From positions 576,001 to 640,000 of the forward strand of contig CAVZZA010000001.1 of NCBI GenBank assembly GCA_963779615.1: a stretch of 64,000 nt of DNA. Reading direction: 5' to 3'. Below the pieces are notes generated by a model. The model was not told the origin of the DNA. It did no database searches and worked only from the letters and a program-made list of their open reading frames with translations. A program made the translations under genes and the position numbers. Numbering within the stretch: the stretch's first letter is position 1; every line of letters begins with the position of its first letter. Positions 1 to 64,000 of the stretch are shown here, piece by piece. The stretch is from an uncultured Nitrososphaeraceae archaeon (GTDB lineage Archaea > Thermoproteota > Nitrososphaeria > Nitrososphaerales > Nitrososphaeraceae).

Positions 1-88
1 TGGTCAAAGGAAACAGTTAAAAAATAAAGGTTTCACACATTTAACTTAAGAAGGTTTTTAAATGCGATGATCAAAAATTTTTATATTA

Positions 89-493
89 ATGTCTCAGGAA
101 GAAATTACCCAATATAAGTGGGGGGTTGCCCATATTTTTAGTAGTTATAATAATACTCTAGTTCATATTACTGATACAAGTGGTGCCGAAACCATTTCCA
201 TTAGCTCTGGTGGACGACATGTAACAGCAGACCGTTATGAGTCCTCTCCTTATGCAGCTATGAAATCTGCTGTCTCCGCTGCAGACGCTGCTAAAAGCAA
301 AGGCATTAATGCACTCCATATTAGAGTTAGAGCAGTTGGTGGAGTCGGCCCCAGAATCCCTGGACCTGGTGCTCAAGCTGCAATAAGAGCTTTAGCGAGA
401 GCAGGATTCCGTATAGGGAGGATAGACGATGTTACACCTGTTCCTCATGATACGACAAGAAAACCTGGTGGCCGTAGAGGGAGAAGAGTGTAA
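89..493 (+). CDS. rps11: 30S ribosomal protein S11
   Basis: [27 protein letters not shown] and DVTPVPHD...GGRRGRRV are typical uS11 motifs. Confidence 0.98.
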
Positions 494-545
494 TTACATT
501 ATTTTCTGTCATATCTGTCTATTTTTGCCTTAAGTTAACTTATAT

Positions 546-619
546 TGGGACCGGCCGGATTTGAACCGACGACCTCCAGCGCCCAAGGCTGGCATCCTAC
601 CATGCTAGACAACGATCCC
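546..619 (-). tRNA. tRNA-Pro(UGG), intronless, CCA not encoded
   Basis: Reverse complement folds as a cloverleaf: GGGATCG acceptor, anticodon arm CCAGC-CTTGGGC-GCTGG, T-loop GGTTCAAATCC. Confidence 0.96.
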
Positions 620-633
620 TCTTGTATTCTGAG

Positions 634-675
634 ATTTTAATCTTATTTTAATCTTATTTTAATCTTATTTTAATC
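634..675. repeat. 11-bp tandem repeat ATTTTAATCTT x3.8 in the tRNA-Pro/map divergent promoter region
   Basis: Units read directly at 634, 645, 656, 667. Confidence 0.9.
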
Positions 676-740
676 GATATGGCGAGTAAAGTGTGTCGCA
701 TTATTATTATATTATCTTAGGTTGTAATTATTTTTAGTTT

Positions 741-1634
741 ATGATATTGGAAAATTATACACTTGCAGGTCATATTGCTTCTACAGTTAGAGAGAATGCC
801 CGCAAGAAAAATCATATCGGTAGAACTCTGTTTGAAATATGCGAGTCCATAGAAAATGAGATCGCTTTACTTGGTGGAAACCCCGCATTTCCTGTAAATG
901 TTAGTTTAAACGAGATAGCAGCACATTACACAGCTGAACCTCAAGATCAAATTGAAGTTAAAGATACTGATGTTCTCAAAATAGATTTAGGTGTCCATAT
1001 AGATGGATATATTGCCGATACGGCAGTCACTGTTTCCTACAGTTCAAAATATGATCAGTTAGTAGATGTTGCTGAATTATCTTTATCTGAAGCAATTAAA
1101 ATTGCAAAAATTAATGCAAAATCAAATGAGATAGGAAAAATAATTGAAAATACTATAATACATCATGGCCTAAAGCCTATTCAAAACTTAAGCGGTCATT
1201 CACTAGATAGATATACTATACATGCGGGTAAATCTGTTCCAAACATTAAAACATTGGGATCTTCTTTTTCCTTGGTTAATAACCAAGCATATGCAATTGA
1301 ACCTTTTGTTACCACTAAAGATGGACTAGGAATTGTTTATGAGGGAAAAACTAAAAACATATTCTCTCTGGTTTCTAGAAAGCCTTCTAAGGATAAAGAT
1401 TCAGATGCTTTTATAGACTATTTATGGAACCGATATAAAACATTGCCTTTTGCTATACGATGGTTGATTAAAGATTATGATGAAACTGAAATACGTGATA
1501 TGGTTGAATATTTGATAAGAAAGAAAAACATTAGAGCCTATCCAATTCTCGTTGAAGGTAACAATAAAATTGTGTCTCAAGCAGAACATACTTTTTTCAT
1601 TGCAGAGGATTTAAGTTATATCATCACCAAATAA
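741..1634 (+). CDS. map: Type II methionine aminopeptidase
   Basis: AFPVNVSLNEIAAHYT, KIDLGVHIDGYIADTA, NLSGH, AIEPF, SQAEHT metal-binding motifs. Confidence 0.96.
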   Translation: MILENYTLAGHIASTVRENARKKNHIGRTLFEICESIENEIALLGGNPAFPVNVSLNEIAAHYTAEPQDQIEVKDTDVLKIDLGVHIDGYIADTAVTVSYSSKYDQLVDVAELSLSEAIKIAKINAKSNEIGKIIENTIIHHGLKPIQNLSGHSLDRYTIHAGKSVPNIKTLGSSFSLVNNQAYAIEPFVTTKDGLGIVYEGKTKNIFSLVSRKPSKDKDSDAFIDYLWNRYKTLPFAIRWLIKDYDETEIRDMVEYLIRKKNIRAYPILVEGNNKIVSQAEHTFFIAEDLSYIITK

Positions 1635-2043
1635 ATAGACAAAAATTAAATTTAATTGTTGCAAATAATGCGCAACTTTATATCCATATTATTAAGTAAA
1701 AAGTATTTTCCATTAATATTCTTCATTATGAAAACACTGTGTGTGTATGTTTGTTGAAAGCATTGTAAATCTATTTCCTGATTTCATTCAACAAAGGAAC
1801 GTTATAAATAACAAATTTTGACGGAAAAAGATAGCATAAGAAGAAAGAAAGTCAAGTTATTTATGCATAAATTGACAGTTGTAACTGTTTGATGAGGCAA
1901 TACGCTGCATGATTGTGTACTAAATAACTTGATTATGGGTAGTTCAGTATCAGCTAAAAATTATAATGTAAAAAATGTAATTAATTGGTCATTGAATCTT
2001 GTGCACAACGCCTCAAAGGGAAACCAGATTAGCGCCAAATAAG

Positions 2044-2292
2044 TTATTTTTTTTTGAAATTGAAATAACAGGAGTGACATCGATCCTTTCCATAGATCAC
2101 ACCAGTATTTCCACATTCAGAGCATTTTTTTTCGTTATCAACTGTTGAATCCAAGGATTTTATTTTTTGAATACACGTGCCACAAAGAGGGGCATCAAGA
2201 TTATGGCTAGAGATGAAAGCATCACCGCATTGGGTACACCTAAAACTATAAATTTTACCCTTGGGTTTCCACTTTCTAAATGGATTTATCAT
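2044..2292 (-). CDS. Small protein with four CxxC motifs (putative double Zn ribbon)
   Basis: CTQC, CGTC, CSEC, CHSC in 82 aa. Confidence 0.65.
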   Translation of the reverse strand: MINPFRKWKPKGKIYSFRCTQCGDAFISSHNLDAPLCGTCIQKIKSLDSTVDNEKKCSECGNTGVIYGKDRCHSCYFNFKKK

Positions 2293-2379
2293 AAAAACGA
2301 ATTAGATTTATACCAACACACATTTTAATTTAATGACATTGTAAAAGAAAGGATAATGATTATAAAATAATTAACGCCG

Positions 2380-2646
2380 TTAGACCTGATGTTTCCATTT
2401 TCCAACCCTGATTAAAAATACACCTAATGATATTAATATTAATGAGATGAATAGGAATAAGGGATTTATTAACTGCCTAAGATACTGTGGTGCGGTAGAA
2501 ACAAAAACGCAAGATTTTTCACATAGTTTTACTACAGGGAAAATTAATAGAATCGATCCGAACAAAATTAACATAACTACCCCTAAAGTGGAAACAATCG
2601 CCCCACTTTTTATAATATAGTCAAGTTTTTTTGATTGAAAATCCAT
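2380..2646 (-). CDS. Small 2-TM membrane protein
   Basis: Two hydrophobic stretches flanking a CxxxC loop. Confidence 0.6.
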   Translation of the reverse strand: MDFQSKKLDYIIKSGAIVSTLGVVMLILFGSILLIFPVVKLCEKSCVFVSTAPQYLRQLINPLFLFISLILISLGVFLIRVGKWKHQV

Positions 2647-2680
2647 TAGAATAACAACAAATATTTTAATGCCGTTAATA

Positions 2681-3280
2681 TCAAAGTTTTGTCAAGTCAA
2701 TAGTAACATAGCGATACTCGCTGCTTTTTGATACCAATTTAAACTGTCGATTATAATATAAAAAGGGCACAGAGCCATCAAGATGAAGGCTCCATAGATT
2801 ATGAATGCCATCAAAATATATTTTTCTTTTTTTACCACTCCGACGAAGAAATTCATGTGATATGACATGGGAAATTTGAGCACAATTGTTATCTGCAAAA
2901 TATTTTTCGTTCCCTCCGGAGAAAGAGTGCGGAGGTTTAGGTCGATGCCATGTTACCATTCCAATATTTTCTGCGTGGTATCCGTCTAAAGGACGACAAT
3001 CTGTCCATATGGGTTTAAAATATGGGAGATAAAAATGAAAAACAGAGTTGCCCCGTTCCGAATGGTCTTTCAAAAGGTAGGCAATTGAGGGTCTGTCAAA
3101 AATCTTTCCAGGTATTATAGGTAATATATCCGACTCTATTGTAACATCGATATTAAACTCATGTTCTATCCACCATTTGAAAAACCTGGTCATGGATGAA
3201 ACATATGCCCAATCTTCATCATAGAGCTTTTTCCAATCCTCATTTTTTGCCACATAAATAAAAAAAAGCCTGTTTAGCAA
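2681..3280 (-). CDS. Conserved hypothetical protein
   Basis: 199-aa ORF with normal composition; SHVISHE resembles a partial zincin helix. Confidence 0.7.
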   Translation of the reverse strand: MLNRLFFIYVAKNEDWKKLYDEDWAYVSSMTRFFKWWIEHEFNIDVTIESDILPIIPGKIFDRPSIAYLLKDHSERGNSVFHFYLPYFKPIWTDCRPLDGYHAENIGMVTWHRPKPPHSFSGGNEKYFADNNCAQISHVISHEFLRRSGKKRKIYFDGIHNLWSLHLDGSVPFLYYNRQFKLVSKSSEYRYVTIDLTKL

Positions 3281-3392
3281 TGATTTACATCACCAATACC
3301 TACATAAAGTTTTTAGGATTTATTGAAATTCAATTCTTTGTTGAGGTAAGAAAACATTCAAAAAGTTCATAATTGGAAGCGATATAGTAAAA

Positions 3393-3806
3393 TTGATGTC
3401 ATTTAGAAAATTAGGTGCCGTTATACTTTTAGTCTCGGATATGGACAAATCAGTCCAGTTTTACAAGGAAATATTAAATATTCCGATAAAGAAAAGATCA
3501 GACCAATGGACAGAATTTTTCAATAGAGAAACGGTATTAGCTTTGCATCCGGCAAAACATAAAGGACACCTCAAAGCAGGCCAACATATTTTGATTGGGT
3601 TTACTGCTGGTGATTTCGATCGAACTATGAAGAATTTGCAAGAAAAAAATGTAACATTCTTCAAAAAGCCTCGGGAGGAAGGATTTGGGAAACATGCAAT
3701 CATAGAAGACCCAGATGGTCATTTGGTATCAATTGTCAAATTAAAAGAAGAAAACCAGCAAGAAGACGACGGATTCGACCTTTTAGGGATGATTGGAGCG
3801 GAATAA
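3393..3806 (+). CDS. VOC/glyoxalase family protein
   Basis: VILLVSDMDKSVQFY ... IEDPDGHLV motifs. Confidence 0.9.
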   Translation: MMSFRKLGAVILLVSDMDKSVQFYKEILNIPIKKRSDQWTEFFNRETVLALHPAKHKGHLKAGQHILIGFTAGDFDRTMKNLQEKNVTFFKKPREEGFGKHAIIEDPDGHLVSIVKLKEENQQEDDGFDLLGMIGAE

Positions 3807-4032
3807 ACACAATTAATTTAAATTTTTAATATTTGTTTTCAACCAGTGTATAAAATACATAGGGAAAACATCAGCAGCTGTTAATCTGTAGTTCAGATGT
3901 TTTCCACATATGCATTTAAAAAAATGTTTGTTTAGAAGGCTCCTGCGTAGTTACCACCTCAAATTTCTGAAAGTTGTTAATACAACAAATAAACTGCTGA
4001 CTTAAATGCTATTTCCCAGAAAAATAATCGGA

Positions 4033-4163
4033 TGGGGCCGAAGGGATTTGTTCCAATATGTTTGTCAGACATATTATTTGAACCCCTGATCCACGGGTTT
4101 CTTCTATAATTGCCCATTATATGATCTGGAGCCCGTTGCGATTCCAGGCTTCGCTACGACCCC
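4033..4163 (-). tRNA. tRNA-Trp(CCA) with two introns: canonical 37/38 (4099-4125, 27 nt) and T-loop 58/59 (4048-4077, 30 nt)
   Basis: Removing both inserts gives a 74-nt cloverleaf: GGGGTCG/CGGCCCC, GCGA/TCGC, ACGGG-CTCCAGA-CCCGT, AGGGG-TTCAAAT-CCCTT; the T-loop intron has a perfect BHB. Confidence 0.92.
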
Positions 4164-4277
4164 ACCTTCAATATTGTTTTTATGGATGTAAGTATAAATT
4201 TTTCTAATTCTCCGGCAACTCCTTTTAAAGTTTTACACGATCATTGAATCTCCAAAAATATATGGTTTAAATAGAAA

Positions 4278-6134
4278 ATGACCTATATGTTAATAGTATT
4301 GGTAAATTCTGTTGATTCTGATGTTCTTTTTTCATCCAAAAAAAAACATTTGAATTCTGATGAAAATTGGGGATTGGTTGAAGAGTCTGAATATTTTGCT
4401 AACAAAGTAAAACTTTATCGCCAAGATAAATTAAATGCTGATGAATTTAGGCGCTTTAGGCTCCAAAATGGTGCTTATGGTTCTAGACTAAATAGTGAAT
4501 TTAGCATGATACGGATAAAGGTTCCCGGGGGTGACATTAGCCCAGAACAAATGGAAAAAATTGCTAACTTGGCCGAATCGTTTTCCATAGGTTCCGCCCA
4601 CGTATCCACCAGACAAAATATTCAATTACACTGGGTACAGTTGGAGGACGTAAGTGAAGTAGTTAGAGGCCTGGCTGAAGGCGGTCTAACCTCAAGAGAA
4701 GCCTGTGGCAATACTATCAGGAATGTTATGTGTAGCCATTTTGCGGGGGTGTGTTCCAATGAACCTTTTGATGTAACCATACATGCAAAAGCTATTGCAA
4801 AATTCTTTTTGAGAAATCCACTGTGCCAGAATTTGCCCCGAAAATTCAAATTTAATTTTGCCTGCTGTTCTGAACATGGCTTTGTAAGAATTGCAGATGT
4901 AGGGCTGGTTCCAACTATTCGTGATGGGGTCCGGGGCTTTAGAATATACCTTGGAGGTGGATTAGGAGCTGCATCGTTTATAGCTCATCTTCTGGAAGAG
5001 TTCACGCCCGAATCGAGACTTTTATCTACTTGTGTATCTACAATTAGGCTTTATGATAGGCTGGGCAACCGTGAGAACCTCGCAAGAAATAGGATGCGTT
5101 ATTTAGTTAATGAAATGGGATGGGAAAAATTTCAGTCCTTGTTATTAAAGGAGCGTGTTATAGTGGAAGCAACAACATCAATTCCCACAAAAAATAGCTT
5201 TGATAATGTTTTAAATATTGGTAACAATGATATTGCCATTTCACCCATATCCAGCAAAAAAACATTGCCATTGATAAATTCTGGTAATGCGCAAACACCG
5301 TATAACAGGTGGTTAAACACTAATGTGGTTGCTCAGAAACAATCCGGATACTATGGTGTATACACAACATTAGGTGCTGGTGACATTACTTCAAGCCAAC
5401 TTCGCGTTTTAGCTGAATGTACCCGGGAGTTTTCATTAGAGCAAAAAGCCAGAACTACTCCCCAGCAAAACTTTTTTATCAGGTATGTCAAATCGGCCTC
5501 GATACCCAAAATTTTTACTAAATTGTCTAGTGCCGGGCTTGGTAACCCCGGTGCTAATACTATTGCTTCTGCAGTGGGCTGCTCTGGAACAACATCTTGC
5601 AATCTTGCTATAACTAATTCTCACAGACTTGCTAAAGAAATCCAAAGTAAGTTCCTGGAATTGAATTTTGACATGGATCACGATTTTAATACTTCTGCAA
5701 TCAAAATTAGTGGATGTCCTAATTCTTGTGGACAGCATGAAGTAGCAACCATTGGATTTTATGGGGGAGCTTCAAGAATCGGAAACTCAATGGCTCCCAT
5801 ATACACAATGCTTTTTGCTGGCAGTACTGGAGAAACTGGAGAATTGGGAAAAACCGTTATGCGTGTTCCAGCAAAACGAGTTATTGACGTAGTTCTTAAA
5901 ATAATTGAATGTTATAAAGAAGGAAAAAATGGCAATGAAAAATTGCATGATTGGATATATAACATATCAGTAGGACATGGTAATGGACAACTAAAGACTT
6001 TGGAGGACATAAAAAAGATACTTGTTCCTGTTGCCAAATTGCCTTCACTTGACGAAAACCCTGATTCGTATAAAGACTACGGCGCGGACTCTAGCTTTAT
6101 CGCAAAAACTGCAAGGGGAGAATGTGCTGCTTGA
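4278..6134 (+). CDS. Siroheme nitrite/sulfite reductase, probably assimilatory ferredoxin-sulfite reductase
   Basis: STRQNIQLH, CGNTIRNV, LPRKFK, CSGTTSC and SGCPNSCGQH siroheme/4Fe-4S motifs; lies next to a rhodanese. Confidence 0.92.
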   Translation: MTYMLIVLVNSVDSDVLFSSKKKHLNSDENWGLVEESEYFANKVKLYRQDKLNADEFRRFRLQNGAYGSRLNSEFSMIRIKVPGGDISPEQMEKIANLAESFSIGSAHVSTRQNIQLHWVQLEDVSEVVRGLAEGGLTSREACGNTIRNVMCSHFAGVCSNEPFDVTIHAKAIAKFFLRNPLCQNLPRKFKFNFACCSEHGFVRIADVGLVPTIRDGVRGFRIYLGGGLGAASFIAHLLEEFTPESRLLSTCVSTIRLYDRLGNRENLARNRMRYLVNEMGWEKFQSLLLKERVIVEATTSIPTKNSFDNVLNIGNNDIAISPISSKKTLPLINSGNAQTPYNRWLNTNVVAQKQSGYYGVYTTLGAGDITSSQLRVLAECTREFSLEQKARTTPQQNFFIRYVKSASIPKIFTKLSSAGLGNPGANTIASAVGCSGTTSCNLAITNSHRLAKEIQSKFLELNFDMDHDFNTSAIKISGCPNSCGQHEVATIGFYGGASRIGNSMAPIYTMLFAGSTGETGELGKTVMRVPAKRVIDVVLKIIECYKEGKNGNEKLHDWIYNISVGHGNGQLKTLEDIKKILVPVAKLPSLDENPDSYKDYGADSSFIAKTARGECAA

Positions 6135-6220
6135 ATGATTTAACTAGGCAAAAAAATAAAAATAGCATTCAATCAGGTCGTAATCTGAAAAAAAAAGTTA
6201 TCCTTAAAAAAGAAAATTCA

Positions 6221-7024
6221 ATGTCAACATCTACATTGAATTTAGTGTGCGATGTTGATACCCTGAGAACTTTAATAAAAAGGAAAAATAAAGTTAGAAT
6301 TGTAGATGTTAGAAAGAAGGCGGATTACCTAAAAGGCCATATACCCACTTCTGTTTCTTTACCATTGGCTGATTTATTGTCTAATGATTCTCCAGAATCC
6401 GTAATTGGTATTTTGAATAACTTGGGGATAGCTGACAATACCCCTGTGGTTGTATATGATGACACTTTTGGGGCATTGGCGTCAAGAGTTGCATGGTCTT
6501 TTAAATTTGTTGGACATGAAAATGCCTCCCTTTTAGAAGTCACTTATAGTGGCTGGAAAAACTTGGGTTTAGAAATAGAAAAAAAACCTAATAAATATCC
6601 TAAATCTTCTCATTCTGTTGATATCGATTATTCTATTTACGCAGATGCTGAATATGTGGAAAACGCTCACAACGATAAGGACAAAGTCATAATTGACTCT
6701 CGTGAAAGATTAAACTTTCTAACTGAACACATTCCAAATTCAAAAAACATTCCATACACTATGATACGCTCAGAAGATTTTATATTAAGAAAGCCTTCTG
6801 AACTTAAACGATTTATGGAAAATAGGGGTATCGACTTTAGTAGTGAAATAATAACTTATTGTGGAAGTGTTGGAACTTTGTCTGGTTTGGTTTTTTTTGC
6901 TTTAAAGTCTGTTGGGGTTCCAAATGTAAAACTGTATACAAAATCCTTTAAAGAATGGAAATCCTTGGGGAAACCCAAAACCGAGTTTAAAGATGCAACA
7001 TATTGGGACCTTTCGGCAGAATGA
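6221..7024 (+). CDS. Double-domain rhodanese/sulfurtransferase
   Basis: IVDVR..YLKGHIP, VVVYDD and ITYCGSVG active-site loop; start moved to ATG 6221. Confidence 0.9.
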   Translation: MSTSTLNLVCDVDTLRTLIKRKNKVRIVDVRKKADYLKGHIPTSVSLPLADLLSNDSPESVIGILNNLGIADNTPVVVYDDTFGALASRVAWSFKFVGHENASLLEVTYSGWKNLGLEIEKKPNKYPKSSHSVDIDYSIYADAEYVENAHNDKDKVIIDSRERLNFLTEHIPNSKNIPYTMIRSEDFILRKPSELKRFMENRGIDFSSEIITYCGSVGTLSGLVFFALKSVGVPNVKLYTKSFKEWKSLGKPKTEFKDATYWDLSAE

Positions 7025-7079
7025 CATGGCCTGCCCTCATTAACTTTAACTTTTTTCTTTTATTCTTGATGATTGCAGC

Positions 7080-7484
7080 CTAGTTTTCAAACCACTTGAT
7101 TATTTCCTCTATGCCTTGATTCTTTATTGTTATTTTTATTGGCCCCAATGGGGATTCATCTTCTTCTTCAACTATTGCAACGACACCAGAAAAAGCTGCC
7201 TGCTTGTTTACTAAAAACCAGGTCATGTTAATACTTTGATTGATATATAAAAACTTCTTTAGAACCGCTAATGTAGATCTTGATCTTATTTGTTCTTTTA
7301 TTTTTTTTAGTATTTCCAATTTTTCAGTAGAAAAATACAGTTTGTTGTCTTTTAAAATAAAACTAAAGCCAGGAAAAATGTTTTTTATCGCAGTGGTCAC
7401 CTTTTCTAATTCTTCAGACGGATTAACGTAAGTCTGTACCGTTATTTCCAAGTCATTCTTATGAACTGTGTTTTCGGTTTTCAT
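7080..7484 (-). CDS. UPF0201/DUF54-like archaeal RNA-binding-fold protein
   Basis: VNPSEELEKV..AIKNIFP, NKQAA and ESPLGPI motifs; usual neighbour of the next kinase. Confidence 0.8.
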   Translation of the reverse strand: MKTENTVHKNDLEITVQTYVNPSEELEKVTTAIKNIFPGFSFILKDNKLYFSTEKLEILKKIKEQIRSRSTLAVLKKFLYINQSINMTWFLVNKQAAFSGVVAIVEEEDESPLGPIKITIKNQGIEEIIKWFEN

Positions 7485-7492
7485 ACCTGTGT

Positions 7493-8065
7493 TTATCTGG
7501 TTATGATATTTTTTGATTCAAAATTTCTAAATTCTGAAATCCATTTTAAGGTGATTTTCTCAACATTATTTCTTAATTCTTCAATTGTGAGCGCATTATT
7601 CGATATTGTTTCGTCAGCTAGTGCTATAGCTTCACTTATGCCTACGTCCATTTCTCTCTTATCTCTTTGTAAAAATCTCTCGTAGTTAGAGGGAGAATCA
7701 AACCTATCCCTTAGTATTATATGATCAAACCTTGTATTTGATGATGCGTGTATGGCTAATAGCCTTACAAAATCTGAATCTTTTAGAATTTTAAATTCTC
7801 CATAGCTTCTAATTCCGTCCACCACAACAAAATTCTCATCATCTTTTAGTTTTTTTATTTTCTGTGAAATTAATTTTGCAATTATTTCATTACCGTGTTC
7901 CCGCCTTAATTCCTTCATTAGCTCACCCAAGTTTTTGTCATTTAACTCTAATTTTTTTTCAAGGGCTTTTTCCCTTATGACGTCGCCCATGATAATGACG
8001 TGAAAGTTTTTTTCCTTGAGCAAATTGGCAACGGTTGATTTTCCTGCTCCAGGCATTCCTGTCAA
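7493..8065 (-). CDS. UPF0200 P-loop kinase (dephospho-CoA kinase-like)
   Basis: TGMPGAGKS Walker A, MGDVIRE, VVDGIRS, RDKRE. Confidence 0.85.
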   Translation of the reverse strand: MTGMPGAGKSTVANLLKEKNFHVIIMGDVIREKALEKKLELNDKNLGELMKELRREHGNEIIAKLISQKIKKLKDDENFVVVDGIRSYGEFKILKDSDFVRLLAIHASSNTRFDHIILRDRFDSPSNYERFLQRDKREMDVGISEAIALADETISNNALTIEELRNNVEKITLKWISEFRNFESKNIITR

Positions 8066-8179
8066 ACATATGATGAGTCGCTTAAATTTTGATTACCTCT
8101 ACTTCACCAAGTAGGTAACTTTATTTATTTATTTTTTATGACTTTTTGATATATAAAACTGAGGATATGTTCAAATAAC

Positions 8180-8764
8180 ATGCGTCTGTTTGTTGCAATA
8201 GATATAGATAATGATGATATTGAAAAGCTTCAAAATTACCTTTGTGAAAAATTCTGTTTTAACTCCCGGTATGTCAAACCAACAAAAAAAGGTAACTTGC
8301 ATATAACTGTAAACTTTTTAGGCGAGAAAAACGACCTTGAAACAAAAGACATAATTCTAGATTTGACAAAAATCCATTTTACCTCTTTTAAAATAGTATT
8401 TAACCATATGGGTGTCTTTCCAAATATGCTTTCTCCTAAAATCATTTGGCTCGGTTTGGATGATCAAAGCAATGAAAAATTAAGTGATATTTATTTTCAA
8501 ATAGGTTGTGTGTTAAAAAAATATGTTGATAAGAAAAACAGTGGTGAAATCAGGGATTCTGGTATCCAAAAATTTGTGCCGCATCTCACCGTTTTTCGAA
8601 TTCGTAACAATTACCGTATTCCGGATCTCCTTTCTTCTTTCCCTATCAGATTTATTTCAGAATACCAGGTAAATAAAATTAGTTTAAAAAAAAGTACTAT
8701 CACTTCAAATGGGCCTATGTATTCCGATTTACTTAATATTTATGCCGATAAAAAAGATGCCTGA
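8180..8764 (+). CDS. thpR: RNA 2',3'-cyclic phosphodiesterase (2H family)
   Basis: MRLFVAI start and two HxT motifs (LHITV, PHLTV). Confidence 0.92.
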   Translation: MRLFVAIDIDNDDIEKLQNYLCEKFCFNSRYVKPTKKGNLHITVNFLGEKNDLETKDIILDLTKIHFTSFKIVFNHMGVFPNMLSPKIIWLGLDDQSNEKLSDIYFQIGCVLKKYVDKKNSGEIRDSGIQKFVPHLTVFRIRNNYRIPDLLSSFPIRFISEYQVNKISLKKSTITSNGPMYSDLLNIYADKKDA

Positions 8765-10154
8765 TGACGTAAACAAATTGATAGCTAGCATTCTGGATGG
8801 GTGTGAGCCTAGTGAAATAGAAAAAAATCGATTGAGTAAAATAGCGTTTAAAATTAAAGACCAGATTTCAGCCTTTATTCTAAATAATGAAAAATATTCT
8901 TTTGTAAAAGAGGTAGTATTTGGTGGCTCTTTTGCAAAGGGTACATGGCTTAAGAATGAAACTGATGTCGATATTTTTATGAAGTTTAGTACCCAAACAG
9001 ATCTTGAAGATTTTGAAAATTATGGAAAAGAGATAGGATTGCAATCGTTAAAAGATTTTTCTCCTTATCTTAGATATGCTGATCATCCATATGTTGAAGC
9101 GTATGTCGAAAACGTTAAAATCAATGTTGTCCCCTGCTATGATGTTCATTATGGTAGATGGAGAAGCGCGGCAGACCGCTCCCCATTTCACACAATTTAT
9201 GTTAATAATAGCCTAGACGACCATAAAAAAAATCAGGTTAGGTTGCTAAAAAAATTTTTTAGATCCCTGAATATTTATGGTGCAGAAATATCTAAGAGGG
9301 GATTTAGCGGTTATGTCAGCGAAGTCTTGATTATAAAATTCGGTTCGTTTTTATCCACCTTGGACTATTTTTCCAATTTTGCTGAAGATAAAAAAATTAT
9401 CGGCGTAGACAATGTTTTGTTTAATGATGAGGCACTTAAAAAGTTCAATAGCTTTTTAATACTGTTGGATCCTGTTGACAATAACAGAAATTTAGGCACT
9501 GCTATTTCTGCTTTATCGGTTGGAACGTTTATACAAGGCTCCAGAATGTTTTTGAAAAACCCTACAAATAGTTTTTTTGGAGACATTAAAAAGATTGGTT
9601 ATATTGACTCTAGTTTGATTGGGTTGCTGTCGTCTGATATCTTGGTAATTGAATTTAATTTTGGTTTTAGAGCGCCAGATATAATTTGGGGTCAATTACA
9701 AAAAAGCGTCAATTCACTATCCAAATTCATCGGGTCTTCTGGATATAAAATCATAAAAAATAGCTATTTTACTGATGAGAAAGAACATTGTGTGTTGGCA
9801 TTTTTAATGGAGTCTGTTACCATCCCCAAATACTACAAACGAATAGGGCCTGATATCTTTAGAGATGATGACATTGAAAAATTCATCGAATCTAATACAA
9901 CCTCCAAACTAAAATGGCTTGCCTCGGATAATAGGATAAATTGTGTTATTTCTCGAGATTTCACAGACATAAGGGATTTCTTGAAATTTGTTTTTGAAAA
10001 TAAACGCAATTTAGTTGGCATTCCTAAAGGATTAAGATCAGATTTTTTCTCTACTGTGAAGATATTTACCATCGATCAACAAGAAAATATTAGTGAGCAT
10101 GTAAAGAATACTTTACTTGAATTATTACACACCGATACTAGATTATTCCAATAA
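8757..10154 (+). CDS. cca: Archaeal class I CCA-adding enzyme
   Basis: GGSFAKGTWL..DVDIF, YADHPYV, SAADRSPFH, GFSGY, DPVDNNRN; start taken at ATG 8757. Confidence 0.96.
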   Translation: MPDDVNKLIASILDGCEPSEIEKNRLSKIAFKIKDQISAFILNNEKYSFVKEVVFGGSFAKGTWLKNETDVDIFMKFSTQTDLEDFENYGKEIGLQSLKDFSPYLRYADHPYVEAYVENVKINVVPCYDVHYGRWRSAADRSPFHTIYVNNSLDDHKKNQVRLLKKFFRSLNIYGAEISKRGFSGYVSEVLIIKFGSFLSTLDYFSNFAEDKKIIGVDNVLFNDEALKKFNSFLILLDPVDNNRNLGTAISALSVGTFIQGSRMFLKNPTNSFFGDIKKIGYIDSSLIGLLSSDILVIEFNFGFRAPDIIWGQLQKSVNSLSKFIGSSGYKIIKNSYFTDEKEHCVLAFLMESVTIPKYYKRIGPDIFRDDDIEKFIESNTTSKLKWLASDNRINCVISRDFTDIRDFLKFVFENKRNLVGIPKGLRSDFFSTVKIFTIDQQENISEHVKNTLLELLHTDTRLFQ

Positions 10155-10893
10155 ATTTTTTATAACCTCTCCCAACCTGATTAATCTACTATGCTATCCT
10201 AAGTTTAGTGCATTGGATTATGCTACAAAAATTAAAGATCTTTTTTTACTGGATTTGAAATTTGTAATATTGGAAGGTAGTACCATTCTATTTAATAATA
10301 ACATTTTAGGTAAAGGTTGTGAAGGTTTAGTATTAAAAGTTGAAAACATCAAAGATGAACTTATGGCTCTAAAGATCAAAAGAACTGATTCTTGTAGATT
10401 TAGCATGAAGAATGAATTTGATTTTTATAAACTTGCAAACAGGTTTAAAATAGGGCCCAAAGTGTATTCTTATAATGCTAATATGCTTTTAATGGAACTT
10501 CTTGGTGGATCTTCTATAGAAAATTGGTTTTTAAAAGCAAAACTGGATTCATATGTTATAAAAACCGTTATTTTTGATATTTTGAATCAATGTTTTATTT
10601 TAGACAGAATAAATTTAGACCATGGACAATTGAATAAATTACACAATCATGTTATAATATCTCCTGGTAGTTTAAGATGCACAATTATTGATTTCGAAAG
10701 CGCAAGTACATCTAGAAAGGTTTCTAACCTGACTTCTGCTTTTCAAGGTTTACTTTTCAAAGGTACCATATCCAAACAAATCAATAAATTCATTAATTAT
10801 GAAAATAAGAAAAACGAGTTATTAGAACAATTAAAAGGATACAAGAAAAATATTTCAAAAGAAAACTTTGATGCTGTAATGTCTTTGATCTGA
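10117..10893 (+). CDS. Ser/Thr kinase-like protein (RIO/Bud32-related)
   Basis: LGKGCEG, ALKIKR, DHGQL, IIDFES; follows cca. Confidence 0.8.
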   Translation: MNYYTPILDYSNKFFITSPNLINLLCYPKFSALDYATKIKDLFLLDLKFVILEGSTILFNNNILGKGCEGLVLKVENIKDELMALKIKRTDSCRFSMKNEFDFYKLANRFKIGPKVYSYNANMLLMELLGGSSIENWFLKAKLDSYVIKTVIFDILNQCFILDRINLDHGQLNKLHNHVIISPGSLRCTIIDFESASTSRKVSNLTSAFQGLLFKGTISKQINKFINYENKKNELLEQLKGYKKNISKENFDAVMSLI

Positions 10894-10955
10894 TTGTTTA
10901 CCGCCCCTTTCTAAATGGCAGAAAGATATTAATTTTATCTTATATAATGTAATTT

Positions 10956-11474
10956 ATGACACTTCCAAAAGGTTATGTGTTGCCTAATAAAAAAACAGAC
11001 GACAAGGCCAAGCAACTGGCAGACGACAAGGCCAAGCAACTGGCAGACGACAAGGCCAAGCAACTGGCAGACGACAAGGCCAAGCAACTGGCAGACGACA
11101 AGGCCAAGCAACTGGCAGACGACAAGGCCAAGCAACTGGCAGACGACAAGGCCAAGCAACTGGCAGACGACAAGGCCAAGCAACTGGCAGACGACAAGGC
11201 CAAGCAACTGGCAGACGACAAGGCCAAGCAACTGGCAGACGACAAGGCCATTTCAAAAGGAAATGATACCAATTTGCCACATACGGAAAATTCATATAAT
11301 AAGCAAGAATCACAAAATAATCCTGTCAATGTGAGAGATGATTACCAAAATAATAATATTGATAATGATTTGCTGTGGAGTGAAATGAAACAAGCTTATA
11401 TGCAGGCTGTAAACGAAACCACTAATTCATATTTCAGACTGTTAGAGTTTTGGATGAAAAATATCAAAAAATAA
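10956..11474 (+). CDS. Hypothetical protein with (DDKAKQLA)n helical repeat
   Basis: ATG start after a TATA-like TTATATAA; this frame has plausible unique flanks. Confidence 0.65.
   Translation: MTLPKGYVLPNKKTDDKAKQLADDKAKQLADDKAKQLADDKAKQLADDKAKQLADDKAKQLADDKAKQLADDKAKQLADDKAKQLADDKAKQLADDKAISKGNDTNLPHTENSYNKQESQNNPVNVRDDYQNNNIDNDLLWSEMKQAYMQAVNETTNSYFRLLEFWMKNIKK
10996..11250. repeat. Perfect 24-bp tandem repeat CAGACGACAAGGCCAAGCAACTGG x10.6
   Basis: Ten identical units at 10996-11235 plus a 15-bp partial unit. Confidence 0.97.
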
Positions 11475-11480
11475 TTTTTT

Positions 11481-11951
11481 TTAAATCTGAATTATAAAAT
11501 CTATTTCGACTGGAGAACCCAAAGGCAAACTATTTACGCCTATTGCTACCCTTGTATGTTTGCCTTTTTCTCCAAAAATATTTATCAATAAATCCGATGC
11601 TCCATTGATTACTTTTGGGTGTTCCGTAAAGTCTTCTCCACTATTTACATAACCTGTTATTTTTATTATTTTCTTTATATTGTTTAATTCGCCAACAAAA
11701 TTTTTTAAATGATACAATGCATTTAAACAGCAAATTTTTCCTGCCTCTTGGGCTTCTTCAACTGATACTTCCCTTCCCACTTTTCCTTTGTATTTTAGTT
11801 CATCATTTGGGAATTCGATATTTATTGGAATTTGACCAGAGATAAAAATTAAATTTTCAACTTTTGTAATCGGAATATAGGATCCAATAGCTGTGGCTTT
11901 TCCCTTGGGAATGTTTAGGTTTAATGAAGATATTTTTTCTTCTGGTGTCAT
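11481..11951 (-). CDS. RidA/YjgF family protein
   Basis: IFISGQIP, HPKVINGASDL, HTRVAIGVNSLP, VEID. Confidence 0.92.
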   Translation of the reverse strand: MTPEEKISSLNLNIPKGKATAIGSYIPITKVENLIFISGQIPINIEFPNDELKYKGKVGREVSVEEAQEAGKICCLNALYHLKNFVGELNNIKKIIKITGYVNSGEDFTEHPKVINGASDLLINIFGEKGKHTRVAIGVNSLPLGSPVEIDFIIQI

Positions 11952-11991
11952 TATAAGGTGATAATATGCTTGTAATTAAAAAGTTAATCTT

Positions 11992-12330
11992 TTGATTTTA
12001 GGAACCTTTTTAATATCATTACTTTTTTTTATATTTGTGTCAAAGGAAAATGACAATCCAAAAATTATGAATAAATTTAGAAGAATAGGTTCACTAGGCC
12101 TTTGTTTTATTGTAATGGGATTGTCCTTGGTAGTGATATATATATTATGGGCGTCTTTTGGTTATATAGGCCCTTCATTCTCGTCAGATATGGTAAATAC
12201 GCAACAATCTACCTTGAGAGCAGAGTATGGTTTACCAAAACAACCCGTGATTACAGATCCAGCAATATTGCAGACTCCTCCGTCTCTTCGAGAAATAGAT
12301 GTAAAAAATAATACAAATAGTACGCTATAA
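11992..12330 (+). CDS. Small membrane-anchored hypothetical protein (likely start ATG 12067)
   Basis: Single TM followed by [14 protein letters not shown]. Confidence 0.6.
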
Positions 12331-12376
12331 ACTGATTGAAAGATATAATAAATATTGTCAGCTTGTTGTTTTATTT

Positions 12377-14506
12377 ATGCTTGATAATGTTGAAAAAAGA
12401 AAACCTAATTCCTTAATAAATGAAACTAGTCCATATCTATTACAACATGCTTATAATCCTGTTAACTGGTTTCCTTGGGTTGAAGGTTCAATTAATTTAG
12501 CAAAAAAAGAAAACAAACCAATTTTTCTTAGTGTAGGGTATAGCTCATGCCATTGGTGCCATGTGATGGCGCATGAATCTTTTGAAGATAACGATATTGC
12601 AAAAATAATGAATGAGAAGTTTATTAATATTAAGGTAGACCGGGAGGAGAGGCCGGATATTGATGATGTTTATCAGCGTGCATGCCAGTTAGTAACTGGC
12701 AATGGCGGTTGGCCACTGTCTGTTTTCTTGACTCCCGATCTAAAACCATTTTATGTTGGCACTTATTTTCCAAAAGATGGTAGGTATGGTATGCCTGGAT
12801 TCGGTGAGGTATTAAAGCAACTCGATGAGGCATTTCATTTTAGAAAAAATGAAATCAATAGCACAACTTCTGAATTCATGAACTCTCTTATTGCTTCTTC
12901 AAAGAATAATGGTCTGATCAATAAAGATCTAGAAATTGATAAATCAATCCTTGATGAATCCGCGCTTAATCTTTTAAGTATAGCGGATTTCACCTATGGT
13001 GGATTTGGAATGTCTCCAAAATTTCCAAATGTTTCTAATTTGCTATTTTTATTGCGGTATTATGATATTTCAAAAATCGAAAAATTCAAAGGTTTTGTGG
13101 TACTTACAGGTGAAAAAATCCTGTATGGTGGAATCCATGATCATCTTGGTGGTGGCTTTTCTCGATATTCTACCGATCAGAAATGGCTTGTTCCGCATTT
13201 TGAAAAAATGCTATATGATAATTCGTTGCTGATTGCTTTATTTTCAGAAGTGTATCAGATTACAAAGGATGCAAAATTCAAAATAGCTGTCGAAAAAACA
13301 TTGGGATATATTTTAAGAGACCTTTTAAACGAAGACGGTGGTTTTTTTTCTGCAGAAGATGCAGATTCAGAAGGCGAGGAAGGCAAATACTATTTGTGGT
13401 CAAAACAGGAAATTTCTTCAATCATACAAAATCCTTTACATTTGGATATTTTCTGTGAATACTATGATGTATCGCAAGGGGGAAATTTTGAGGGAAAAAA
13501 CATCTTGAATATAAAGTCTTCCTACCCTCACCTTTCAAAAAAATATAACCTTGATATAAACGACATCAAAAACATCATAGATGAAAATTCCTTAAGGCTT
13601 TTTAACGCCCGGGAAAAAAGAATTAGACCGCAAAAGGACGACAAGACTATCCTTTCATGGAACGCTCTTTCTATTTCGTCCTTTGTAAAAGGCTATAGGA
13701 TTACTGGCAATGAACTTTATCTGAATACGGCTGTAAATGCAATAAAGTTCATTGAAACAAAAATGAAATCATCAGATGGATCTCTTTATCGTATTTATAA
13801 AAATGGTTCGGCGAAGATTCCTTCATATTTAGATGATTATGCTTTTTACATCAATGCACTTTTGGATTTATTTGAGATAAAACCTGATGCTCAGTATATG
13901 GAATTGGCTGTTCAATATACTGATTATTTGATAAAAAACTTCTGGGATTCTGGTGAAAACAACTTTTATTACACATCTAATTTTCATGAATCACTCCCTA
14001 TCAGAAATAAAATTCTTCATGACTTGGCTATTCCTAGCGGTAATTCCGTTTCTGTTTCAAACTTTATAAGACTTTATCACATTACGGGAAATAATGATTA
14101 TGTAAACATTGCTGAAAAAATGATGAAAGTTTCTTTATTGTCCGCAGCAGAAAATCCATTTAGTTTTGGCTGTTTGCTGTCTTCAGCCTATCTTTATATA
14201 AAAAAACCTTTGGAAATAACCCTTGTTTCAAAAGATGCTCACTCCAAAAAATCTGCCATGCTTGATTTTATAAATAAAACATTTGTTCCTAATGGGATCC
14301 TGTCGATTATAGACAAAAATTGCAATTTGCAAAGTTTGGAAAAATATTCTTTATTTCAGAATAAATCCTTGATAAACAAAAATTCGCCCTCTACTGAAGA
14401 GTTTGTATTAGTATGCAAAGACTTTGCCTGTAGCCCTCCTATTGCAAATATTGATGATCTGAAAGAGACTTTACTTGGTAAATTGTCAAAGGAAAAGATT
14501 AAATAA
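12377..14506 (+). CDS. YyaL/DUF255 thioredoxin-domain protein with (alpha/alpha)6 barrel
   Basis: [41 protein letters not shown]. Confidence 0.93.
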
Positions 14507-15407
14507 TTTTTTTCTGTTAAGCTGTTCCATATTGTTATCTTTCAATAATCCCAATTTTTTTCTGTTAAGCTGTTCCATATTGTTATCTTTCCTATTAGTC
14601 TTTAATTTCATGGATTATTCTTTTGGGCAAGATAATGAATCCGAAAACACTTTTGATATTGCTAAATCATCCAGTGATGAAGCGCTGTCATTAATGGATT
14701 CATTGAAAGGTTCTTCTTTAGTCAATTCGGTTACGGGTGGAATTGAGAACTTTTCATTGCCTGCCATTAATCAATCAAACGATAATGGTGCTAATGATGG
14801 ATTGTTGGATAACTCTTCATCTTCTAGGTACGGTTATCTAACTGGCGGTATTGATCAAAATTCATCTGAAGTTGACTCACCGAACAAAACAATACCTTTG
14901 CCCATTCTGGAATCTGACTCACCGAACAAAACAATACCTTTGCCCATTCTGGAATCTGACTCACCGAACAAAACAATACCAATGATGAAAGTTGATGATA
15001 CTCCAATTAAAAGCAATACGGAAAATATGCAATCTCTGTTGGTTCTTCCCTATCCGATGTCTATTCAATCAAAAGATTATGTTCCGCTTTACAGTTCTAT
15101 GCCCATGAAAATTTCAAATGGTACAATTTTGGCCAAACTTCCTTGTGATAATAATAATAAACCTGTGTTGTATATAGTTGGTTCATCTGCTGACAACAAT
15201 GTTTTTCCAATAAATCTTAACCTCATTTCTAATTTGTCAAAGCCCGGAAGCATGTGTATGTACAACTCTATAGTTCCGGATAATCTTTCCAACCTGTTGT
15301 ATTCGCATACTCTAATTAACATTTATCTATACAACTCTTTGGATATTCCAGTTGAAGTGCCCACCACAACCTCTGTTTTCATAGGTATACACAAACTGAC
15401 TGTATAG
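14475..15407 (+). CDS. Secreted/membrane protein with a C-terminal domain paralogous to 55519 and 56649
   Basis: PLYSS...AKLPCD...P...G...CMYN aligns with PLYDA...AKVPCD...CTYH; start uncertain. Confidence 0.7.
14505..14591. repeat. 39-bp direct duplication with 48-bp period in the signal/TM-coding region
   Basis: AATTTTTTTCTGTTAAGCTGTTCCATATTGTTATCTTTC at 14505 and 14553. Confidence 0.9.
14873..14980. repeat. 42-bp tandem repeat x2.6 ([14 protein letters not shown])
   Basis: Units start at 14873, 14915, 14957. Confidence 0.9.
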
Positions 15408-15424
15408 CTTGATTTTTTTAATAA

Positions 15425-15733
15425 TTATATGGAATACATTATTCCGCCAGAAACTATTGGAATGGATTCTAAATTAGAAAGGTCTTTTATTCTTGCAATT
15501 ATCGCATTGAACCAAAGGCTATCAATCCCTTGACTCCAAATCGTGATTTTTTTATAGTCCTTTTCCTTTCCATGGTGGAAAAAACCTTTACAGTCTTCCA
15601 CTGTCATGTTGTTATATTTTTGGCTTATTTCTTCTATAGCTACTTCAGCTTCTGCAGGTAAATACAAAATTGTCAATGTTGGGAATGGTATAGTGTCTGC
15701 AGAAGTAGACGATGATGATGCGTCATTAGCCAT
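15425..15733 (-). CDS. Conserved hypothetical protein
   Basis: Clean 102-aa ORF with ATG start. Confidence 0.7.
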   Translation of the reverse strand: MANDASSSSTSADTIPFPTLTILYLPAEAEVAIEEISQKYNNMTVEDCKGFFHHGKEKDYKKITIWSQGIDSLWFNAIIARIKDLSNLESIPIVSGGIMYSI

Positions 15734-15844
15734 AACCTTAATTTATGTAAGACTTATATGATTATTTCGTTCCGATTGATTTATTTAGAAGTTTTTTATG
15801 GAAAATTAATAAAGACTATATGCTAATTAATAATTTAGAAAGTT

Positions 15845-16222
15845 ATGAATGCTGGACAATTCACAAAAAACGTGCTTGATTTGGACGATAATATTTTATT
15901 TGCTGGAATTATAGAAAAATCTGGTCATCTCCGTGCAAGCAACCAACGTGCAGCTGTAGATGAAACTTTTAAAGGTCGAAACCTGGAAATGGTTTATTCC
16001 CAATCTGTTTATGTGGCAGACCTTCGAAAAATGCTCTCCCCGTCATTTGGCAATTTAAACTCTGTCAACTATGTTTATGAAAAATTGAAAATATTGCTAT
16101 TCCCTGTCAAGGACCATGTGTTATTGATTTTCATTGGTAAAGAAACAAAAACCGATGATTTGGCACAAAACATACGCAGATACATGGATTCGCTGAATGA
16201 TCTTGATTTATATTCCTCGTGA
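15845..16222 (+). CDS. DUF6659/roadblock-like small protein
   Basis: LDLDDNILFAGII..G ... YEKLKILLFP; paralogous to 19726. Confidence 0.7.
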   Translation: MNAGQFTKNVLDLDDNILFAGIIEKSGHLRASNQRAAVDETFKGRNLEMVYSQSVYVADLRKMLSPSFGNLNSVNYVYEKLKILLFPVKDHVLLIFIGKETKTDDLAQNIRRYMDSLNDLDLYSS

Positions 16223-16523
16223 ATTTTGAAATCTTTCAAAATTGTGATTTATATTTGTGCAAATTTTACACCTAGGGTTGAGGGATGCATTTATGTTTTG
16301 TATTGATGATTTAAACGTGATGCTTGATTAACTGACACCCTTGTTAAATCTCTATAAATATTTTAACAAATTCAACGTGTTGTATTTATTTTTTTTTAAA
16401 AAAAATAATGGTTAGATTAAAGACCCGTCCGATATTCACCTTTGGAGAGGTGCGCTTCATGAGTGTTGCGTTGTTAAAAAAAGGTATGGAAAAGAAAAAA
16501 TGTTCTACTCAATTTGAGTGTTT

Positions 16524-17447
16524 CTAGCTTCCAAGAACCTTTATGTCCTGTACCCCCAATCCCTTTTCAGGAGTGCTTCCAAGCGGTATGACTTTCATAC
16601 CGTCCGCACCTGAAACTGGTGGATACCTGTAGATCTCTGGAGATTGGCCAAAACCAGTATTGGAAAATACTATGGGCTCATCGTATTGATTGCCGCCGCC
16701 ATTTGAAATCTGGATTGCAAAAAAGTTGATACCGTTATCTGCATTTGCTAGTCCCATTTGTAATCCGCATACCTTGTCATTTTCGGCTAACTCTACGTAA
16801 AGCTCATTCTGTACCCCTAGTGAAATGTCCTTAAACAGTGATTGGTTTAAACCGGCTTTTACTAAATTTTCTACATTTCCCTCAGCCCAAACTTTGTTTA
16901 ATTTTAGTTCATTTCCACATGTATTTTTGGATGGCACTAAATCCAGGAGATTTACATTATCATCTGCTACCTTTATCAGTTTTGTGTATGATGTGTATCT
17001 TCCATCTGGGTATAAGGCGTGGACTTCCACATTAAACAAACCGGGGGTAGGCACATCTGCTGTAAACTCTGCATCTCCTGATCTTTGAAGCGCATACACT
17101 GTGTTGAGGTTTGCTTCGTAATCTATAAGAAATGCATCCACCCTTGCCGGAGTTTTTTCAAAGTTAAATGAGATTTTATCCCCATTGTGTATTGTGTATA
17201 AAACTGAATCCTCACTTGGCTCCAACGCAGGAGTATTTATTTTTGTTAGTACTGTATTCTGTACGTTAATAAAAGGCACTAGATCTGCTATTCCGCCATT
17301 GTGCACCAAGCTTGCCTTTGGAACGATAGGCGGCTCCGCAAAAGCCGCCTTCAAACTAAAATCTGTGTTTATTATCCCTATGCTAAATGCAAAAGTAATG
17401 ACAATGGCTGAAACCATAATTTTTTTTTTATTAATCGATTGAAACAA
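16524..17447 (-). CDS. Secreted protein with a degenerate discoidin-like C-terminal domain
   Basis: Signal peptide; KVCGLQM...FAIQISN..EIY resembles TICGIDI...FIVSTSN..ERY of 17769. Confidence 0.7.
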   Translation of the reverse strand: MFQSINKKKIMVSAIVITFAFSIGIINTDFSLKAAFAEPPIVPKASLVHNGGIADLVPFINVQNTVLTKINTPALEPSEDSVLYTIHNGDKISFNFEKTPARVDAFLIDYEANLNTVYALQRSGDAEFTADVPTPGLFNVEVHALYPDGRYTSYTKLIKVADDNVNLLDLVPSKNTCGNELKLNKVWAEGNVENLVKAGLNQSLFKDISLGVQNELYVELAENDKVCGLQMGLANADNGINFFAIQISNGGGNQYDEPIVFSNTGFGQSPEIYRYPPVSGADGMKVIPLGSTPEKGLGVQDIKVLGS

Positions 17448-17768
17448 CTTATACCTTAATCTGTGTTTGTTTCTATTTATGGAATACGTTTTATTTTGTT
17501 ATAAAATTTTATTATATAATTCTATTTAACAAGCTTTTTTTTATATTGAAAACCATAGTACTAGTTCAGTAGTTTTATAATACCCGGAATTGTTAAACCT
17601 AAAATTTAAAGAACTGACTATGTGATGTTTTTTTTATAATATAAGCAAGCGTCCCATATATACCAAATTACCTTATCTTTTTAAAATGAGTATAAATAGT
17701 GCACTATTACTTGTAAAAATTAGTTTAACTTTACAAAAGCGTAAAATTTCAAAGGGAGGCCTATATCA

Positions 17769-19471
17769 ATGAAAAAATATAACCGTTATTTGTTTTTTGT
17801 ATCGCTTGTTGTGGCATTCCTCTGCGTTGCTGCCATGCCTGGAATACCCGGCCTTGTGGCGAATATTTATGCCGCGGAGCCTTTTGATGGAATTCCTGTC
17901 TTTTCTGCCGGAACCACGCCATCATCTTCTGCAAGCTCTACTTTGCCGCCTGGATGCGCACCAGGACAAATAGACAAGGTTGGTGCAAGTGGATATGATT
18001 TAGAAGGTGACAACACAACACCGGATAAAACCATTGATAAAAACTTCAACACCAGGTGGGCAAACTATGGTATCGGATCTTTTATTCAATACGAGCTCAA
18101 GTCCAGTGATCCCATTTCTGGTGATACCATTTGTGGGATAGACATTTCCTGGTATAGGGGTGACGCTAGGACATACAACTTTATTGTTTCTACTTCTAAT
18201 GATGGTAGTAAATTTGATAACACATTTTTTGCTACCAGTAGCGGAAAAACTAACTCCTTTGAGCGTTATATTATTCCAGATTCTGCACTTCAAGCTAAAT
18301 ACGTGAGAATTACTGTTAATGGAAACACCGAAAATCCGTGGGCAGCCGTAACCGAAGTTCAAATTCAGTCACAATCAGCATGCCCATGCCCGCCAACGCC
18401 AACACCAACACCAACACCAGCACCAACACCACACACCAACACCACCAACACAACCGCCAACTCAATGCCCATGCCCACCAACACCAACACCAACACCAAC
18501 ACCAACACCAACACCAACACCAACACAACCGCCAACTCAATGCCCATGCCCACCAACAACACCACCGACACCAACACCAACACCAACACCAACACCAACA
18601 CCAACACCAACACCAACACCAACACCAACACCAACACCAACACCAACACCAACACCAACACCAACACCAACACCAACACCAACACCAACACCAGCCTGGT
18701 AAGGACGTGTTTGGGGTGACGAAAATTTACAATGATAAGCCTAACGGGGAAAAGTGGTTTATGAACATGGCAGACCCAACTAATGACCCGAGATACGATC
18801 CAAAAACAGATCTTAAGAAAAATGCTGATGGCAGCTGGAAAGTGACCGACTCTCAGGTAAGGATGAATGTTTTCACGAGCACTGGTTACGACGAAAGTAA
18901 AATTCAAACGTACGACCAATCTAAACTAGCTACTCAAGGGTATATGCAGGCTCCAAATGACTGGAAGAATATAGAATTGACTGGCTATGTAAAAATCAAC
19001 TCTGCTTCAGACAGTGATTTCCATTTCACCTGGTATGGTCGTGGAGGTCACCATTCTGATATACCTTGTGAAGGAACCGCATACAAGGGGAGCATATACA
19101 AGGATGGAAGTAGCAGGTTTTCCAAGGAGCAATGGCATTCTGGAGGCTATTCATTTACACCCACAACAAACGTCCTAAAATCGTCAATAGTGGGCAAGTG
19201 GATTGGGTATAAAGCTGTTATCTACAATACTGTAGTAAACGGAAAGGATGCTGTGAAATTGGAAAATTGGGTTGATCCAAATGCTAATGATGTGTGGACA
19301 AAAATCTATGGATATACCGATAGTGCGGGACTTGGAGAGGATGGTGAAGAATGTGGTGGCAAGCCAGATCAACTTATTTCATGGGGTGGACCTATAGCAG
19401 ATTTTCGCTGGGACGGAACTTCAAACATTGACGTGAAAAACCTAAGTGTAAGAGAAATTTCCCCACCTTAG
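17769..19471 (+). pseudogene. Secreted discoidin (F5/8C) + Pro/Thr linker + beta-sandwich domain protein, broken by two +1 frameshifts (about 18432 and 18691); pseudogene or sequencing error
   Basis: IDKNFNTRW..AKYVRITV..EVQI discoidin; the linker reads [15 protein letters not shown](TP)n in the third frame, then joins [13 protein letters not shown]. Confidence 0.8.
18395..18693. repeat. (CCAACA)n hexamer microsatellite with a duplicated ACAACCGCCAACTCAATGCCCATGCCCACC block
   Basis: Read directly from the sequence. Confidence 0.95.
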
Positions 19472-19725
19472 GGTTTTTCTATACCTTTTTTTCTATACCT
19501 TTTTTCCTGTTACGTTAATTAATAAAACAATAAATTATAAAATATGTCATTTCTTCGTTATAGAATAACAAGATTACGAAAGTACACTTATAACAAAATT
19601 TTTGTTGTGAGTAAATATGTGTTATTCGTGTACTTTAAAATAAAGATGTTTTTTGGGTTGTATTGATCAATAGAAATTGAGTTCAAATCTCAACATTCAA
19701 TAAATGGTGCTTTTTTTATTTACTC

Positions 19726-20100
19726 ATGGATTATCAAAAAATACTTGATGCTATTTTTGCGCTAAATGATGATATCCGCTATGCCGGATTAATTGATGAA
19801 GCCGGTTTACTGTTAGCTGGAGGCATGCGTCATGGAATTGATTCTATAGTCGATCAACCTAGTGAAGAACTGTACCTAACACACACAGCTTTAAGAAAAT
19901 CTATGCGTGGACGTTTTGATGATACTATGGGACAAGCACGCTTTGTATATGTAGAGCGCGAAAAATTATCATTGTTGACTTTTTACCTGGATAAGAAAAT
20001 GTTATTAGTCACTCTAGAGCCAAGTTTGGACTCTCGAATTGTTATGGATATAGCTGAAGATGTATTAGATATTTTTAGTGGAAACAAAATTTCGGAATAA
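19726..20100 (+). CDS. DUF6659/roadblock-like small protein
   Basis: LNDDIRYAGLID..G.LLAGGMR ... VEREKL. Confidence 0.75.
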   Translation: MDYQKILDAIFALNDDIRYAGLIDEAGLLLAGGMRHGIDSIVDQPSEELYLTHTALRKSMRGRFDDTMGQARFVYVEREKLSLLTFYLDKKMLLVTLEPSLDSRIVMDIAEDVLDIFSGNKISE

Positions 20101-20166
20101 CAGTATATGCATATTTTTCTTATTTAAAATACATTCTTCAATTTCAAATTGGTTTTTTTAAATTTT

Positions 20167-22557
20167 TTAGTTTTTGGTGTCATCAATAATATTGTGCATT
20201 GCTGCTAAATCCCGACTAAACGGCTCTAACTCACGCGGTATTCTCATTTTTATTGGGTCTTTTAATGAAAGTGGTTTGTTTGTAATGGCTGATATCGTTT
20301 CTTTTTTCCTGTTCCAAATTTCTGAATTAAATTGAATTATTTTTTGGGTGAACTGGGTCATTTCTTGATGTTTATTAGTTGTTTTGGGAAACCTTTTTTG
20401 ATTGATGATGTCATTGTTCTGATAAATTTTTGTCCACAGCTCATACGTGATAAATGGGCAAATTGGTTCAAACAGCAGTAGAATGTTTTTAAAACATTTG
20501 TGAATTGCATATAGTGCTGATTTTCTTTCTTCATCTTTGATTTCGCTATATACTCTTGATTTTACAAGTTCAATATAATGGGCTGCAAAGATGTTCCATG
20601 TAAACTCTCTTATTGTGTTTGATGGGATAAAAAAGTTCAACTCGCTGTATCCCTCGATACATTTTTTGGAAATATTGTCTAGCTCTGCTAATATCCACTC
20701 ATCTGTTGAATTGAGTTTTTCTGGCTTTTTATCCTCCCCTATTATTTCAAAATTGGAAATAAACCTTCCAATATTCCATAACTTTGATAAAAATTTTTGC
20801 GAATTCATAATTTTTTGCTCAGAACATCTGAAATCATATCCCAAATTAGCTTCACTTGCTGACCAAAGCCTGAATGTATCGGCCCCATATTTTTGTATTA
20901 TTGGCAGGGGATCAATTACATTTCCCTTGCTCTTGCTCATCTTTTCACCTTTGTCATCAACTCCATATCCCATAATCCAAGCACTTTTCCATGGTAACTT
21001 TTCTGTAAGGTATATGCATCTGAGCAACGTATAGTATAACCACGTTCTTATGATGTCTTTTCCTTGAGGCCTGATGGCTGTAGGGTATGTTTTTTCATGG
21101 AATTCATCGTTTTTGTTATATTTGGTAATGTATAGTGGGGTTATGCTGGAATCCATCCATGTATCAAATATCCTCTCTTCCCCTTCAAATTCATTCCCAT
21201 CATCATTACAATTCTGACATTTATCAAAAGGGGGTTTTTCCTCCCATGGCCTGTAGTATCTTCCGGGTTCGGGGACATTTGGATATTTGCATTTTTTGCA
21301 ATACCAGACTGGGATCTCTGTCCCGTAAAACCTTCTCCTTGAAATCGGCCAGTCAATTGTAATTGAATTTATCCAATTTATGAGAATCTGTCTATGCGTC
21401 TCTGGATGAAATTTGATATTGGTTGAATATTCCAATAACTTGGGTTTAAAATCTATTTGTTTTAAATAATAGTCTTCTAATGATATTATTTCTATTGGAG
21501 TTCTGCTTCTTTCACAAATAGGCGTCCTGTGAAATATTGTTTCGATTTCATTTACTAATCCCTGAGCCTTTAGTTCTTCGGTGATTTTGTTTCTAGCTTC
21601 TTTTGTGGAAAGGTTCGAAAACTGCTTGGCGTGTTCTGTTGTCTTTCCATTAGAATTGATAGATTTTATTTCTTTCAGGCCAAGTTCTCTAAATAATTGC
21701 ACATCATTAAGATCACCAAAGCTGCATACCATTACTGCTCCAGAACCAAAATTGGGATCCACAGATTTATGAGCAATTATTTTTACCTCTCTGTTAAAAA
21801 TTGGTATCCTTAGGTTATCCCCTTGTTTTTCTTTATATCTTTCGTCTTCAGGGTTTACAATTACTGCTTGACAAGCAAAAAGCAGTTCGGGTCTTGTGGT
21901 CGCTATTATGATAAAATCTGAACTGTCATTTAGGAAAAACTTGATATAAACCAATTTTGTTTCAATGTCTACATAGGTAATTTCTGCATCAGCTATAGTT
22001 GTACCGCAATCAATACAATAATTGTTGGGTCGATCTCCCAAATATATCAGATTCTTTTTCCACATTTTGATGAATGTTGACTGTGTTAGTGTCCTGTATT
22101 CGATTGAATCTGTATGATATTTTTCTTTGAAATTGGCACTGATTCCAAGGCTCTTTAAGATACCTACAAATTCAATCTCCGTTTCATCCAGAGTGCTCTC
22201 GCAAAGTTTCAAGAACTCTTTTCTATTCATGTTTCTCATCCTTATTTTGTATTTTTTTTCCGTGTAGATCTCTACAGGTATTCCATTTCTGTCTATTCCT
22301 ATGGGAAAAATGACCTTGAACCCGTTAGATCTTACTGCTCGTGCTATCATGTCGATTTGAGAATAATGTGCTGCTGCCCCAATATGCCATGGCTTTCCAG
22401 AAGGATAGGGAGGTGGTGTATCTATAACGAAGAAATCATTAATTTCTGTGAGGTTATCATCATCCTTACCTTCATAAACATTATCTTTATCCCACTGATC
22501 CAAGATTCTTTTCTCAATCTCAGAAGACCATGCCTTTTCTGTAACCTTAATGTTCAA
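20167..22557 (-). CDS. valS: Valyl-tRNA synthetase
   Basis: IDTPPPYPSG, HIGA, ATTRPE, DWPISRRR, FDTWMDSS, KMSKS. Confidence 0.96.
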   Translation of the reverse strand: MNIKVTEKAWSSEIEKRILDQWDKDNVYEGKDDDNLTEINDFFVIDTPPPYPSGKPWHIGAAAHYSQIDMIARAVRSNGFKVIFPIGIDRNGIPVEIYTEKKYKIRMRNMNRKEFLKLCESTLDETEIEFVGILKSLGISANFKEKYHTDSIEYRTLTQSTFIKMWKKNLIYLGDRPNNYCIDCGTTIADAEITYVDIETKLVYIKFFLNDSSDFIIIATTRPELLFACQAVIVNPEDERYKEKQGDNLRIPIFNREVKIIAHKSVDPNFGSGAVMVCSFGDLNDVQLFRELGLKEIKSINSNGKTTEHAKQFSNLSTKEARNKITEELKAQGLVNEIETIFHRTPICERSRTPIEIISLEDYYLKQIDFKPKLLEYSTNIKFHPETHRQILINWINSITIDWPISRRRFYGTEIPVWYCKKCKYPNVPEPGRYYRPWEEKPPFDKCQNCNDDGNEFEGEERIFDTWMDSSITPLYITKYNKNDEFHEKTYPTAIRPQGKDIIRTWLYYTLLRCIYLTEKLPWKSAWIMGYGVDDKGEKMSKSKGNVIDPLPIIQKYGADTFRLWSASEANLGYDFRCSEQKIMNSQKFLSKLWNIGRFISNFEIIGEDKKPEKLNSTDEWILAELDNISKKCIEGYSELNFFIPSNTIREFTWNIFAAHYIELVKSRVYSEIKDEERKSALYAIHKCFKNILLLFEPICPFITYELWTKIYQNNDIINQKRFPKTTNKHQEMTQFTQKIIQFNSEIWNRKKETISAITNKPLSLKDPIKMRIPRELEPFSRDLAAMHNIIDDTKN

Positions 22558-22590
22558 TGTTCGATTTTAATGTCCTTTTTTAATTAGTTA

Positions 22591-23391
22591 TTAATCTTCC
22601 TTTGTTTTTTTGATGTTTGATAAAATATGGGCCCCTTTGCTAACTCCTTCATAAATATACACTCCTAGTGCTTGGATATTAGCAGGCATTGTATTTGAGA
22701 GCATTTTTATTATTTCTGTAGACAGGTTTTCCACAGTTGCTTCTCCCTCAAGTAAGAATGTGGTATTTTTGGGCACTTTTAGGTCAAAATAGCCCTTAGG
22801 TCCATCAAATTCAATAAAAAAATGACCATCTTCCTCTTTCTTTAGGTATTTTCGATTAATGAAAAATTTGTGATCGATTTGCTTTAGTGCTTCCTTAATT
22901 ATTTTTTTTGCTTCCGAAAAATCAATAACTAAATTATTCTTCATTTCTCCTATTATTTCTATCATTACGGTTGATGTGTGCCCATGAATGATAGAGCATT
23001 TTTCCACCATTGGTAGAATGTGGGCATAATCAAATGACAGGGATGGGTCTTCTATAAAAATTGAGCCTATTTGTTTATTCTGTTTGTCAAAGAAAAATAT
23101 GCTCTCTAACTCATCAATTTTTCCCATAAAGGATGATTTTCCTATAGCAACCAAATCAATAAATGGGAATTTTTCATTAATGCTTTTGAATTCTATTAAA
23201 TCATCATCGTTTTCTATTATTTTAATATATTTATTCCCTATCTTGAAATCCACATTCAAGCTAGAGTTGACTATTGGAGCATTATGTTGGTAATTTAACT
23301 CTAAAAAATCAAATAATTTTGATAAGGAGTATCCTGTTCTATTTTTAATAAAGCTTTTTTTATCACTGATATACCTTAAATCTTTATCCAC
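22591..23391 (-). CDS. QueD/PTPS-family protein with an extra N-terminal domain
   Basis: C-terminal FDYAH..CSIIHGH..IDF..DH..TVENL T-fold motifs. Confidence 0.85.
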   Translation of the reverse strand: MDKDLRYISDKKSFIKNRTGYSLSKLFDFLELNYQHNAPIVNSSLNVDFKIGNKYIKIIENDDDLIEFKSINEKFPFIDLVAIGKSSFMGKIDELESIFFFDKQNKQIGSIFIEDPSLSFDYAHILPMVEKCSIIHGHTSTVMIEIIGEMKNNLVIDFSEAKKIIKEALKQIDHKFFINRKYLKKEEDGHFFIEFDGPKGYFDLKVPKNTTFLLEGEATVENLSTEIIKMLSNTMPANIQALGVYIYEGVSKGAHILSNIKKTKED

Positions 23392-23465
23392 CTCTTAAAT
23401 AATATATTTGATCTCTATTAAATTATTACAAATATATTTTGAACAATGCTTAAAAAAAAGGACAA

Positions 23466-24239
23466 ATGTCCTTACATGGAGAGCTGCGTGATATCCTATA
23501 TTTGACTGTTAATTCTGCAATTAAAAATTATGATAAGGTTGCTATAGCTTTTTCAGGGGGGGTGGATAGCACATTGTTGGCCAAAATTTGTAAAGACTTG
23601 AAAAAACAAATATGTTTAGTAACTATTGGCTTTCCGCATTCGCATGATCTGTCATTTTCTAAAACCATTTCCCACCTTCTTTCCGATTCTCAAAACCACT
23701 TTGTATATGAATTAAATGATGTGGATTTTGCTCAAAGTGTAGAATATGTCAGGTCTACAATATCTTGCAATTGCCTTTCGCATATAGAAAACTGCATAGC
23801 TTTTTTTCACTTGAGCAAAATTGTTAAAGATAATAATTTGGGGAGTTTTTTTTTGACAGCTAATGGTTTAGATGAGTTATTTTGTGGATATGACAAATAC
23901 AGATTTTATTTTGACAGTGGATGCAGCTCGATATCTGAATTCATGGAAGAAAAACTAACTAATGAATTTCACCTAATGAAAGAGGTTTCAAGCGTGATTA
24001 TGGAAAGCGGGGTAAAATCTGTCCAACCCTTCCTGACTAATAGCTTTATTGATTACGCAAAAGCAATCCCACTAGGATATAAAATCAAAGGTCCTGACGA
24101 TTTTTTAAGAAAGCACATTATACGGGAAATTGCCCTAAATATTGGAGTGCCAAAAGAGTCTGCTATGTACCCAAAGAAAGCATTGCAATATGGATCATTA
24201 ATTCACAAAAAACTTGTTGGAAAAAAACCTACAGTGTGA
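23466..24239 (+). CDS. Asparagine synthase C-terminal-like PP-loop protein
   Basis: AFSGGVDS, GLDELFCGY, QPFL, KKALQYGS. Confidence 0.85.
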   Translation: MSLHGELRDILYLTVNSAIKNYDKVAIAFSGGVDSTLLAKICKDLKKQICLVTIGFPHSHDLSFSKTISHLLSDSQNHFVYELNDVDFAQSVEYVRSTISCNCLSHIENCIAFFHLSKIVKDNNLGSFFLTANGLDELFCGYDKYRFYFDSGCSSISEFMEEKLTNEFHLMKEVSSVIMESGVKSVQPFLTNSFIDYAKAIPLGYKIKGPDDFLRKHIIREIALNIGVPKESAMYPKKALQYGSLIHKKLVGKKPTV

Positions 24240-24826
24240 TTAGTGTATTCGTCCATCCAAACTCTATGCATAACATGATAGCATGGAGGGTGCTATCTTT
24301 ATTGTGGATATTGGAAAAGGGCATAAATAAAAAACAAAAGTATTTTGCATAATGTTTTGTATTACATCCTAATGAATAAGCGATATTAGCTTAGAAATCA
24401 CCTCAATCCAAAGGGATCCTGTAAAGTTGACATTTTTCCTATCTTGAGACGTAATCGGAAAGTTTAAGCAAACAACGGTTGTTTTCTTCCATTTTGGTTC
24501 ATAAAGCAACAATCCATCGTATTTATTTGGAGAGGCCCGCCTAAACAATTAAGGATTGTATCAAAAACATCTTTACGGCAACTAATAAAGCATTATTTGC
24601 ATTTTATTGTAAAACACCATTTTATTGTTGGAAATGAAATTATCAATGTATCTAAAGAAGAAGAATAAGTATGGTAATATATGCAATATTCAATTTATAA
24701 ATGATGATTATAATTGTTAAGTTCCTGCGAAAGATAATCTTACTGTAGAGGGCATGATTATTGATTATATGCCTTTCTCAACACATTTCTAGAAAAATCG
24801 ACATATGTGAGGTGTACTAAAAATAT

Positions 24827-24841
24827 TACCATAATATGGTA
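24827..24841. promoter_or_regulatory. Perfect palindrome TACCATA-A-TATGGTA upstream of the nirK TATA box (TTATATAA at 24879-24886)
   Basis: Palindrome read directly; operator function is inferred. Confidence 0.45.
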
Positions 24842-24909
24842 TATGAATTTTGTAAAGTATTGTTATACAATGAAAAGATTATATAATATCTACTAGTTAA
24901 GTACTATTA

Positions 24910-26022
24910 ATGAAGAGTACATTAGCAATTATCGCTATATCTGCTGTTCTATTGTCTGGGTTGGTTTTATTACCCGGTGTCAATATGAACGCATATTCAC
25001 AAGCACAACCAGTACAACAAGCACAACCAGCCGGCAAAACTGTTAATCTTGTTTATGTATCTGTCGAAAAAAATTTCACTTTACCTGATGGCCAGCAAGT
25101 TAAGGCATTGACATGGAATGGTACAATTCCAGGACCAACAGTTCGTTTGACCCAGGGCGATACTGTACATGTTACAATCCAGAATCCAACCAATAATACA
25201 TTAATTCACAGTTATGATAGCCATGCTTCAACCATAAGTGCAGTTCCTAACTTTGGCCCAATCAACCCTGGAGCATCAAAGAACTTTACATTTATAGCTA
25301 CTCAACCAGGTGTCTATAAAGTTCATTGTGAAGGCAATGGTGTTTTAGGTATGGATCAACATGTATTTTCAGGAATGGTGGCAACTATGCTTGTTGACCC
25401 CAGAAATGGTTATACTGACTACACCACTGTAAGTGGCCTTAATGGATCCGATGTGTCTGTATCTCCTAAAGCAAAAGAAGTTTTGTTCCAATTTTCAGAG
25501 TATTACCTTGACAAAGACGGCAACTATGATGCAAAAGCTATGTTTGCACACAATAGCACATCTGCTTGGATAAATGGTATACCTTTTGGTTATGATCCAG
25601 TTATTACCAAAACCAAAAATGCAACACCATTGTTCTTTGACCAAGGCGACCATGTAAGGTTCTTCTTATTGAATCACGGAGATTGGCCAATTAACTTCCA
25701 TATGGTTGGTGAATCTTTAGATAGGGTAACCGATGGTAGTGTTGTAAATGGAATTGGCAAACAAACCTATACAGTAGGCGGTTCTAATGATGCTATTGTT
25801 GATATAGTATTTGACCAACCGGGAGTTTACGCCTTTGTAAACCATGACTATGCACAATTGTTTAAAGGTCAAGCAGGTTTGGTTGTTGTTGACGGTCCAG
25901 ACCACGCTATAAGCAAATCATTAAACATTACCGACCTTAGCAACCCATCCAATGCAATCCCCCCACTAGGTGCAGATAGCATTCCAGTAAAAACCAAACC
26001 CTATGGGCTTGGAACTTCCTAA
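24910..26022 (+). CDS. nirK: Copper-containing nitrite reductase, AOA type
   Basis: HSYDSH (with catalytic Asp), HCEG...MDQHVFSGM type-1 ligands, NFHMVGE, VNHD; signal peptide. Confidence 0.88.
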   Translation: MKSTLAIIAISAVLLSGLVLLPGVNMNAYSQAQPVQQAQPAGKTVNLVYVSVEKNFTLPDGQQVKALTWNGTIPGPTVRLTQGDTVHVTIQNPTNNTLIHSYDSHASTISAVPNFGPINPGASKNFTFIATQPGVYKVHCEGNGVLGMDQHVFSGMVATMLVDPRNGYTDYTTVSGLNGSDVSVSPKAKEVLFQFSEYYLDKDGNYDAKAMFAHNSTSAWINGIPFGYDPVITKTKNATPLFFDQGDHVRFFLLNHGDWPINFHMVGESLDRVTDGSVVNGIGKQTYTVGGSNDAIVDIVFDQPGVYAFVNHDYAQLFKGQAGLVVVDGPDHAISKSLNITDLSNPSNAIPPLGADSIPVKTKPYGLGTS

Positions 26023-26128
26023 TTTTTTATTTTTTTAGTATATTCGAAAATTATATCTACACATAATCATAATCTTATTAACTTTCTTAAAAAAAAATAA
26101 TTGTAAAATTAAAATAAAAAATAGTGGT

Positions 26129-26479
26129 TTATCTCATCAACTGAATCAATATTTTTTCTAAATTGTTTAATTTCAGCATAACGTCTATGCTTGTTGTGTC
26201 TTTGCCCGCCAATACTTGATAAATATCAAAAATATTTGTCAAACCTTCTTTAATGATTGTATTTTTGTCAACTGGAGGACTTGGTTGAACTGGAGGACTT
26301 GGTTGAACTGGAGGACTTGGTTGAACTGGAGCATCTTGCGCTTTTGGGGCAGTGGTGGTTGGGGGTGATGTAACAATGGGATCTAATTGCGCGGCCGCAG
26401 TCTGACCGATTGTGTGTTGTAAACTCCCGACTGTGAAAACAACCACCAAAAATATTGCCATTTTGACTAAATTATTCAT
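26129..26479 (-). CDS. Small secreted protein with (PVQPSP)x3 linker
   Basis: Signal peptide; 18-bp tandem repeat at about 26270-26330. Confidence 0.7.
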   Translation of the reverse strand: MNNLVKMAIFLVVVFTVGSLQHTIGQTAAAQLDPIVTSPPTTTAPKAQDAPVQPSPPVQPSPPVQPSPPVDKNTIIKEGLTNIFDIYQVLAGKDTTSIDVMLKLNNLEKILIQLMR

Positions 26480-27801
26480 ATAGTTGGTATTTTTTTCTTG
26501 TTATAAAAGTAATCCTTTAATTAGTATTATAATAATTATAATTAGAAATCCTACATATAATTAAATAATGCCACTGTTAAATGACTTTTTTGTACTTTTA
26601 TGTGTTGTTGATCGTCATGAAAAATCTTGTTAATAATTTATTGTTATTCACTGCTTTGTTGCCATGGGAAACCATGTCCAAGTTTTTTTCCTTATAGGTT
26701 ATGCAGGTCCGTTTTTTACTCGGGCGAAAATCCTTCATTAGTCCTGTTGGCTCTACAAACCTCCTGCCTCCTCTGTTGCCAATTATATAGTAACATGATT
26801 ATTATGTTAAGTTCTTCCACAAGTGTTAGATTATTTGTGTTATTTTCACCAGAACATGCGATACAATTCTTCTGGGAGATACTCCTCAATCATTGCTTTT
26901 TAAAGATTGCAATTATTTTAGTAAGGTATTTTAATTGTATTTTCATCAATGATGTTGGACATATTCAGCAAAGCCTTCATTGTTGCTATTTCTATTAAAC
27001 TGTCATTCTTACAAGCATTTCTATCGTTTTTGCACAGTTTGCATATCTTATCAAATATTGGATTGTAACCATCATTTTATCTCCTCTTTAATGTGTATTT
27101 TGGCTTTACCTTTTTTTATAACCTCGTCTATATCTGAGCATGCAATATGTGTAAATGGATTTACCTTCATTAGTGACCCGTTAATCCCATGTTTTCCAGT
27201 AATGGGTGAAAAAAATCTATTGGATTGACTCCTCTGCGCTTTGTTTCTATCCTAACACAATTACCTTTTAATTCTGTTATTTGACAATCACCAAAGATTG
27301 ATTAAAGTCCTGTTATTCATTGTAGCACTAACATTCTTAGCGATAGTCATTTTTGTTTTTTTCATCCATATGAAAACTCAGTAGAAATAACCATCAAGAT
27401 AATGCAAAATATGGTGCTTGTTGTACCTATTAATGAAATGAAACCATATAATGCAGTTATGATATTTCTATTTGCCAATGTGCTTATCTGTACACACAAT
27501 GCATATTCTTGTGATAAAATATGCTGTATTTTTGTATAAAATAACATTTTTAGCACTCAACCATTACTGTGTCACGTTTTACAACAATGGGATGATTTAT
27601 AGTATCAATTTACTCTATCTTTCTAGGTTATGTATGGCATTCTTATTTATTGCTTTTAATGGTAAATATACGATAAACAAGATAAATATATTATCAAAAA
27701 AATAGAATTTTATGATAATAATATTTTTTTTTATATTTTGATGTAAATTTTTAAGTATAAAAAGAAAAACTTTATTATCTAGCAAAAACCTTCTGTGACC
27801 G

Positions 27802-29034
27802 TTGGCAATCGATACTGGTGATACAACATGGATGCTTGTCGCAACCGGGCTTGTCTTTATGATGACACCTGCTTTAGGTTTTTTTGAGGCGGGAATGCTC
27901 AGGCTAAAAAATTCTTTATCTGTAATAATGCAAACATTGACTGGAATGGCAATGTTATCTGTTTTGTGGTTCGTCGTCGGGTTTACTCTAGTATTTGCAC
28001 CTGACGTTAGTGGCATTATAGGCGATCTCTCATGGTTTTTCTATGATAACGTACCGTTTAGTGATTCGGTTAAATGGGCCCCAACAATCCCTGGAGTTAC
28101 CTTTGCTACATATCAGATGATGTTTGCCGTGATCACACCATTACTAATAACAGGTGCTTTTGCTGAACGCATGCGATGGAGTGCTTTTTTTGTATTTATA
28201 ATCGTATGGAGTTTGGTAATTTACTATCCTCTCGCTCATTGGGTGTGGGGAGGTGGTTGGCTAGCGCAAATAGGCGTCTTTGATTTTGCAGGAGGTATTG
28301 TTATACATACCAGTGCAGGATTGGCATCACTAGCCGCGGCACTAGTGTTGGGGCGGCGTAAAAATTATGGTCCCCAAATAATGGTGCCACATAACATTCC
28401 ACTAGCTGCAATTGGTGGATCCCTCTTATGGCTTGGGTGGTTTGGGTTTAATGCAGGAAGCGCTTTGGCATCGGGTGCTCTTGCTGCTAATGCATTTGTG
28501 GTAACTCAAATAGGCGCTTCTACCTGTGCCCTTGTGTGGGTGTTCCTTAGCTGGAAAAGAAATGGAAAGCCCACAATTAGTGCTATGATAAACGGTGCTA
28601 TTTCGGGCTTAGCCGGTGTTACACCAGCTGCAGGATTTATTAGTGGTCAACATGGGTTTATTTTGGGTATTGTTTTAGGGTTTGCATCATACTACGGTAT
28701 TGTTTTATTGAAAGAGAGGTTAAAGATTGATGATGCTTTAGACGTAAGCTCTGTTCACGGCATTACTGGTATAGTGGGATCCTTGTCTATAGGTATATTT
28801 GCAAGCCAAACTATCAACCCTGCAGGCCCTGTCGGTTGGTTATATAGTGGCAGTCCAATGCAGTTAATCATTCAAGGTGTTGGTGTTGGTGTTGCTGCAC
28901 TTATGGGATTTGTTGGAACTTTTATAATATTGAAAATAATTGACTATGTTATAGGATTGAGGGTAAATGAGAATGAAGAAGATTTGGGGCTTGATGTAAC
29001 ACAACATGCAGAGACAGCATATGGTGATAGATAA
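27802..29034 (+). CDS. amt: Ammonium transporter
   Basis: DTGDTTW, YQMMFAVIT, DFAGGIVIH, WFGFNAGS, DDALDVSSVHG twin-His, GLD..QH; TTG start. Confidence 0.97.
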   Translation: MAIDTGDTTWMLVATGLVFMMTPALGFFEAGMLRLKNSLSVIMQTLTGMAMLSVLWFVVGFTLVFAPDVSGIIGDLSWFFYDNVPFSDSVKWAPTIPGVTFATYQMMFAVITPLLITGAFAERMRWSAFFVFIIVWSLVIYYPLAHWVWGGGWLAQIGVFDFAGGIVIHTSAGLASLAAALVLGRRKNYGPQIMVPHNIPLAAIGGSLLWLGWFGFNAGSALASGALAANAFVVTQIGASTCALVWVFLSWKRNGKPTISAMINGAISGLAGVTPAAGFISGQHGFILGIVLGFASYYGIVLLKERLKIDDALDVSSVHGITGIVGSLSIGIFASQTINPAGPVGWLYSGSPMQLIIQGVGVGVAALMGFVGTFIILKIIDYVIGLRVNENEEDLGLDVTQHAETAYGDR

Positions 29035-29169
29035 TCATCTTATTTATTGTTAAAGATATTTTTTTCCTAAAAAATCTTATTTTTTTTTACTATTATGAAA
29101 ATATACTTTAATGTTATCATAAAATATTAACATAATTGTTTTTATATTATTGTATTAAGATTTTATTTA

Positions 29170-29694
29170 ATGTTCATGAATTTATCAAGGAATTATAAGA
29201 ACTTGATTTTGATTTCAGCGACAATAGTTGTTAGTTCTGCCTTTTTTTTTGGAGCTAGCATATTGAGCAGCACATATGCACAATCTTTAGATAAGATTAC
29301 TATCACTTTAAATTCAATCGATTTTGCTCCATTGACAGACAAAACAAAAAACCAGGTTAAAACTGTTGTTCACTATGAGACTAATGATCCCACATTGGTG
29401 AATGCCAAGATTAACGGGGCTATGGAAGTATATGCACCAAACGGAACCAAGGTGAAAACGTCTACCGCGGGAGGTGGCTTTATTTTGGCCGGTCCGTCCA
29501 ATAATATTCAGTTTGCTTCTACGTTTACAGATCCGGCTTTGACAAGTGTGAAAGTCGATGTAGTTTTGACGGATGCGAATAAAACTCTGGACTTGTCAAA
29601 CCATGTTACTGGGGATGCTGCTTTAAACGCAACTGGTGACCTAGCAGCAACCGGTGGGGAAACACTAGATACCACCACCCCACCCGCTCAATAG
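29170..29694 (+). CDS. Secreted hypothetical protein (beta-rich)
   Basis: Signal peptide ending TYAQ. Confidence 0.75.
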   Translation: MFMNLSRNYKNLILISATIVVSSAFFFGASILSSTYAQSLDKITITLNSIDFAPLTDKTKNQVKTVVHYETNDPTLVNAKINGAMEVYAPNGTKVKTSTAGGGFILAGPSNNIQFASTFTDPALTSVKVDVVLTDANKTLDLSNHVTGDAALNATGDLAATGGETLDTTTPPAQ

Positions 29695-29989
29695 TCCTTC
29701 ATTATTTTTCTTTTTTGTTTTTTTATAGTTTTGTCTGAGTAAATGAAGTTGTATGTTATCCTCAGGTATGATCTTGTTCTGTTTGTTTTGTTAAAAGCCT
29801 TGTAGTTGATTTCCCCATCTTTGTTATTGAGGCAATAATTTTTACCTTGATTGTTTCTAGTTTAACGCGTTGATATACTTTTTAAACATGTGACATAATA
29901 ATATGATTTTTTCCCTAATATTGTTATCTTTTATAAATATATGATAAATTAATAAAGTAGTTATATTTGTTAATTTTATACTTTCTTGT

Positions 29990-30643
29990 TTGATTAATTT
30001 CCATGACATTTCTTCCTTTTACAGTGATTCAGGTTATATTGGTATATTGGTAATTAGCTTCATTGGTAGTATTATTGTATTTATTCCCGTACCTTATTTT
30101 CCTATTCTGATATCTTCCGCATTAAATAAAGATTTTGATCCACACCTAATTGCCCTATCCAGTGCTTTGGGAGCGGTATTGGCTAAAATTATTATATTTA
30201 TAGCAAGTTATTACGGCCGGAACATCCTAAGTACTAAAACTAAAACAAAAATGCAGCCTCTTCAAAAACTTTTGTCTAAATATGGTGGCATAGGCGCTTT
30301 TCTTGCGGCCTTGACTCCCATACCTGATGACCTGGTCTACATCCCTTTAGGACTTGCCAAATACAGCGCAAAAAAATTTGCTATTGCTACCTTCCTTGGA
30401 AAGTTTATTTTGGGTGAGGTGATTGTGTGGGGAACTGTTTTTTTAGGCAGACCTATAATGGAAGAGGTTCTCTCTGTTTCTGATGGTAGTAATCAGTTCT
30501 CTACAATTGTTGTCACTGTGTTAACAGTTGCGTTTCTAATACTGGTGTTATTTTTTACCTTTAAGGTTGATTGGGGTAAAATAATTGGTAGGTGGTTCCC
30601 TTGGGCATTGAACGAAGATTCTGATGAAAAGTCTAAAAAATAA
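29990..30643 (+). CDS. DedA/VTT (SNARE-associated) membrane protein
   Basis: FIPVPY, SYYGR, AALTPIPDD, FLGK. Confidence 0.88.
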   Translation: MINFHDISSFYSDSGYIGILVISFIGSIIVFIPVPYFPILISSALNKDFDPHLIALSSALGAVLAKIIIFIASYYGRNILSTKTKTKMQPLQKLLSKYGGIGAFLAALTPIPDDLVYIPLGLAKYSAKKFAIATFLGKFILGEVIVWGTVFLGRPIMEEVLSVSDGSNQFSTIVVTVLTVAFLILVLFFTFKVDWGKIIGRWFPWALNEDSDEKSKK

Positions 30644-30757
30644 TTTTGTCTGTAATGTCATTCATTCATTCTAATACAATATAGCATATCTTTCTTCAAT
30701 TATTCTATTTTTTAATGTTTAATAACAAAATAGTATCAAACATGATATCGTTTAAAA

Positions 30758-31852
30758 ATGCCTGATGATTTTATTGTAGATTACGGTAGTTTGCTAAAAA
30801 ATAGCTATAGTGAGATGGGTGGGGTTTATAACACTGACAATTCTTTACACCATGATGACCTGGTTAAAATAGCGAATAACTTCTCTTCATATTTTGTAGA
30901 TGTTAAAGTATCCAGCCCATTTGTTGTTGTATTGAAAACAATCGCGTATTATTTACAGTCTAGTTATACTGTAATGGCTAAAAATGAAGTCTATGATTTT
31001 TTCATTACATCCTACAAGTTCTTGGCAACACATGTTGATAAAACAAAGGGTAATCAGGAAAGTCCAAAATCAAATTCGATGATGGTTGATAACGTCATTT
31101 TTGAAATTTGCAATGACGTGCTAAATAATTACGATAAATATGAGGATGCCATGAAAATCCAAATTCCGAATCTAATTGTTGATATAGTCACTATCTTGTT
31201 TCTTAAAGTGGACCCCTATGGTAAAAAAGTTTCAATTTTTCAAATAAAGCCTTATTATGTGTCTAAAAAAGAATGCTTGTTAAATAAAGAGTGTTTTTAC
31301 CCATCAAAAATTAGTTTTGCTGAGGGTACTGAATCGTTGGTGGTGGAGGATAAAAAAACCAAAAGCCCCAATAACTACAAAGAAAAAAATGTTAAAGCTG
31401 GAGAGGCAATGGAAATTAACTCCAGCCCTGGTGCTGTTTTGGACAATAAAAATTTTATGCGTAGTGATATGGTATTCAAAATCAATCAGATTACCAAAAG
31501 AGATAGCGACTCTATTGAAAGATCCCTATCCTCATTGCCTGAAAAGGAGATTAGAAAACTACATGACATTTGCAATAACTATAATAAAATTGTCAAATAC
31601 AACAACTTTGATAATCTCAAAGATTTTAAATCAGAGCTTGAAAATGAACTGAAACGCCCTTTATCGGAGAAGCAAATAAGGCATTCGCAAATATCCATAA
31701 AAAAAGTCCATTTTTACATGGAAAACATATTGGACGGCAAATTTGAACCGCATTTGACCCATGGCATTAACCATGTGAAGCACAATTTTGAATATGGTTA
31801 CAGGTTGGCGGGTTTATTGAGGAATACAAAACCTGGGATTGGAAAAAAGTAG
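30758..31852 (+). CDS. Hypothetical protein ending in an HD-like first helix
   Basis: 364-aa ORF with C-terminal HLTHGINHV. Confidence 0.65.
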   Translation: MPDDFIVDYGSLLKNSYSEMGGVYNTDNSLHHDDLVKIANNFSSYFVDVKVSSPFVVVLKTIAYYLQSSYTVMAKNEVYDFFITSYKFLATHVDKTKGNQESPKSNSMMVDNVIFEICNDVLNNYDKYEDAMKIQIPNLIVDIVTILFLKVDPYGKKVSIFQIKPYYVSKKECLLNKECFYPSKISFAEGTESLVVEDKKTKSPNNYKEKNVKAGEAMEINSSPGAVLDNKNFMRSDMVFKINQITKRDSDSIERSLSSLPEKEIRKLHDICNNYNKIVKYNNFDNLKDFKSELENELKRPLSEKQIRHSQISIKKVHFYMENILDGKFEPHLTHGINHVKHNFEYGYRLAGLLRNTKPGIGKK

Positions 31853-32377
31853 GCACATAACAATCATGTTCCTTTACTGTGTTTCCTATCCCCTCGCCCT
31901 CACAACCAGGATGGTTATTTGTAAAAGCGCGTTACAAAGATAGGTCCAATACTTAACGCTGCAAAATATTGTAAATGTAATAACTCACCCGTAGAATACA
32001 GACAAGTAATATGTAATTTATTTATGGAATGCATTGTAATGATTTTTAAACTGCGCATTTGATTCAGTCAATATCTTTTTGAAATGCATCTTGTTCCAGT
32101 GATTTTTTGTCTTCCTCTTTTGTATTTTCCATTTCAAGTGAGAAAACAACCCTGTGGAATAGTGATTTGAGACTGTTTGATGCCAAGTCAAAGCCCCCAA
32201 TTGCCATTTGCCCAAATATTTTTTTTGGGTGTGAAGGCCGACTAAGATATTTCCTCTTCATTTATTTTTTTTGAGTTATATGTTTTTTTTAGACAAAGAA
32301 AACAAAGAAGACTTATCCTCCTTCAGGCCGCAGTCACATCTTCTCTTCTCAAAAAATTATTTGACTCTGACTTCAAA

Positions 32378-32803
32378 CTAGTCTGCATATTCTCTTAAAC
32401 TTGGACCAAGACTTTTCTCTATGCCTGTGCAGATACCACTCAATAAATCATTTATCACTCTGGCAAATTGTGGACTAACCGGCAATTGTCTTGTATTCCA
32501 TCCCTGGATACAAATAATGCCTATGAAAACCATGTTTTCTGTGTCTTTATAACAAACCCTTTGATAAATACACCAGTTTTGAGTTTTTTGCCATTTGATT
32601 CTGTGCCCGATTGAAAATGGAAAGTATGTTTTGTTTTTTGTGTATAGAGTGAACAGCCCCTGTTCTGATAATTTACATTTGGGATTCCTTGCTGATTCTT
32701 TCTCTGAAAGCTGTGTGTTGCCTGTTGCTCTTTCTACCATTTTTGGGTCTACTGTCTTCTGGAGATTGTGAGTACTTTTGTGGCGGAATTTACCCCTCAT
32801 CAA
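32378..32803 (-). CDS. Hypothetical protein or gene fragment
   Basis: 141-aa ORF with no recognised motif; fragmentary ORFs follow it. Confidence 0.35.
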   Translation of the reverse strand: MMRGKFRHKSTHNLQKTVDPKMVERATGNTQLSEKESARNPKCKLSEQGLFTLYTKNKTYFPFSIGHRIKWQKTQNWCIYQRVCYKDTENMVFIGIICIQGWNTRQLPVSPQFARVINDLLSGICTGIEKSLGPSLREYAD

Positions 32804-33103
32804 TTTCTCATCTTTGAATAGCTGATGTGCTGATAGATGGCCTGCAGAATTAAATTCGACGGTGGCCTTACCATCCCTAGTCGATTCTGTCTAAATTGGA
32901 AATAAGCGAATCCATATCCACAATATAGAAAGAAAATACTATATGGAATGAGTATACCCATTTGTTTTAAACTCTTATGTGGGTGTTAGCAAGTTAACAA
33001 AACATGCATGAGAATGCGTTCTAGATAAAGCAGCCTGTCAATTTGGAAGAGATTTTTTTGCCTATTATCTTTCTTTTTTCATATGTGCAAAAAATATGAT
33101 TAA

Positions 33104-33772
33104 CTACTTGCAGGAGTGTTTGTCATGGTTTTCGAGTGTGTACAGTGCTGCCAATTTCGTGGCAAGTTCAGCCTTTATGTAGCTTGAATCGTCACCTCCA
33201 ATTATTACTATATCATCATTGAGTGGGTTTAATTTATTTACCAAAAGTTTTATGATTAGGGGCTCATTTTTTAGGGCGTCATAATCGGTATTGACTGTAA
33301 AGAATTTTTCATTTTCATATTTTAGTGTTGTAGCGCCTTTAACTCCCATTTTTATTGCGATATCTCTTTGTTCTATTCCAGAACTAATTTCCATTTTCAT
33401 CTGTCTCAATAAAACCGCGTGATTGAATTTGCCAATTGAAATTGAGCAGTGAGGCACACTTGTTTCAGAACCAATGTGCATGGATATTTTAGTTAAAAAT
33501 GATTTTCCTTTATCAGACATCCTTGTTCCATTGGTAGTTGTTATTATCATGTTTTCCGTTTTTAGGTGTTTTATCAATGTCTTGATCGAACCTTCTCCTA
33601 ATCCAAGTTCTTTGGACAGCAAACTTCTACTTACAGTTTTCTCATCTTCAATTAACTGTAATGCTTTAAACACATGTGCAGGATTAAAGGACAAAATCCT
33701 ACTGGGTGCATATCTGCTGGAAATGCTCTCGAGGGTTTTTACTAAAAGATGCACGATATTATGCCACTGCAA
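33104..33772 (-). CDS. Winged-HTH protein (DUF4443-like), putative regulator
   Basis: SRSLLSKELGLGEGSIKTLIKHL HTH and SGIEQRDIAIKMGVKGAT. Confidence 0.8.
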   Translation of the reverse strand: MQWHNIVHLLVKTLESISSRYAPSRILSFNPAHVFKALQLIEDEKTVSRSLLSKELGLGEGSIKTLIKHLKTENMIITTTNGTRMSDKGKSFLTKISMHIGSETSVPHCSISIGKFNHAVLLRQMKMEISSGIEQRDIAIKMGVKGATTLKYENEKFFTVNTDYDALKNEPLIIKLLVNKLNPLNDDIVIIGGDDSSYIKAELATKLAALYTLENHDKHSCK

Positions 33773-33893
33773 ATAAATTTATTTTTATCTTGATGCTTTT
33801 TATTTTTAGAATTATACAAAATTTTATTGCCCGAACACTTTTTGATTATGATGAAAAAATAAACTAAAATATAAAAGATGAGAACACGCAAAA

Positions 33894-34625
33894 TCAAATT
33901 GCGGTTTTTCTGGAAAGCTCATGAGGCCTAAACCTGTACCAAAGCAATCCAAATACAACACCAAGAACCACCCAAAATCCGACCATGGTTAGGCCGCTCG
34001 CGATTCTGAAAGAACTCACCAAGTCCATCGGTATGGTGATTTTGTCGGGGTTGGGTGGGAACAAAGCAAACGCACTGGACATTATCACGGCATAAACCAG
34101 TGGTATGGCTATGCGGATATGGCGTACACCCCTAAACCTGTAAAACAAAACCCCAAGACCCAGGGCAGATACTGCGGATACTGCCAAGAACCCAAGGTAC
34201 AGGCTTTCCCTTAGGTATATGGTGTCCGGGTTTCCAACAGCAGGCGGGTTTCCGGGATACTTGAGGAAAGGGATGACAAACAAAGCCAGGCAGATGACTA
34301 GTGACAGGAAAACCGCCCTCTTGATGTCGCCAGAAAAAGGGAGATAGCTTCTGCCAAAAACATAAACTATGCCAAGGAGGGAGCCAAACGCCATTCCCAA
34401 GATGGAGCCCGCAATGAAACTTCCGGACTTTTGCCATGTCCTGTATGAGTTTTGCTCATTGGTGTCCACACTTTCGCCTGCCGCAACAGCCTTGGAGGTT
34501 TCCAAACCTATGGCTTTGTCGATAAATGGCTCGACAACGATTAAGTTCATGCCGGCCAAAACCACACCAGATATGGCCCCGGAAACAAGAGAGATGAGAA
34601 CAAAGAGCAGCGATTTCAACATCAA
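33894..34625 (-). CDS. cbtA: CbtA-family cobalt transporter subunit
   Basis: VEPFIDKAI.LE, PFLKYPGNPPAVGNPDTI..R, FRIAS. Confidence 0.9.
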   Translation of the reverse strand: MMLKSLLFVLISLVSGAISGVVLAGMNLIVVEPFIDKAIGLETSKAVAAGESVDTNEQNSYRTWQKSGSFIAGSILGMAFGSLLGIVYVFGRSYLPFSGDIKRAVFLSLVICLALFVIPFLKYPGNPPAVGNPDTIYLRESLYLGFLAVSAVSALGLGVLFYRFRGVRHIRIAIPLVYAVIMSSAFALFPPNPDKITIPMDLVSSFRIASGLTMVGFWVVLGVVFGLLWYRFRPHELSRKTAI

Positions 34626-34674
34626 AATCTACTTTCGATTTCCGTTATTTGAAGAATAAGAATAAAGAAGAAGA

Positions 34675-34890
34675 TTAATGGCAAGGAAAGCCTGCTGCAT
34701 GCCTCATGTCATGAGTAATCTCATGCAAGTATTTCATATCAAATGCCTGATTGCCCTGAACGAGGCTGAAAATTTGCCCTTGATCATAACCTACCACAAA
34801 AATACCAAACACTACAATGGCTGCTAAAAAACCAATGGCCATTTTTGAATTATCATATGTGCTAACAAGGGTTTTATCAAAAGTTGACAT
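34675..34890 (-). CDS. cbtB: CbtB-family cobalt transporter subunit
   Basis: One TM plus the LHEITHDMRHAAGFPCH signature. Confidence 0.92.
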   Translation of the reverse strand: MSTFDKTLVSTYDNSKMAIGFLAAIVVFGIFVVGYDQGQIFSLVQGNQAFDMKYLHEITHDMRHAAGFPCH

Positions 34891-34938
34891 TAATTCAAAG
34901 TTTTTTGCACTGTATATAAATATTTGGATAGTTTATCC

Positions 34939-35117
34939 GGCTCTGTTCACTTAAGAAAAATTAATTGCCTTTTTTATTGTGAATATAGTAATTAAAAATA
35001 TTTGAAGAGAATTCGGGTTAAACTGTCCTTAATTTATTAAAATTGAATTTTTTGGATTTCAAAAACCATTTCATTTAGACAAATATAAAACAGGTAAATG
35101 CTTAAGTGAACAGAGCC
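34939..35117. mobile_element. 179-bp IS6-family MITE
   Basis: Perfect 17-bp TIR GGCTCTGTTCACTTAAG; 8-bp TSD GTTTATCC at 34931-34938 and 35118-35125; no transposase. Confidence 0.92.
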
Positions 35118-35198
35118 GTTTATCCAATCATACTATTTAAAATAGAAAAAACAATTGATCCGTAACATTGAAAAAAAACATGATCAGCATCACTAAAA

Positions 35199-35267
35199 AG
35201 ATAATAAAGGAGTGAATTATATGATGCCAACGTCATTTCCAGTGACTGATTCACTCCTTTATTATCT
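35199..35267. repeat. Perfect 19-bp inverted repeat AGATAATAAAGGAGTGAAT with 31-nt spacer
   Basis: Arms at 35199-35217 and 35249-35267; related copy at 41483-41547. Confidence 0.9.
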
Positions 35268-35371
35268 GAGTATTGATTCCAGATTATTTGCGATCCCAAT
35301 GAACTAGGCATATGCAGGATTGGTTTGTAAAGCTCATGCTTGATTTATTGAGTCTACAAAGAGCTATTTTA

Positions 35372-35419
35372 TAGACATGATTAGGTAAGCCTAACAAAAA
35401 TATAAACCTGATCATGATT
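35372..35419 (-). promoter_or_regulatory. 48-bp promoter/operator block (TATA + TTAGGCTTACCTAA + ATG), copy 1
   Basis: Exact inverted copy of 41334-41381; DtxR-like palindrome at 35381-35394. Confidence 0.6.
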
Positions 35420-35959
35420 TTCTATTGTTATAATAACAATATACTGTGGAGAAGACATTTGAAAAAATTGTTTTTAGATTACCTTCTCCTCGTGATTACA
35501 TCCTTATGATTAAAAGGAACAGTTCAACTAAAAACCGTTTTTTTATGTTGCTTTGTGTGGATGTATGTTAATAATAAAATAGATAGTTTCTGTACTCTTG
35601 ATTTCTTGCTTACAATTGAATTAATTAAAACAAATAACGCTGTACTTAATTACCGAAACCAAACTTTATTCAATTCAACCCTTTTTTAAGGATGAATCCA
35701 AATTCTCAAAGGTGGTTAGCATAGTAAAAGATTTTTCCTTTAACTATTCAAATTTGCAAAATCTAGTCTCAGGTATGGTGGTAAGGTTATATAGGAATTT
35801 GTTATCACCCTTCACAGGCTATTTTTAAGCATAAACATAAAAACAATAGGAGGAAGACACTTTTTTACCTTTTATTGGATTGAGATGGTGTAATTTCTTA
35901 TTGTGTTCTATAGTTGTACAATAATAAATATAAGTTTAAAATACTGAATTGTAGTAAAA

Positions 35960-37717
35960 TTGATGTTTTTCAACACATTCAAAATTTCGACAGCCTTTAT
36001 TATTACTGGTTTGACGATTTTCGGGATTAGTTACCTCCTTCCTGATGGTGCCTTTGGTGATACTGACAGCTCCCTGTTTGCTTATGCAACAACCAATTCC
36101 TCAGGCTCTCTGCAAAATCAGGCAGATGGCGGAAAATCAAGCAACAACAGTTCAGCATCCAATTTTAGCGAAGAGGCCATAATGCATAAAATACAGATGA
36201 TGAGCGCAAAAGAAAAACAATTCCTCTGTGGAAGCAAAACCCAAGGCTCTAGTTACTATGTAAGCGAATTCGTAACTCCTGTGCCATGCAACCATCCGGT
36301 TGGGTTAGTTGCAGACAAAGACAATAACATATGGATAGCGTCTGGTTGGAGTGGGAGTATATTGGTGTTTAATCCCCATTCAAACACCTTTATTAAAACC
36401 ATAAAAATACCCAATTGGCCTCAAAATCAAGGGGAACTTGGCTCAATGATTTGGGAAATGAAATTTGACAAAAATGGTGATTTATGGTTTACGGATGAAA
36501 AAACTAACTCCATATGGAAGTATTTTACCAAAGAGGGAAAGTTTGAAAACTATAAAATACTTGCCAAAGGGGGCTACCCATTATCATTTGTTTTTGACTC
36601 AAACAACAACATATATTTTACTCAGGTATTTGGAAAGAGACTTGGATTCCTTGACCCGTTAAAAGTAGAGAATAATACTACCAAAGGGATTTCGGAATTG
36701 GAGTTATCAAAACAACTAAAATTCGAAACCATGGGTCCAATCTCCAATGGATTTGGATTTACTGATAACACCAAGAATGGCAGTAAAAGCAACACGAATG
36801 AAACAATGTGGTTTTCAACAGTTAGTTTTCCGGTCGGTGGTCAGTTGATTAAATACGACATAACTGAGGGAACTCTTACCATTCATGACTTGACCCATAA
36901 ACACAGTGTCCCAATAAGTGTGGCAGAGGACGATAATGGAACTATCTGGACCAATGACCACGCATCAAGCCTCTTCCTGATGTTGGACCCCAAAACAGGT
37001 TACACAAAAGAATATGCAACCTCTTTCCCGTCAACAGCCAACACAACCACATTGCCCTACTACAACCAATACAGGGATGGAAAGATATGGTTCAACGAAC
37101 ACTATGGAAATGCGATTGCCTCCTATGACATAAAGAACAAAACACTTGTGGAATATCACATACCATCTAAAAATCCACTTTGGGCCAATTCATCAAATCC
37201 TCTCAAATTCACATTTGATAATGATGGTTCCGTATGGTTTACCGAATGGACAGAAAACAAGCTGGGTGTTATACCCAAGGAAAAAATCAACCAATTGCCT
37301 ATTTCGCTATCCACCTCAAAGGATAAGATGAGCATAGATAGCAAAAATGGTAAAGGAGACACAGTTGATGTTAGCATTTATAATAACAAATTGAACGGTA
37401 CTGGCACTAATGGAAACAACAGCAATGCATTTTTGGAAGGTGATGAACCAGGCAAGCCTGCCAACATCACTATGTTTGCAACTTCGTCGATATCCAAGAA
37501 TGGATCATTGTTGAACCTCACAGGTGATTTTGGCAAAGACCGCTTCTTGACAACTGATTTACCGGTATCTACTGCTGGACCTTATCAACCGCACAAAACT
37601 ACTTTAGAAATAAATCCAACCAAGGACATTGTCCCTGGAGATTACACACTGACAATCAGCGCCCGATACAATGATGACATCACTGTTTCAAAAATAATAG
37701 ATTTGGATATCCAATAG
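35960..37717 (+). CDS. Secreted Vgb (streptogramin lyase)-like beta-propeller with Ig-like tail
   Basis: Repeated D..G.[LIV]WF[TN]E blades; signal peptide; GDYTLTISA C-terminus. Confidence 0.85.
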   Translation: MMFFNTFKISTAFIITGLTIFGISYLLPDGAFGDTDSSLFAYATTNSSGSLQNQADGGKSSNNSSASNFSEEAIMHKIQMMSAKEKQFLCGSKTQGSSYYVSEFVTPVPCNHPVGLVADKDNNIWIASGWSGSILVFNPHSNTFIKTIKIPNWPQNQGELGSMIWEMKFDKNGDLWFTDEKTNSIWKYFTKEGKFENYKILAKGGYPLSFVFDSNNNIYFTQVFGKRLGFLDPLKVENNTTKGISELELSKQLKFETMGPISNGFGFTDNTKNGSKSNTNETMWFSTVSFPVGGQLIKYDITEGTLTIHDLTHKHSVPISVAEDDNGTIWTNDHASSLFLMLDPKTGYTKEYATSFPSTANTTTLPYYNQYRDGKIWFNEHYGNAIASYDIKNKTLVEYHIPSKNPLWANSSNPLKFTFDNDGSVWFTEWTENKLGVIPKEKINQLPISLSTSKDKMSIDSKNGKGDTVDVSIYNNKLNGTGTNGNNSNAFLEGDEPGKPANITMFATSSISKNGSLLNLTGDFGKDRFLTTDLPVSTAGPYQPHKTTLEINPTKDIVPGDYTLTISARYNDDITVSKIIDLDIQ

Positions 37718-38156
37718 CCGCACATAATATTTTTTTTCTCTCTGTTTGCATTTTTAAGAAAAATAATCAACTGCTCATTCAATTCTTTTTTTTTCTTCTT
37801 CGCTTATGATGGTTAACCTGCGGTACTAGAATCGGATGTCTGGCTATTAGCAGGATTGTGTCGCGTTTGCCTGTGCATGTGAGAAAATGCTGTTTGAAAA
37901 TAACAGTAATAGAATCGTAGTTGGACTAATGGCATGAAAATCGGGCAATGATTTATTTTTGGAATGCTTACTGATTATGTGAAAGCACAAAAAATTATCC
38001 AGATAACCTTTTCTTAATTAATAAGATGATAAAATGATTTTTTTAATTGAAATGGTGTTATATGATAAAGGGGTTTACCAAGAGAATGCTTTCAATTCCC
38101 CTAGTCCTTAAACTTTTGCCAGAGTCTAACAATTTTTTCTCCAACTGGTTTTTGCT

Positions 38157-38444
38157 TTACACTAATGAAATAGAATTGTTTTTATAACTTATGCTTACCT
38201 CATGAACCCATCGAGTGTAAAAAGACTCGTCCATCCCTTCTGCTCTCCTTATAATTTTTGTTTTCTTGATAATGCCAAGTTGTTCCAGTCCAGTCACTTT
38301 TCTATAGGTAGATGATGATGGCATGTCCAATAAAGTGGATATTTTTTGTATACTCAATTCTTTTCCATCCAGCAATTCAATTATTGTCAGGCTTGTTTCG
38401 TTGGAAAGAATAAGCAAAATATCCTTTGCGTATGAATTCGTCAA
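38157..38444 (-). CDS. Winged-HTH regulator (ArsR-like)
   Basis: LSIQKIS..LDMPSSSTYRKV..LEQLGII; ATGA overlap with the upstream gene. Confidence 0.8.
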   Translation of the reverse strand: MTNSYAKDILLILSNETSLTIIELLDGKELSIQKISTLLDMPSSSTYRKVTGLEQLGIIKKTKIIRRAEGMDESFYTRWVHEVSISYKNNSISLV

Positions 38445-38713
38445 CTTTTAAGGACAGCTAAAATTACTAACACAAAGCCAAAAATTTCAAAAACTTCTTC
38501 ACCCATTCTCCGATTAGTATCGTCTAAAAAGCTGCTGTCTGCAAAGCCTATAAAATCTCCCATTATTGTATCCCCAATGGTTATAAGAGCGAAGCCAAAT
38601 GTTAGGTAAAGCATTGGAACATATTTGGTCTTTTTAAAAGCCTTGGCTGTAAGATAAACCAAAAGAGCTCCCACAATGATATGGATTGAAATTACTATGG
38701 GATAAATATTCAT
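38441..38713 (-). CDS. Small 3-TM membrane protein co-transcribed with an HTH gene
   Basis: TM-AFKKTK..MLYL..GF-TM-TM; similar to 45563. Confidence 0.75.
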   Translation of the reverse strand: MNIYPIVISIHIIVGALLVYLTAKAFKKTKYVPMLYLTFGFALITIGDTIMGDFIGFADSSFLDDTNRRMGEEVFEIFGFVLVILAVLKS

Positions 38714-38891
38714 CTTTGTATTAGGATTCTGGTTGGATTACATTTTCACTAAACTATATGAAAAACTAAAATGATATCCTCAACCCATTTAAGTCAAACA
38801 AAATATAAAGGATTACCAAATTAATGACTCCTATTATCATTTACTGAGAATAGAGCTATATTTTTTATATCAATTGAATAAAGTAAATTAA

Positions 38892-39677
38892 ATGACATTA
38901 CCGAAAACTAACCTATCAAATACATTTTACTTAATAATGGCGATTACCACATTTACAATTCTTTTGCAATCCATGACATCTGTTAATGATATTGCATTTG
39001 CACAAGTAAGCAACCAACAGCCAAACATCAATGCCCAGAGTCTTTTCAACACCCAAGCAATGACATTGGGAAACAATGTGAAGAACCTTGTGATACTCAT
39101 ACCCAATGAGGGACACCATGGCCCCAATGAAGCCAGTGAAGCCAGGTTCCTGGAACCGTCATTTGTCCCTGCAAATGCGGTGATAAACACTGGAACCACA
39201 GTAGCATGGTATAATGGTGATTTCGGTCACGAACGTACGGTAAACGTAAAAGACGCAACCGGCAGCTCGGTTGTATTTAGCACCGGGGCAATAATAGACA
39301 ATCAGGCATCAAAAACATACACATTCAACACTCCCGGAACCTACAGTTATGAGGCAATTGGCGACGCGGGTTACATAATGAAGGGCACCATAACTGTCAA
39401 AAACATTCAATCCCCTGTAACCTCACCCGCTGCTGCTGGTGGAATAGACACAGTGGGGGTATTGATGGTTCCAACACAAGACTTAAACAAATACATGCAG
39501 GACATCAAGAATGCCGGTTTAACTGTCGACAGCGGGCATAACTTCAAAGACCTAAGGGGAGGTCAGAGCGGAACAGGAGACGTGCAGACACTCTTGGTGT
39601 GGGCCTCAGGCGGCAAGGATTTGAATACCGCGATTGCGCCCCTAAGCCAGCTATCGTTAACCTTACCATACAGTTAA
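38892..39677 (+). CDS. Secreted Cys-less cupredoxin-like protein (PNEGHH family), copy A
   Basis: FVP...TVAWYNGD..H, YTFNTPGTYSY..MKGTITV cupredoxin pattern; no Cys; ends LPYS. Confidence 0.8.
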   Translation: MTLPKTNLSNTFYLIMAITTFTILLQSMTSVNDIAFAQVSNQQPNINAQSLFNTQAMTLGNNVKNLVILIPNEGHHGPNEASEARFLEPSFVPANAVINTGTTVAWYNGDFGHERTVNVKDATGSSVVFSTGAIIDNQASKTYTFNTPGTYSYEAIGDAGYIMKGTITVKNIQSPVTSPAAAGGIDTVGVLMVPTQDLNKYMQDIKNAGLTVDSGHNFKDLRGGQSGTGDVQTLLVWASGGKDLNTAIAPLSQLSLTLPYS

Positions 39678-39729
39678 TAGCGTCTTTTTCTTATTTTCCA
39701 AGTCAATTTAATACCCCACTTCTCCATTA

Positions 39730-40115
39730 TGGGAGTATGATGTGGTAACCTTACAAAATTCCCTCGTATGAAAGATGGTGACACGAAGTTGTTGATCCAG
39801 GTTTGGGGAATGGTATAGATGTGTTCCTGGCTGCAAATGTTGTCAAGGAAAACTGAAAGTTCTGGAGTGGATGTGACGGATAAAATGTTAGATAAAGCAA
39901 GGGACAATGGTGAAAAATATAATTACAAAATGTTGATTTTGGACAAGGATACATTGAAGAAAAAATACCAGGAGAGGATAACAGTGTGGATATTGTTACA
40001 AGTAATTGTGTGATCAATCTTGCATCAAGCAAGGTAAATGCATTCAAGGAGGTTTACTGAATCCTAAAACCAAACGGAAATGGTAAAATGGTTATCAGAT
40101 CTAGTCACGGATAAA
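39730..40115 (+). pseudogene. Arsenite methyltransferase (ArsM-like) relic
   Basis: Across frames: GIDVFLAAN, GVDVTDKMLDKAR, DNSVDIVTSNCVINL..K..AFKEVY*ILKP, ISDLV. Confidence 0.8.
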
Positions 40116-40139
40116 TGGGTAGCAGATACAGGTGGGCTC

Positions 40140-40553
40140 ACGATTTTAACAAACTCTGCCTTGTCCAAAACAATGTTTATTTCACTGATGGTTTGCTTGA
40201 TTTACTCCACTGGTGCGTTACCGTCTATCTGTGTCCTAGTTTTTCCATTAACAGTGATTATTCATGGTCTGACAACTCTTTGCCTATTGGCTGCTCAATG
40301 TGCTCAAAATTGTCCAAATAGGCTGCTGTTGCCCACTCTTCGGCCTTGGTCGAGTCATTGGTCGAGTATGATGCGATTACCTGATCAAGCAGTGATCTTA
40401 TGTTGATATTTGGCCTTGGGTGCTTTTTTCATCAGATGCTGTATTGTTTGCTTGGGCAAATGATGATGATGCAGTATTGCCTATCACTAAAGATATGGCG
40501 GCCACAACAATTGCGACAAATGCTTTGTTTCCTTGCTGAATGTTTGTAAGCAT
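40140..40553 (-). pseudogene. Internally deleted copy of the 62514-63605 gene
   Basis: 40160-40390 matches 62548-62780, and 40440-40553 matches the signal-peptide region 63484-63605. Confidence 0.85.
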
Positions 40554-41333
40554 TTTTTGAATTTTTTCTTCAACATTATTCAGCAATTATAAAAATGCGT
40601 TATAGAAAGAAGCATTGCGAACTTTGTTGAATTTCAGTTTTATTTAATTATTTTACTGGTTACTATCGGGGCATATATCTATTCCCAAGAAAGAGAATGT
40701 CAAATACCTCCTAAATTGAAATGTCGCTACCAGAACACTAAACAGTGTATGGTGGGCATCTATGGCATTAGAGAATATACTATCCTAACTATTTTATGGA
40801 AAGATCTGACAAAATCAACTTATGGATGAACATGGTAAAACAATTATACCTGAATGAATGGAACTTTGTTTTGCCATGTTATGCTGCTTATTGTAGGAGT
40901 CTTGGCCTTTGCCTTAAAGGATTCTCAGAAAAGTAATGCTTCCACAGATAGCTATAACCCGGATAACCCAAATGATTCGCCATTCTGTTTACCGTTGATT
41001 CCGATGCTGCAGATCAGTCAGACGATGGAGATTATCAGTCAGACGGTGACATACCATTCCCATAACGTATTTCCGCCTCTAAATATTAAAAAAATACTAT
41101 AAAAAATTTAATCCATTTCTTTTCCTTTTTAAAATACCAAAATGATTCACCATGTCAGGTTTTATAAATAAAATTGAATGTTTGTAAAAATTTGAGAAGA
41201 TCTTTCTTCAATTGCAGCCTTAAATTCAGGCGTTGCATTCAACTTTTATTGTAACGTCAACAGGAACAAGATCTTCTGGAGAAACAATTACCCTCCTACG
41301 ATCTTTATTTATGATGTTATTTTAACAACGGAG

Positions 41334-41381
41334 AATCATGATCAGGTTTATATTTTTGTTAGGCTTACCTAATCATGTCTA
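41334..41381 (+). promoter_or_regulatory. 48-bp promoter/operator block, copy 2
   Basis: TTTATAT at 41347, TTAGGCTTACCTAA at 41359-41372, ATG at 41375. Confidence 0.6.
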
Positions 41382-41624
41382 AAATAACAAACTAGACACA
41401 AAAAATAGGCGCAATCTAATACACATCAAATCCTGGGTAAGTCATAAACACTGGAACATAGTCAACTGGGACTCATATTCACGATAATAAAGGAGTAAAC
41501 GTTATTGGGGATGACATTGGCATTCTTACCATCACTCCTTTATTGTCTCTTTAATACTAATATCTATCGTTACTCAACGATAGATATTTTATTTTTTTTT
41601 CACTATATTTACGGATAAATGGAC

Positions 41625-41800
41625 ATACTATCCATTCTTAATATGAGAAAATATCATTGAGAGAACCATGCAGTACATCAAAGGCAGAACAAAATATTAT
41701 GATGATTAATACCCGGTAAAAAAATCTCAAACTAAATCAAATGCAAAATTGGCTAATCATATGTTTGATTCCACATCAAGGAATTAGAAACTTTTTAGCG
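41625..41800 (+). mobile_element. IS6 transposase 3' relic
   Basis: ENIIERTMQYIKGRTKYYDD matches EKSIVERTMQCVKDMTECFDD of the 61-kb IS. Confidence 0.7.
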
Positions 41801-41877
41801 TAAGGAAATCATTTACAAAATAACTAATAAAAAATGAGCAAAAGAATAGGAAGAAGAAGTTTTTCTTATCTGTTCTT

Positions 41878-43584
41878 CTAATTGTTCTGGTCGTTCTGGT
41901 CTTCCTGGTCGTTCTGGTCTTCCTGGTCTTCTGGTCCTTTCACGTGGATTTCTCCAACCATGGAAGGATGGTAGACACAATAGTATGGGAAAGTGCCGGG
42001 TATGTCAAACACCAAGCTATAGTGCTGGCCCGTCAGAATCGCATTTGAGTCAAACAGGCTTCCCTCATCCGTATCTTCACCCGTTCCCGAAGTTACGGTA
42101 TGGGAGGCTATGTCCCCATTAAACCATGTAACCGTTTGCCCAACATCAATTTCAATTGGGTCTGGAGAATAGGAATTGCTGCCATCAATCCCTACAATTA
42201 TTGCCTTTGTGGAATTGGCCGGCGGTGCCATATTTGAAACATCGGTGATATTAGAAGAGACCGGTTTTTTTACCTCCGCTTTGGCTTGTGACTTTGGCAG
42301 GATTTTATAGAGATCCCCGTGATAGCCCAAAACATAAAGGTACCCGTCTGGGCCAACCTTCATATCGGTAATCCCACCAAACCCCTGGCCAAATATTATT
42401 GGCTGGTTCTCAGGGGGCGTGTCAGCCTGGTTGTCGGACAATGCCTCAAAGTCACCCACATAGGTGTTGTTGGTGATTTCAATGTCCTCCCTATCGTCAC
42501 TCAGGGTGAATCTGTACAGATACCCGTTGTTGATGTCACCTGTGAACATGTTGTTTTCATACTCTTTGCCAAGCTTGTCCGAGTTCAGGAACTTAACCGC
42601 GGTGGGACCGACTGTTGTTTTCCAAACGAATTTTGGGTCACTGTACTCACTATTTCCCAAGGTAACAAGATCGCTGTCTGAAAACCCGGTCTGCAAAAGG
42701 TCATCGTCGGCATATCCCTGAATCAGGGACCAACCGCCATTAAACCCCGGTTTGATCAGGTTAACTTCATCCCCCGTGTCGGGACCGTTCTCTGTGTCCC
42801 ACAGGTTTCCTGTTACCGGGTCAAAATCCATGCCAAAACTGTTGCGGATTCCTATCCCATAATACAGGCTCAACGGCAAATCCTCACCAAAAATCGGATC
42901 CCCTGGCACAACCTTGCCATCCTGGGTCATTCTCAGCACTCCACCCACACCGTTGGCCTCAGGCCCTGTGGCATTGTTTTGGGTGATGGTCCTATGTCCA
43001 CCAACCTCGCCAACAATCACATACACATTGTTATCGGGCCCTATCACAACCTTACCACCATTGTGTTCCGCCCTGCCATTAACTGGAATTGCGGTTAAAT
43101 CCAAAAGAAGCACAGGGTTAAACAGCTGTCCATCCTTGTACTCATATCTGTACAGCCTGTTGCCCAATGGATCAATGTTGGTTGTTGCAGGGGAATCACT
43201 CCCATCCAGATTGTTTCCAGACTCGGTATAATACAGAAAAACATAGGTTTTGCCAGTATCGTTGTGCTTGGATACGGCCATGCCAAGCAATCCCCGCTCA
43301 ATCTGGTTAGCCACAGCAAGATCAAGCACAGGTATGTTTCTTTGAATGTCACCGTTAAATATCCTATAAACGATGCCAGTGTTTTTTTCTGTCACAAGAA
43401 TGTCATTGGGACCTACAAAAGCCATACTTGTTGGGGCCTTTAATCCTCCTGCTATTTTCACAACTGCGAGGTTTGGGTCATTGACCGAAGGGCCAGTGGG
43501 TAATGCTGGCGCTTTTACATAAGCACCAAATGAAAAATATACGGGTAAAACAACCGACATTGATAGTACACCAAAAAAGAACAT
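41878..43584 (-). CDS. PQQ-dependent sugar dehydrogenase (sGDH/YliI type) fused to a C-terminal plastocyanin domain
   Basis: PTSMAF, ERGLLG, HNGG, GIRNSFG..FDP.TG.LW.TENG, DEVN..GFNGGW; SHTV..YYCVYHPSM type-1 Cu site. Confidence 0.9.
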   Translation of the reverse strand: MFFFGVLSMSVVLPVYFSFGAYVKAPALPTGPSVNDPNLAVVKIAGGLKAPTSMAFVGPNDILVTEKNTGIVYRIFNGDIQRNIPVLDLAVANQIERGLLGMAVSKHNDTGKTYVFLYYTESGNNLDGSDSPATTNIDPLGNRLYRYEYKDGQLFNPVLLLDLTAIPVNGRAEHNGGKVVIGPDNNVYVIVGEVGGHRTITQNNATGPEANGVGGVLRMTQDGKVVPGDPIFGEDLPLSLYYGIGIRNSFGMDFDPVTGNLWDTENGPDTGDEVNLIKPGFNGGWSLIQGYADDDLLQTGFSDSDLVTLGNSEYSDPKFVWKTTVGPTAVKFLNSDKLGKEYENNMFTGDINNGYLYRFTLSDDREDIEITNNTYVGDFEALSDNQADTPPENQPIIFGQGFGGITDMKVGPDGYLYVLGYHGDLYKILPKSQAKAEVKKPVSSNITDVSNMAPPANSTKAIIVGIDGSNSYSPDPIEIDVGQTVTWFNGDIASHTVTSGTGEDTDEGSLFDSNAILTGQHYSLVFDIPGTFPYYCVYHPSMVGEIHVKGPEDQEDQNDQEDQNDQNN

Positions 43585-43694
43585 AACAAAGGTTAATGAA
43601 ATTTTTATATAGAACGCCTCTCAAAATACTAAAATAATATTCTATAACCTTTAATAAAATAAATAAAAAATTGGTACATGCCAGTTTTGTCTAA

Positions 43695-44468
43695 TTATTT
43701 GTAAGGCAGTGATTCAAGTATTGGGAAAAGCTTTGGGATTGCTTGGCCAATTGGTGCTGAGGTTGAGTAAATAATCAAAGAGTTAGGTCCATTGATATCT
43801 TTTTGCACCGTTTTATCAACGAAATCATATGATGAGAGAACATTAAACCCTGCTTTTGCAAAGTCTGACTTGTATTTTTCAAGCGATGGGGTGGGAACAA
43901 AGAGGCCTCCCACCACCAAATTCCCTGCGGATTTTACATTGTTGGATACTGTTATTGTGCCTTTCATGTCAGGGTATTTTTCATCTTTCACATCATATTT
44001 TCCTGCAGGCAATACCTTGGCGTCAGAACCACCAGGATGCTCCACAGGAGTTGTTTGCCATGCAACAGTGCCACTGCTTGAATCTGTTACTGTTCCTACA
44101 TGGACATGCCCAGGATCGCCATGAACATAGGCTATTGACGCGCCAGATGGAACCACAAGATTGCTTGGCACATAAGACGGGTTCTTTAAGCTGATTGTCT
44201 TTTGGTCAACTAGTGGATGATGGCCTTCATCAGGAATTGAAATGATGGCACCACTTACAGTTGATGGTAATGCCATTGTTCCTGTTTCATAGACTGATTG
44301 TGCAGACGGGATTCCACCACCATTATTATTATTGTTAGGACCATTGGTGTTTATTCCCTGTGCATTTACATTAGCGAAACCATTCGACACTATCAACAGG
44401 GCAACAGCCAAGATAGCAATAAACAAAGAAGGAATAATCGTTTTAATTTTCAAATTTATCACATCCAT
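43695..44468 (-). CDS. Secreted Cys-less cupredoxin-like protein (PDEGHH), copy B
   Basis: IPDEGHH, YVP, GDPGHVH, MKGTITV, LPYK; start placed at ATG 44468. Confidence 0.8.
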   Translation of the reverse strand: MDVINLKIKTIIPSLFIAILAVALLIVSNGFANVNAQGINTNGPNNNNNGGGIPSAQSVYETGTMALPSTVSGAIISIPDEGHHPLVDQKTISLKNPSYVPSNLVVPSGASIAYVHGDPGHVHVGTVTDSSSGTVAWQTTPVEHPGGSDAKVLPAGKYDVKDEKYPDMKGTITVSNNVKSAGNLVVGGLFVPTPSLEKYKSDFAKAGFNVLSSYDFVDKTVQKDINGPNSLIIYSTSAPIGQAIPKLFPILESLPYK

Positions 44469-45001
44469 GTCCCATTTTAACCTAAATTGACAGTGATGCA
44501 TTTCCGAATAAAAGGAGTAACATTAGCATATTTTGATAGTGTTTGCTCGTCATTGTTTTTATGCTTTTGAGTTTTTTTAATTTTTGGAATGTAGTCGTAG
44601 TGTTTGTTTTTGCATCCATAGATTTTTTATAATGGCTCGCATATTAAGTAATTTGGTACAAGTGACTAAACAACAGCAACAATTTATTGCAAACAATATA
44701 ATTTCATTTAGATGCTTGTACTATCATAAATCAGCATCAAACTGCATTCTTTATAGCAAACTGTTTGGTAATAAGGATTTATTATATTTAAGTAAAAATA
44801 TGAGAGAAATTTCCTTCGGTTCACGCAGCCAACATCCGAATTACAAATTTAATGACCTTTTATAGTACATTGAATGATAAAGTTTTAGTACACAAATTAA
44901 CCCTTCAATATTGGTGAACTAGGGCTATCTCTTTCCATAAAATTCTAATACGCGCAGAGATATTGAATACTGCATAGATTTTGTAGATTGGGGTTTGTTA
45001 T

Positions 45002-45562
45002 ATGAAGAACTTTGGCGACCAGGATGAAAATTCAAATAGAATATTGCTTCATATAAAAGAAAATCCAGGGTGTTACCTTCGTCAAATAAAAAATGACTTG
45101 CACCTGTCGATGGGATCCATACAATACCACTTAAATAAATTAGAAAACGGAGGAAGGATTACCTCCCAAAGAAGCGGTCTTCATAAACATTACTTTCCTA
45201 TCGGGGTTTTTAATGATAATGAAAAAGAAATAATGAGATTTTTAACTCTGGAAACCTCAAGGGAAATAATAATGTTTATAACAGAGCAAGGCAACCCTAC
45301 ACAGACTGACATTGTAAAAAAAATTGATATCTCGTCATCTTCCATAAATTGGCATTTACAAAGAATGTTAAATTCAAAGTTAATTGAAGAGATAAAAGAC
45401 GGAAAATTCAAACGATATGTCTTGAACTCTGAAGTAAGTTCAACGTATATTGGTAAACTACTAAAAAATTATTACCCCAGTATTTGGGACAAATGGAGCA
45501 CCAGGTTGGCTGAAATGTTTTTAAACATCTCCTCTATTGATGATACAAAAGAGAAATATTAA
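45002..45562 (+). CDS. Tandem winged-HTH regulator
   Basis: IKENPGC.LRQI..L.LS.GSIQYHL..LE and a second HTH ISSSSINWHL. Confidence 0.85.
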   Translation: MKNFGDQDENSNRILLHIKENPGCYLRQIKNDLHLSMGSIQYHLNKLENGGRITSQRSGLHKHYFPIGVFNDNEKEIMRFLTLETSREIIMFITEQGNPTQTDIVKKIDISSSSINWHLQRMLNSKLIEEIKDGKFKRYVLNSEVSSTYIGKLLKNYYPSIWDKWSTRLAEMFLNISSIDDTKEKY

Positions 45563-45922
45563 ATGATGTTTTATTATTTATCACAAATGTTATTTATTGG
45601 ATTTTCTCAACTAAACCTCTTATCCATCTTTTCGATAGAAATTGAACCAATTGGGGTAACACAAAAATTAATTTATGTTCTCATTGGAATATTTTCTATA
45701 TTGCTGCTGCTGCTGTCTATTTCATCCTACAAAAAAACAGGCTTGAGAAGCATTTTGTATGCAGCAGGTGCGTTTGGATTGTTCTCCATTAGCATATTCA
45801 TAGAAGCGATAGAGGAGAATTTCAATATCTTGGGCTCCATTTTACTCGATTTTCTTGGTGCCTTAATAACTCTTGTAATTTTGATTCTTTTCTTTTTAGC
45901 TATTGTAAAAAAGAACAAATGA
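45563..45922 (+). CDS. Small 3-TM membrane protein adjacent to an HTH gene
   Basis: SYKKTG..ILYAA.AF resembles AFKKTK..MLYL.GF of 38441. Confidence 0.75.
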   Translation: MMFYYLSQMLFIGFSQLNLLSIFSIEIEPIGVTQKLIYVLIGIFSILLLLLSISSYKKTGLRSILYAAGAFGLFSISIFIEAIEENFNILGSILLDFLGALITLVILILFFLAIVKKNK

Positions 45923-46391
45923 TTTTGTTATTTTTTTGGTTATGTGTTACGCAATTAATATACTGGTTAGATGGTATGGATGGAAATTCAGTAAGGCTGT
46001 GAAGTATATTTTTTAAATATGGGGGGATTTCTATTTTCTTTGCATTAGTGGCTGCTTTCTATTTCTTTGAGTTCTTTTTGATAACATGTACAACATCCAT
46101 GGAGAAAATACATGGTTAAAATGGGGGCTTACCATTGTAAAAATTATCCCGTTTATTTTTTGCTGAATCCAGTGCAAAATATGCCGGAAAAAAAATAATT
46201 TAGTAAAAGAAGGATAATCCAAAATGATTGGGTCATACCAAATGTTATCCAATCTTTTTGATTTTAAATTAGCTAATGCCTAAGTGAGTGGTGTTTTTTT
46301 AATTTCAACCGGAATTGCTTGTTTTTCTCTTCTTCGTTTTTGTTTCAAAATGTTGTGCGATTTTACACATTATTTTTTATTTGTTTGTTCT

Positions 46392-46697
46392 TTATTCCGA
46401 TTTACTGTCGCCCCCACCCTTAGGAATAACGCTGCTACCGCTTGATCCTGTGCTTGCGGATGAGCTATAAGCTTTGCCATTACACTGTTTAATTTCTTGT
46501 TCTGTCGCATAACCTTTTGTCCCCTCTCCCTTAGCAAGGCACATTTGAAAATCTTTATAGTTAGCCTTGGCGGCGCTAGTGCTTGCCTTATCCGTGCTAG
46601 TTCTCGCTGATAAAGGGTTCACAAGAGCACTTGAGGAAACAAATATGGCTATTATGAAAATTATGCCAGCGACCGATACTGTTTCTTTTGGAGCCAT
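46392..46697 (-). CDS. Small secreted protein with a Cys pair
   Basis: Signal peptide; FQMCL...EIKQC. Confidence 0.65.
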   Translation of the reverse strand: MAPKETVSVAGIIFIIAIFVSSSALVNPLSARTSTDKASTSAAKANYKDFQMCLAKGEGTKGYATEQEIKQCNGKAYSSSASTGSSGSSVIPKGGGDSKSE

Positions 46698-47355
46698 CAG
46701 AAAGAATATAAATAATTGCCTAATAAGTAATCTGATACAAGTGACTAATTATTGGTAAAATTTTATTGCCATTAATCAGTTTTCATTTAGGTGATTGTAC
46801 TATTGCCAATAGGTGTATGTTAAATGTATTGTTGCTATTTGTTATAATTATTTTAAACATTAAACCAAAAATACTTCAACAGTTTATAGTGAATGTGTTA
46901 ATTTACTTGAGTGGTAACAACGGGAGGCTGCAACCTCGGTGAACATGAAAGATAATATGCAAAGGCAAAGGCATCCAAACATTTCGCCAACATGAACAAT
47001 TTGGCGCTGTTCTTCAACTGACAATGCTTAATTATCCGTGTAGTATATTTGTTCGTTTGGTATGCATCTAAAACAATGCGTGAATTGGTTTGATAAAACA
47101 ATACAGTCTTTTGGAAAATCCCAAGCCCTTTATATAAACACAATTCATGGTCATTGTGTTCCAAAGATGTTCTTTTACGGGTTCATGATGGATAGACCGT
47201 CTTCATCTATATCTTTTTTTGCAAAGTTGGCAGCCCCAACTTTTCTGATAATACAAGTATACAAATGAAACGAAATTATTTAGCAAAAAATTTTTGCTGT
47301 TGTTTAGTCACTTGTATCAGATTACTTAATTATGTGGAGGGGCTAAAAATTTAGT

Positions 47356-47586
47356 ATGCCTCTACAAACGGTTAAGGAAACAGATGAGGAAAAATTAGAA
47401 ACACTAAAGTATAATTTGGAATGGCTTTATAAAAACTATGAATACTTTGAAAAATATCACAAGAATCAATTTGTTGCAATTAAGGACAAAAGCTTTTTGG
47501 ATAAAGACTCTGAACTTGAGAGACTGGTAAAAAGGCTAAAGATAAAAAATCTCGATGACTCAATTGCAATAGAGTTTATCTACTGA
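47356..47586 (+). CDS. Small DUF5678-like protein
   Basis: WL..NY...Y.NQFVAIKD pattern. Confidence 0.55.
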   Translation: MPLQTVKETDEEKLETLKYNLEWLYKNYEYFEKYHKNQFVAIKDKSFLDKDSELERLVKRLKIKNLDDSIAIEFIY

Positions 47587-47892
47587 ATAAAATAAACTCG
47601 CTTACAGAACTTATCTTTCAGATCAATTGATCGCGCTTAAATTGAAATCAAACACCAATAAAATATATGAAGTTATGTTATATGGTATCTTCTTTTGATA
47701 TAAAAGAAAGGTATTCTTCATCCTTATTAGGATAAACAATATTTTTGAATCAATATCCTCTTTGCTATCATATTCTGATATTGGCCTTGTATGATAAATT
47801 TTTGTTGACTCATACCTTTAGAATAACCTAGTCAACAAAGCATAGCAGATCAAATGAGAATGATTTCACATACCCTTAGCATTGGCAATCAT

Positions 47893-48558
47893 GGCTCTGT
47901 TCACTTAACGATAAACCTATAGATAGAAGATTCCCTATTACTGTTGTGATTACCAGAAACAGGACACCTTCAAAGCATGCGTGCTATGGTCTGTATCTAT
48001 ACTTTTCAGGCCTGTCGCTGAGGAGAACGTCTGAAGGATTATGCTATTTTTTCAAGAGAAACCATGTCTCAGTCTAGAACCGGATACAAAAACACAAGTC
48101 TCAAAGGATATCCCACAGCAGAAGAAAGGTTGCAGAGCATGTTGCTGATGAGACCCTAGTCAAAGTTGGCGCAGAATGCATTTGGCTATGGGATGCGATA
48201 GGGCCAAAAGACAGGGAAATTCTCGCACTAACCATATCCAAAGAAAGAAACGTGTTTGTTGCGGCGCGATTCATTCCAGGTTTAGCTCATATTTATGGAG
48301 GGCGCTCGGTATCAACAGGTGGAGGAACCTGGTACCCACAGGCGTGCAGATTCCTCAGAATAAAGCACCATATCCATTCCCCATTGGAGAAAAGCCCGAT
48401 GGAAAGAGCAATGCAGTGCATCGAGGACAGAACCGAAAGTTTCGATGATTATTTTCCATGAGGAAAAATGGGTGTAAACTAAGGCATGTAAAGAATTGGA
48501 TGCGTTTTTTTGTAGACCACCACAATAATGAGTCATAATCAGTTAAATAAACAGAGCC
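47893..48558 (+). mobile_element. IS6-family insertion sequence with degraded transposase
   Basis: TIRs GGCTCTGTT(C/T)A(C/T)TTAAC; TSD GCAATCAT/ACAATCAT (7/8); WYPQACRFL..HHIHSPLEKS..ER..DYFP fragments. Confidence 0.9.
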
Positions 48559-48632
48559 ACAATCATATATTGTATGTTTTATATCTATAGTGACTTTCAA
48601 AAATAGTCTAAACTGATAGTAAATTGTGAAAT

Positions 48633-49139
48633 TTAAAAAGGATTTTTAAATAAATTCGCCAAGAAATTATCATTAGGTGATGGTGGTTGTTTAGTCTGTA
48701 GGAATGCTATGTTAAAATAACTTACAGCAAAAGCGGATTCGTTTCTATACAGTTGCATTATGATTTTGTACTCACCATAATCAGGAAACATGTATTCTAC
48801 AGAAATTTTGCCATTTGATACGGGCATGTATTGATTATTAAACTTAAACAACCTGCCAGAGTTATCAGTTATGGTAACTCTTGAATTAAGGTCTTCAATG
48901 AATTTGGAATCATTCAGTTTTCTTATTTCAAATGAAATTTTGGTTTTTTCATCAATGATTGGAATCTTTGGCATGATCTTCATTGTGATGTTCAAATTGT
49001 CCCGTTTGCTTATCCAAGTGCTATTGCCAATAACATTGGTAACCTCCTTTTGTGAAAAAACTGGAAATGGGTATTTAATAAGGTTAATTATTAGAAAAAA
49101 TAAAGCAATTGTTATTATTATCTTAAAGTGTTTCTGCAT
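48633..49139 (-). CDS. Secreted Ig-like (YtkA-like) hypothetical protein
   Basis: Signal peptide; P..PII, YMFPDYGEYKII. Confidence 0.65.
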   Translation of the reverse strand: MQKHFKIIITIALFFLIINLIKYPFPVFSQKEVTNVIGNSTWISKRDNLNITMKIMPKIPIIDEKTKISFEIRKLNDSKFIEDLNSRVTITDNSGRLFKFNNQYMPVSNGKISVEYMFPDYGEYKIIMQLYRNESAFAVSYFNIAFLQTKQPPSPNDNFLANLFKNPF

Positions 49140-49689
49140 CTAAATAATTCAACATATCCAAAATATATATTGATATTGATAACACATTGCAAAAAATTAA
49201 AAAATTTCTAAACCATTTGATAACCAAAAGTTAAAACGCGTAGGTAATTAAATAGGTGACTTGTAAACAGGAATTCATGTGTATTAGTATTAGTGGCATA
49301 ACAACTAGGTGATATTACAAAAATAACAAAAGCAAACACGAAAAGTAATTAAGTGCGAACAACCATGCCTATGCCAATAACCCATCAATTGGTTTAAAGG
49401 ATGGGGGTGGATTAAAATGGAGAATAGAGGTTGATGGTAACGAATTGGCAATAATGATAAACTGTGGAAAAGTCGTTAATTAAATAATATGTCATATACG
49501 ATAATCTTTTCTTCCGTCAAAACGCTTTGTATATTGGATTTAGTTTGACTATGCATAGTCAACAATTGGTAAAATCCGAATTTTTGTAAACCGTGAAAGC
49601 GGTTATAAAAAAAGACGATTGATATAATTTTTTCTATTGGATTATGTGCTACCAATGATAATACACAGACTATCGGCAATAATGTTAAC

Positions 49690-50378
49690 TGTAACTACTG
49701 CATATTGATGCTAAGACAATACATCAACAAAAGTCAGTCGTATTGGGTACTGACACACGCCATTTTGTAGTTTTACTGACCAATGAAGGCCATGTGTCCA
49801 TCAACCAACCAACCAACCAACCAACCAATATCCGCTTGCCGACCAAGACTGCATCCCACAAGATATCGAAGTTGATAGAGGGACATCGGTGGCCTGGCTT
49901 AGTGGAGATGCTGACCGTGACCGTACGGTCAGGTTCCACACACCCAATCCTGAAACCTTCGGGCCACCAATGAGTTTCCATATCTAGGTTACATCACTGT
50001 ACCCTTTAACCTACCATGGAAATACTCATATTTTGAGGACAAAGTAAACAATCACGAAACATCTTTTGTGATGAGGGGAACTGTTACCGTAGTGGATTCA
50101 AACCAAAAAACTACAGTTAGCAGTAGCATAGGCATACAGCCTCTAAATACCTCAGGAATCTTAATGGTGTCCTCAAAAGACCTTCAAGCCCATATTGCTA
50201 CGTTAAAAAATAATGGGATTACAATACCAAGCGACTGCGCATTTACAGATTTAAGAGGCGGATAAAAGGGAACAGGGAAAACACAGGCAATATTTTTGTG
50301 GGGTCCTGAAAAAAATAACGTTGACCAAGTCCTATTGCCAATGATAGTTGGTGCAAAAGGTTTGCCCATATTTAAATA
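49690..50378 (+). pseudogene. Frameshifted fourth copy (D) of the Cys-less cupredoxin family
   Basis: IDAKTIHQQKSVVLG..FVVLLTNEGH, GTSVAWLSGDAD, MRGTVTVV, GILMV, FTDLRGG*KGTG, GLP; (AACC)n run at about 49803-49829. Confidence 0.85.
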
Positions 50379-50457
50379 AATAGTACTTTTTTTAATTACA
50401 TATTTTTATTGTAGTTAATGGATTGGATTAAATGTAAATATTTCACATCATAAAAAA

Positions 50458-51165
50458 ATGATAATGAAATCGATTGTAAGTATATTGTTATTTTTGTTGG
50501 TATTTGCGGGCCTACAGCCGCATGGTTTGCTGTCTGCATTTAACTGTTTTTTTCCTATAGTTTACGCTCACATTTTTATTTCTAAAGATGACAACTCTTC
50601 ATTTCTAACATTGCTTGAAAGAATAAGGATTGAAGCTTTATTGGTGAACAATACGATATTTACAAACACTACTGCTGCACAGCAGCATATATTTCAGTTG
50701 CTTGATCGTATAGATGATATTGGCGACAGTGAAAATGAATTCAATATTAAAAGCATTCAATTTAAAAATTCCACAGTTGATGCATTGTTGTTGGCAAACC
50801 TTGTGGATGGAGTATTAACAAATTATGGTGGTTCATATGGAATGTTGCCCAATATTATGATAAATATGTCATACATTGCTCCTGATTTATACAATAAAAC
50901 AACTAAAAGCTCATCTATGATGGATATGGGTAAGTATCAGACATCAAAGGAGTATGTTAAAAGAGCGAATGACCTATTTAACATTTCATTAAGAACCTTT
51001 GAAAACAAAGATAACGAATACGCCATGAATAAACTTGGCGAAGGTTTAGCAGATTTAAAAGATTATATATATAATAAAGCTGCCCCGATAAAAGTTATGG
51101 AAATTGTACATATGCAAATACATCCCAATTTGCAAACAGCATTTAATTTAAAACTAAAACAATGA
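50458..51165 (+). CDS. Secreted helical-bundle protein with His motif
   Basis: Signal ending VYA-H; LANLVD..L.NYG, YQTS, VMEIVHMQIHPNL. Confidence 0.75.
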   Translation: MIMKSIVSILLFLLVFAGLQPHGLLSAFNCFFPIVYAHIFISKDDNSSFLTLLERIRIEALLVNNTIFTNTTAAQQHIFQLLDRIDDIGDSENEFNIKSIQFKNSTVDALLLANLVDGVLTNYGGSYGMLPNIMINMSYIAPDLYNKTTKSSSMMDMGKYQTSKEYVKRANDLFNISLRTFENKDNEYAMNKLGEGLADLKDYIYNKAAPIKVMEIVHMQIHPNLQTAFNLKLKQ

Positions 51166-51981
51166 AATTAGTTTTTGTGCTGTGTTGCATTACCTCATCT
51201 GTATATCTTGGAATTAAACCATTAATCATTTGTGGCATATTAGCCTAGCCTTCTTATTACAGATCCCTTGTAGATGGGCAAAATCCTTTTCTTCTTCTTT
51301 TATTGTCCATTCTATGTCCTGCCTATTAGGTAGGAGAAACCTTTCCAATCTTTTTTGATACTTTTCTCGGGTTATCGTAGACTTTGCAAATAAATACAGC
51401 GGCCAGACATTAAGATCGGTGTTATCATTATGTTTTTTTTATTACCATTTTTCTCTACACATTGTTTTCGTAGAAACCACTTAAGGAACCGGTGTGGTAG
51501 CGGGCCTGGTGGGAAGTGATTCAAAATTGAAAAGCACAAAATATTCATGATGTTAGGAGACCGAATGACATTAGGGATAACTTTCATTTTTATCACCATT
51601 CACTCTTTTATTGTCTCTTTAGCAATCTTGTAATTGACTTTTTGGTTCAGGTACAATTCATACAAATCGTTCACTCTTACTTTTGCGTATTTGCTAGTTT
51701 TGATTAGTGGTACTTTTATGATTAAAGGGATCTTTAGCAGTATTTATGTTTTTGAACGCTACTGGAAAGATTAGATATATGGATAAAATGAAAAGTTGGT
51801 TCAACTTAAAACAGTCTTAGATATTTAATTAGTTCGTATCAACTCATAATAGTCGGATAGTTTGCCAATGCCTGAACATTGACATAGATGCTTTACAGAT
51901 CCATAAGATATTTGATTAATCAACTTTCACATAAAAGAAAGACCTTTCTATTACCTCTACTTTGTGTATAGAAGATTATCT

Positions 51982-53393
51982 ATGCGAAACGAGAATAAGG
52001 TGGTTAAAAATGTAATCTATGGAATATCAGGTTTGACTTTACTCCTTTTGATAATATCTTTGGGAGCACAAACACCTTCTAGTGCTCAGCTTCCACCTGA
52101 TGTGGATGGGAACAAAACAACAATACAACTAGCTTTGAAAACAGAATACATCAGGGCGAGAATTATGTAAAACTTTTAGCACAAGATATAGAGAACAGAC
52201 TCAAAAAAGTTGCGGCAATACTTGAACTCACAAGCATGTTACCAGAAGTAAAAAACACCTCCTCTGCGCATATGCTTAACGATACCATAGAACAGCTAAA
52301 AGGAATGCCTCAAAATGCAGATATTCCTAAAAGACAGGTGGCCAAAGATATTTTAGGAAAATATGGCGAGTTTCAGGTGGTGTTCTTTGTGATGCCAAAT
52401 GGTGACATGTATATTGAGGAGCCATATTCTTATCAAGAGAATCTCTCTAAAACTAATTTTGCATTCAGGGATTACTACAAAGGTGCGATAAATAATCATG
52501 ATACTTTCTTAGGTAATGTAATAGTGTCTGCTTCCTCTGGCCAGAATCAGGCTGTGATAGCGGTGCCAATCTATTCAGGGGCAAATGGATCATTAACAGG
52601 AATATGGGCTGGTGGCTTGGATTTGAATGATTTTAACGAGAGCCTTCAATTATTGAACCTGTCTAACAATGAACGCATAGTATACGTGGATAATCTTGGT
52701 CAGGTGGTTGCAGACTCAGACAAACAATTATCATACCAAAACGAATCATTTGCCAATCTTCAAGGATTCAAAAATGCCGTTAATGGAAAGTCAGGGACCA
52801 TTAAAGAAATAGTTAACGGCACAGAAATGCTTGTCTCCTACTATCCAATCAAAGCCCTTTCAAGCAATTGGGCAGTTTTGTTAATTCAGCCTTATCATGG
52901 CAATTCCGTTAGCTCATCCAGCACTTATGCATTAACTAATAACGGTATAATGAAAAACGAAATGCAAGAATTGCTGTTACAAAATACATCAAAGTCAAAA
53001 CCTGCTCCTGTTAGACATCCCGGACAACCATCTCATGAAGTCGTATTTGCTCTTCCATTAAGAGAAGACGGAAATGTGTATTCAGGAACAGTGACATTCA
53101 CTGCAAGTAAACCAATAGAGGTAGAAGTACTTCACACTTATTCTCCAAAGGAGAAGCCAGATTCATTACATGGTGAGCCATACCATGCTGTATTGCCAGG
53201 CAATAAAAGTATCGCTATTACTCATCTAAGAGATATAGTTGATGTACCAATAGAGATTAACGGTACCGGAATAAGCTCTGGTTCATTTGATTTTGTAGGA
53301 AATGCACTCGTGTTTCATAAAACAACTGGTGAACCATTTACAGTGACATACACTGTTGATGCCGTTGTCAAGGACTTGAATACAAATAACTAG
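51982..53393 (+). pseudogene. Secreted Cache-domain + His-motif beta-domain protein, split by one frameshift between 52100 and 52168
   Basis: Signal peptide ORF ends at 52170 while the upstream extension of the 52236 frame (ENYVKLLAQ...) is open; FAFRDYYKGA, IAVPIY, YVDNLGQVVA, W.V Cache motifs. Confidence 0.75.
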
Positions 53394-54714
53394 TTAGATA
53401 ATGAGATCCTGCAAGTGTGTTAAGCATCATAGAAACAGTTGCACAGAACTGAGCCCTCATTTACGCCATTTGTTTTGGCATATTCATATTTTACCTATGG
53501 CCCATTAATTTGCCATCTGGGGTAAATTTGCCAGCTGCATATACACCTTCGATTTTCATCAACTGACCTAAGTAAACAATGAAGTTTGTTTTTCTGTAAA
53601 GTATAAAGCATTCTTCATGCAATACTATCAATGCAGAGATAAAAATACAATTAGGTTTTAGGATATTCCTTATTCTAATTTATTAAGAATTCAATTTCAT
53701 ATAACAGACATGATAATGGTAAATGTTTATAAAAAAGGAGTAGTAGTTAATTATTGTTGAATCTTTCAATTTAGGGGTTGAAACGAAAGATTACTTTTGG
53801 GCACCAGGGGAATGTGATTCAAAAATGAATGAATGGATCCTAAATGTGGTTCCCAGTATTATGCATATTAAAAACAGTGCATATTTTGAGATTATTGTTT
53901 TTAATATTTGCTTAAACCATCTATAAAACAATAGGTTAATTGCATTAAATCTGCTTTGTCACATAACTGTGAAATTCGTCAATTTATAATATAGCACATA
54001 TCGGCACAATACGAATATCGATTATTCCCCTTGCGGAAATAAAACTAACACATCTAAAAAATACGAAAATTTGAGTTACGCAACAAATCACATTAAATCA
54101 TTAAATAATTAAATAAATAATCAATTATGTTCAACCTAAATGATTTCGGTTAGTTTATTCTAAGAATGTACCGATATCCTTTTTATTTAAAATATTGTAA
54201 AAGTATTTGCAGTTTGCAATAAAATGCAAAAGTGCTTGCCCAGCAATAGGATAGTGCGACATAAAGAACAACCAGCCTGCAAATGGACATATTCTGATGA
54301 GAAAATACTGTCATTGAAGGATGATTATAGATGATGCATCTTGCTAATGTACTCTATTAAAAAGGGCGTCATCTTCCTCCTTCAATGATTATCTAATAAC
54401 ATAATTACGAGAAGAAGTGATATTGATCTGTTTCAATAAAATAGTTATTCGTTTATATTATTTTCAATCCTAAATAGGGTATTTCAAGTAAGATTAAAAA
54501 TGAAGTGAGTAGTTTTTTAAAAACTCAATTAAATAAGGAGGACAGCTAACTCAAAAACAATAATTTTTTTCTTTCTTAGATGACCTTTTTAATTGTGTTT
54601 TTTAGCTTAAAGGATATCAAGTAATTTGAGATTATTCCAAATAAGTTACATACATATGTTTTTGGGAAAATAGTGCTTACAAAACTGTATAAAAAAATTA
54701 ATAAAAATAAAAAA

Positions 54715-55396
54715 CTATGGTGTTGTAAAGTCTATCTTTGGAAAGGTTATGCTTTCTATGTTTTCAGTGCACCCAAATGCTCCGGTCCAGGTACCCTTGT
54801 TAAACTTTGTTGTGGGACCTTCAGTTGATGTACAGAACACTGTTTTGTCTATGGGGATTTCGGCCACATCAAAGTAGTTTATTGTCCCGTATACTTTATA
54901 TCCGTAAATTCCCGGGCTTTGAATCTGCTTTGAGACATAGTGCCCTGGGTCACCAAACAATTCGCTTAGCTTCACATTCTTTTTGATTTCATCTGCCTGT
55001 GTGATGGAGGAGGCGGCATTAAAGCTGCTTATGCTCTTGAAGTAGTACTTGTCGATTGTCAAGTTGGCGCCCTTCAGCGGCAATTTTGTTGCGGCATCGC
55101 TTAGCAAAATCTCCACATCATGCTCTCCTGTGTGTACGCCTGGGACTACTCCATATGCTGGCTCATTCGGAGTGCCCTACAACCACACTTACGGGGTTTG
55201 CGTTCTTTTGATCAGGATCGCTGTTGTCTGGGTTTATTGTTGTTGATGCGTGTGGGAATGCATATGCTGTTCCTGAATATAGAGACAGTGTAGCAGTAGC
55301 AGCAAGTATTACAGCCATAACATAAAATCCAATGTTATTGGTTTTTAAATTCTCACTCTCACTTTTGGAGTTTTTAATCATTGATAAAAGTTGCAA
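54715..55396 (-). pseudogene. Secreted hypothetical protein split by a +1 frameshift at about 55168
   Basis: Removing one base gives VVVGHSNEPAYGVVPGVHTGEHDVEILLSD. Confidence 0.75.
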
Positions 55397-55518
55397 CAGG
55401 GCATTTTAATACATTTTGAACGATCACTATATGATTTTATTCTGTAGAGCGTTAGCAGAACAATTGAATGTACCGATTTGTTGTAATTCTTAAGTCATAG
55501 TAAAAACAAAAAAAAGCA

Positions 55519-56184
55519 ATGAAACACAAATGCTTGGATCACTCCAATGCAAAAAAGATACTATTACCAACAATAAGTATTATAGCTATACTGAGCGTTA
55601 TTTGCGTATCATCATCGATGTCACCCAACCAGGCCTTTGCAAGCCACAGCTTTGAGCTTGGTGTGTCGGGAAGCAGCATACCTGACAACACCCACATTGC
55701 ATTGGGCGGCATAACGCTGGCCAAGGGCGAGATACTGCCACTCTATGACGCAAGCCCCAACTTTGTGGCGGGTCATTTTCTAGCCAAGGTGCCATGTGAC
55801 TCCAAAAAGGTTCCAAAGGTTACCGTGATAGCCGGGCACATTGATGAGCACCACGACACGACCCACGTTGACAAGGTGCCGCTGTACTACATTTCACACG
55901 CATCGGACCGCCTAAGCTGCACCTACCATGCCCATATCCCAGACCCATTAAATGGTGGCTCACCAAGAGTGACAGACATTGATTTTGTCAACCTCTCCTC
56001 CTCACCTATTGAATTCAACGGTGGGGATGCAGTGGACATCAACGTTCAAAGGTCACTTGGAAGCATAGTTTCACAGTCCTATGAGGGTGATACCAAACTG
56101 CCTAGCACCATAAAGCACGGGAACCCGGTATTTGACCTGAACGACAACAACCCAAACAATGATGGATTGGGGGCAGCAGATTAA
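55519..56184 (+). CDS. Secreted His/Cys-motif protein (LYD..GH..PC..CxYH family)
   Basis: Signal ending AFA; LYDA..AGH..KVPC, HIDEHH..H, CTYHAH, TDI..N. Confidence 0.8.
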   Translation: MKHKCLDHSNAKKILLPTISIIAILSVICVSSSMSPNQAFASHSFELGVSGSSIPDNTHIALGGITLAKGEILPLYDASPNFVAGHFLAKVPCDSKKVPKVTVIAGHIDEHHDTTHVDKVPLYYISHASDRLSCTYHAHIPDPLNGGSPRVTDIDFVNLSSSPIEFNGGDAVDINVQRSLGSIVSQSYEGDTKLPSTIKHGNPVFDLNDNNPNNDGLGAAD

Positions 56185-56648
56185 TTACAGAAACACCGAA
56201 ATACAGTCTTCTCCCTCTCTTTTTTTCTTTTCCGTTTATTGAACATTAAATGTGTTTATGTATAGGAGTATTCTTATGGCATGCTAATTTGGTTTATGGT
56301 GTTTGGGTAAACAGATTTTTAAAAGTTACTAAAATTAGTACTTATTATTACTATCTGTTTGTTATCATTTTAAAAATCATTCACCCAAATAAGAACAAAA
56401 GATGGTGAAGGTATCGCCCTTACCATCTTTTAATGAGAACGCAATAAGTCCTAATTGTTTATCGCTTTCCCGGACAAGGTCCAGCGTAATCCAACCGGCA
56501 TAAGCAATTAATCAAAACTGCAATATAAGGCTCTTGATACATTCGTAGAATGTACAAATCGTTACTGGTAACATTTTCAATTGTTGTGTTGATTTAAGCT
56601 GATGGTCCAAAAAAAACAAAAGGGTAAAAAAAATGGTTGGTTTATGCC

Positions 56649-57290
56649 CTAAGAGGATGGTGTGGTGGTAGCACTAGATGTTTGGTTCATGGCAGCCATG
56701 TTGGTCATCTGACTAACTCCTCCTCCTCTCTCTTCAATTGTCATGCCGCCCTGGCTAGCAGGTGCTTGTGCTGGGTCTTTCATTATCTCGTTAATGCCTA
56801 CAATTGCAACGCTGTCCTGGGGGAATGTTATCTCTTTGTTGGATGGATTGTGCAATGCCAGGTCAGTTATCAGCCATCCATTTGGTCCCATCTCAGAGGC
56901 AAGGTCGGTATGGTACATGCAAGTGACACCGGTTATTGACATGTTGGCAACTGGATGTAACTCAAGTGGTCTCAAAAATGTCTGGTCTCCGGCTATTCCT
57001 CCAAGCACCTGCAATAATGGCTCTGATTTTTCATTGCATGGTATGTTGACCGATACATGTCCATCCATTATGTGAAAGCTGCCTGTGTCATAAAGGTGGA
57101 TGTGGGCTCCTGCTGAAACTGATTTGGATTCTAGCAACAGAGTGACCGAGTCCCTTGTAATTACATCTTCTGCCATTGTTTGATTTGTCCCCTGGGCTTG
57201 GGCGGAAACATTGAGCGCCGGGATAAAGGATGACGCAATAGTTGCCGCTAAAACTATAAATAAAAAGTATTTAGTATACATTAATGGCAT
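56649..57290 (-). CDS. Secreted His/Cys-motif protein (same family)
   Basis: HIHLYDT..HIMDGH..IPC..CMYH..ITDL..N. Confidence 0.8.
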   Translation of the reverse strand: MPLMYTKYFLFIVLAATIASSFIPALNVSAQAQGTNQTMAEDVITRDSVTLLLESKSVSAGAHIHLYDTGSFHIMDGHVSVNIPCNEKSEPLLQVLGGIAGDQTFLRPLELHPVANMSITGVTCMYHTDLASEMGPNGWLITDLALHNPSNKEITFPQDSVAIVGINEIMKDPAQAPASQGGMTIEERGGGVSQMTNMAAMNQTSSATTTPSS

Positions 57291-57457
57291 ATAATAAACA
57301 AAGGTAATAAAGTTATGGAAAATTATTCGAAAACTTGAAATTTTTACAGTTTACAATCGTCATATAAATAAAATATTAATGAATCCTTTAAAATAATCAA
57401 ATTTGTTGCAGTCCAGCTGTAATTCAAAAATGAATGAAACGCATTTTTAATTCTAAG

Positions 57458-57765
57458 AATGTCTACAACGCAACCAAGGCGGCCGTGCGCTCTTTTGCGC
57501 CCACCTGAACGGCCGATCTAAAGCAGCGCAGGATACGCGTCAACGCCATCAGTCCCGACCCAATAGAAACACCAGGCTTTAATGGCCTGCTGGAGACTGA
57601 CGAGCAGAAGGAGCAAATTAGAAAGGGGCTTTTGTCCGCCGTGCCTATGGGCGGATGGGAAGTCCTGACGAAATAGCGAAAGCCGCCACATTCATAGCGT
57701 CAGACGACAGCAGTTTCATCACCGGCATTGAGCTGTTCGTCGATGGGGGCATGGCGCAGATCTAG
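57458..57765 (+). pseudogene. 3' fragment of a short-chain dehydrogenase/reductase
   Basis: [44 protein letters not shown]; internal stop and frameshift. Confidence 0.85.
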
Positions 57766-58714
57766 GCGACTTGGACCGCGGGTATTTGGCCCCGGCTACA
57801 GATAATAATCACTAGCGGTGAAAGTGACACACGAGCCAATGTCACCTGGATTGAAACAGACCGTCTTTCCAATGGGGTTTGCCTTTCCCAAGTTTTTGCA
57901 GCAGTAATGCAAATTCGCCACCGCATCGTCGGTGTCGTGCACTGCTGAAAGACCAGTCTAACAACTACAACTGTTCCATAGATCCATACCAGCGGTGGTA
58001 TGGTATATGCTTCCTCCATGGTGAGCGGGTATGCGCATGTCAAAAGCGCAAACATGCTGCGTCAGCCCCGGAAAGAGGCTATGTGAGTGGCAACAGAAAA
58101 CACACCCATCCCATCCTCAACGAATGGTTTTGGCAAATGCCCTGCCCTGTTCTCCTTATTGCGTTATATAAGCAATGTCAGCATAGATATACTTAAGGAT
58201 AATTCATTAAAGATTGGTGTATAAAAGTACACAACTCCCCCCTATACTTATATATAAACATTTTGGCAAGGGTTGGGTTCTCCTTTTTTTAAGTGGGCCG
58301 TGTCGCATAGAGGGATCCCCTGCTTTTCGGCCTCAGCGATGGTTACGGGCAACCCCAAAGCGGGTCATCCTCATCCAATGTGCCAAGGTGAAGGGTGTCT
58401 GTTCGCGTGGAAGGGGAGGGGATTGAGTCCATACACGATTGCTTTGGCATCCGAGGCCCATGCCTGGCGGGTGCTGTATGCAGCGGTCATCCAGAACCCA
58501 AACAGGCAGCAGCAGGAAATACCGTCATGCGCGTGCATGAGGAGGTTATGAGGAGGTTATGGTGACTGCATACATGAAACATGGACATGAGGAAAGTACA
58601 ATGCTGTTAGCAACAAATTGATGTAAGGAGGCAACAGTGCCATGCTGCTCCATCATGTTTTTAAGGGGTTTTTGAAGGTGGTTTTTCCTTTTGAGTGCTG
58701 CCCTAGCCACCGCC

Positions 58715-59995
58715 TCAACCCTTCACGTCAAAGACACCCATCCACCCAAGCTCCGAAAACTCATTCACATGCGAATGGAACATGTACCTGCCATCAAAGC
58801 CAAACTTAAACTCCATTACCCCCCTGTCCCCCTGTCCAAGGGTGACGATGTCGTTGAGGTATGACTCCTCTGTGGAGGTGCCACCGGGATAGTAGTTGAA
58901 CATGTTTCCGTGCATGTGAAAGGAGTTCACCGGGTCAAACTCCAGCATGTTGACCAGGTAAATGCGGTAGTCAACGCCCCTTTGCAGCGGAATGGGGTGG
59001 TCCATGTAGTCAAACGCCCTTCCGTTTACCGTGTAGACCTCATTGGTGTGCTCAAACTCCTGCGGCATGTAGTCTTCCCTCACCTCCTCGGGGGTTGGAA
59101 TCCTGCTTGGGCCGACACCCTCCTTTTCATAGTCCAGGTCATAGCCGTTCATCATCATCGCCATCTCAACCATGTGGGGCCTTGGCGTCTTTGGGTCGAT
59201 GATGAACATGCCATACAGGCCCTTGTTGATGTGCTGGTCAATTGGGGTTACGTGGCAGTGGTAGGGGTAAACGCCATGGGGCTGGGCAACAAACGTGTAG
59301 GTGTAGCTCTGCCCGGGCATTATCTGGCCCCCCGGCCCCTCCATCCCGTCCATGCTTGCCGGGTGGACGGAATGCGTATGCAGTGAGTGGGGGTGGCTGT
59401 TCTCCTTGCCGTTTATGACGTTTATCTTGACAACATCCCCCTCCGTGACCCTCATGGTTGGTCCGGGTATGGTGCCGTTGAAGGTCCAGGCGTTGTCAAA
59501 CGTCAAGCCATGGTTTGCGATGGGTATCGACTGGTTTTCCTTGACAACCAGGGTGAACTCCCTTGTCACCTGCTTTTCACCGCCAGGCAACGTGTCTGTT
59601 TTCACGTGGCCGCAGTTAAAGTAGGTGAGGTACTCTATGGATGTTGGCTGCTTGCCCGTGTCCTGGCTGCAGTTTTTCAGTTTGTCGTAATCCTGAACCG
59701 AGGGCGACTTGGGGCCAGCGCTGTCGGAGGGGGATGATGATGAGGAGGTGGTGGTGGTGGGGCCAGTGGTGGACTCATCGGCATCGCCAGGTGAGGAACT
59801 GCTGCCGCCATGGTCGTCTTCTGCCTCATCCGCAGAGGTGGGATCCAAAAAGCTTGAGGATGCCATTGTCCTGTACGGTGACAGCGACGGCAGCAGCAGC
59901 AGGCTTAAGACAGCCAGCAGCCCAAAAAGAAACCTGGCTGTGCGAAGCAACTTTAACATGTCAACACCACCCAAAAAGTGACCAGTCATTGTCAT
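58715..59995 (-). CDS. Two-domain multicopper oxidase with type-1 site in domain 1 (type C 2dMCO pattern)
   Basis: HSLHTH, YHCH..DQH..GL in domain 1; FHMHG, FHSH with no Cys in domain 2; signal peptide and Ser/Thr/Asp linker. Confidence 0.9.
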   Translation of the reverse strand: MTMTGHFLGGVDMLKLLRTARFLFGLLAVLSLLLLPSLSPYRTMASSSFLDPTSADEAEDDHGGSSSSPGDADESTTGPTTTTSSSSSPSDSAGPKSPSVQDYDKLKNCSQDTGKQPTSIEYLTYFNCGHVKTDTLPGGEKQVTREFTLVVKENQSIPIANHGLTFDNAWTFNGTIPGPTMRVTEGDVVKINVINGKENSHPHSLHTHSVHPASMDGMEGPGGQIMPGQSYTYTFVAQPHGVYPYHCHVTPIDQHINKGLYGMFIIDPKTPRPHMVEMAMMMNGYDLDYEKEGVGPSRIPTPEEVREDYMPQEFEHTNEVYTVNGRAFDYMDHPIPLQRGVDYRIYLVNMLEFDPVNSFHMHGNMFNYYPGGTSTEESYLNDIVTLGQGDRGVMEFKFGFDGRYMFHSHVNEFSELGWMGVFDVKG

Positions 59996-60843
59996 TTGTA
60001 TGGTAACGTTGGGGCTATCTCCTTCAGGGCGGAGATCACGTTCCCAACACCCATTTCAGGCCCGGCGGTCCACACAACCAATGTTTGCTCTGAGTCAGTT
60101 CCCCTTGCCAAACCGCGAACATCCTTGAAGGAGTACGTGCTGTCTATCGAAAATCCCCTGTCTTTGAACTGCGAAATGTATTCATCGGCCTTTTTTGTGG
60201 GGACCATGTAGATCCCCACCGTGTCTGCGTTGTTGGTGCTGCTCGCATTTGGTCCCATCAGCTTGCTTGGCTGATCTGTGACAACAATGTCCCCTCTCAT
60301 GACAAACCCCTTCTGTTCAGCCTCCTGATCTATTTCCGGACTGCTGTAGGCATAACTGCCCACCGCATTAAAGATGGCTGGATTTGATGCGGTGAACTCC
60401 GTAAGAACTCCGCTATCATAGGGACCAGGGCTAACGGAGTTTGGTGCTCCGCCATCCAGTAGAATCTTGTGCTCATGACTTACGTCACCACTAAACCACA
60501 TGACGCTAGTTCCTTTGTTTACAATGGCTTTCTGGGGCAGAAAGGACTGATCAATGAACCTGGCTTCTTTGGGCTCCCCATTGCCGTGATGAGCTTCATC
60601 AGGAATCAATATTACCAGGTTTTTGACATTGTTTCCAAGTACAGCCGTTTTTGTAAGATAGATACTTTTGGCGTCTATGTTTGGCTGTTGATTTTGTACG
60701 CTTTCATCTATCGCAAATACAGGAATACAGTTGTTACTCATCAAAAATAATCCGAAGGTTAAAACAGAGATGAATATTCCAGATAGAAAAATAAATTTAT
60801 TGGCAAAAAGGCCATTTAGATAATCTTTATCATACATTTTCAT
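59992..60843 (-). CDS. Secreted Cys-less cupredoxin-like protein (PDEAHH), copy C
   Basis: LGNNVKNLVILIPDEAHH, GDVSHEH, MRGDIVV, LPYK; ATGA overlap with the MCO. Confidence 0.82.
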   Translation of the reverse strand: MKMYDKDYLNGLFANKFIFLSGIFISVLTFGLFLMSNNCIPVFAIDESVQNQQPNIDAKSIYLTKTAVLGNNVKNLVILIPDEAHHGNGEPKEARFIDQSFLPQKAIVNKGTSVMWFSGDVSHEHKILLDGGAPNSVSPGPYDSGVLTEFTASNPAIFNAVGSYAYSSPEIDQEAEQKGFVMRGDIVVTDQPSKLMGPNASSTNNADTVGIYMVPTKKADEYISQFKDRGFSIDSTYSFKDVRGLARGTDSEQTLVVWTAGPEMGVGNVISALKEIAPTLPYK

Positions 60844-60862
60844 TTTTAGATTCTTAAATAGC

Positions 60863-60876
60863 TTAGGTCAGCCTAT
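60863..60876. promoter_or_regulatory. DtxR-like box TTAGGTCAGCCTAT between a TATA-like TTAATAAA and the copy C start
   Basis: 12/14 identical to TTAGGTAAGCCTAA at 35381. Confidence 0.55.
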
Positions 60877-61031
60877 TTATTAAGGTATTTTTATTAATAT
60901 TTGTTATTACTGAGTAGTAGTATACATAAACCTAAATTTGTTTGTAGGTGTGTATCATATAATAATTTATAAGAAAAAAATTTTGTATGTATCAGACGAA
61001 TATCGTCCATTGGTAAAGCTTTAGAATGAAC

Positions 61032-61722
61032 GGCCCTGTTAACTTAAGCGTTTAGCATTTCCTTGTTATGCATTGTCGCAACTAAGCTGAGCCAGTTTTT
61101 GATATGGATGAGATTGCAACCCTCTTTCTGCTGCAAGGAAAATAGTCGTCAAAGCATTCTGTCATATCCTTGACGCACTGCATTGTCCTTTCAACAATGC
61201 TTTTCTCCAAAGGGGAATGGATATGGTGATTTAGCTTCAGGAAACCGGCAAGCCTGCGGATACCAAGTTCCACCATCCGTTGAAACCGGATGCTTCCAAT
61301 GAATCCTAAAACAAACCTGCAACAAACCTGCAACAAACCTCTCTGCCACGAACATGTTTCTCTCTTTGGAGATTGACAGTGCGAGAGTCTACCTGTCTTT
61401 TGGCTCGATGGCGCCCCACAACCAGATGCATTCCGAATAGCCTTAATTGCCGTCTCGTCAACCATGAATTCAGAAATTCTCTTTCTCTTTGAGGATATCC
61501 TTTTGGGTCGATATTTCTGAATCCACTTCCAGATTGCAACGTGGCTTCTCTTTACAATGTGCAAAAAAGATAACGCTTTGGCTACATTTCTAGTCGACAA
61601 ACCAAGAAAGTACAAATACAAGCCATGGCCAATGTGTTCTGAAGGTATTCTGTTTCTTTTATTGCACTTATAGGAAATAAGGCATCTTCAAGCTATAGGA
61701 TTTTCGTTAAGTTAACAGGGCC
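61032..61722 (-). mobile_element. IS6-family insertion sequence with frameshifted transposase
   Basis: Perfect 16-bp TIR GGCCCTGTTAACTTAA; perfect 8-bp TSD GAATGAAC; LYFLGLS..SHVAIWKWIQKY..VDET..ERTMQ. Confidence 0.93.
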
Positions 61723-61779
61723 GAATGAACAAAAAGTATTCTGACATGTGTTGGTAAATCGACCATTAACTTTACAGTT

Positions 61780-62273
61780 ATGTAAACATGCAGATGCTCT
61801 CTCCATGTAAAATGTTTATGCTCGTTTTGCCTGCATGTTTTTCATTATAATCGCATGCCCAATCGGATACCACTTTACCTATCTCGCGTTCATTTGAAAG
61901 GTGGAGTTGTTAATAGATTGCCTGTGCATCCATAGCCACCTTACCTCTATCAGAGAGCCCGAGGTGATCTGGTCGGAAGAAATACAAATTGTATCCTTGG
62001 ATGGTATCTGGCTAAGGTTTGTTTTACTTTGTTTGATTTGTTTGATTTGTGTATAGATATGTTGTCAAGCACCAGAAATATCTGCTTGATGCTGTTGTCA
62101 TGCTTTTTGTTTACCCGTTTGATAAAATCTAAAAATTGTTCTCCTGTTTTCTTTTTGTATCCATGTGTCCACATTTTATTATCGGTGTGATCATAGACAC
62201 CAAACAAGTTTAGAATTCCATTTGTCTTTTGAGCCCTGTAAACCCTTTCAAACGCTGTCCTGGCAATAGTCAA
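61780..62273 (-). mobile_element. IS630-family transposase 3' relic
   Basis: NLFGVYD, FLVLDNISIH, FVFLPTRSP, then LIEVRW after a shift; ends not defined. Confidence 0.8.
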
Positions 62274-62513
62274 ACACCATGCAAAATGGGGATAGGATCA
62301 TCACAGCTATGAACATTTAAAGAAAAATAAAACAATGAACACTTGTGGTTTATGTAATTATGTAAATTGGTGTACTATCTCATGGTTACAGAAATTAATG
62401 GGTCTAAATTATACGTTGCAGTATTATAAGCCCATTTATCTTGTTTTAAAAAATACTGACTAATAAAAAAAATAAAAACCTATTAAAAAAAAATTAAATA
62501 AAGAATGTTGTTG

Positions 62514-63605
62514 TTAACTGCCTGAAACCCTTAACAAATTACCCGCCTTGTCTAAAACTGTGTTTATTTCACTAATGGTTTGCTTGATTTCCTCCACTGA
62601 TGCGTTACTGTCTATCTGTGTCCTTAGTTTTTCCCTTAACAGTGATTCTCCCTGGTCTGACAACTCTTTGCCTATTGGTTTTTCCAAATATTCAAAATTG
62701 TCCAAATAGGCTGTTGTTGCTAGTTCTTTGGCCTTTATTGAATCATTAGCTGAGTATGCTAATGTCACTTGATTAAGTAATGACCTTATATTAGAGATAT
62801 AATCCACAGAACTTTCATTAGTTGATGTTGGTGTATATGGAGTAGCAGATGATTTTGATAGTTCGGCATTAATTTCATTAATTATTGAATTTATTTCAGA
62901 TGGGTTTTTTTGCTGCTGAACAGAATTGGTTAAGTTGTTAAACAGTGTAGAAATTGTCTCCCTTTCATTTGCTATCGATTTTGTGTCGTTGAATATCTTG
63001 TGGGCCCTGTCCATAAATGCTGACCCGTCTTGGTACTCAAGTATTAGTGTGATTTTGCCATCCTTTACGCCCTCTTCATACTCCCCTTCTGACGTTGTCA
63101 GCAGATCCTGGATTACGGCGATATTGTGGTCTGTGCTGTTCAGTGTTGTTGCAGGTACGACAGTAGCTATGACTTTGTTTGACATGTCAACTGAACTCTG
63201 TGCCTGTTTGCTAAACTCTTCTTTTGTGCTGTTGTTAGGTCCTGTGGGTGATACTAGGTTTGATAATAAATAAAGGTCACTGGTGTACAACTCATTTAGT
63301 TTTGAATCAGTATTGTTTAATGGTATGGCTATAAGTGATAAAACCTCCTCTATTGGATGGCTTGTGTGATTATATGCCAATGTATTGTTGTCGATGTTTT
63401 TGTTGTATACTGCCTTTTCAATATGGCCTATTATCTGCTCGATGTTTGAATGAAACTTTACATACTCGGTTCCATTACCCTGGGTATTGTTTGCCTGGGC
63501 AAATGATGATTGTGATGGTGATATGGTATTGCATATCACTAAAGTTATGGCAGCCACAACAATTGCGATAAATGCCTTATTTCCTAATTGAATGTTTATA
63601 AGCAT
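62514..63605 (-). CDS. Secreted helical-bundle protein with GH/HTSHP..E, EYQDG and FTR1-associated-like AYLDNFEYLE motifs
   Basis: Signal ending SFAQ; His/Glu-rich amphipathic helices; no TM permease domain. Confidence 0.8.
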   Translation of the reverse strand: MLINIQLGNKAFIAIVVAAITLVICNTISPSQSSFAQANNTQGNGTEYVKFHSNIEQIIGHIEKAVYNKNIDNNTLAYNHTSHPIEEVLSLIAIPLNNTDSKLNELYTSDLYLLSNLVSPTGPNNSTKEEFSKQAQSSVDMSNKVIATVVPATTLNSTDHNIAVIQDLLTTSEGEYEEGVKDGKITLILEYQDGSAFMDRAHKIFNDTKSIANERETISTLFNNLTNSVQQQKNPSEINSIINEINAELSKSSATPYTPTSTNESSVDYISNIRSLLNQVTLAYSANDSIKAKELATTAYLDNFEYLEKPIGKELSDQGESLLREKLRTQIDSNASVEEIKQTISEINTVLDKAGNLLRVSGS

Positions 63606-63889
63606 GTTTTGGGTTTTTCTTTGAAAATCTATTTAATCCATTATCCGATTCTCCATTTAGAGAATACTTGGTAGAATATTATTTTCTTTTTTTTGGTTGT
63701 CTGTGGTTGAATGTTTTTTAATTCATTGAACATGTGATGTTTGTTTTCTTGTTGCCCTTAACACACACACTTAAAATTAAACCTATTGTTACTAACATGT
63801 TGTTAAATAAAGCATCCATACTAAAGATACGAACTATTAATGAAATAAATATACACATACATAATTAAGTTTCTAACGTTTACTACAAA

Positions 63890-64000
63890 ATTATTCAGCA
63901 ATTGCAAAAATGCATTATTGAAATAAGCATCGCGAACTTTGATTGAATTTCAGTTTTATTTGATTATTTTACTGGATACTACGGGTTATATATCTATTCC
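63890..64000. repeat. Diverged direct copy of 40576-40686 (upstream region of the helical-bundle gene)
   Basis: TTATTCAGCAATT..AAAAATGC..GCGAACTTTG.TTGAATTTCAGTTTTATTT..ATATATCTATTCC in both. Confidence 0.85.

Follow-up and report, generated by a model that had tools for sequence, protein, structure and literature searches.

The Fet3p/Ftr1p system of yeast pairs a three-domain oxidase, Fet3p, with a permease, and an FTR/Fet3p system has been described in Nitrosococcus (PMC9723733). FtrB of the FtrABCD system of Brucella and Bordetella is a Cys-less cupredoxin which oxidises Fe(II) in vitro (PMC11966278). In ammonia-oxidising archaea, a pairing of MCO1 with a ZIP permease is known (PMC7785015).

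We analysed a window of 64,000 nucleotides from an uncultured, ammonia-oxidising soil archaeon of the Nitrososphaeraceae (contig C1, positions 576,001 to 640,000), and within it a 30.5-kb stretch (window positions 33104 to 63605) that a sequence-only reading had proposed to be a single extracellular Fe/Cu acquisition or redox module. Every item named in that reading was present, with four corrections (Pfam, alignments and box scan). Like Fet3p/Ftr1p, four loci of relatives carry an MCO gene beside an FTR1 gene with two RExxE motifs, and the products of oxidase and permease genes both face the cell exterior. However, the oxidase is here a predicted two-domain type C MCO, it is always preceded by a gene for a Cys-less cupredoxin, and the permease bears a ~520-aa helical ectodomain; in our genome, oxidase and permease are 45 kb apart. 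Shared with FtrABCD are a cupredoxin fold lacking the type-1 Cys, conserved D-x-x-H and acidic residues, and linkage to an FTR1-family permease (PMC11966278). Unlike FtrB, the cup family of cupredoxins derives from plastocyanin/amicyanin-type domains and has an extra C-terminal alpha/beta domain, and a full MCO is additionally present. No sequence relationship between cup and FtrB proteins was detectable (8VUK lay outside the profile matches up to E = 10), and the general Pfam tables of the scanned loci held no P19 (FtrA) or polyferredoxin (FtrD). EfeUOB likewise combines an FTR1-family permease with a helical domain that binds metal and an extracytoplasmic partner that contains a cupredoxin domain. 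However, the helical domain is here fused to the permease, and Pfam and fold searches gave no match to M75/imelysin or DyP peroxidase. In the MCO1-ZIP pair, as described in PMC7785015, a secreted MCO gene also lies next to a metal permease gene. Our genome has a pair of this type (C3:657883-662539, in the order Cache-MCO-ZIP-MntR-type regulator), but the oxidase considered here belongs to another MCO clade (46% identity), and is associated with FTR1 rather than ZIP and with a Met/Cys-type rather than Asp/Glu-type DtxR.

A conserved cupC-2dMCO pair is linked to FTR1 in related genomes

The cup family and the oxidase were located as follows (Pfam domain calls here and below are matches above the curated cut-off).

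38892-39677, + strand: cupA, cupredoxin paralogue
43695-44501, - strand: cupB, cupredoxin paralogue
50005..50313, + strand: C-terminal cup-family pseudogene fragment matching cupC residues 158-264, with one in-frame TAA
58715..60876, - strand: cupC-2dMCO bicistron including its box, stop/start overlap ATGA
58715-59995, - strand: 2dMCO, Pfam Cu-oxidase_3 and Cu-oxidase_2
59992-60843, - strand: cupC, cupredoxin paralogue

Four Cys-less cupredoxins had been claimed. Three are intact paralogues (27-43% mutual identity in alignment) and the fourth is the pseudogene fragment; cupA has no Cys at all, and cupB and cupC have one each, at residues 4 and 39 respectively, both in the leader. The AlphaFold2 model of cupC (pLDDT 78) matched rusticyanin and plastocyanin in Foldseek (E 5e-6 to 1e-4), and E-x-H, D-x-x-H-x-H and a Met are conserved across the family. 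The 2dMCO, also claimed earlier and confirmed by Pfam, is probably a type C two-domain MCO with the type-1 copper site in domain 1. Its copper motifs (four HxH and one HCH) are all invariant in alignment, and it has a clade-specific acidic insert at residues 289-316 which is missing in 3gdc.

Among genus loci with a 2dMCO of at least 63% identity, cupC lay directly upstream of 2dMCO in 15 of 16, the remaining locus being at a contig edge, and the same order was found in all four loci fetched from two other genera (g14 and g20). FTR1 was within 6 kb of the pair in 4 of 20 loci (G015, G007:C12, G046:C27 and G037:C75). The order is cupC-2dMCO-FTR1 in G015 and, on a single strand, cupC-2dMCO-88aa-FTR1 fusion in G046, a member of another genus; 16 kb of G007:C12 holds cupB-like, HTH186, mem119, GSDH-plastocyanin, FTR1 fusion, cupA-like, cupC and 2dMCO.

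The sequence-only reading had found no FTR1 or DtxR gene in the window; both were identified further along the contig, at 41 kb and 62 kb beyond the window end. Two RE[GA]xE motifs, 118 residues apart, are kept in all eight FTR1 proteins compared. The FTR1 ectodomain has relatives within the stretch:

40134..41620, - strand: degenerate helix363 copy and upstream region, carrying the box at 41359-41372
62514..63605, - strand: helix363, secreted helical protein, no Pfam match

The intact helix363, one of two helical proteins recognised previously, is predicted to be all-helical (pLDDT 80), and in fold searches its matches were limited to generic four-helix bundles. It shares homology (34% identity over 159 aa) and an AYLDN[FY]E motif with the extracellular domain of the FTR1 fusion, and acidic D-x-x-E-x-x-E motifs are conserved in the FTR1 helical domain and helix363. 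A helix363 copy with 86.5% protein identity adjoins our FTR1 fusion gene. The family comprises 753 cluster representatives, and fusions of the helix363 domain occur with FTR1 (our own gene, P0261 and P0347) as well as with a plastocyanin domain (P0256). The degenerate copy has 79-91% nucleotide identity to pieces of two helix363 genes, and its upstream part 84% to C1:639879-640966. This homology, and the occurrence of the same families beside FTR1 in relatives, bore out the proposed link to iron.

A DtxR/IdeR-like box recurs at FTR1 and DtxR promoters

Three DtxR-like boxes had been reported in the stretch. Two are perfect and lie within a repeated element, and the third has one mismatch:

35194..35441, + strand: ~250-nt repeated element, box 35381-35394 then a TATA-like run; seven aligned genomic copies
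35381-35394: perfect box in ~250-nt repeated element
41359-41372: perfect box in ~250-nt repeated element
60863-60876: box with one mismatch, upstream of cupC

A TATA-like run adjoins the cupC box about 27 nt ahead of the ATG. The box, TTAGG-N4-CCTAA, matches 17 of 19 positions of the 19-bp IdeR consensus. As in bacterial DtxR/IdeR regulons, a tandem autoregulatory site lies at the repressor operon, and an iron permease and SufBD are among the targets. Unlike in those regulons, the 14-bp conserved core abuts an archaeal TATA box, and in some genomes travels within a repeated promoter module of ~65-250 nt. The 65-nt core of our repeated element is present in 10 of 33 other genomes of the genus, where it forms the promoter of helix363 orthologues.

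Since seven of the 12 boxes in our genome belong to one repeated element, they are not independent. In 547 kb of relatives' loci, picked solely by protein similarity, the box occurred 16 times (three control patterns: 2, 1 and 0 times), with seven before FTR1 genes, six as tandem pairs before wHTH-DtxR and three at cupC operons. A box preceded 7 of the 10 FTR1 genes examined in relatives, and tandem boxes preceded wHTH-DtxR in all three relatives; our genome has tandem boxes at the wHTH-DtxR operon and one at the FTR1 promoter. Boxes also lie upstream of SufBD in both complete relatives searched and of helix363 orthologues in G009, G036, G016 and G038, and in G005 a box follows a helix235-like gene at a contig end. 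The recurrence at FTR1, DtxR and SufBD promoters upheld the earlier link to DtxR. No genome-wide excess was seen in the two complete relatives, which have 8 and 7 boxes where the backwards control has 15 and 12. With up to one mismatch, 4 of 17 cupC operons have a box, including that at 58715..60876, and 13 do not, including our C5 copy. In our genome, no upstream box was found for cupA, cupB, GH213, GH221 or helix235 (up to one mismatch allowed), or for SufBD, ferritin, helix363 copy 2 or the core-locus MCO.

The neighbouring DtxR on C1 has EMYLK and VCGIEHH, and Mn-type relatives carry D/E at these sites. We take this Met/Cys signature to be that of an iron-sensing DtxR/IdeR type, with residue roles from the DtxR/MntR literature. 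Its best-scoring solved relatives were the Mn-responsive SloR, ScaR and MntR. The corresponding sequences of a second DtxR, encoded on C3, are MEDYLE and EGIEHH.

Iron uptake is favoured over copper handling and envelope chemistry

Gene order, fusions, motif conservation and box positions were observed directly, and from them we infer what the proteins may do. The reading that we consider probable is a Fet3/Ftr1-like iron-uptake toolkit under IdeR-type control, scattered here by rearrangement. The cupC-2dMCO bicistron would encode an extracellular ferroxidase with the Cys-less cupredoxin as a copper- or iron-binding accessory, and Fe(III) would be taken up by the FTR1 permease. The helical ectodomain of FTR1 and its free paralogue helix363 may bind or hand over iron through D-x-x-E-x-x-E, and under iron sufficiency the IdeR-type DtxR would repress promoters through TTAGG-N4-CCTAA. 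GSDH-plastocyanin, helix235, the GH proteins and small wHTH/membrane pairs recur as candidate companions. Since the core pieces lie beside the iron permease and behind the iron-repressor site in related genomes, this points to an undescribed archaeal iron-uptake route. Counting against the iron toolkit, FTR1 is near cupC-2dMCO in only the four loci of 20, most genes of the island lack a box, the His/Met-rich cup sites suit copper too, and the C1 DtxR scores closest to Mn-responsive structures.

The cup domain comes from type-1 copper proteins and keeps their conserved His and Met, which could also indicate extracellular copper carriers or chaperones loading or protecting the MCO, as a cuprous oxidase, and other cuproenzymes. 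The island would then serve copper acquisition or detoxification in a copper-dependent organism. Nearby genes encode a YHS-domain P-type ATPase and a NosD-like protein, the gene following our C5 cupC-2dMCO copy encodes a CadD-like metal transporter, and MCOs and copper genes of N. viennensis respond to copper limitation (PMC7785015). However, the sole recurring permease partner was FTR1, with intact RExxE motifs, and the operator is common to FTR1, SufBD and the IdeR-type DtxR. The copper-limitation promoter motif printed in PMC7785015 is a different sequence, and a copper chaperone for a ferroxidase would fit the iron toolkit as well. We consider copper handling, in these forms together, unlikely.

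The products of the stretch are mostly secreted, and in biofilms of three ammonia-oxidising archaea, one of them a Nitrosocosmicus species, MCOs are reported to rank with the most up-regulated genes (PMC12448741). The MCOs and companion proteins secreted here might therefore modify the cell coat or matrix, with metal regulation incidental. However, PMC12448741 names MCO3 and MCO4 types, a scheme in which our 2dMCO could not be placed, and such a role leaves the FTR1 adjacency, FTR1 fusions and DtxR-type boxes unexplained; we regard it as quite improbable.

The stretch lies in a rearrangement-prone accretion zone

Synteny with relatives placed the stretch in a ~40-kb zone (C1:608-648.7 kb) where an inversion has its breakpoint. 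On one side, C1:580-608 kb and G015:430-469 kb are collinear; on the other, 648.7-706.4 kb corresponds to G015:469-513 kb inverted, and the genes between these blocks have no counterpart at the equivalent position in G015, G012 or G007. The breakpoint interrupts a locus kept in three relatives, MCO - FTR1 fusion - GSDH-plastocyanin - wHTH - DtxR (in full, MCO ... FTR1 fusion - 224aa - 385aa - GSDH-plastocyanin - wHTH - DtxR in G015, G012 and G007:C24). Insertion and inversion have separated our permease from the oxidase. The zone is a species-specific, rearrangement-prone accretion zone, and the 30 kb within it does not appear to be one system. The zone consists of recent duplicates, whose copies elsewhere are 82-95% identical in nucleotides, pseudogenes (at least four broken genes in the stretch) and IS remnants, together with an unrelated metal module:

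33104..33772, - strand: DUF4443/HTH regulator, PF14544, 85.5 bits
33889..34942, - strand: cbtB-cbtA cobalt-transporter pair, arm of a 1054-nt inverted repeat
33894-34625, - strand: CbtA, of the Pfam PF09490/PF09489 pair
34675-34890, - strand: CbtB, of the same pair
47878..48569, no strand assigned: remnant of a multi-copy IS family, >40 genomic copies, 65-74% identity
57460..58668, no strand assigned: G+C-rich 1.2-kb repeat, about 10 copies, 74-90% identity
61020..62273, - strand: IS remnants, multi-copy family and DDE_3 fragment

The G+C-rich repeat opens with the end of a broken, frameshifted SDR gene. The inverted partner of the cbtBA arm, 95.2% identical, lies just beyond the window end at C1:641119-642154. 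The cbtBA pair, correctly recognised from sequence, forms with the DUF4443 regulator, its divergent neighbour in four of five relatives searched, a separate module located elsewhere in relatives.

A single co-regulated system spanning all 30 kb, with three local regulators of its own, would suit the density of related secreted families and the presence of three wHTH genes and three boxes. Read by eye, 13 of about 20 intact genes have a hydrophobic leader at the N-terminus, which qualifies the earlier statement that most encode signal-peptide proteins. Of 44 members of these families tallied by hand from a BLAST table, 12 fall within the 30.5 kb, which is 1% of the genome; this figure is descriptive only because the groups were defined post hoc. 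However, the region is missing from the equivalent position in three relatives, and in G015 and G012 hundreds of kb separate its modules. It is pieced together from duplications, broken genes and IS remnants, cbtBA is separate and most genes lack the box. Synteny thus largely refutes the single module, which we judge highly improbable. In our assessment the stretch is likely an accretion of duplicated pieces of an oxidase-dependent iron-uptake toolkit specific to the lineage, an unrelated cobalt module and mobile-element debris.

Small modules recur across Nitrososphaeraceae

Several small modules of the zone recur in other genomes of the family. The remaining genes were:

35960..37717, + strand: secreted 585-aa beta-propeller, Vgb-lyase-like, PF24684, 79 bits
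38157..39677, divergent: wHTH95 + DUF7521 module opposite cupA, 92% nucleotide copy at C3:1133173-1134783
38157-38444, - strand: wHTH95, HTH_IclR-type (Pfam)
38441-38713, - strand: DUF7521 membrane protein
41878..44501, - strand: cupB -> GSDH-plastocyanin unit, cupB upstream
41878-43584, - strand: GSDH-plastocyanin fusion, Pfam GSDH and Copper-bind
45002..45922, + strand: HTH186 (double wHTH, 45002-45562, Pfam) and 119-aa membrane protein (mem119)
48633..49139, - strand: secreted 168-aa protein, no family
50458..51165, + strand: helix235, secreted all-helical protein, no Pfam match
51964..53393, + strand: extracellular dCache_1 protein, frameshifted, PF02743, 64 bits, domain ORF 52236-53393
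55519-56184, + strand: GH221, secreted, unnamed family
56649-57290, - strand: GH213, secreted, unnamed family

The three wHTH regulators, the PQQ (GSDH)-plastocyanin fusion, the second helical protein and the two GH/CxYH proteins were all as first read. The wHTH95, DUF7521 and cupA trio also occurs in G015 and G012, and in G012 a cup gene again precedes a GSDH-plastocyanin gene; our GSDH gene has 95% nucleotide identity to C5:810675-812358. In G007:C12, G031:C4 and G038:C172, the pair of HTH186 and mem119 is again found in the vicinity of genes for an FTR1 fusion, a cupA-like protein and GSDH-plastocyanin. No conserved partner of the beta-propeller was found by BLAST and synteny comparison. 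The 168-aa protein had no match in Pfam or NCBIfam, and in G007:C28 a 50% homologue is encoded 3 kb away from cupC-2dMCO.

GH221 and GH213 are paralogous, and their alignment shows LY, G, PC and C.Y to be invariant; their 36 homologues are all unnamed and come from Nitrososphaeraceae. RNA-library contigs from three soil studies cover GH221, GH213, 2dMCO and cupC at 90-99% identity, and two span the cupC/MCO junction, a weak hint of expression because such contigs cannot exclude DNA carry-over. The supposed Cache-His protein does have a dCache_1 domain, in a frameshifted gene: the signal-peptide ORF (51964-52170) is in a different frame, and homology to paralogues begins at 52116. These paralogues adjoin MCOs at C5:207550 and C3:657883. 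Homologues of helix235 (35-38% identity) lie directly beside cupC-2dMCO in five genomes, and beside a box and helix363 in five further genomes.

Mosaic origin of the island

The window covers C1:576001-640000. Because close homologues of its proteins carry the source names Candidatus Nitrosocosmicus or Nitrososphaeraceae, we assigned the genome (3.17 Mb in five contigs, ~36% G+C; contigs are denoted C1, C3 and so on) to a soil-type ammonia-oxidising archaeon (AOA). Strains of Nitrosocosmicus exist in culture. Synteny comparison showed that C1:580-608 kb is collinear with two complete relatives (G015 and G012) and with a third relative, G007, and that C1:648.7-706.4 kb is inverted with respect to the same three genomes. 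The ~40 kb between these blocks have no counterpart at the same position in G015, G012 or G007. The junction in these relatives is a conserved locus with the order multicopper oxidase (MCO, ~400 aa) ... FTR1 fusion (an FTR1 permease with a helical ectodomain, ~820-940 aa) - 224 aa - 385 aa - GSDH-plastocyanin - wHTH (~120 aa) - DtxR. This locus is split in our genome:

Parts of the split locus
24910-26022 of the window: core-locus MCO
C1:702-705 kb: core-locus GSDH-plastocyanin, wHTH and DtxR

Nucleotide comparison within the genome indicated that the island is a mosaic of duplicated segments:

Duplicated segments in the island (33104-63605 of the window)
cbtBA: one arm of a 1054-nt inverted repeat (95% identity), with the second arm just beyond the window end
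38157-38444 (-), wHTH95, with DUF7521 and cupA: copy at C3:1133 kb, 92% identity
41878-43584 (-), GSDH-plastocyanin: copy at C5:810 kb, 95% identity
43695-44501 (-), cupB, Cys-less cupredoxin: copy at C3:4.9 kb, 82% identity
59992-60843 (-), cupC, Cys-less cupredoxin, with the oxidase gene 2dMCO: copies at C5:204-206 kb, 81% and 76% identity
62514-63605 (-), helix363, secreted helical protein: copy at C1:683.8 kb, 89% identity
Remaining pieces: a degenerate helix363 copy, two IS remnants and a 1.2-kb repeat

These comparisons show that the 30-kb island arose as a side effect of duplication and rearrangement and is not a functional unit. The sequence-only reading, which had taken it for an Fe/Cu acquisition or redox module with DtxR-like boxes, is partly supported: its iron and DtxR links hold for modules that recur across the family, and the reading fails for the 30 kb as one system.

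The 1.2-kb G+C-rich repeat (57460-58668) occurs about 10 times in the genome, at 74-90% identity. It opens with 370 nt that correspond to the 3' third of an SDR gene, frameshifted, and the remainder has no recognised content. Both ends of contig C3 (C3:639-5391 and C3:1194866-1203549) hold island-like pieces: fragments of cup genes, one gene resembling helix235, and second copies of the window stretches 32409-32854 and 54113-54761 (the latter an 81% nucleotide copy at C3:1194866-1195491), and these ends may represent a second island-like region broken by assembly. Two adjacent ORFs on the minus strand at 54715-55396, the first of 77 aa with a signal peptide and the second of 133 aa, seem to derive from a single disrupted gene for a secreted protein.

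Gene content of the island

Pfam searches confirmed cbtA and cbtB, GSDH with plastocyanin, the two-domain oxidase, dCache_1 and three HTH regulators at the coordinates previously read from the sequence; no island protein scored over cut-off in NCBIfam. Of four Cys-less cupredoxins read there, three are intact paralogues and the fourth is a fragment, and the Cache gene does encode a dCache_1 domain but is frameshifted. CbtA and CbtB scored 161.3 and 40.9 bits, over cut-off, from adjacent genes, which together with a DUF4443 regulator form a conserved module of their own that lies at other positions in 4/5 relatives. An Rfam scan at the gathering threshold gave two tRNAs in the window and no match in the island, and so revealed no riboswitch ahead of cbtBA. 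GSDH-plastocyanin is a putative PQQ-dependent glucose/sorbosone dehydrogenase (PF07995, 149.2 bits, cut-off 25) with a C-terminal Copper-bind domain (32.9 bits) in which C-x-x-H-x-x-x-x-M is kept. GH213 (56649-57290, -), a secreted protein of an unnamed family, had no usable match in the ESM Atlas. Three places in the genome combine MCOs with Cache paralogues.

A Cys-less cupredoxin gene precedes the two-domain oxidase

Further genes of this section are:

38892-39677 (+), cupA, Cys-less cupredoxin
58715-59995 (-), 2dMCO, two-domain multicopper oxidase

The mature proteins of the three intact paralogues cupA, cupB and cupC lack Cys. The His-Cys-His-Met type-1 ligand set is incomplete, with the Cys position aligning to Ser/Glu; His123/125 and Met182 are retained. 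In the family alignment P-x-E-x-H and D-x-x-H are invariant and Met is nearly invariant, and D120-x-x-H123 and E83 are invariant across 25 sequences. The cupC structure model (pLDDT 78) predicts a cupredoxin beta-sandwich followed by a C-terminal beta-alpha-beta-beta-alpha domain, for which the ESM Atlas had no usable match (best 0.85). Foldseek matched the model to rusticyanin, plastocyanin and pseudoazurin (E 5e-6 to 3e-4), and the family profile matched amicyanin (E 6e-4).

We compared this family with FtrB which, according to PMC11966278, is a Cys-less cupredoxin that oxidises Fe(II) and has a D-x-x-H copper site (D118/H121) and an acidic iron site (E84/E86/E93). D120-x-x-H123 and E83 of the cup family may correspond to D118/H121 and the acidic site. 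FtrB (PDB 8VUK) was not among the 14 profile matches up to E = 10, nor among the best 50 Foldseek matches of the cupC model. The cup family aligns to amicyanin/plastocyanin-type domains, and these searches detected no relationship to FtrB.

2dMCO matched PF07732 (81.4 bits, cut-off 21) and PF07731 (75.8 bits, cut-off 20.4), and its best solved relatives were 3gdc and 7rab (E about 1e-73). H206/H208, H246-C247-H248, H360/H362 and H407/H409 are invariant in 13/13 orthologues; all four HxH motifs predicted to hold the trinuclear cluster and the HCH motif of the predicted type-1 site are present, the latter in domain 1. 2dMCO has an acidic insert that is missing from 3gdc.

The stop codon of cupC and the start of 2dMCO overlap in the window. 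The 2dMCO query matched 23/33 other genomes of the genus at E <= 1e-60, and cupC lies directly upstream on the same strand in 15 of the 16 genus loci whose 2dMCO has at least 63% identity, the sixteenth being at a contig edge. The pair was also present in 4/4 loci fetched from two other genera; two more distant MCOs (in genomes G053 and G058) have no cupC directly upstream. FTR1 lies within 6 kb of the pair in 4/20 loci of other genomes, including one strand of G046:C27 that reads cupC-2dMCO-88aa-FTR1; in G007:C12, FTR1 and eight island families are packed into 16 kb.

Behind the second copy of the pair in our genome (C5:203856-208449) come a gene for a CadD-like transporter (PF03596) and, 1.4 kb farther, one for a Cache protein; no DtxR-type box lies upstream of this copy.

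The 2dMCO gene has a G+C content of 0.55 and a GC3 of 0.72, the second highest when the 1881 ORFs of 150 aa or longer are ranked (genome mean 0.355, sd 0.087); orthologues in five other genomes have GC3 of 0.27-0.33. GC3 is also raised (0.44-0.56) in several further island genes, among them 59992-60843 (cupC), 38892-39677 (cupA), 41878-43584 (GSDH-plastocyanin), 55519-56184 (GH221, a secreted paralogue of GH213, + strand) and 33894-34625. The highest GC3 values otherwise belong to accessory genes present in several copies (NHL propellers, SDRs, His kinases and Mn catalase). Foreign origin and biased conversion among paralogues are both possible sources of the raised GC3. A high-G+C donor of 2dMCO was considered and found no support: the most similar genes of other genera come from loci with 35-37% G+C, and in the single sampled genome of ~50% G+C the homologue reaches only 60% and lacks cupC.

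RNA libraries from three studies of soil contain contigs that match GH221, GH213, 2dMCO and cupC at 90-99% identity, and two of these contigs span the cupC/MCO junction. The IS stretch at 60.9-62.3 kb is almost without such contigs. They give a hint of expression of the four genes, with DNA carry-over as another possible source.

The FTR1 permease and the helical proteins

It had been noted from the sequence that the window holds neither FTR1 nor DtxR, with the suggestion to look elsewhere in the genome, and both were found on the same contig:

C1:681071-683518: FTR1 permease, 815 aa, the sole FTR1 gene of the genome, outside the window
C1:702294-702761: DtxR/IdeR-type repressor (PF02742, 70.1 bits, cut-off 27; PF01325, 49 bits, cut-off 26)

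The permease scored 72.9-73.5 bits against PF03239 (cut-off 25.3) and has both RExxE motifs (REGLE at residue 542, REGFE at 660); two RE[GA]xE motifs were kept in 8/8 FTR1 proteins compared. Its gene sits in a separate 12.7-kb insertion (C1:680.7-693.4 kb) beside IS fragments and a helix363 copy (86.5% protein identity). FTR1 is present in 28/33 other genomes of the genus, mostly as fusions of 810-1000 aa.

The motif AYLDN[FY]E-x-x-E-x-P is common to the FTR1 ectodomain and helix363, and the helix363 profile recovered 753 cluster representatives, some fused to FTR1 or to a plastocyanin domain. Structure searches with helix363 gave no Foldseek match below 1e-3 and, in VIA-align, generic four-helix bundles only (residues 258-363). 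Pfam gave no match at E <= 0.01, to M75/imelysin (EfeO) or any other family, for helix363 or for helix235, the other secreted helical protein (50458-51165, +).

Genes like helix235 adjoin cupC-2dMCO in five genomes (G042, G004, G014, G032 and G037) and a DtxR-type box with helix363 in five others (G009, G036, G016, G041 and G005), with an NHL propeller gene beside them in both settings. HTH186-mem119 (45002-45922, +) recurs with an FTR1 fusion, a cupA-like gene and GSDH-plastocyanin in G007:C12, G031:C4 and G038:C172.

A DtxR-type repressor and its candidate operator

By alignment, the primary metal site of the C1 DtxR has Met/Cys (EMYLK and VCGIEHH); a paralogue on C3 reads MEDYLE and EGIEHH, with Asp/Glu there and in Mn-type relatives. 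We take Met/Cys at this site to mark iron-type and Asp/Glu manganese-type DtxR proteins.

Searching the window with the bacterial IdeR consensus gave two sites with 2 mismatches each (17/19 matches) against 0.21 expected, and both share the conserved core TTAGG-N4-CCTAA. Three such boxes had been read from the sequence; the third, 20 nt upstream of cupC, appears only with one mismatch. Among relatives' loci (547 kb, picked by protein similarity) the box occurred 16 times, and three control patterns occurred 2, 1 and 0 times. Seven of them precede FTR1 genes (7/10 FTR1 genes), three tandem pairs precede wHTH-DtxR (3/3) and three boxes are at cupC operons. In our genome we counted 12 boxes, and 4, 4 and 1 matches to the controls; the 12 include two in tandem at wHTH-DtxR and a single box at the FTR1 promoter. 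The box totals of the complete genomes G015 and G032 (8 and 7) were no higher than the control (15 and 12); 4/8 and 4/7 of these sites are at FTR1, DtxR or cupC promoters, and each genome has one further box upstream of SufBD. Boxes were found at only 4/17 cupC operons, and our genome has none upstream of cupA, cupB, GH213, GH221, helix235, ferritin or SufBD; both results speak against a single regulon.

Seven of the 12 boxes in our genome lie within one repeated element of ~250 nt:

Copies of the ~250-nt element
35194-35441 of the window
41315-41553 of the window
C1:640645-640894
C1:689389-689505
C1:692916-693036
C1:695487-695734
C4:91042-91288

The element starts with a hairpin of 13-bp stem (AATAAAGGAGTGA ... 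TCACTCCTTTATT) and finishes with the box and a TATA. As these seven boxes share about 250 nt of flanks, we considered the box to be the end of a mobile element; this was rejected as the sole reading because flank-free boxes sit at FTR1, DtxR and SufBD promoters. Only the last ~65 nt of the element are conserved in other genomes, where this core is the helix363 promoter. Judged by its sequence, the element behaves like a portable, putatively iron-regulated promoter.

The ~120-aa gene before DtxR that carries the tandem boxes (C1:702817-703221 in our genome) has wHTH95 as its best BLAST match in three relatives (33% over 46 aa in G032); both lack a Pfam family above cut-off. A perfectly palindromic box, TTAGGTGCACCTAA, is identical in G015 and G032 and lies in both no more than about 330 nt from a conserved gene of ~120 aa and unnamed family (homologue in our genome at C1:46386-46736), which may be a further regulon member.

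A possible iron importer and its likeness to known systems

The design, with oxidase, permease and cupredoxin, resembles Fet3p/Ftr1p, EfeUOB and FtrABCD. Oxidase and permease genes are adjacent in systems of the Fet3/Ftr1 type, whereas in our genome they are 45 kb apart. We read the recurring modules as probable oxidase-permease iron uptake under DtxR control, with several unnamed protein families among the parts. We tentatively suggest that Nitrososphaeraceae could have a hitherto undescribed oxidase-dependent iron importer, comprising a type-C 2dMCO with an obligatory Cys-less cupredoxin, FTR1 with a new helical iron-binding ectodomain, and helix363, repressed by an IdeR-type regulator. The cupredoxin, encoded directly upstream, would be the obligatory partner of 2dMCO; helix363 would be a secreted free copy of the ectodomain, serving as an extracellular iron shuttle; and the IdeR-type DtxR would repress all four parts via TTAGG-N4-CCTAA.

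PMC6776035 describes N. maritimus as having no known iron-specific transporter and a reductive pathway that is only inferred, and PMC9723733 notes FTR1 in marine AOA 'without the corresponding fet3p gene'. Our literature search did not find an FTR1/MCO/DtxR system described in soil AOA. If true, the proposal would define an iron-uptake pathway and an iron regulon in AOA for the first time. The candidates for iron acquisition that the comparisons bring forward are an oxidase paired with its own cupredoxin, a permease bearing a new ectodomain and a secreted ectodomain paralogue, together with a candidate operator and its likely repressor.

A separate cluster at C3:657883-662539 encodes a Cache protein, an MCO (400 aa), a ZIP permease (under the Pfam cut-off) and a regulator of the DtxR family whose signature is Asp/Glu (Mn-type). 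The cluster corresponds to the MCO-ZIP ('MCO1-ZIP') pair of AOA, with the addition of the Cache protein and the apparently Mn-type DtxR.

Follow-up and report, generated by a model that had tools for sequence, protein, structure and literature searches.

A lineage-specific family of Cys-less cupredoxins in ammonia-oxidising archaea, with a candidate role in extracytoplasmic copper handling

Introduction

In the ammonia-oxidising archaea of soil, an unstudied and probably exported protein is present in many copies; it keeps the fold of the blue-copper proteins and has had its copper-binding residues swapped. What such a protein might do is the question raised by the window analysed here, a stretch of DNA of 64,000 nucleotides that holds several of its genes. 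A preliminary description, made from the sequence alone, had set out a four-member family of cupredoxin-like proteins without the blue-copper ligands, one of them dead, and had proposed a new metal site built from His, Glu, Asp and Met. Extracts of a published account (PMC7785015) describe the energy metabolism of the host lineage as heavily dependent on copper. In agreement with the novelty claimed at the outset, no entry in Pfam or NCBIfam captures the family, no characterised family in the literature claims these proteins, and our literature search found no published experiment on any member. The Pfam Copper-bind model has a threshold of 21.2 bits, which a family protein misses with 18.6 bits; of 36 members only 3 match it at E<=0.01.

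Results

Copies A (38892-39677, plus strand, 261 aa), B (43695-44501, minus strand, 268 aa) and C (59992-60843, minus strand, 283 aa) are intact open reading frames and paralogues of one another. All the motifs quoted for them earlier are present: IP[ND]E[GA]HH, F/Y-x-P, W-x-x-G-D-x-x-H, G-x-Y and M-x-G-x-I-x-V, followed in the second domain by G..[MF]VP, DS..F.D.RG and the terminal LPY[SK]. Identity to A is 33% for B and 41% for C, and tblastn E-values between the family types run from 1e-14 to 1e-58, a similarity that, judged on the sequences, is far above chance level. In our tree A falls in an A-type clade (SH-aLRT 96), B in a deep, separate clade of 17 rows (SH-aLRT 100) and C in a C-type clade of eight rows (SH-aLRT 100) that includes all six oxidase-adjacent rows discussed below. 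Copy D (approximately 49704-50376, plus strand) is a pseudogene, as had been proposed; it is spread over three reading frames with in-frame stops, retains the drifted motifs NEGHV, GDADRDR and DLRGG*, ends in LPIFK, and contains a (CCAA)n repeat around 49792-49834. It shares 43-44% identity with P0141 but only 32-36% with A and C, and does not match B; by these comparisons its nearest relatives form a fourth subfamily, and its origin as a decayed A, B or C is ruled out.

While the proposed paralogy stands, the family has far more than four members. A family search gave 20 matches in the source genome, made up of five intact full-length copies, pieces of about four broken loci (D included) and, for the rest, ordinary cupredoxin domains with weak scores. 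In the taxonomic survey suggested in the preliminary description, 93 of the 151 genomes from the window's taxonomic family had a family match, with 16 of its 18 genera represented, whereas a phylum-wide sample of 401 genomes gave matches in only 2. This distribution of sequence matches marks the proteins as an uncharacterised family specific to this taxonomic family of ammonia-oxidising archaea. The subfamilies are mutually only 22-40% identical, and by sequence comparison A, B, C and D are not a local group of four: each represents an old subfamily of its own within a large family.

The confident AF2 model of copy A (pLDDT 89.6, pTM 0.81) begins with a leader helix, continues into a cupredoxin sandwich and closes with a small C-terminal domain of ferredoxin-like fold. 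The hydrophobic leader helix, assigned by DSSP to residues 8-27 (38913-38972, plus strand) and followed by 'IAFAQ', is a putative signal peptide or membrane anchor. The N-terminal domain is a cupredoxin, as had been anticipated: VIA-align matched the model to 9cck_A (Z 9.7, rmsd 2.4, 96 residues aligned) and 5fc9_A (Z 8.9), the Nitrosopumilus cupredoxins that are its nearest solved folds (26-27% identity over 94-96 aligned residues), and also to EfeO (7wgu_B, Z 8.2), FtrB (8vuk, Z 6.7) and nitrosocyanin (1iby, Z 6.5), and Foldseek matched it to 5fc9 (E 1.1e-5, target-normalised TM 0.78). The relationship to type-1 cupredoxins of the plastocyanin and amicyanin kind, here 5fc9 from N. maritimus and the C-terminal domain of 9cck, is also detectable in sequence, with profile matches in the PDB to amicyanin (2.5e-5), 9cck (5e-5) and 5fc9 (6.6e-5). 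Both groups share W-x-N-x-D...H, G-x-Y, M-x-G-x-I-x-V, the first His and the axial Met, whereas the family lacks the type-1 Cys and second His, has the ligand loop shortened or deleted, and has acquired a 24-residue loop bearing E-x-H-[H/E] and an extra C-terminal domain with a fixed P-Y-x end. In copy A this extra domain spans residues 187-261 (39450-39674, plus strand) in a beta-alpha-beta-beta-alpha order ending in L-P-Y-S; modelled alone (pLDDT 88.7) it matches only generic ferredoxin-like structures, with a best Z of 7.2, and Foldseek returned no match for it with E<=1e-3.

The candidate ligands of copy A fall in three places. E73-G-H75-H76 (39108-39119, plus strand) lies in the long loop 71-94 that connects cupredoxin strands 1 and 2 (DSSP); D110-F-G-H113-E-R115 (39219-39236, plus strand; D-x-x-H-x-[H/R]) occupies the loop that is the site of the first type-1 His ligand; and M163 (39378-39380, plus strand) is matched to the type-1 axial Met by HMMER alignments to amicyanin and 9cck. 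Combining DSSP with the textbook topology, loops 71-94 and 109-114 and M163 would all lie at one 'northern' end of the sandwich, the end at which plastocyanins hold their copper.

Conservation was counted in 170 full-length members and again in 53 diverse representatives. E73, D110 and H113 are invariant (170/170), and 168 members have H75. In alignment A3, classic metal-ligand residues make up three of five invariant columns, with H75 as a nearly invariant fourth. Position 76 is His in 145 and Glu in 23 of the 170 members (29 and 23 of the 53 representatives), so that in the E[GA]HH motif described earlier the Glu and first His stand and the second His does not. The axial-position Met is likewise mostly kept and not invariant, occurring in 156 of 170 members and 40 of 53 representatives, with Q, L, E, I, T, V or R in the other 13. 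Position 115 is Arg in copy A and His in 47 of 53 representatives, and the ancestral form of the motif is D-x-x-H-x-H; H113 falls on the ligand His in the 5fc9 alignment and position 115 does so in the amicyanin alignment. The mature part is free of Cys in 154 of 170 members, in line with the reported absence of the type-1 Cys and second His, and the loop before the Met, short, variable or deleted, is not conserved. In the C-terminal domain P194 is kept in 169 of 170 and Y260 in 168, with exactly one residue past the C-terminal Tyr in 169.

The family signature can be written [IL]P[ND]E[AG]H[HE] ... D-x-x-H-x-H ... M-x-G ... P-Y-x-end. Of the His/Glu/Asp/Met site proposed earlier, E73, H75 and H113 are borne out as invariant or nearly so, while the Asp is doubtful: it is also present in true type-1 cupredoxins ('NDDSVPH' in 5fc9, 'NDDSVVH' in 9cck, and 'WFNGDIASH' in the dehydrogenase-plastocyanin fusion encoded in the window), so that the invariance of D110 need not imply a ligand, and the residue may be structural, perhaps only shaping the loop. 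The conserved set comprises E-x-H-[H/E], D-x-x-H-x-H, usually Met and a strictly placed C-terminal Tyr, which leaves room for a site other than that first proposed, possibly binuclear or between subunits.

Directly downstream of C lies a gene for a two-domain multicopper oxidase (58715-59995, minus strand, 426 aa; Pfam Cu-oxidase_3 7.1e-23, Cu-oxidase_2 3.6e-21; PDB matches 3gdc 6.7e-74 and 7rab 3.2e-73), the start of which is overlapped by four bases of the C gene, including its stop codon. The oxidase carries the conserved motifs HSLHTHSVH, YHCHV, FHMHG and FHSHV, and its leader sequence has no twin-arginine motif. A C-type family gene stands directly upstream of the oxidase in 17 of the 19 best orthologues (E<=1e-155) and is missing near the other two (L023, L024); oxidase paralogues with 60-62% identity (L025, L026) also stand without a family gene. 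Downstream of B, on the same strand after a gap of 110 bp, is a glucose/sorbosone dehydrogenase fused to a type-1 cupredoxin (41878-43584, minus strand; Pfam GSDH 2.3e-43, Copper-bind 8.7e-8), whose C-terminal loop YYCVYHPSM is the one cited earlier for comparison; at another locus (L004) the same arrangement follows an A-type copy. Altogether 24 family genes were examined for their neighbours. In eight of them the next gene downstream, on the same strand, encodes an exported copper enzyme (six times the oxidase, twice the dehydrogenase-plastocyanin), and the other 16 have no copper-enzyme neighbour, their contexts being VTT, DUF347, solute-binding protein, beta-propeller and transposase genes. 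The pairing of family gene and multicopper oxidase does not figure in the preliminary description.

A promoter motif reported for copper limitation in N. viennensis shows no enrichment in the window, where 3 matches compare with 3.98 expected, and none lies upstream of A, B or C. Contigs from soil RNA libraries, 93-99% alike, cover parts of B (43894-44601), C (59841-60196, 60537-60849 and 59961-60793) and the oxidase, although such contigs may include DNA and permit no ranking of expression.

Discussion

The reading that we favour, to which we give about an even chance, is that these are exported non-blue copper-binding proteins, probably carriers or chaperones of copper for exported copper enzymes. 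The two-domain proteins would be exported or stay anchored on the outside of the membrane; the N-terminal hydrophobic helix and the fusion of relatives to Big_7, F5/8 type C and polysaccharide deacetylase domains point to such an extracellular setting. The cupredoxin domain has lost the type-1 Cys-His loop, kept the first His (D-x-x-H-x-H) and usually the axial Met, and gained an invariant E-x-H-[H/E] in the lengthened loop past strand 1, which would lie at that end of the sandwich too; together the conserved residues would form a non-blue, type-2-like copper site. A Met retained beside His and carboxylate suits copper. Since the C-type gene stands just ahead of a multicopper oxidase, its product probably handles copper, and since the oxidase leader has no twin-arginine motif, the enzyme would acquire its four coppers outside the cell. 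The C-type protein would supply, or otherwise act on, this Sec-exported oxidase, and the remaining types would do so for further exported copper enzymes, among them the dehydrogenase-plastocyanin fusion encoded after B.

An alternative that we consider unlikely is that the proteins carry nothing and are themselves redox-active or catalytic copper proteins. They could oxidise Fe2+, Cu+ or Mn2+, as proposed for FtrB and EfeO, the Cys-less 'Cup-II' cupredoxins that share the fold without the type-1 Cys and are extracytoplasmic, as the family would be; the match to the EfeO domain is nearly equal to those with type-1 proteins. Or H-x-H and E-x-H-H could form a type-2-only copper centre between subunits, with the Asp as acid/base, like the interfaces of nitrite reductase or multicopper oxidases, and act jointly with the neighbouring oxidase; H-x-H prevails among the representatives and recurs in that oxidase, where we take it to supply the trinuclear cluster ligands, and the conserved ligand-type residues (E, H, H/E, D, H, H, M, Y) exceed the need of one mononuclear site. 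Arg, however, replaces the second His of H-x-H in copy A and many close relatives (115 of 170). Excerpts of the FtrB study (PMC11966278) implicate an Asp/His pair in Cu2+ binding and describe accelerated Fe2+ oxidation, but they place the pair, D118/H121, near the C-terminus and a separate site for an Fe2+ mimic at E84/E86/E93, whereas the conserved residues of the family are in the first and third loops and its pre-Met loop is the variable one. The sequence profiles of the family match type-1 proteins instead of FtrB or EfeO, and among the neighbouring ORFs put through Pfam none matched an iron permease family (Ftr1/EfeU).

It is improbable, in our estimate, that the metal is zinc, iron, manganese or nickel, with an extracellular role in uptake, buffering or sensing. 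Sites for Zn, Fe and Mn typically have Glu/His/Asp sets, and some neighbours of A-type copies would fit. Upstream of A, a divergent pair on the minus strand (38157-38713) encodes a small ArsR/IclR-like winged-helix regulator (38157-38444; Pfam HTH_IclR 3.7e-5, HTH_20 4.1e-4) and a DUF7521 membrane protein (38441-38713; 1.4e-8), and this pair also adjoins A-type copies at L001, L003, L005 and L010; a gene for a CbtA cobalt-transporter subunit lies at 33894-34625, and the A-type copy at L009 follows a solute-binding protein gene. Against this, the Met is widely kept, the recurring enzyme neighbours are copper enzymes, and the scaffold and its nearest relatives are copper proteins. Least probable of the readings weighed here is an extracellular scaffold or adhesion module that binds no metal, its conserved residues joining the two domains and the C-terminal tail. 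Metal-free cupredoxin-like domains do exist (CyoA 1cyx_A, Z 6.0; S-layer chain 8qox_B, Z 4.5; ephrins), the relatives' fusions include Ig-like and discoidin domains, type-1 proteins conserve D110 too although it is no ligand there, the C-terminal Tyr and P194 look structural, and the family decays often, with broken loci in the source genome and stops in several matches of relatives. Packing alone, however, hardly explains the conservation of E73, H113 and H75 across such divergent subfamilies, the dead copy D has drifted at exactly the E-x-H and D-x-x-H positions (EGHV, GDADR), and the operon link is with a copper enzyme.

If the C-type protein is a copper carrier, its closest analogy would be CopC/PcoC, a small exported beta-sandwich copper binder that is encoded with the oxidase CopA/PcoA and is thought to pass copper on; ligand sets and architecture differ, and we saw no sequence or Pfam relationship between the two. 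Nitrosocyanin, a red copper protein from an ammonia oxidiser, is a cupredoxin with a carboxylate in its copper site that retains the Cys ligand, unlike the family.

Copies of the Cys-less cupredoxin in the window

The three intact paralogues are open reading frames of 261, 268 and 283 amino acids, with A at 38892-39677 on the forward strand and B (43695-44501) and C (59992-60843) on the reverse strand; B is 33% and C 41% identical to A. Their positions agree exactly with those of the preliminary description, and every motif quoted there was found. The fourth copy, D, had been called a pseudogene, a reading borne out by a match that traverses three frames with in-frame stops between about 49704 and 50376, where the motifs are eroded to NEGHV and GDADRDR. 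D is 43-44% identical to P0141, compared with 32-36% to A and C, and shows no match to B; it is thus nearest to a fourth subfamily, represented by P0141. A (CCAA)n microsatellite within D, at the first frame change (49792-49834), may mark where slippage disrupted the gene; this run was skipped as a repeat in the mapping of RNA contigs. The D region is almost uncovered in four soil RNA libraries, and low cover there carries no weight either way. The loop YYCVYHPSM, with which the copies had been compared, is part of a glucose/sorbosone dehydrogenase-plastocyanin fusion (41878-43584, reverse strand).

Predicted fold and structural relatives

A was modelled with AlphaFold2 from an alignment of 66 sequences. 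The model is confident (mean pLDDT 89.6, pTM 0.81) and comprises a hydrophobic helix (residues 8-27; numbering is that of A) followed by a disordered linker, a short helix bearing the invariant Ala48 (residues 48-54), a beta-sandwich (residues 65-170) and a beta-alpha-beta-beta-alpha domain (residues 187-256). As modelled, the sandwich is a Greek-key beta-sandwich belonging to the cupredoxin fold superfamily. Structural alignment with VIA-align brings it closest to the C-terminal cupredoxin domain of the N. maritimus oxidase (9cck_A; Z 9.7, rmsd 2.4, 96 residues) and to the N. maritimus cupredoxin (5fc9_A; Z 8.9, with a Foldseek E of 1.1e-5 and a target-normalised TM of 0.78), followed by 6hbe_A (Z 8.3), EfeO (7wgu_B; Z 8.2), CupA (4f2e_A; Z 7.0) and FtrB (8vuk_A; Z 6.7). 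Foldseek returned 88 matches to the model at E<=1e-3, and the best 50 of these 88 are cupredoxin-type copper proteins or domains; a profile search of solved structures found amicyanin (2.5e-5), 9cck (5e-5) and 5fc9 (6.6e-5). The cupredoxin scaffold proposed from the motifs thus withstood examination with AlphaFold and Foldseek.

Existing family models scarcely reach these proteins. Pfam PF00127 (Copper-bind) scores A at 18.6 bits against a gathering threshold of 21.2, gives no match for B or C, and detects three of 36 diverse members at E<=0.01, while no NCBIfam model covers the family. The best database matches carry source names from Candidatus Nitrosocosmicus and bear no annotation beyond 'plastocyanin', 'cupredoxin domain-containing protein' or 'hypothetical'. 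The preliminary description had allowed for a match to an already characterised family; none was found in Pfam, NCBIfam or the main-text literature searched, which held no description of these proteins.

The C-terminal domain of A, modelled alone (pLDDT 88.7), has generic ferredoxin-like matches only, with a best VIA-align Z of 7.2. PII/SbtB, CutA1, ACT and EF-G domains score around Z 6-7. The PII/SbtB and CutA1 trimers recur among the fold matches, at scores that VIA-align itself rates as common and that carry no weight for trimerisation. Foldseek gave no match to this domain at E<=1e-3, and the ESM Atlas no usable match. Assignment as an Atx1/CopZ-like heavy-metal-associated domain was rejected, as there is no M-x-C-x-x-C motif (the domain has no Cys) and no such domain among the 50 fold matches listed.

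Conserved residues and the putative metal site

Across 170 full-length members, E73, D110 and H113 are invariant (170/170 each), H75 and Y260 are each kept in 168 and P194 in 169; exactly one residue follows the Tyr in 169, and M163 is present in 156. Variation was assessed in a diverse set of 53 members, made up of 50%-identity clusters together with the window copies. Here position 76 is His in 29 and Glu in 23, and position 115 is His in 47, Arg in four and Tyr in two. The family signature can be written [IL]P[ND]E[AG]H[HE] ... D-x-x-H-x-H ... M-x-G-x-[IV] ... P-Y-x-COOH. Covariation among positions 76, 115 and 163 gave no clear coupling in these mutually related rows. In terms of conservation, the putative His/Glu/Asp/Met ligand set proposed earlier holds for E73, H75 and H113, which are invariant or nearly so, and less strictly for the second His of the first motif, which alternates with Glu, and for the Met, which is retained in 40 of the 53 diverse members.

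Comparison with type-1 blue copper proteins (PF00127) reveals which elements of the classical site are retained. The first His, after strand 4, and the axial Met are present in the family (H113 and M163), whereas the Cys ligand of the C-terminal loop is missing from the aligned loop, and the second His is likewise missing, the loop before the Met being short, variable or deleted. The reported absence of the type-1 Cys and second His is upheld, since 154 of the 170 members are Cys-free from Ala48 onward and the loop before the Met has no conserved His. Alignment to 5fc9 places D110 and H113 on 'DDSVPH', so that H113 would be equivalent to the first type-1 His ligand; the alignment to amicyanin moves the match to position 115, and the assignment therefore carries a two-residue uncertainty. 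The axial Met of type-1 cupredoxins has its aligned counterpart in M163. An Asp of the D110 type is found in true blue copper proteins, including the fusion in the window ('WFNGDIASH'), so its invariance is weaker evidence for a role as a ligand. The E-x-H-[H/E] motif is a new element, carried in a 24-residue loop between strands 1 and 2; the standard cupredoxin topology would bring this loop to the end of the sandwich that also bears the His loop and the Met.

Distribution and turnover of the family

A word-indexed protein search with A found 778 proteins at E<=1e-3 among 1633 candidates, and an exhaustive profile search found 1188 at E<=1e-3, 358 at <=1e-10 and 61 at <=1e-30, the weaker of which include ordinary plastocyanin-repeat proteins. 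Matches occur in 93 of 151 genomes and 16 of 18 genera of the window's taxonomic family, mostly in several copies each; this tally counts G433 and G475, two genomes flagged unpublished. At E<=1e-10, two of 401 genomes in a sample of the phylum have a match, both from the window's genus and one of them the source of the window itself, and in the same search none was found in the 56 genomes of the sister family (f2). This distribution rules the family out as the missing core enzyme of archaeal ammonia oxidation.

The window's own genome has 20 matches, which consist of five intact full-length copies, pieces of about four broken loci (including D) and weak matches to ordinary cupredoxin domains. 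Several matches among relatives in the 151-genome search contain stop codons, and gene turnover in the family appears rapid. Split or partial matches to further broken copies in the own genome lie at C3:648-5530 and C1:182026-182788. In a quick maximum-likelihood tree of 63 rows, for which the careful search is unfinished, A, B and C fall in three well-separated clades (SH-aLRT 96, 100 and 100). With D nearest to a fourth subfamily, the window therefore contains one member each of four old subfamilies and does not represent a recent local expansion. The preliminary description was right about the paralogy of the four copies; its picture of a local four-member family gives way to one of old subfamilies and wide spread. 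Taken together, these data describe a two-domain cupredoxin without Cys that runs through the lineage in several subfamilies, has a conserved ligand set of its own and includes one subfamily linked to an oxidase.

Pairing with a multicopper oxidase and other gene neighbourhoods

Directly downstream of C lies the gene for a two-domain multicopper oxidase of 426 amino acids (58715-59995, reverse strand; Pfam Cu-oxidase_3 and Cu-oxidase_2), whose start is overlapped by the stop codon of C. The oxidase matches the solved structures 3gdc (6.7e-74) and 7rab (3.2e-73), its ligand motifs H-x-H, H-C-H, H-x-H and H-x-H are present and conserved, and its leader has no twin-arginine motif. Its JGI label, 'manganese oxidase', is an automatic name and not evidence. 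The same 151 genomes were searched with the oxidase and the coordinates cross-checked against the family matches; at E<=1e-60, 69 genomes contain an oxidase match. Among the 19 best orthologues (E<=1e-155), 17, from four genera, are directly preceded on the same strand by a family gene, which is split between frames at two of these loci (L021 and L022). The available DNA around the other two (L023 and L024) contains no family gene, and none adjoins the oxidase paralogues at L025 and L026 (60-62% identity). All six oxidase-adjacent rows of the 63-row tree fall in one clade of eight. The C-type subfamily is, judged by gene order and phylogeny, the operon partner of the two-domain oxidase. A prediction of the complex between oxidase residues 95-426 and C residues 55-283 scored 0.00, which is neither support nor counter-evidence.

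B lies 110 bp upstream of the dehydrogenase-plastocyanin fusion on the same strand, an arrangement repeated by an A-type copy at L004; eight of the 24 family genes examined directly precede an exported copper enzyme, and the neighbours of the remaining 16 vary. In the window and at L001, L003, L005 and L010, A-type copies adjoin a divergent pair encoding a small winged-helix regulator and a DUF7521 membrane protein. Divergently upstream of B (45002-45922, forward strand) are a double winged-helix regulator, with an HVO_0163-like N-terminal HTH (2.1e-16), and a small membrane protein, which resemble the pair beside A. Some relatives are fused to Big_7, discoidin (F5/8 type C) or polysaccharide deacetylase domains, fusions that point to an extracellular location. 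Parts of B, C and the oxidase are matched at 93-99% similarity by contigs from the four soil RNA libraries, consistent with transcription. The copper-limitation promoter motif TTCSGSMTTTGWACYANT, reported for N. viennensis in main-text passages of PMC7785015, has three matches in the window with up to three mismatches, against 3.98 expected, and A, B and C all lack a match upstream. Transposase remnants occur a short way upstream of C (61082-62273, reverse strand), with a DDE_3 fragment at 61950-62273 (2.2e-13) and a 179-amino-acid open reading frame at 61082-61621 that has no Pfam match; a DDE-domain frame also adjoins the A-type copy at L004. The family may travel with mobile elements.

A possible role in extracellular copper handling

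It is quite likely that the family binds metal of some kind. The most economical reading, to which we give an even chance, is that of an exported, non-blue copper-binding protein, because its ancestor was clearly a thaumarchaeal type-1 cupredoxin, whose His and copper-typical Met have been kept, and because an invariant Glu-x-His has been acquired that standard topology would put on that face. Copper binding also fits the close, translationally coupled pairing of C-type genes with the oxidase. Since this oxidase needs four coppers per chain and has a leader without a twin-arginine motif, it would need to be loaded with copper outside the cell; by analogy, the pairing and such loading suggest that the C-type protein could be a dedicated copper carrier or chaperone for the oxidase. 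A chaperone role specifically is more tentative, and on balance we doubt it. The working analogy is CopC/PcoC with CopA/PcoA, reportedly a carrier with its exported oxidase; it is unaffected by the lack of a Pfam CopC match in A, B and C at E<=1 or in 36 members at E<=0.01.

A catalytic or redox role, as proposed for FtrB and EfeO, or a type-2 site between subunits, seems unlikely. FtrB, a cupredoxin that likewise lacks the Cys, requires D118 to bind Cu2+ and binds an Fe2+ mimic through a cluster of Glu residues (PMC11966278). The family resembles the Cup-II cupredoxins, FtrB and the N-terminal domain of EfeO, in fold alone (Z 6.7-8.2), and the C-terminal Asp/His pair and Glu cluster of Cup-II are not conserved in its corresponding region; as the FtrB ligands lie in a different part of the fold, Cup-II membership was rejected. 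No Ftr1/EfeU-type iron permease was found by Pfam among 17 open reading frames of the window and 11 of the related loci. Binding of another metal, which the conserved Glu, His and Asp would suit and which would leave the copper-typical Met to be explained, is improbable, and so, by a shade more, is a metal-free scaffold, which the invariance of E73 and H113 would not lead one to expect.

A bolder extension of the copper-binding reading, for which we see only a slim chance, combines an undescribed copper centre on a single cupredoxin domain with the C-type protein as an obligate subunit or dedicated copper-insertion factor of an archaeal two-domain multicopper oxidase. The ligands would have shifted out of the C-terminal loop into the new N-terminal one, so that E-x-H-[H/E], D-x-x-H-x-H, the Met and perhaps the C-terminal Tyr or carboxylate could form a type-2-like or even binuclear site, which might lie at a subunit interface like those of nitrite reductase and multicopper oxidases. 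If true, soil nitrifiers would possess a new accessory system by which exported copper enzymes are loaded. In main-text passages on ammonia-oxidising archaea, energy metabolism is said to depend largely on copper proteins, no route is given by which copper reaches the enzymes outside the membrane, and what the multicopper oxidases do is a matter of debate (PMC7785015; PMC12448741). These passages, from work on N. viennensis and on biofilms, name MCO1-MCO4, CopC/D and plastocyanins as copper-handling candidates and make no mention of a Cys-less cupredoxin partner (PMC7785015; PMC12448741). Abundant, many-copied and confined to a soil lineage, with an unusual ligand set and one subfamily tied to an oxidase, the family is a testable candidate for extracellular copper handling; it would also widen the range of ligand arrangements on the cupredoxin fold, of relevance to metalloprotein chemistry and design.

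Further features of the window

Third-codon GC is strikingly high in a few genes of this genome, compared with 0.28-0.34 in ordinary genes of the window: 0.72 in the oxidase, 0.59 in its L002 paralogue (6833-8167), 0.56 in CbtA (33894-34625), 0.54 in the open reading frame at 55519-56184, 0.51 in the dehydrogenase-plastocyanin fusion, 0.49 in C and 0.47 in A. In a different species of the genus (L006), the orthologues of C and of the oxidase have values of 0.27 and 0.32. Transfer from a GC-richer relative or codon adaptation could account for the high values. Between D and the oxidase, two exported-looking proteins (55519-56184, forward strand; 56649-57290, reverse strand) are distantly related paralogues (25% identical across 113 residues, E 2e-7) that have no Pfam match and hold in common the His/Cys stretches GH..VPC and C.YH; they may be another uncharacterised metal-binding family. 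Two stretches without a convincing open reading frame, 39678-41877 (about 2.2 kb) and 57291-58714 (about 1.4 kb), may be decayed genes or non-coding RNA. Contigs from the RNA libraries touch 57001-57227 and 58102-58631.
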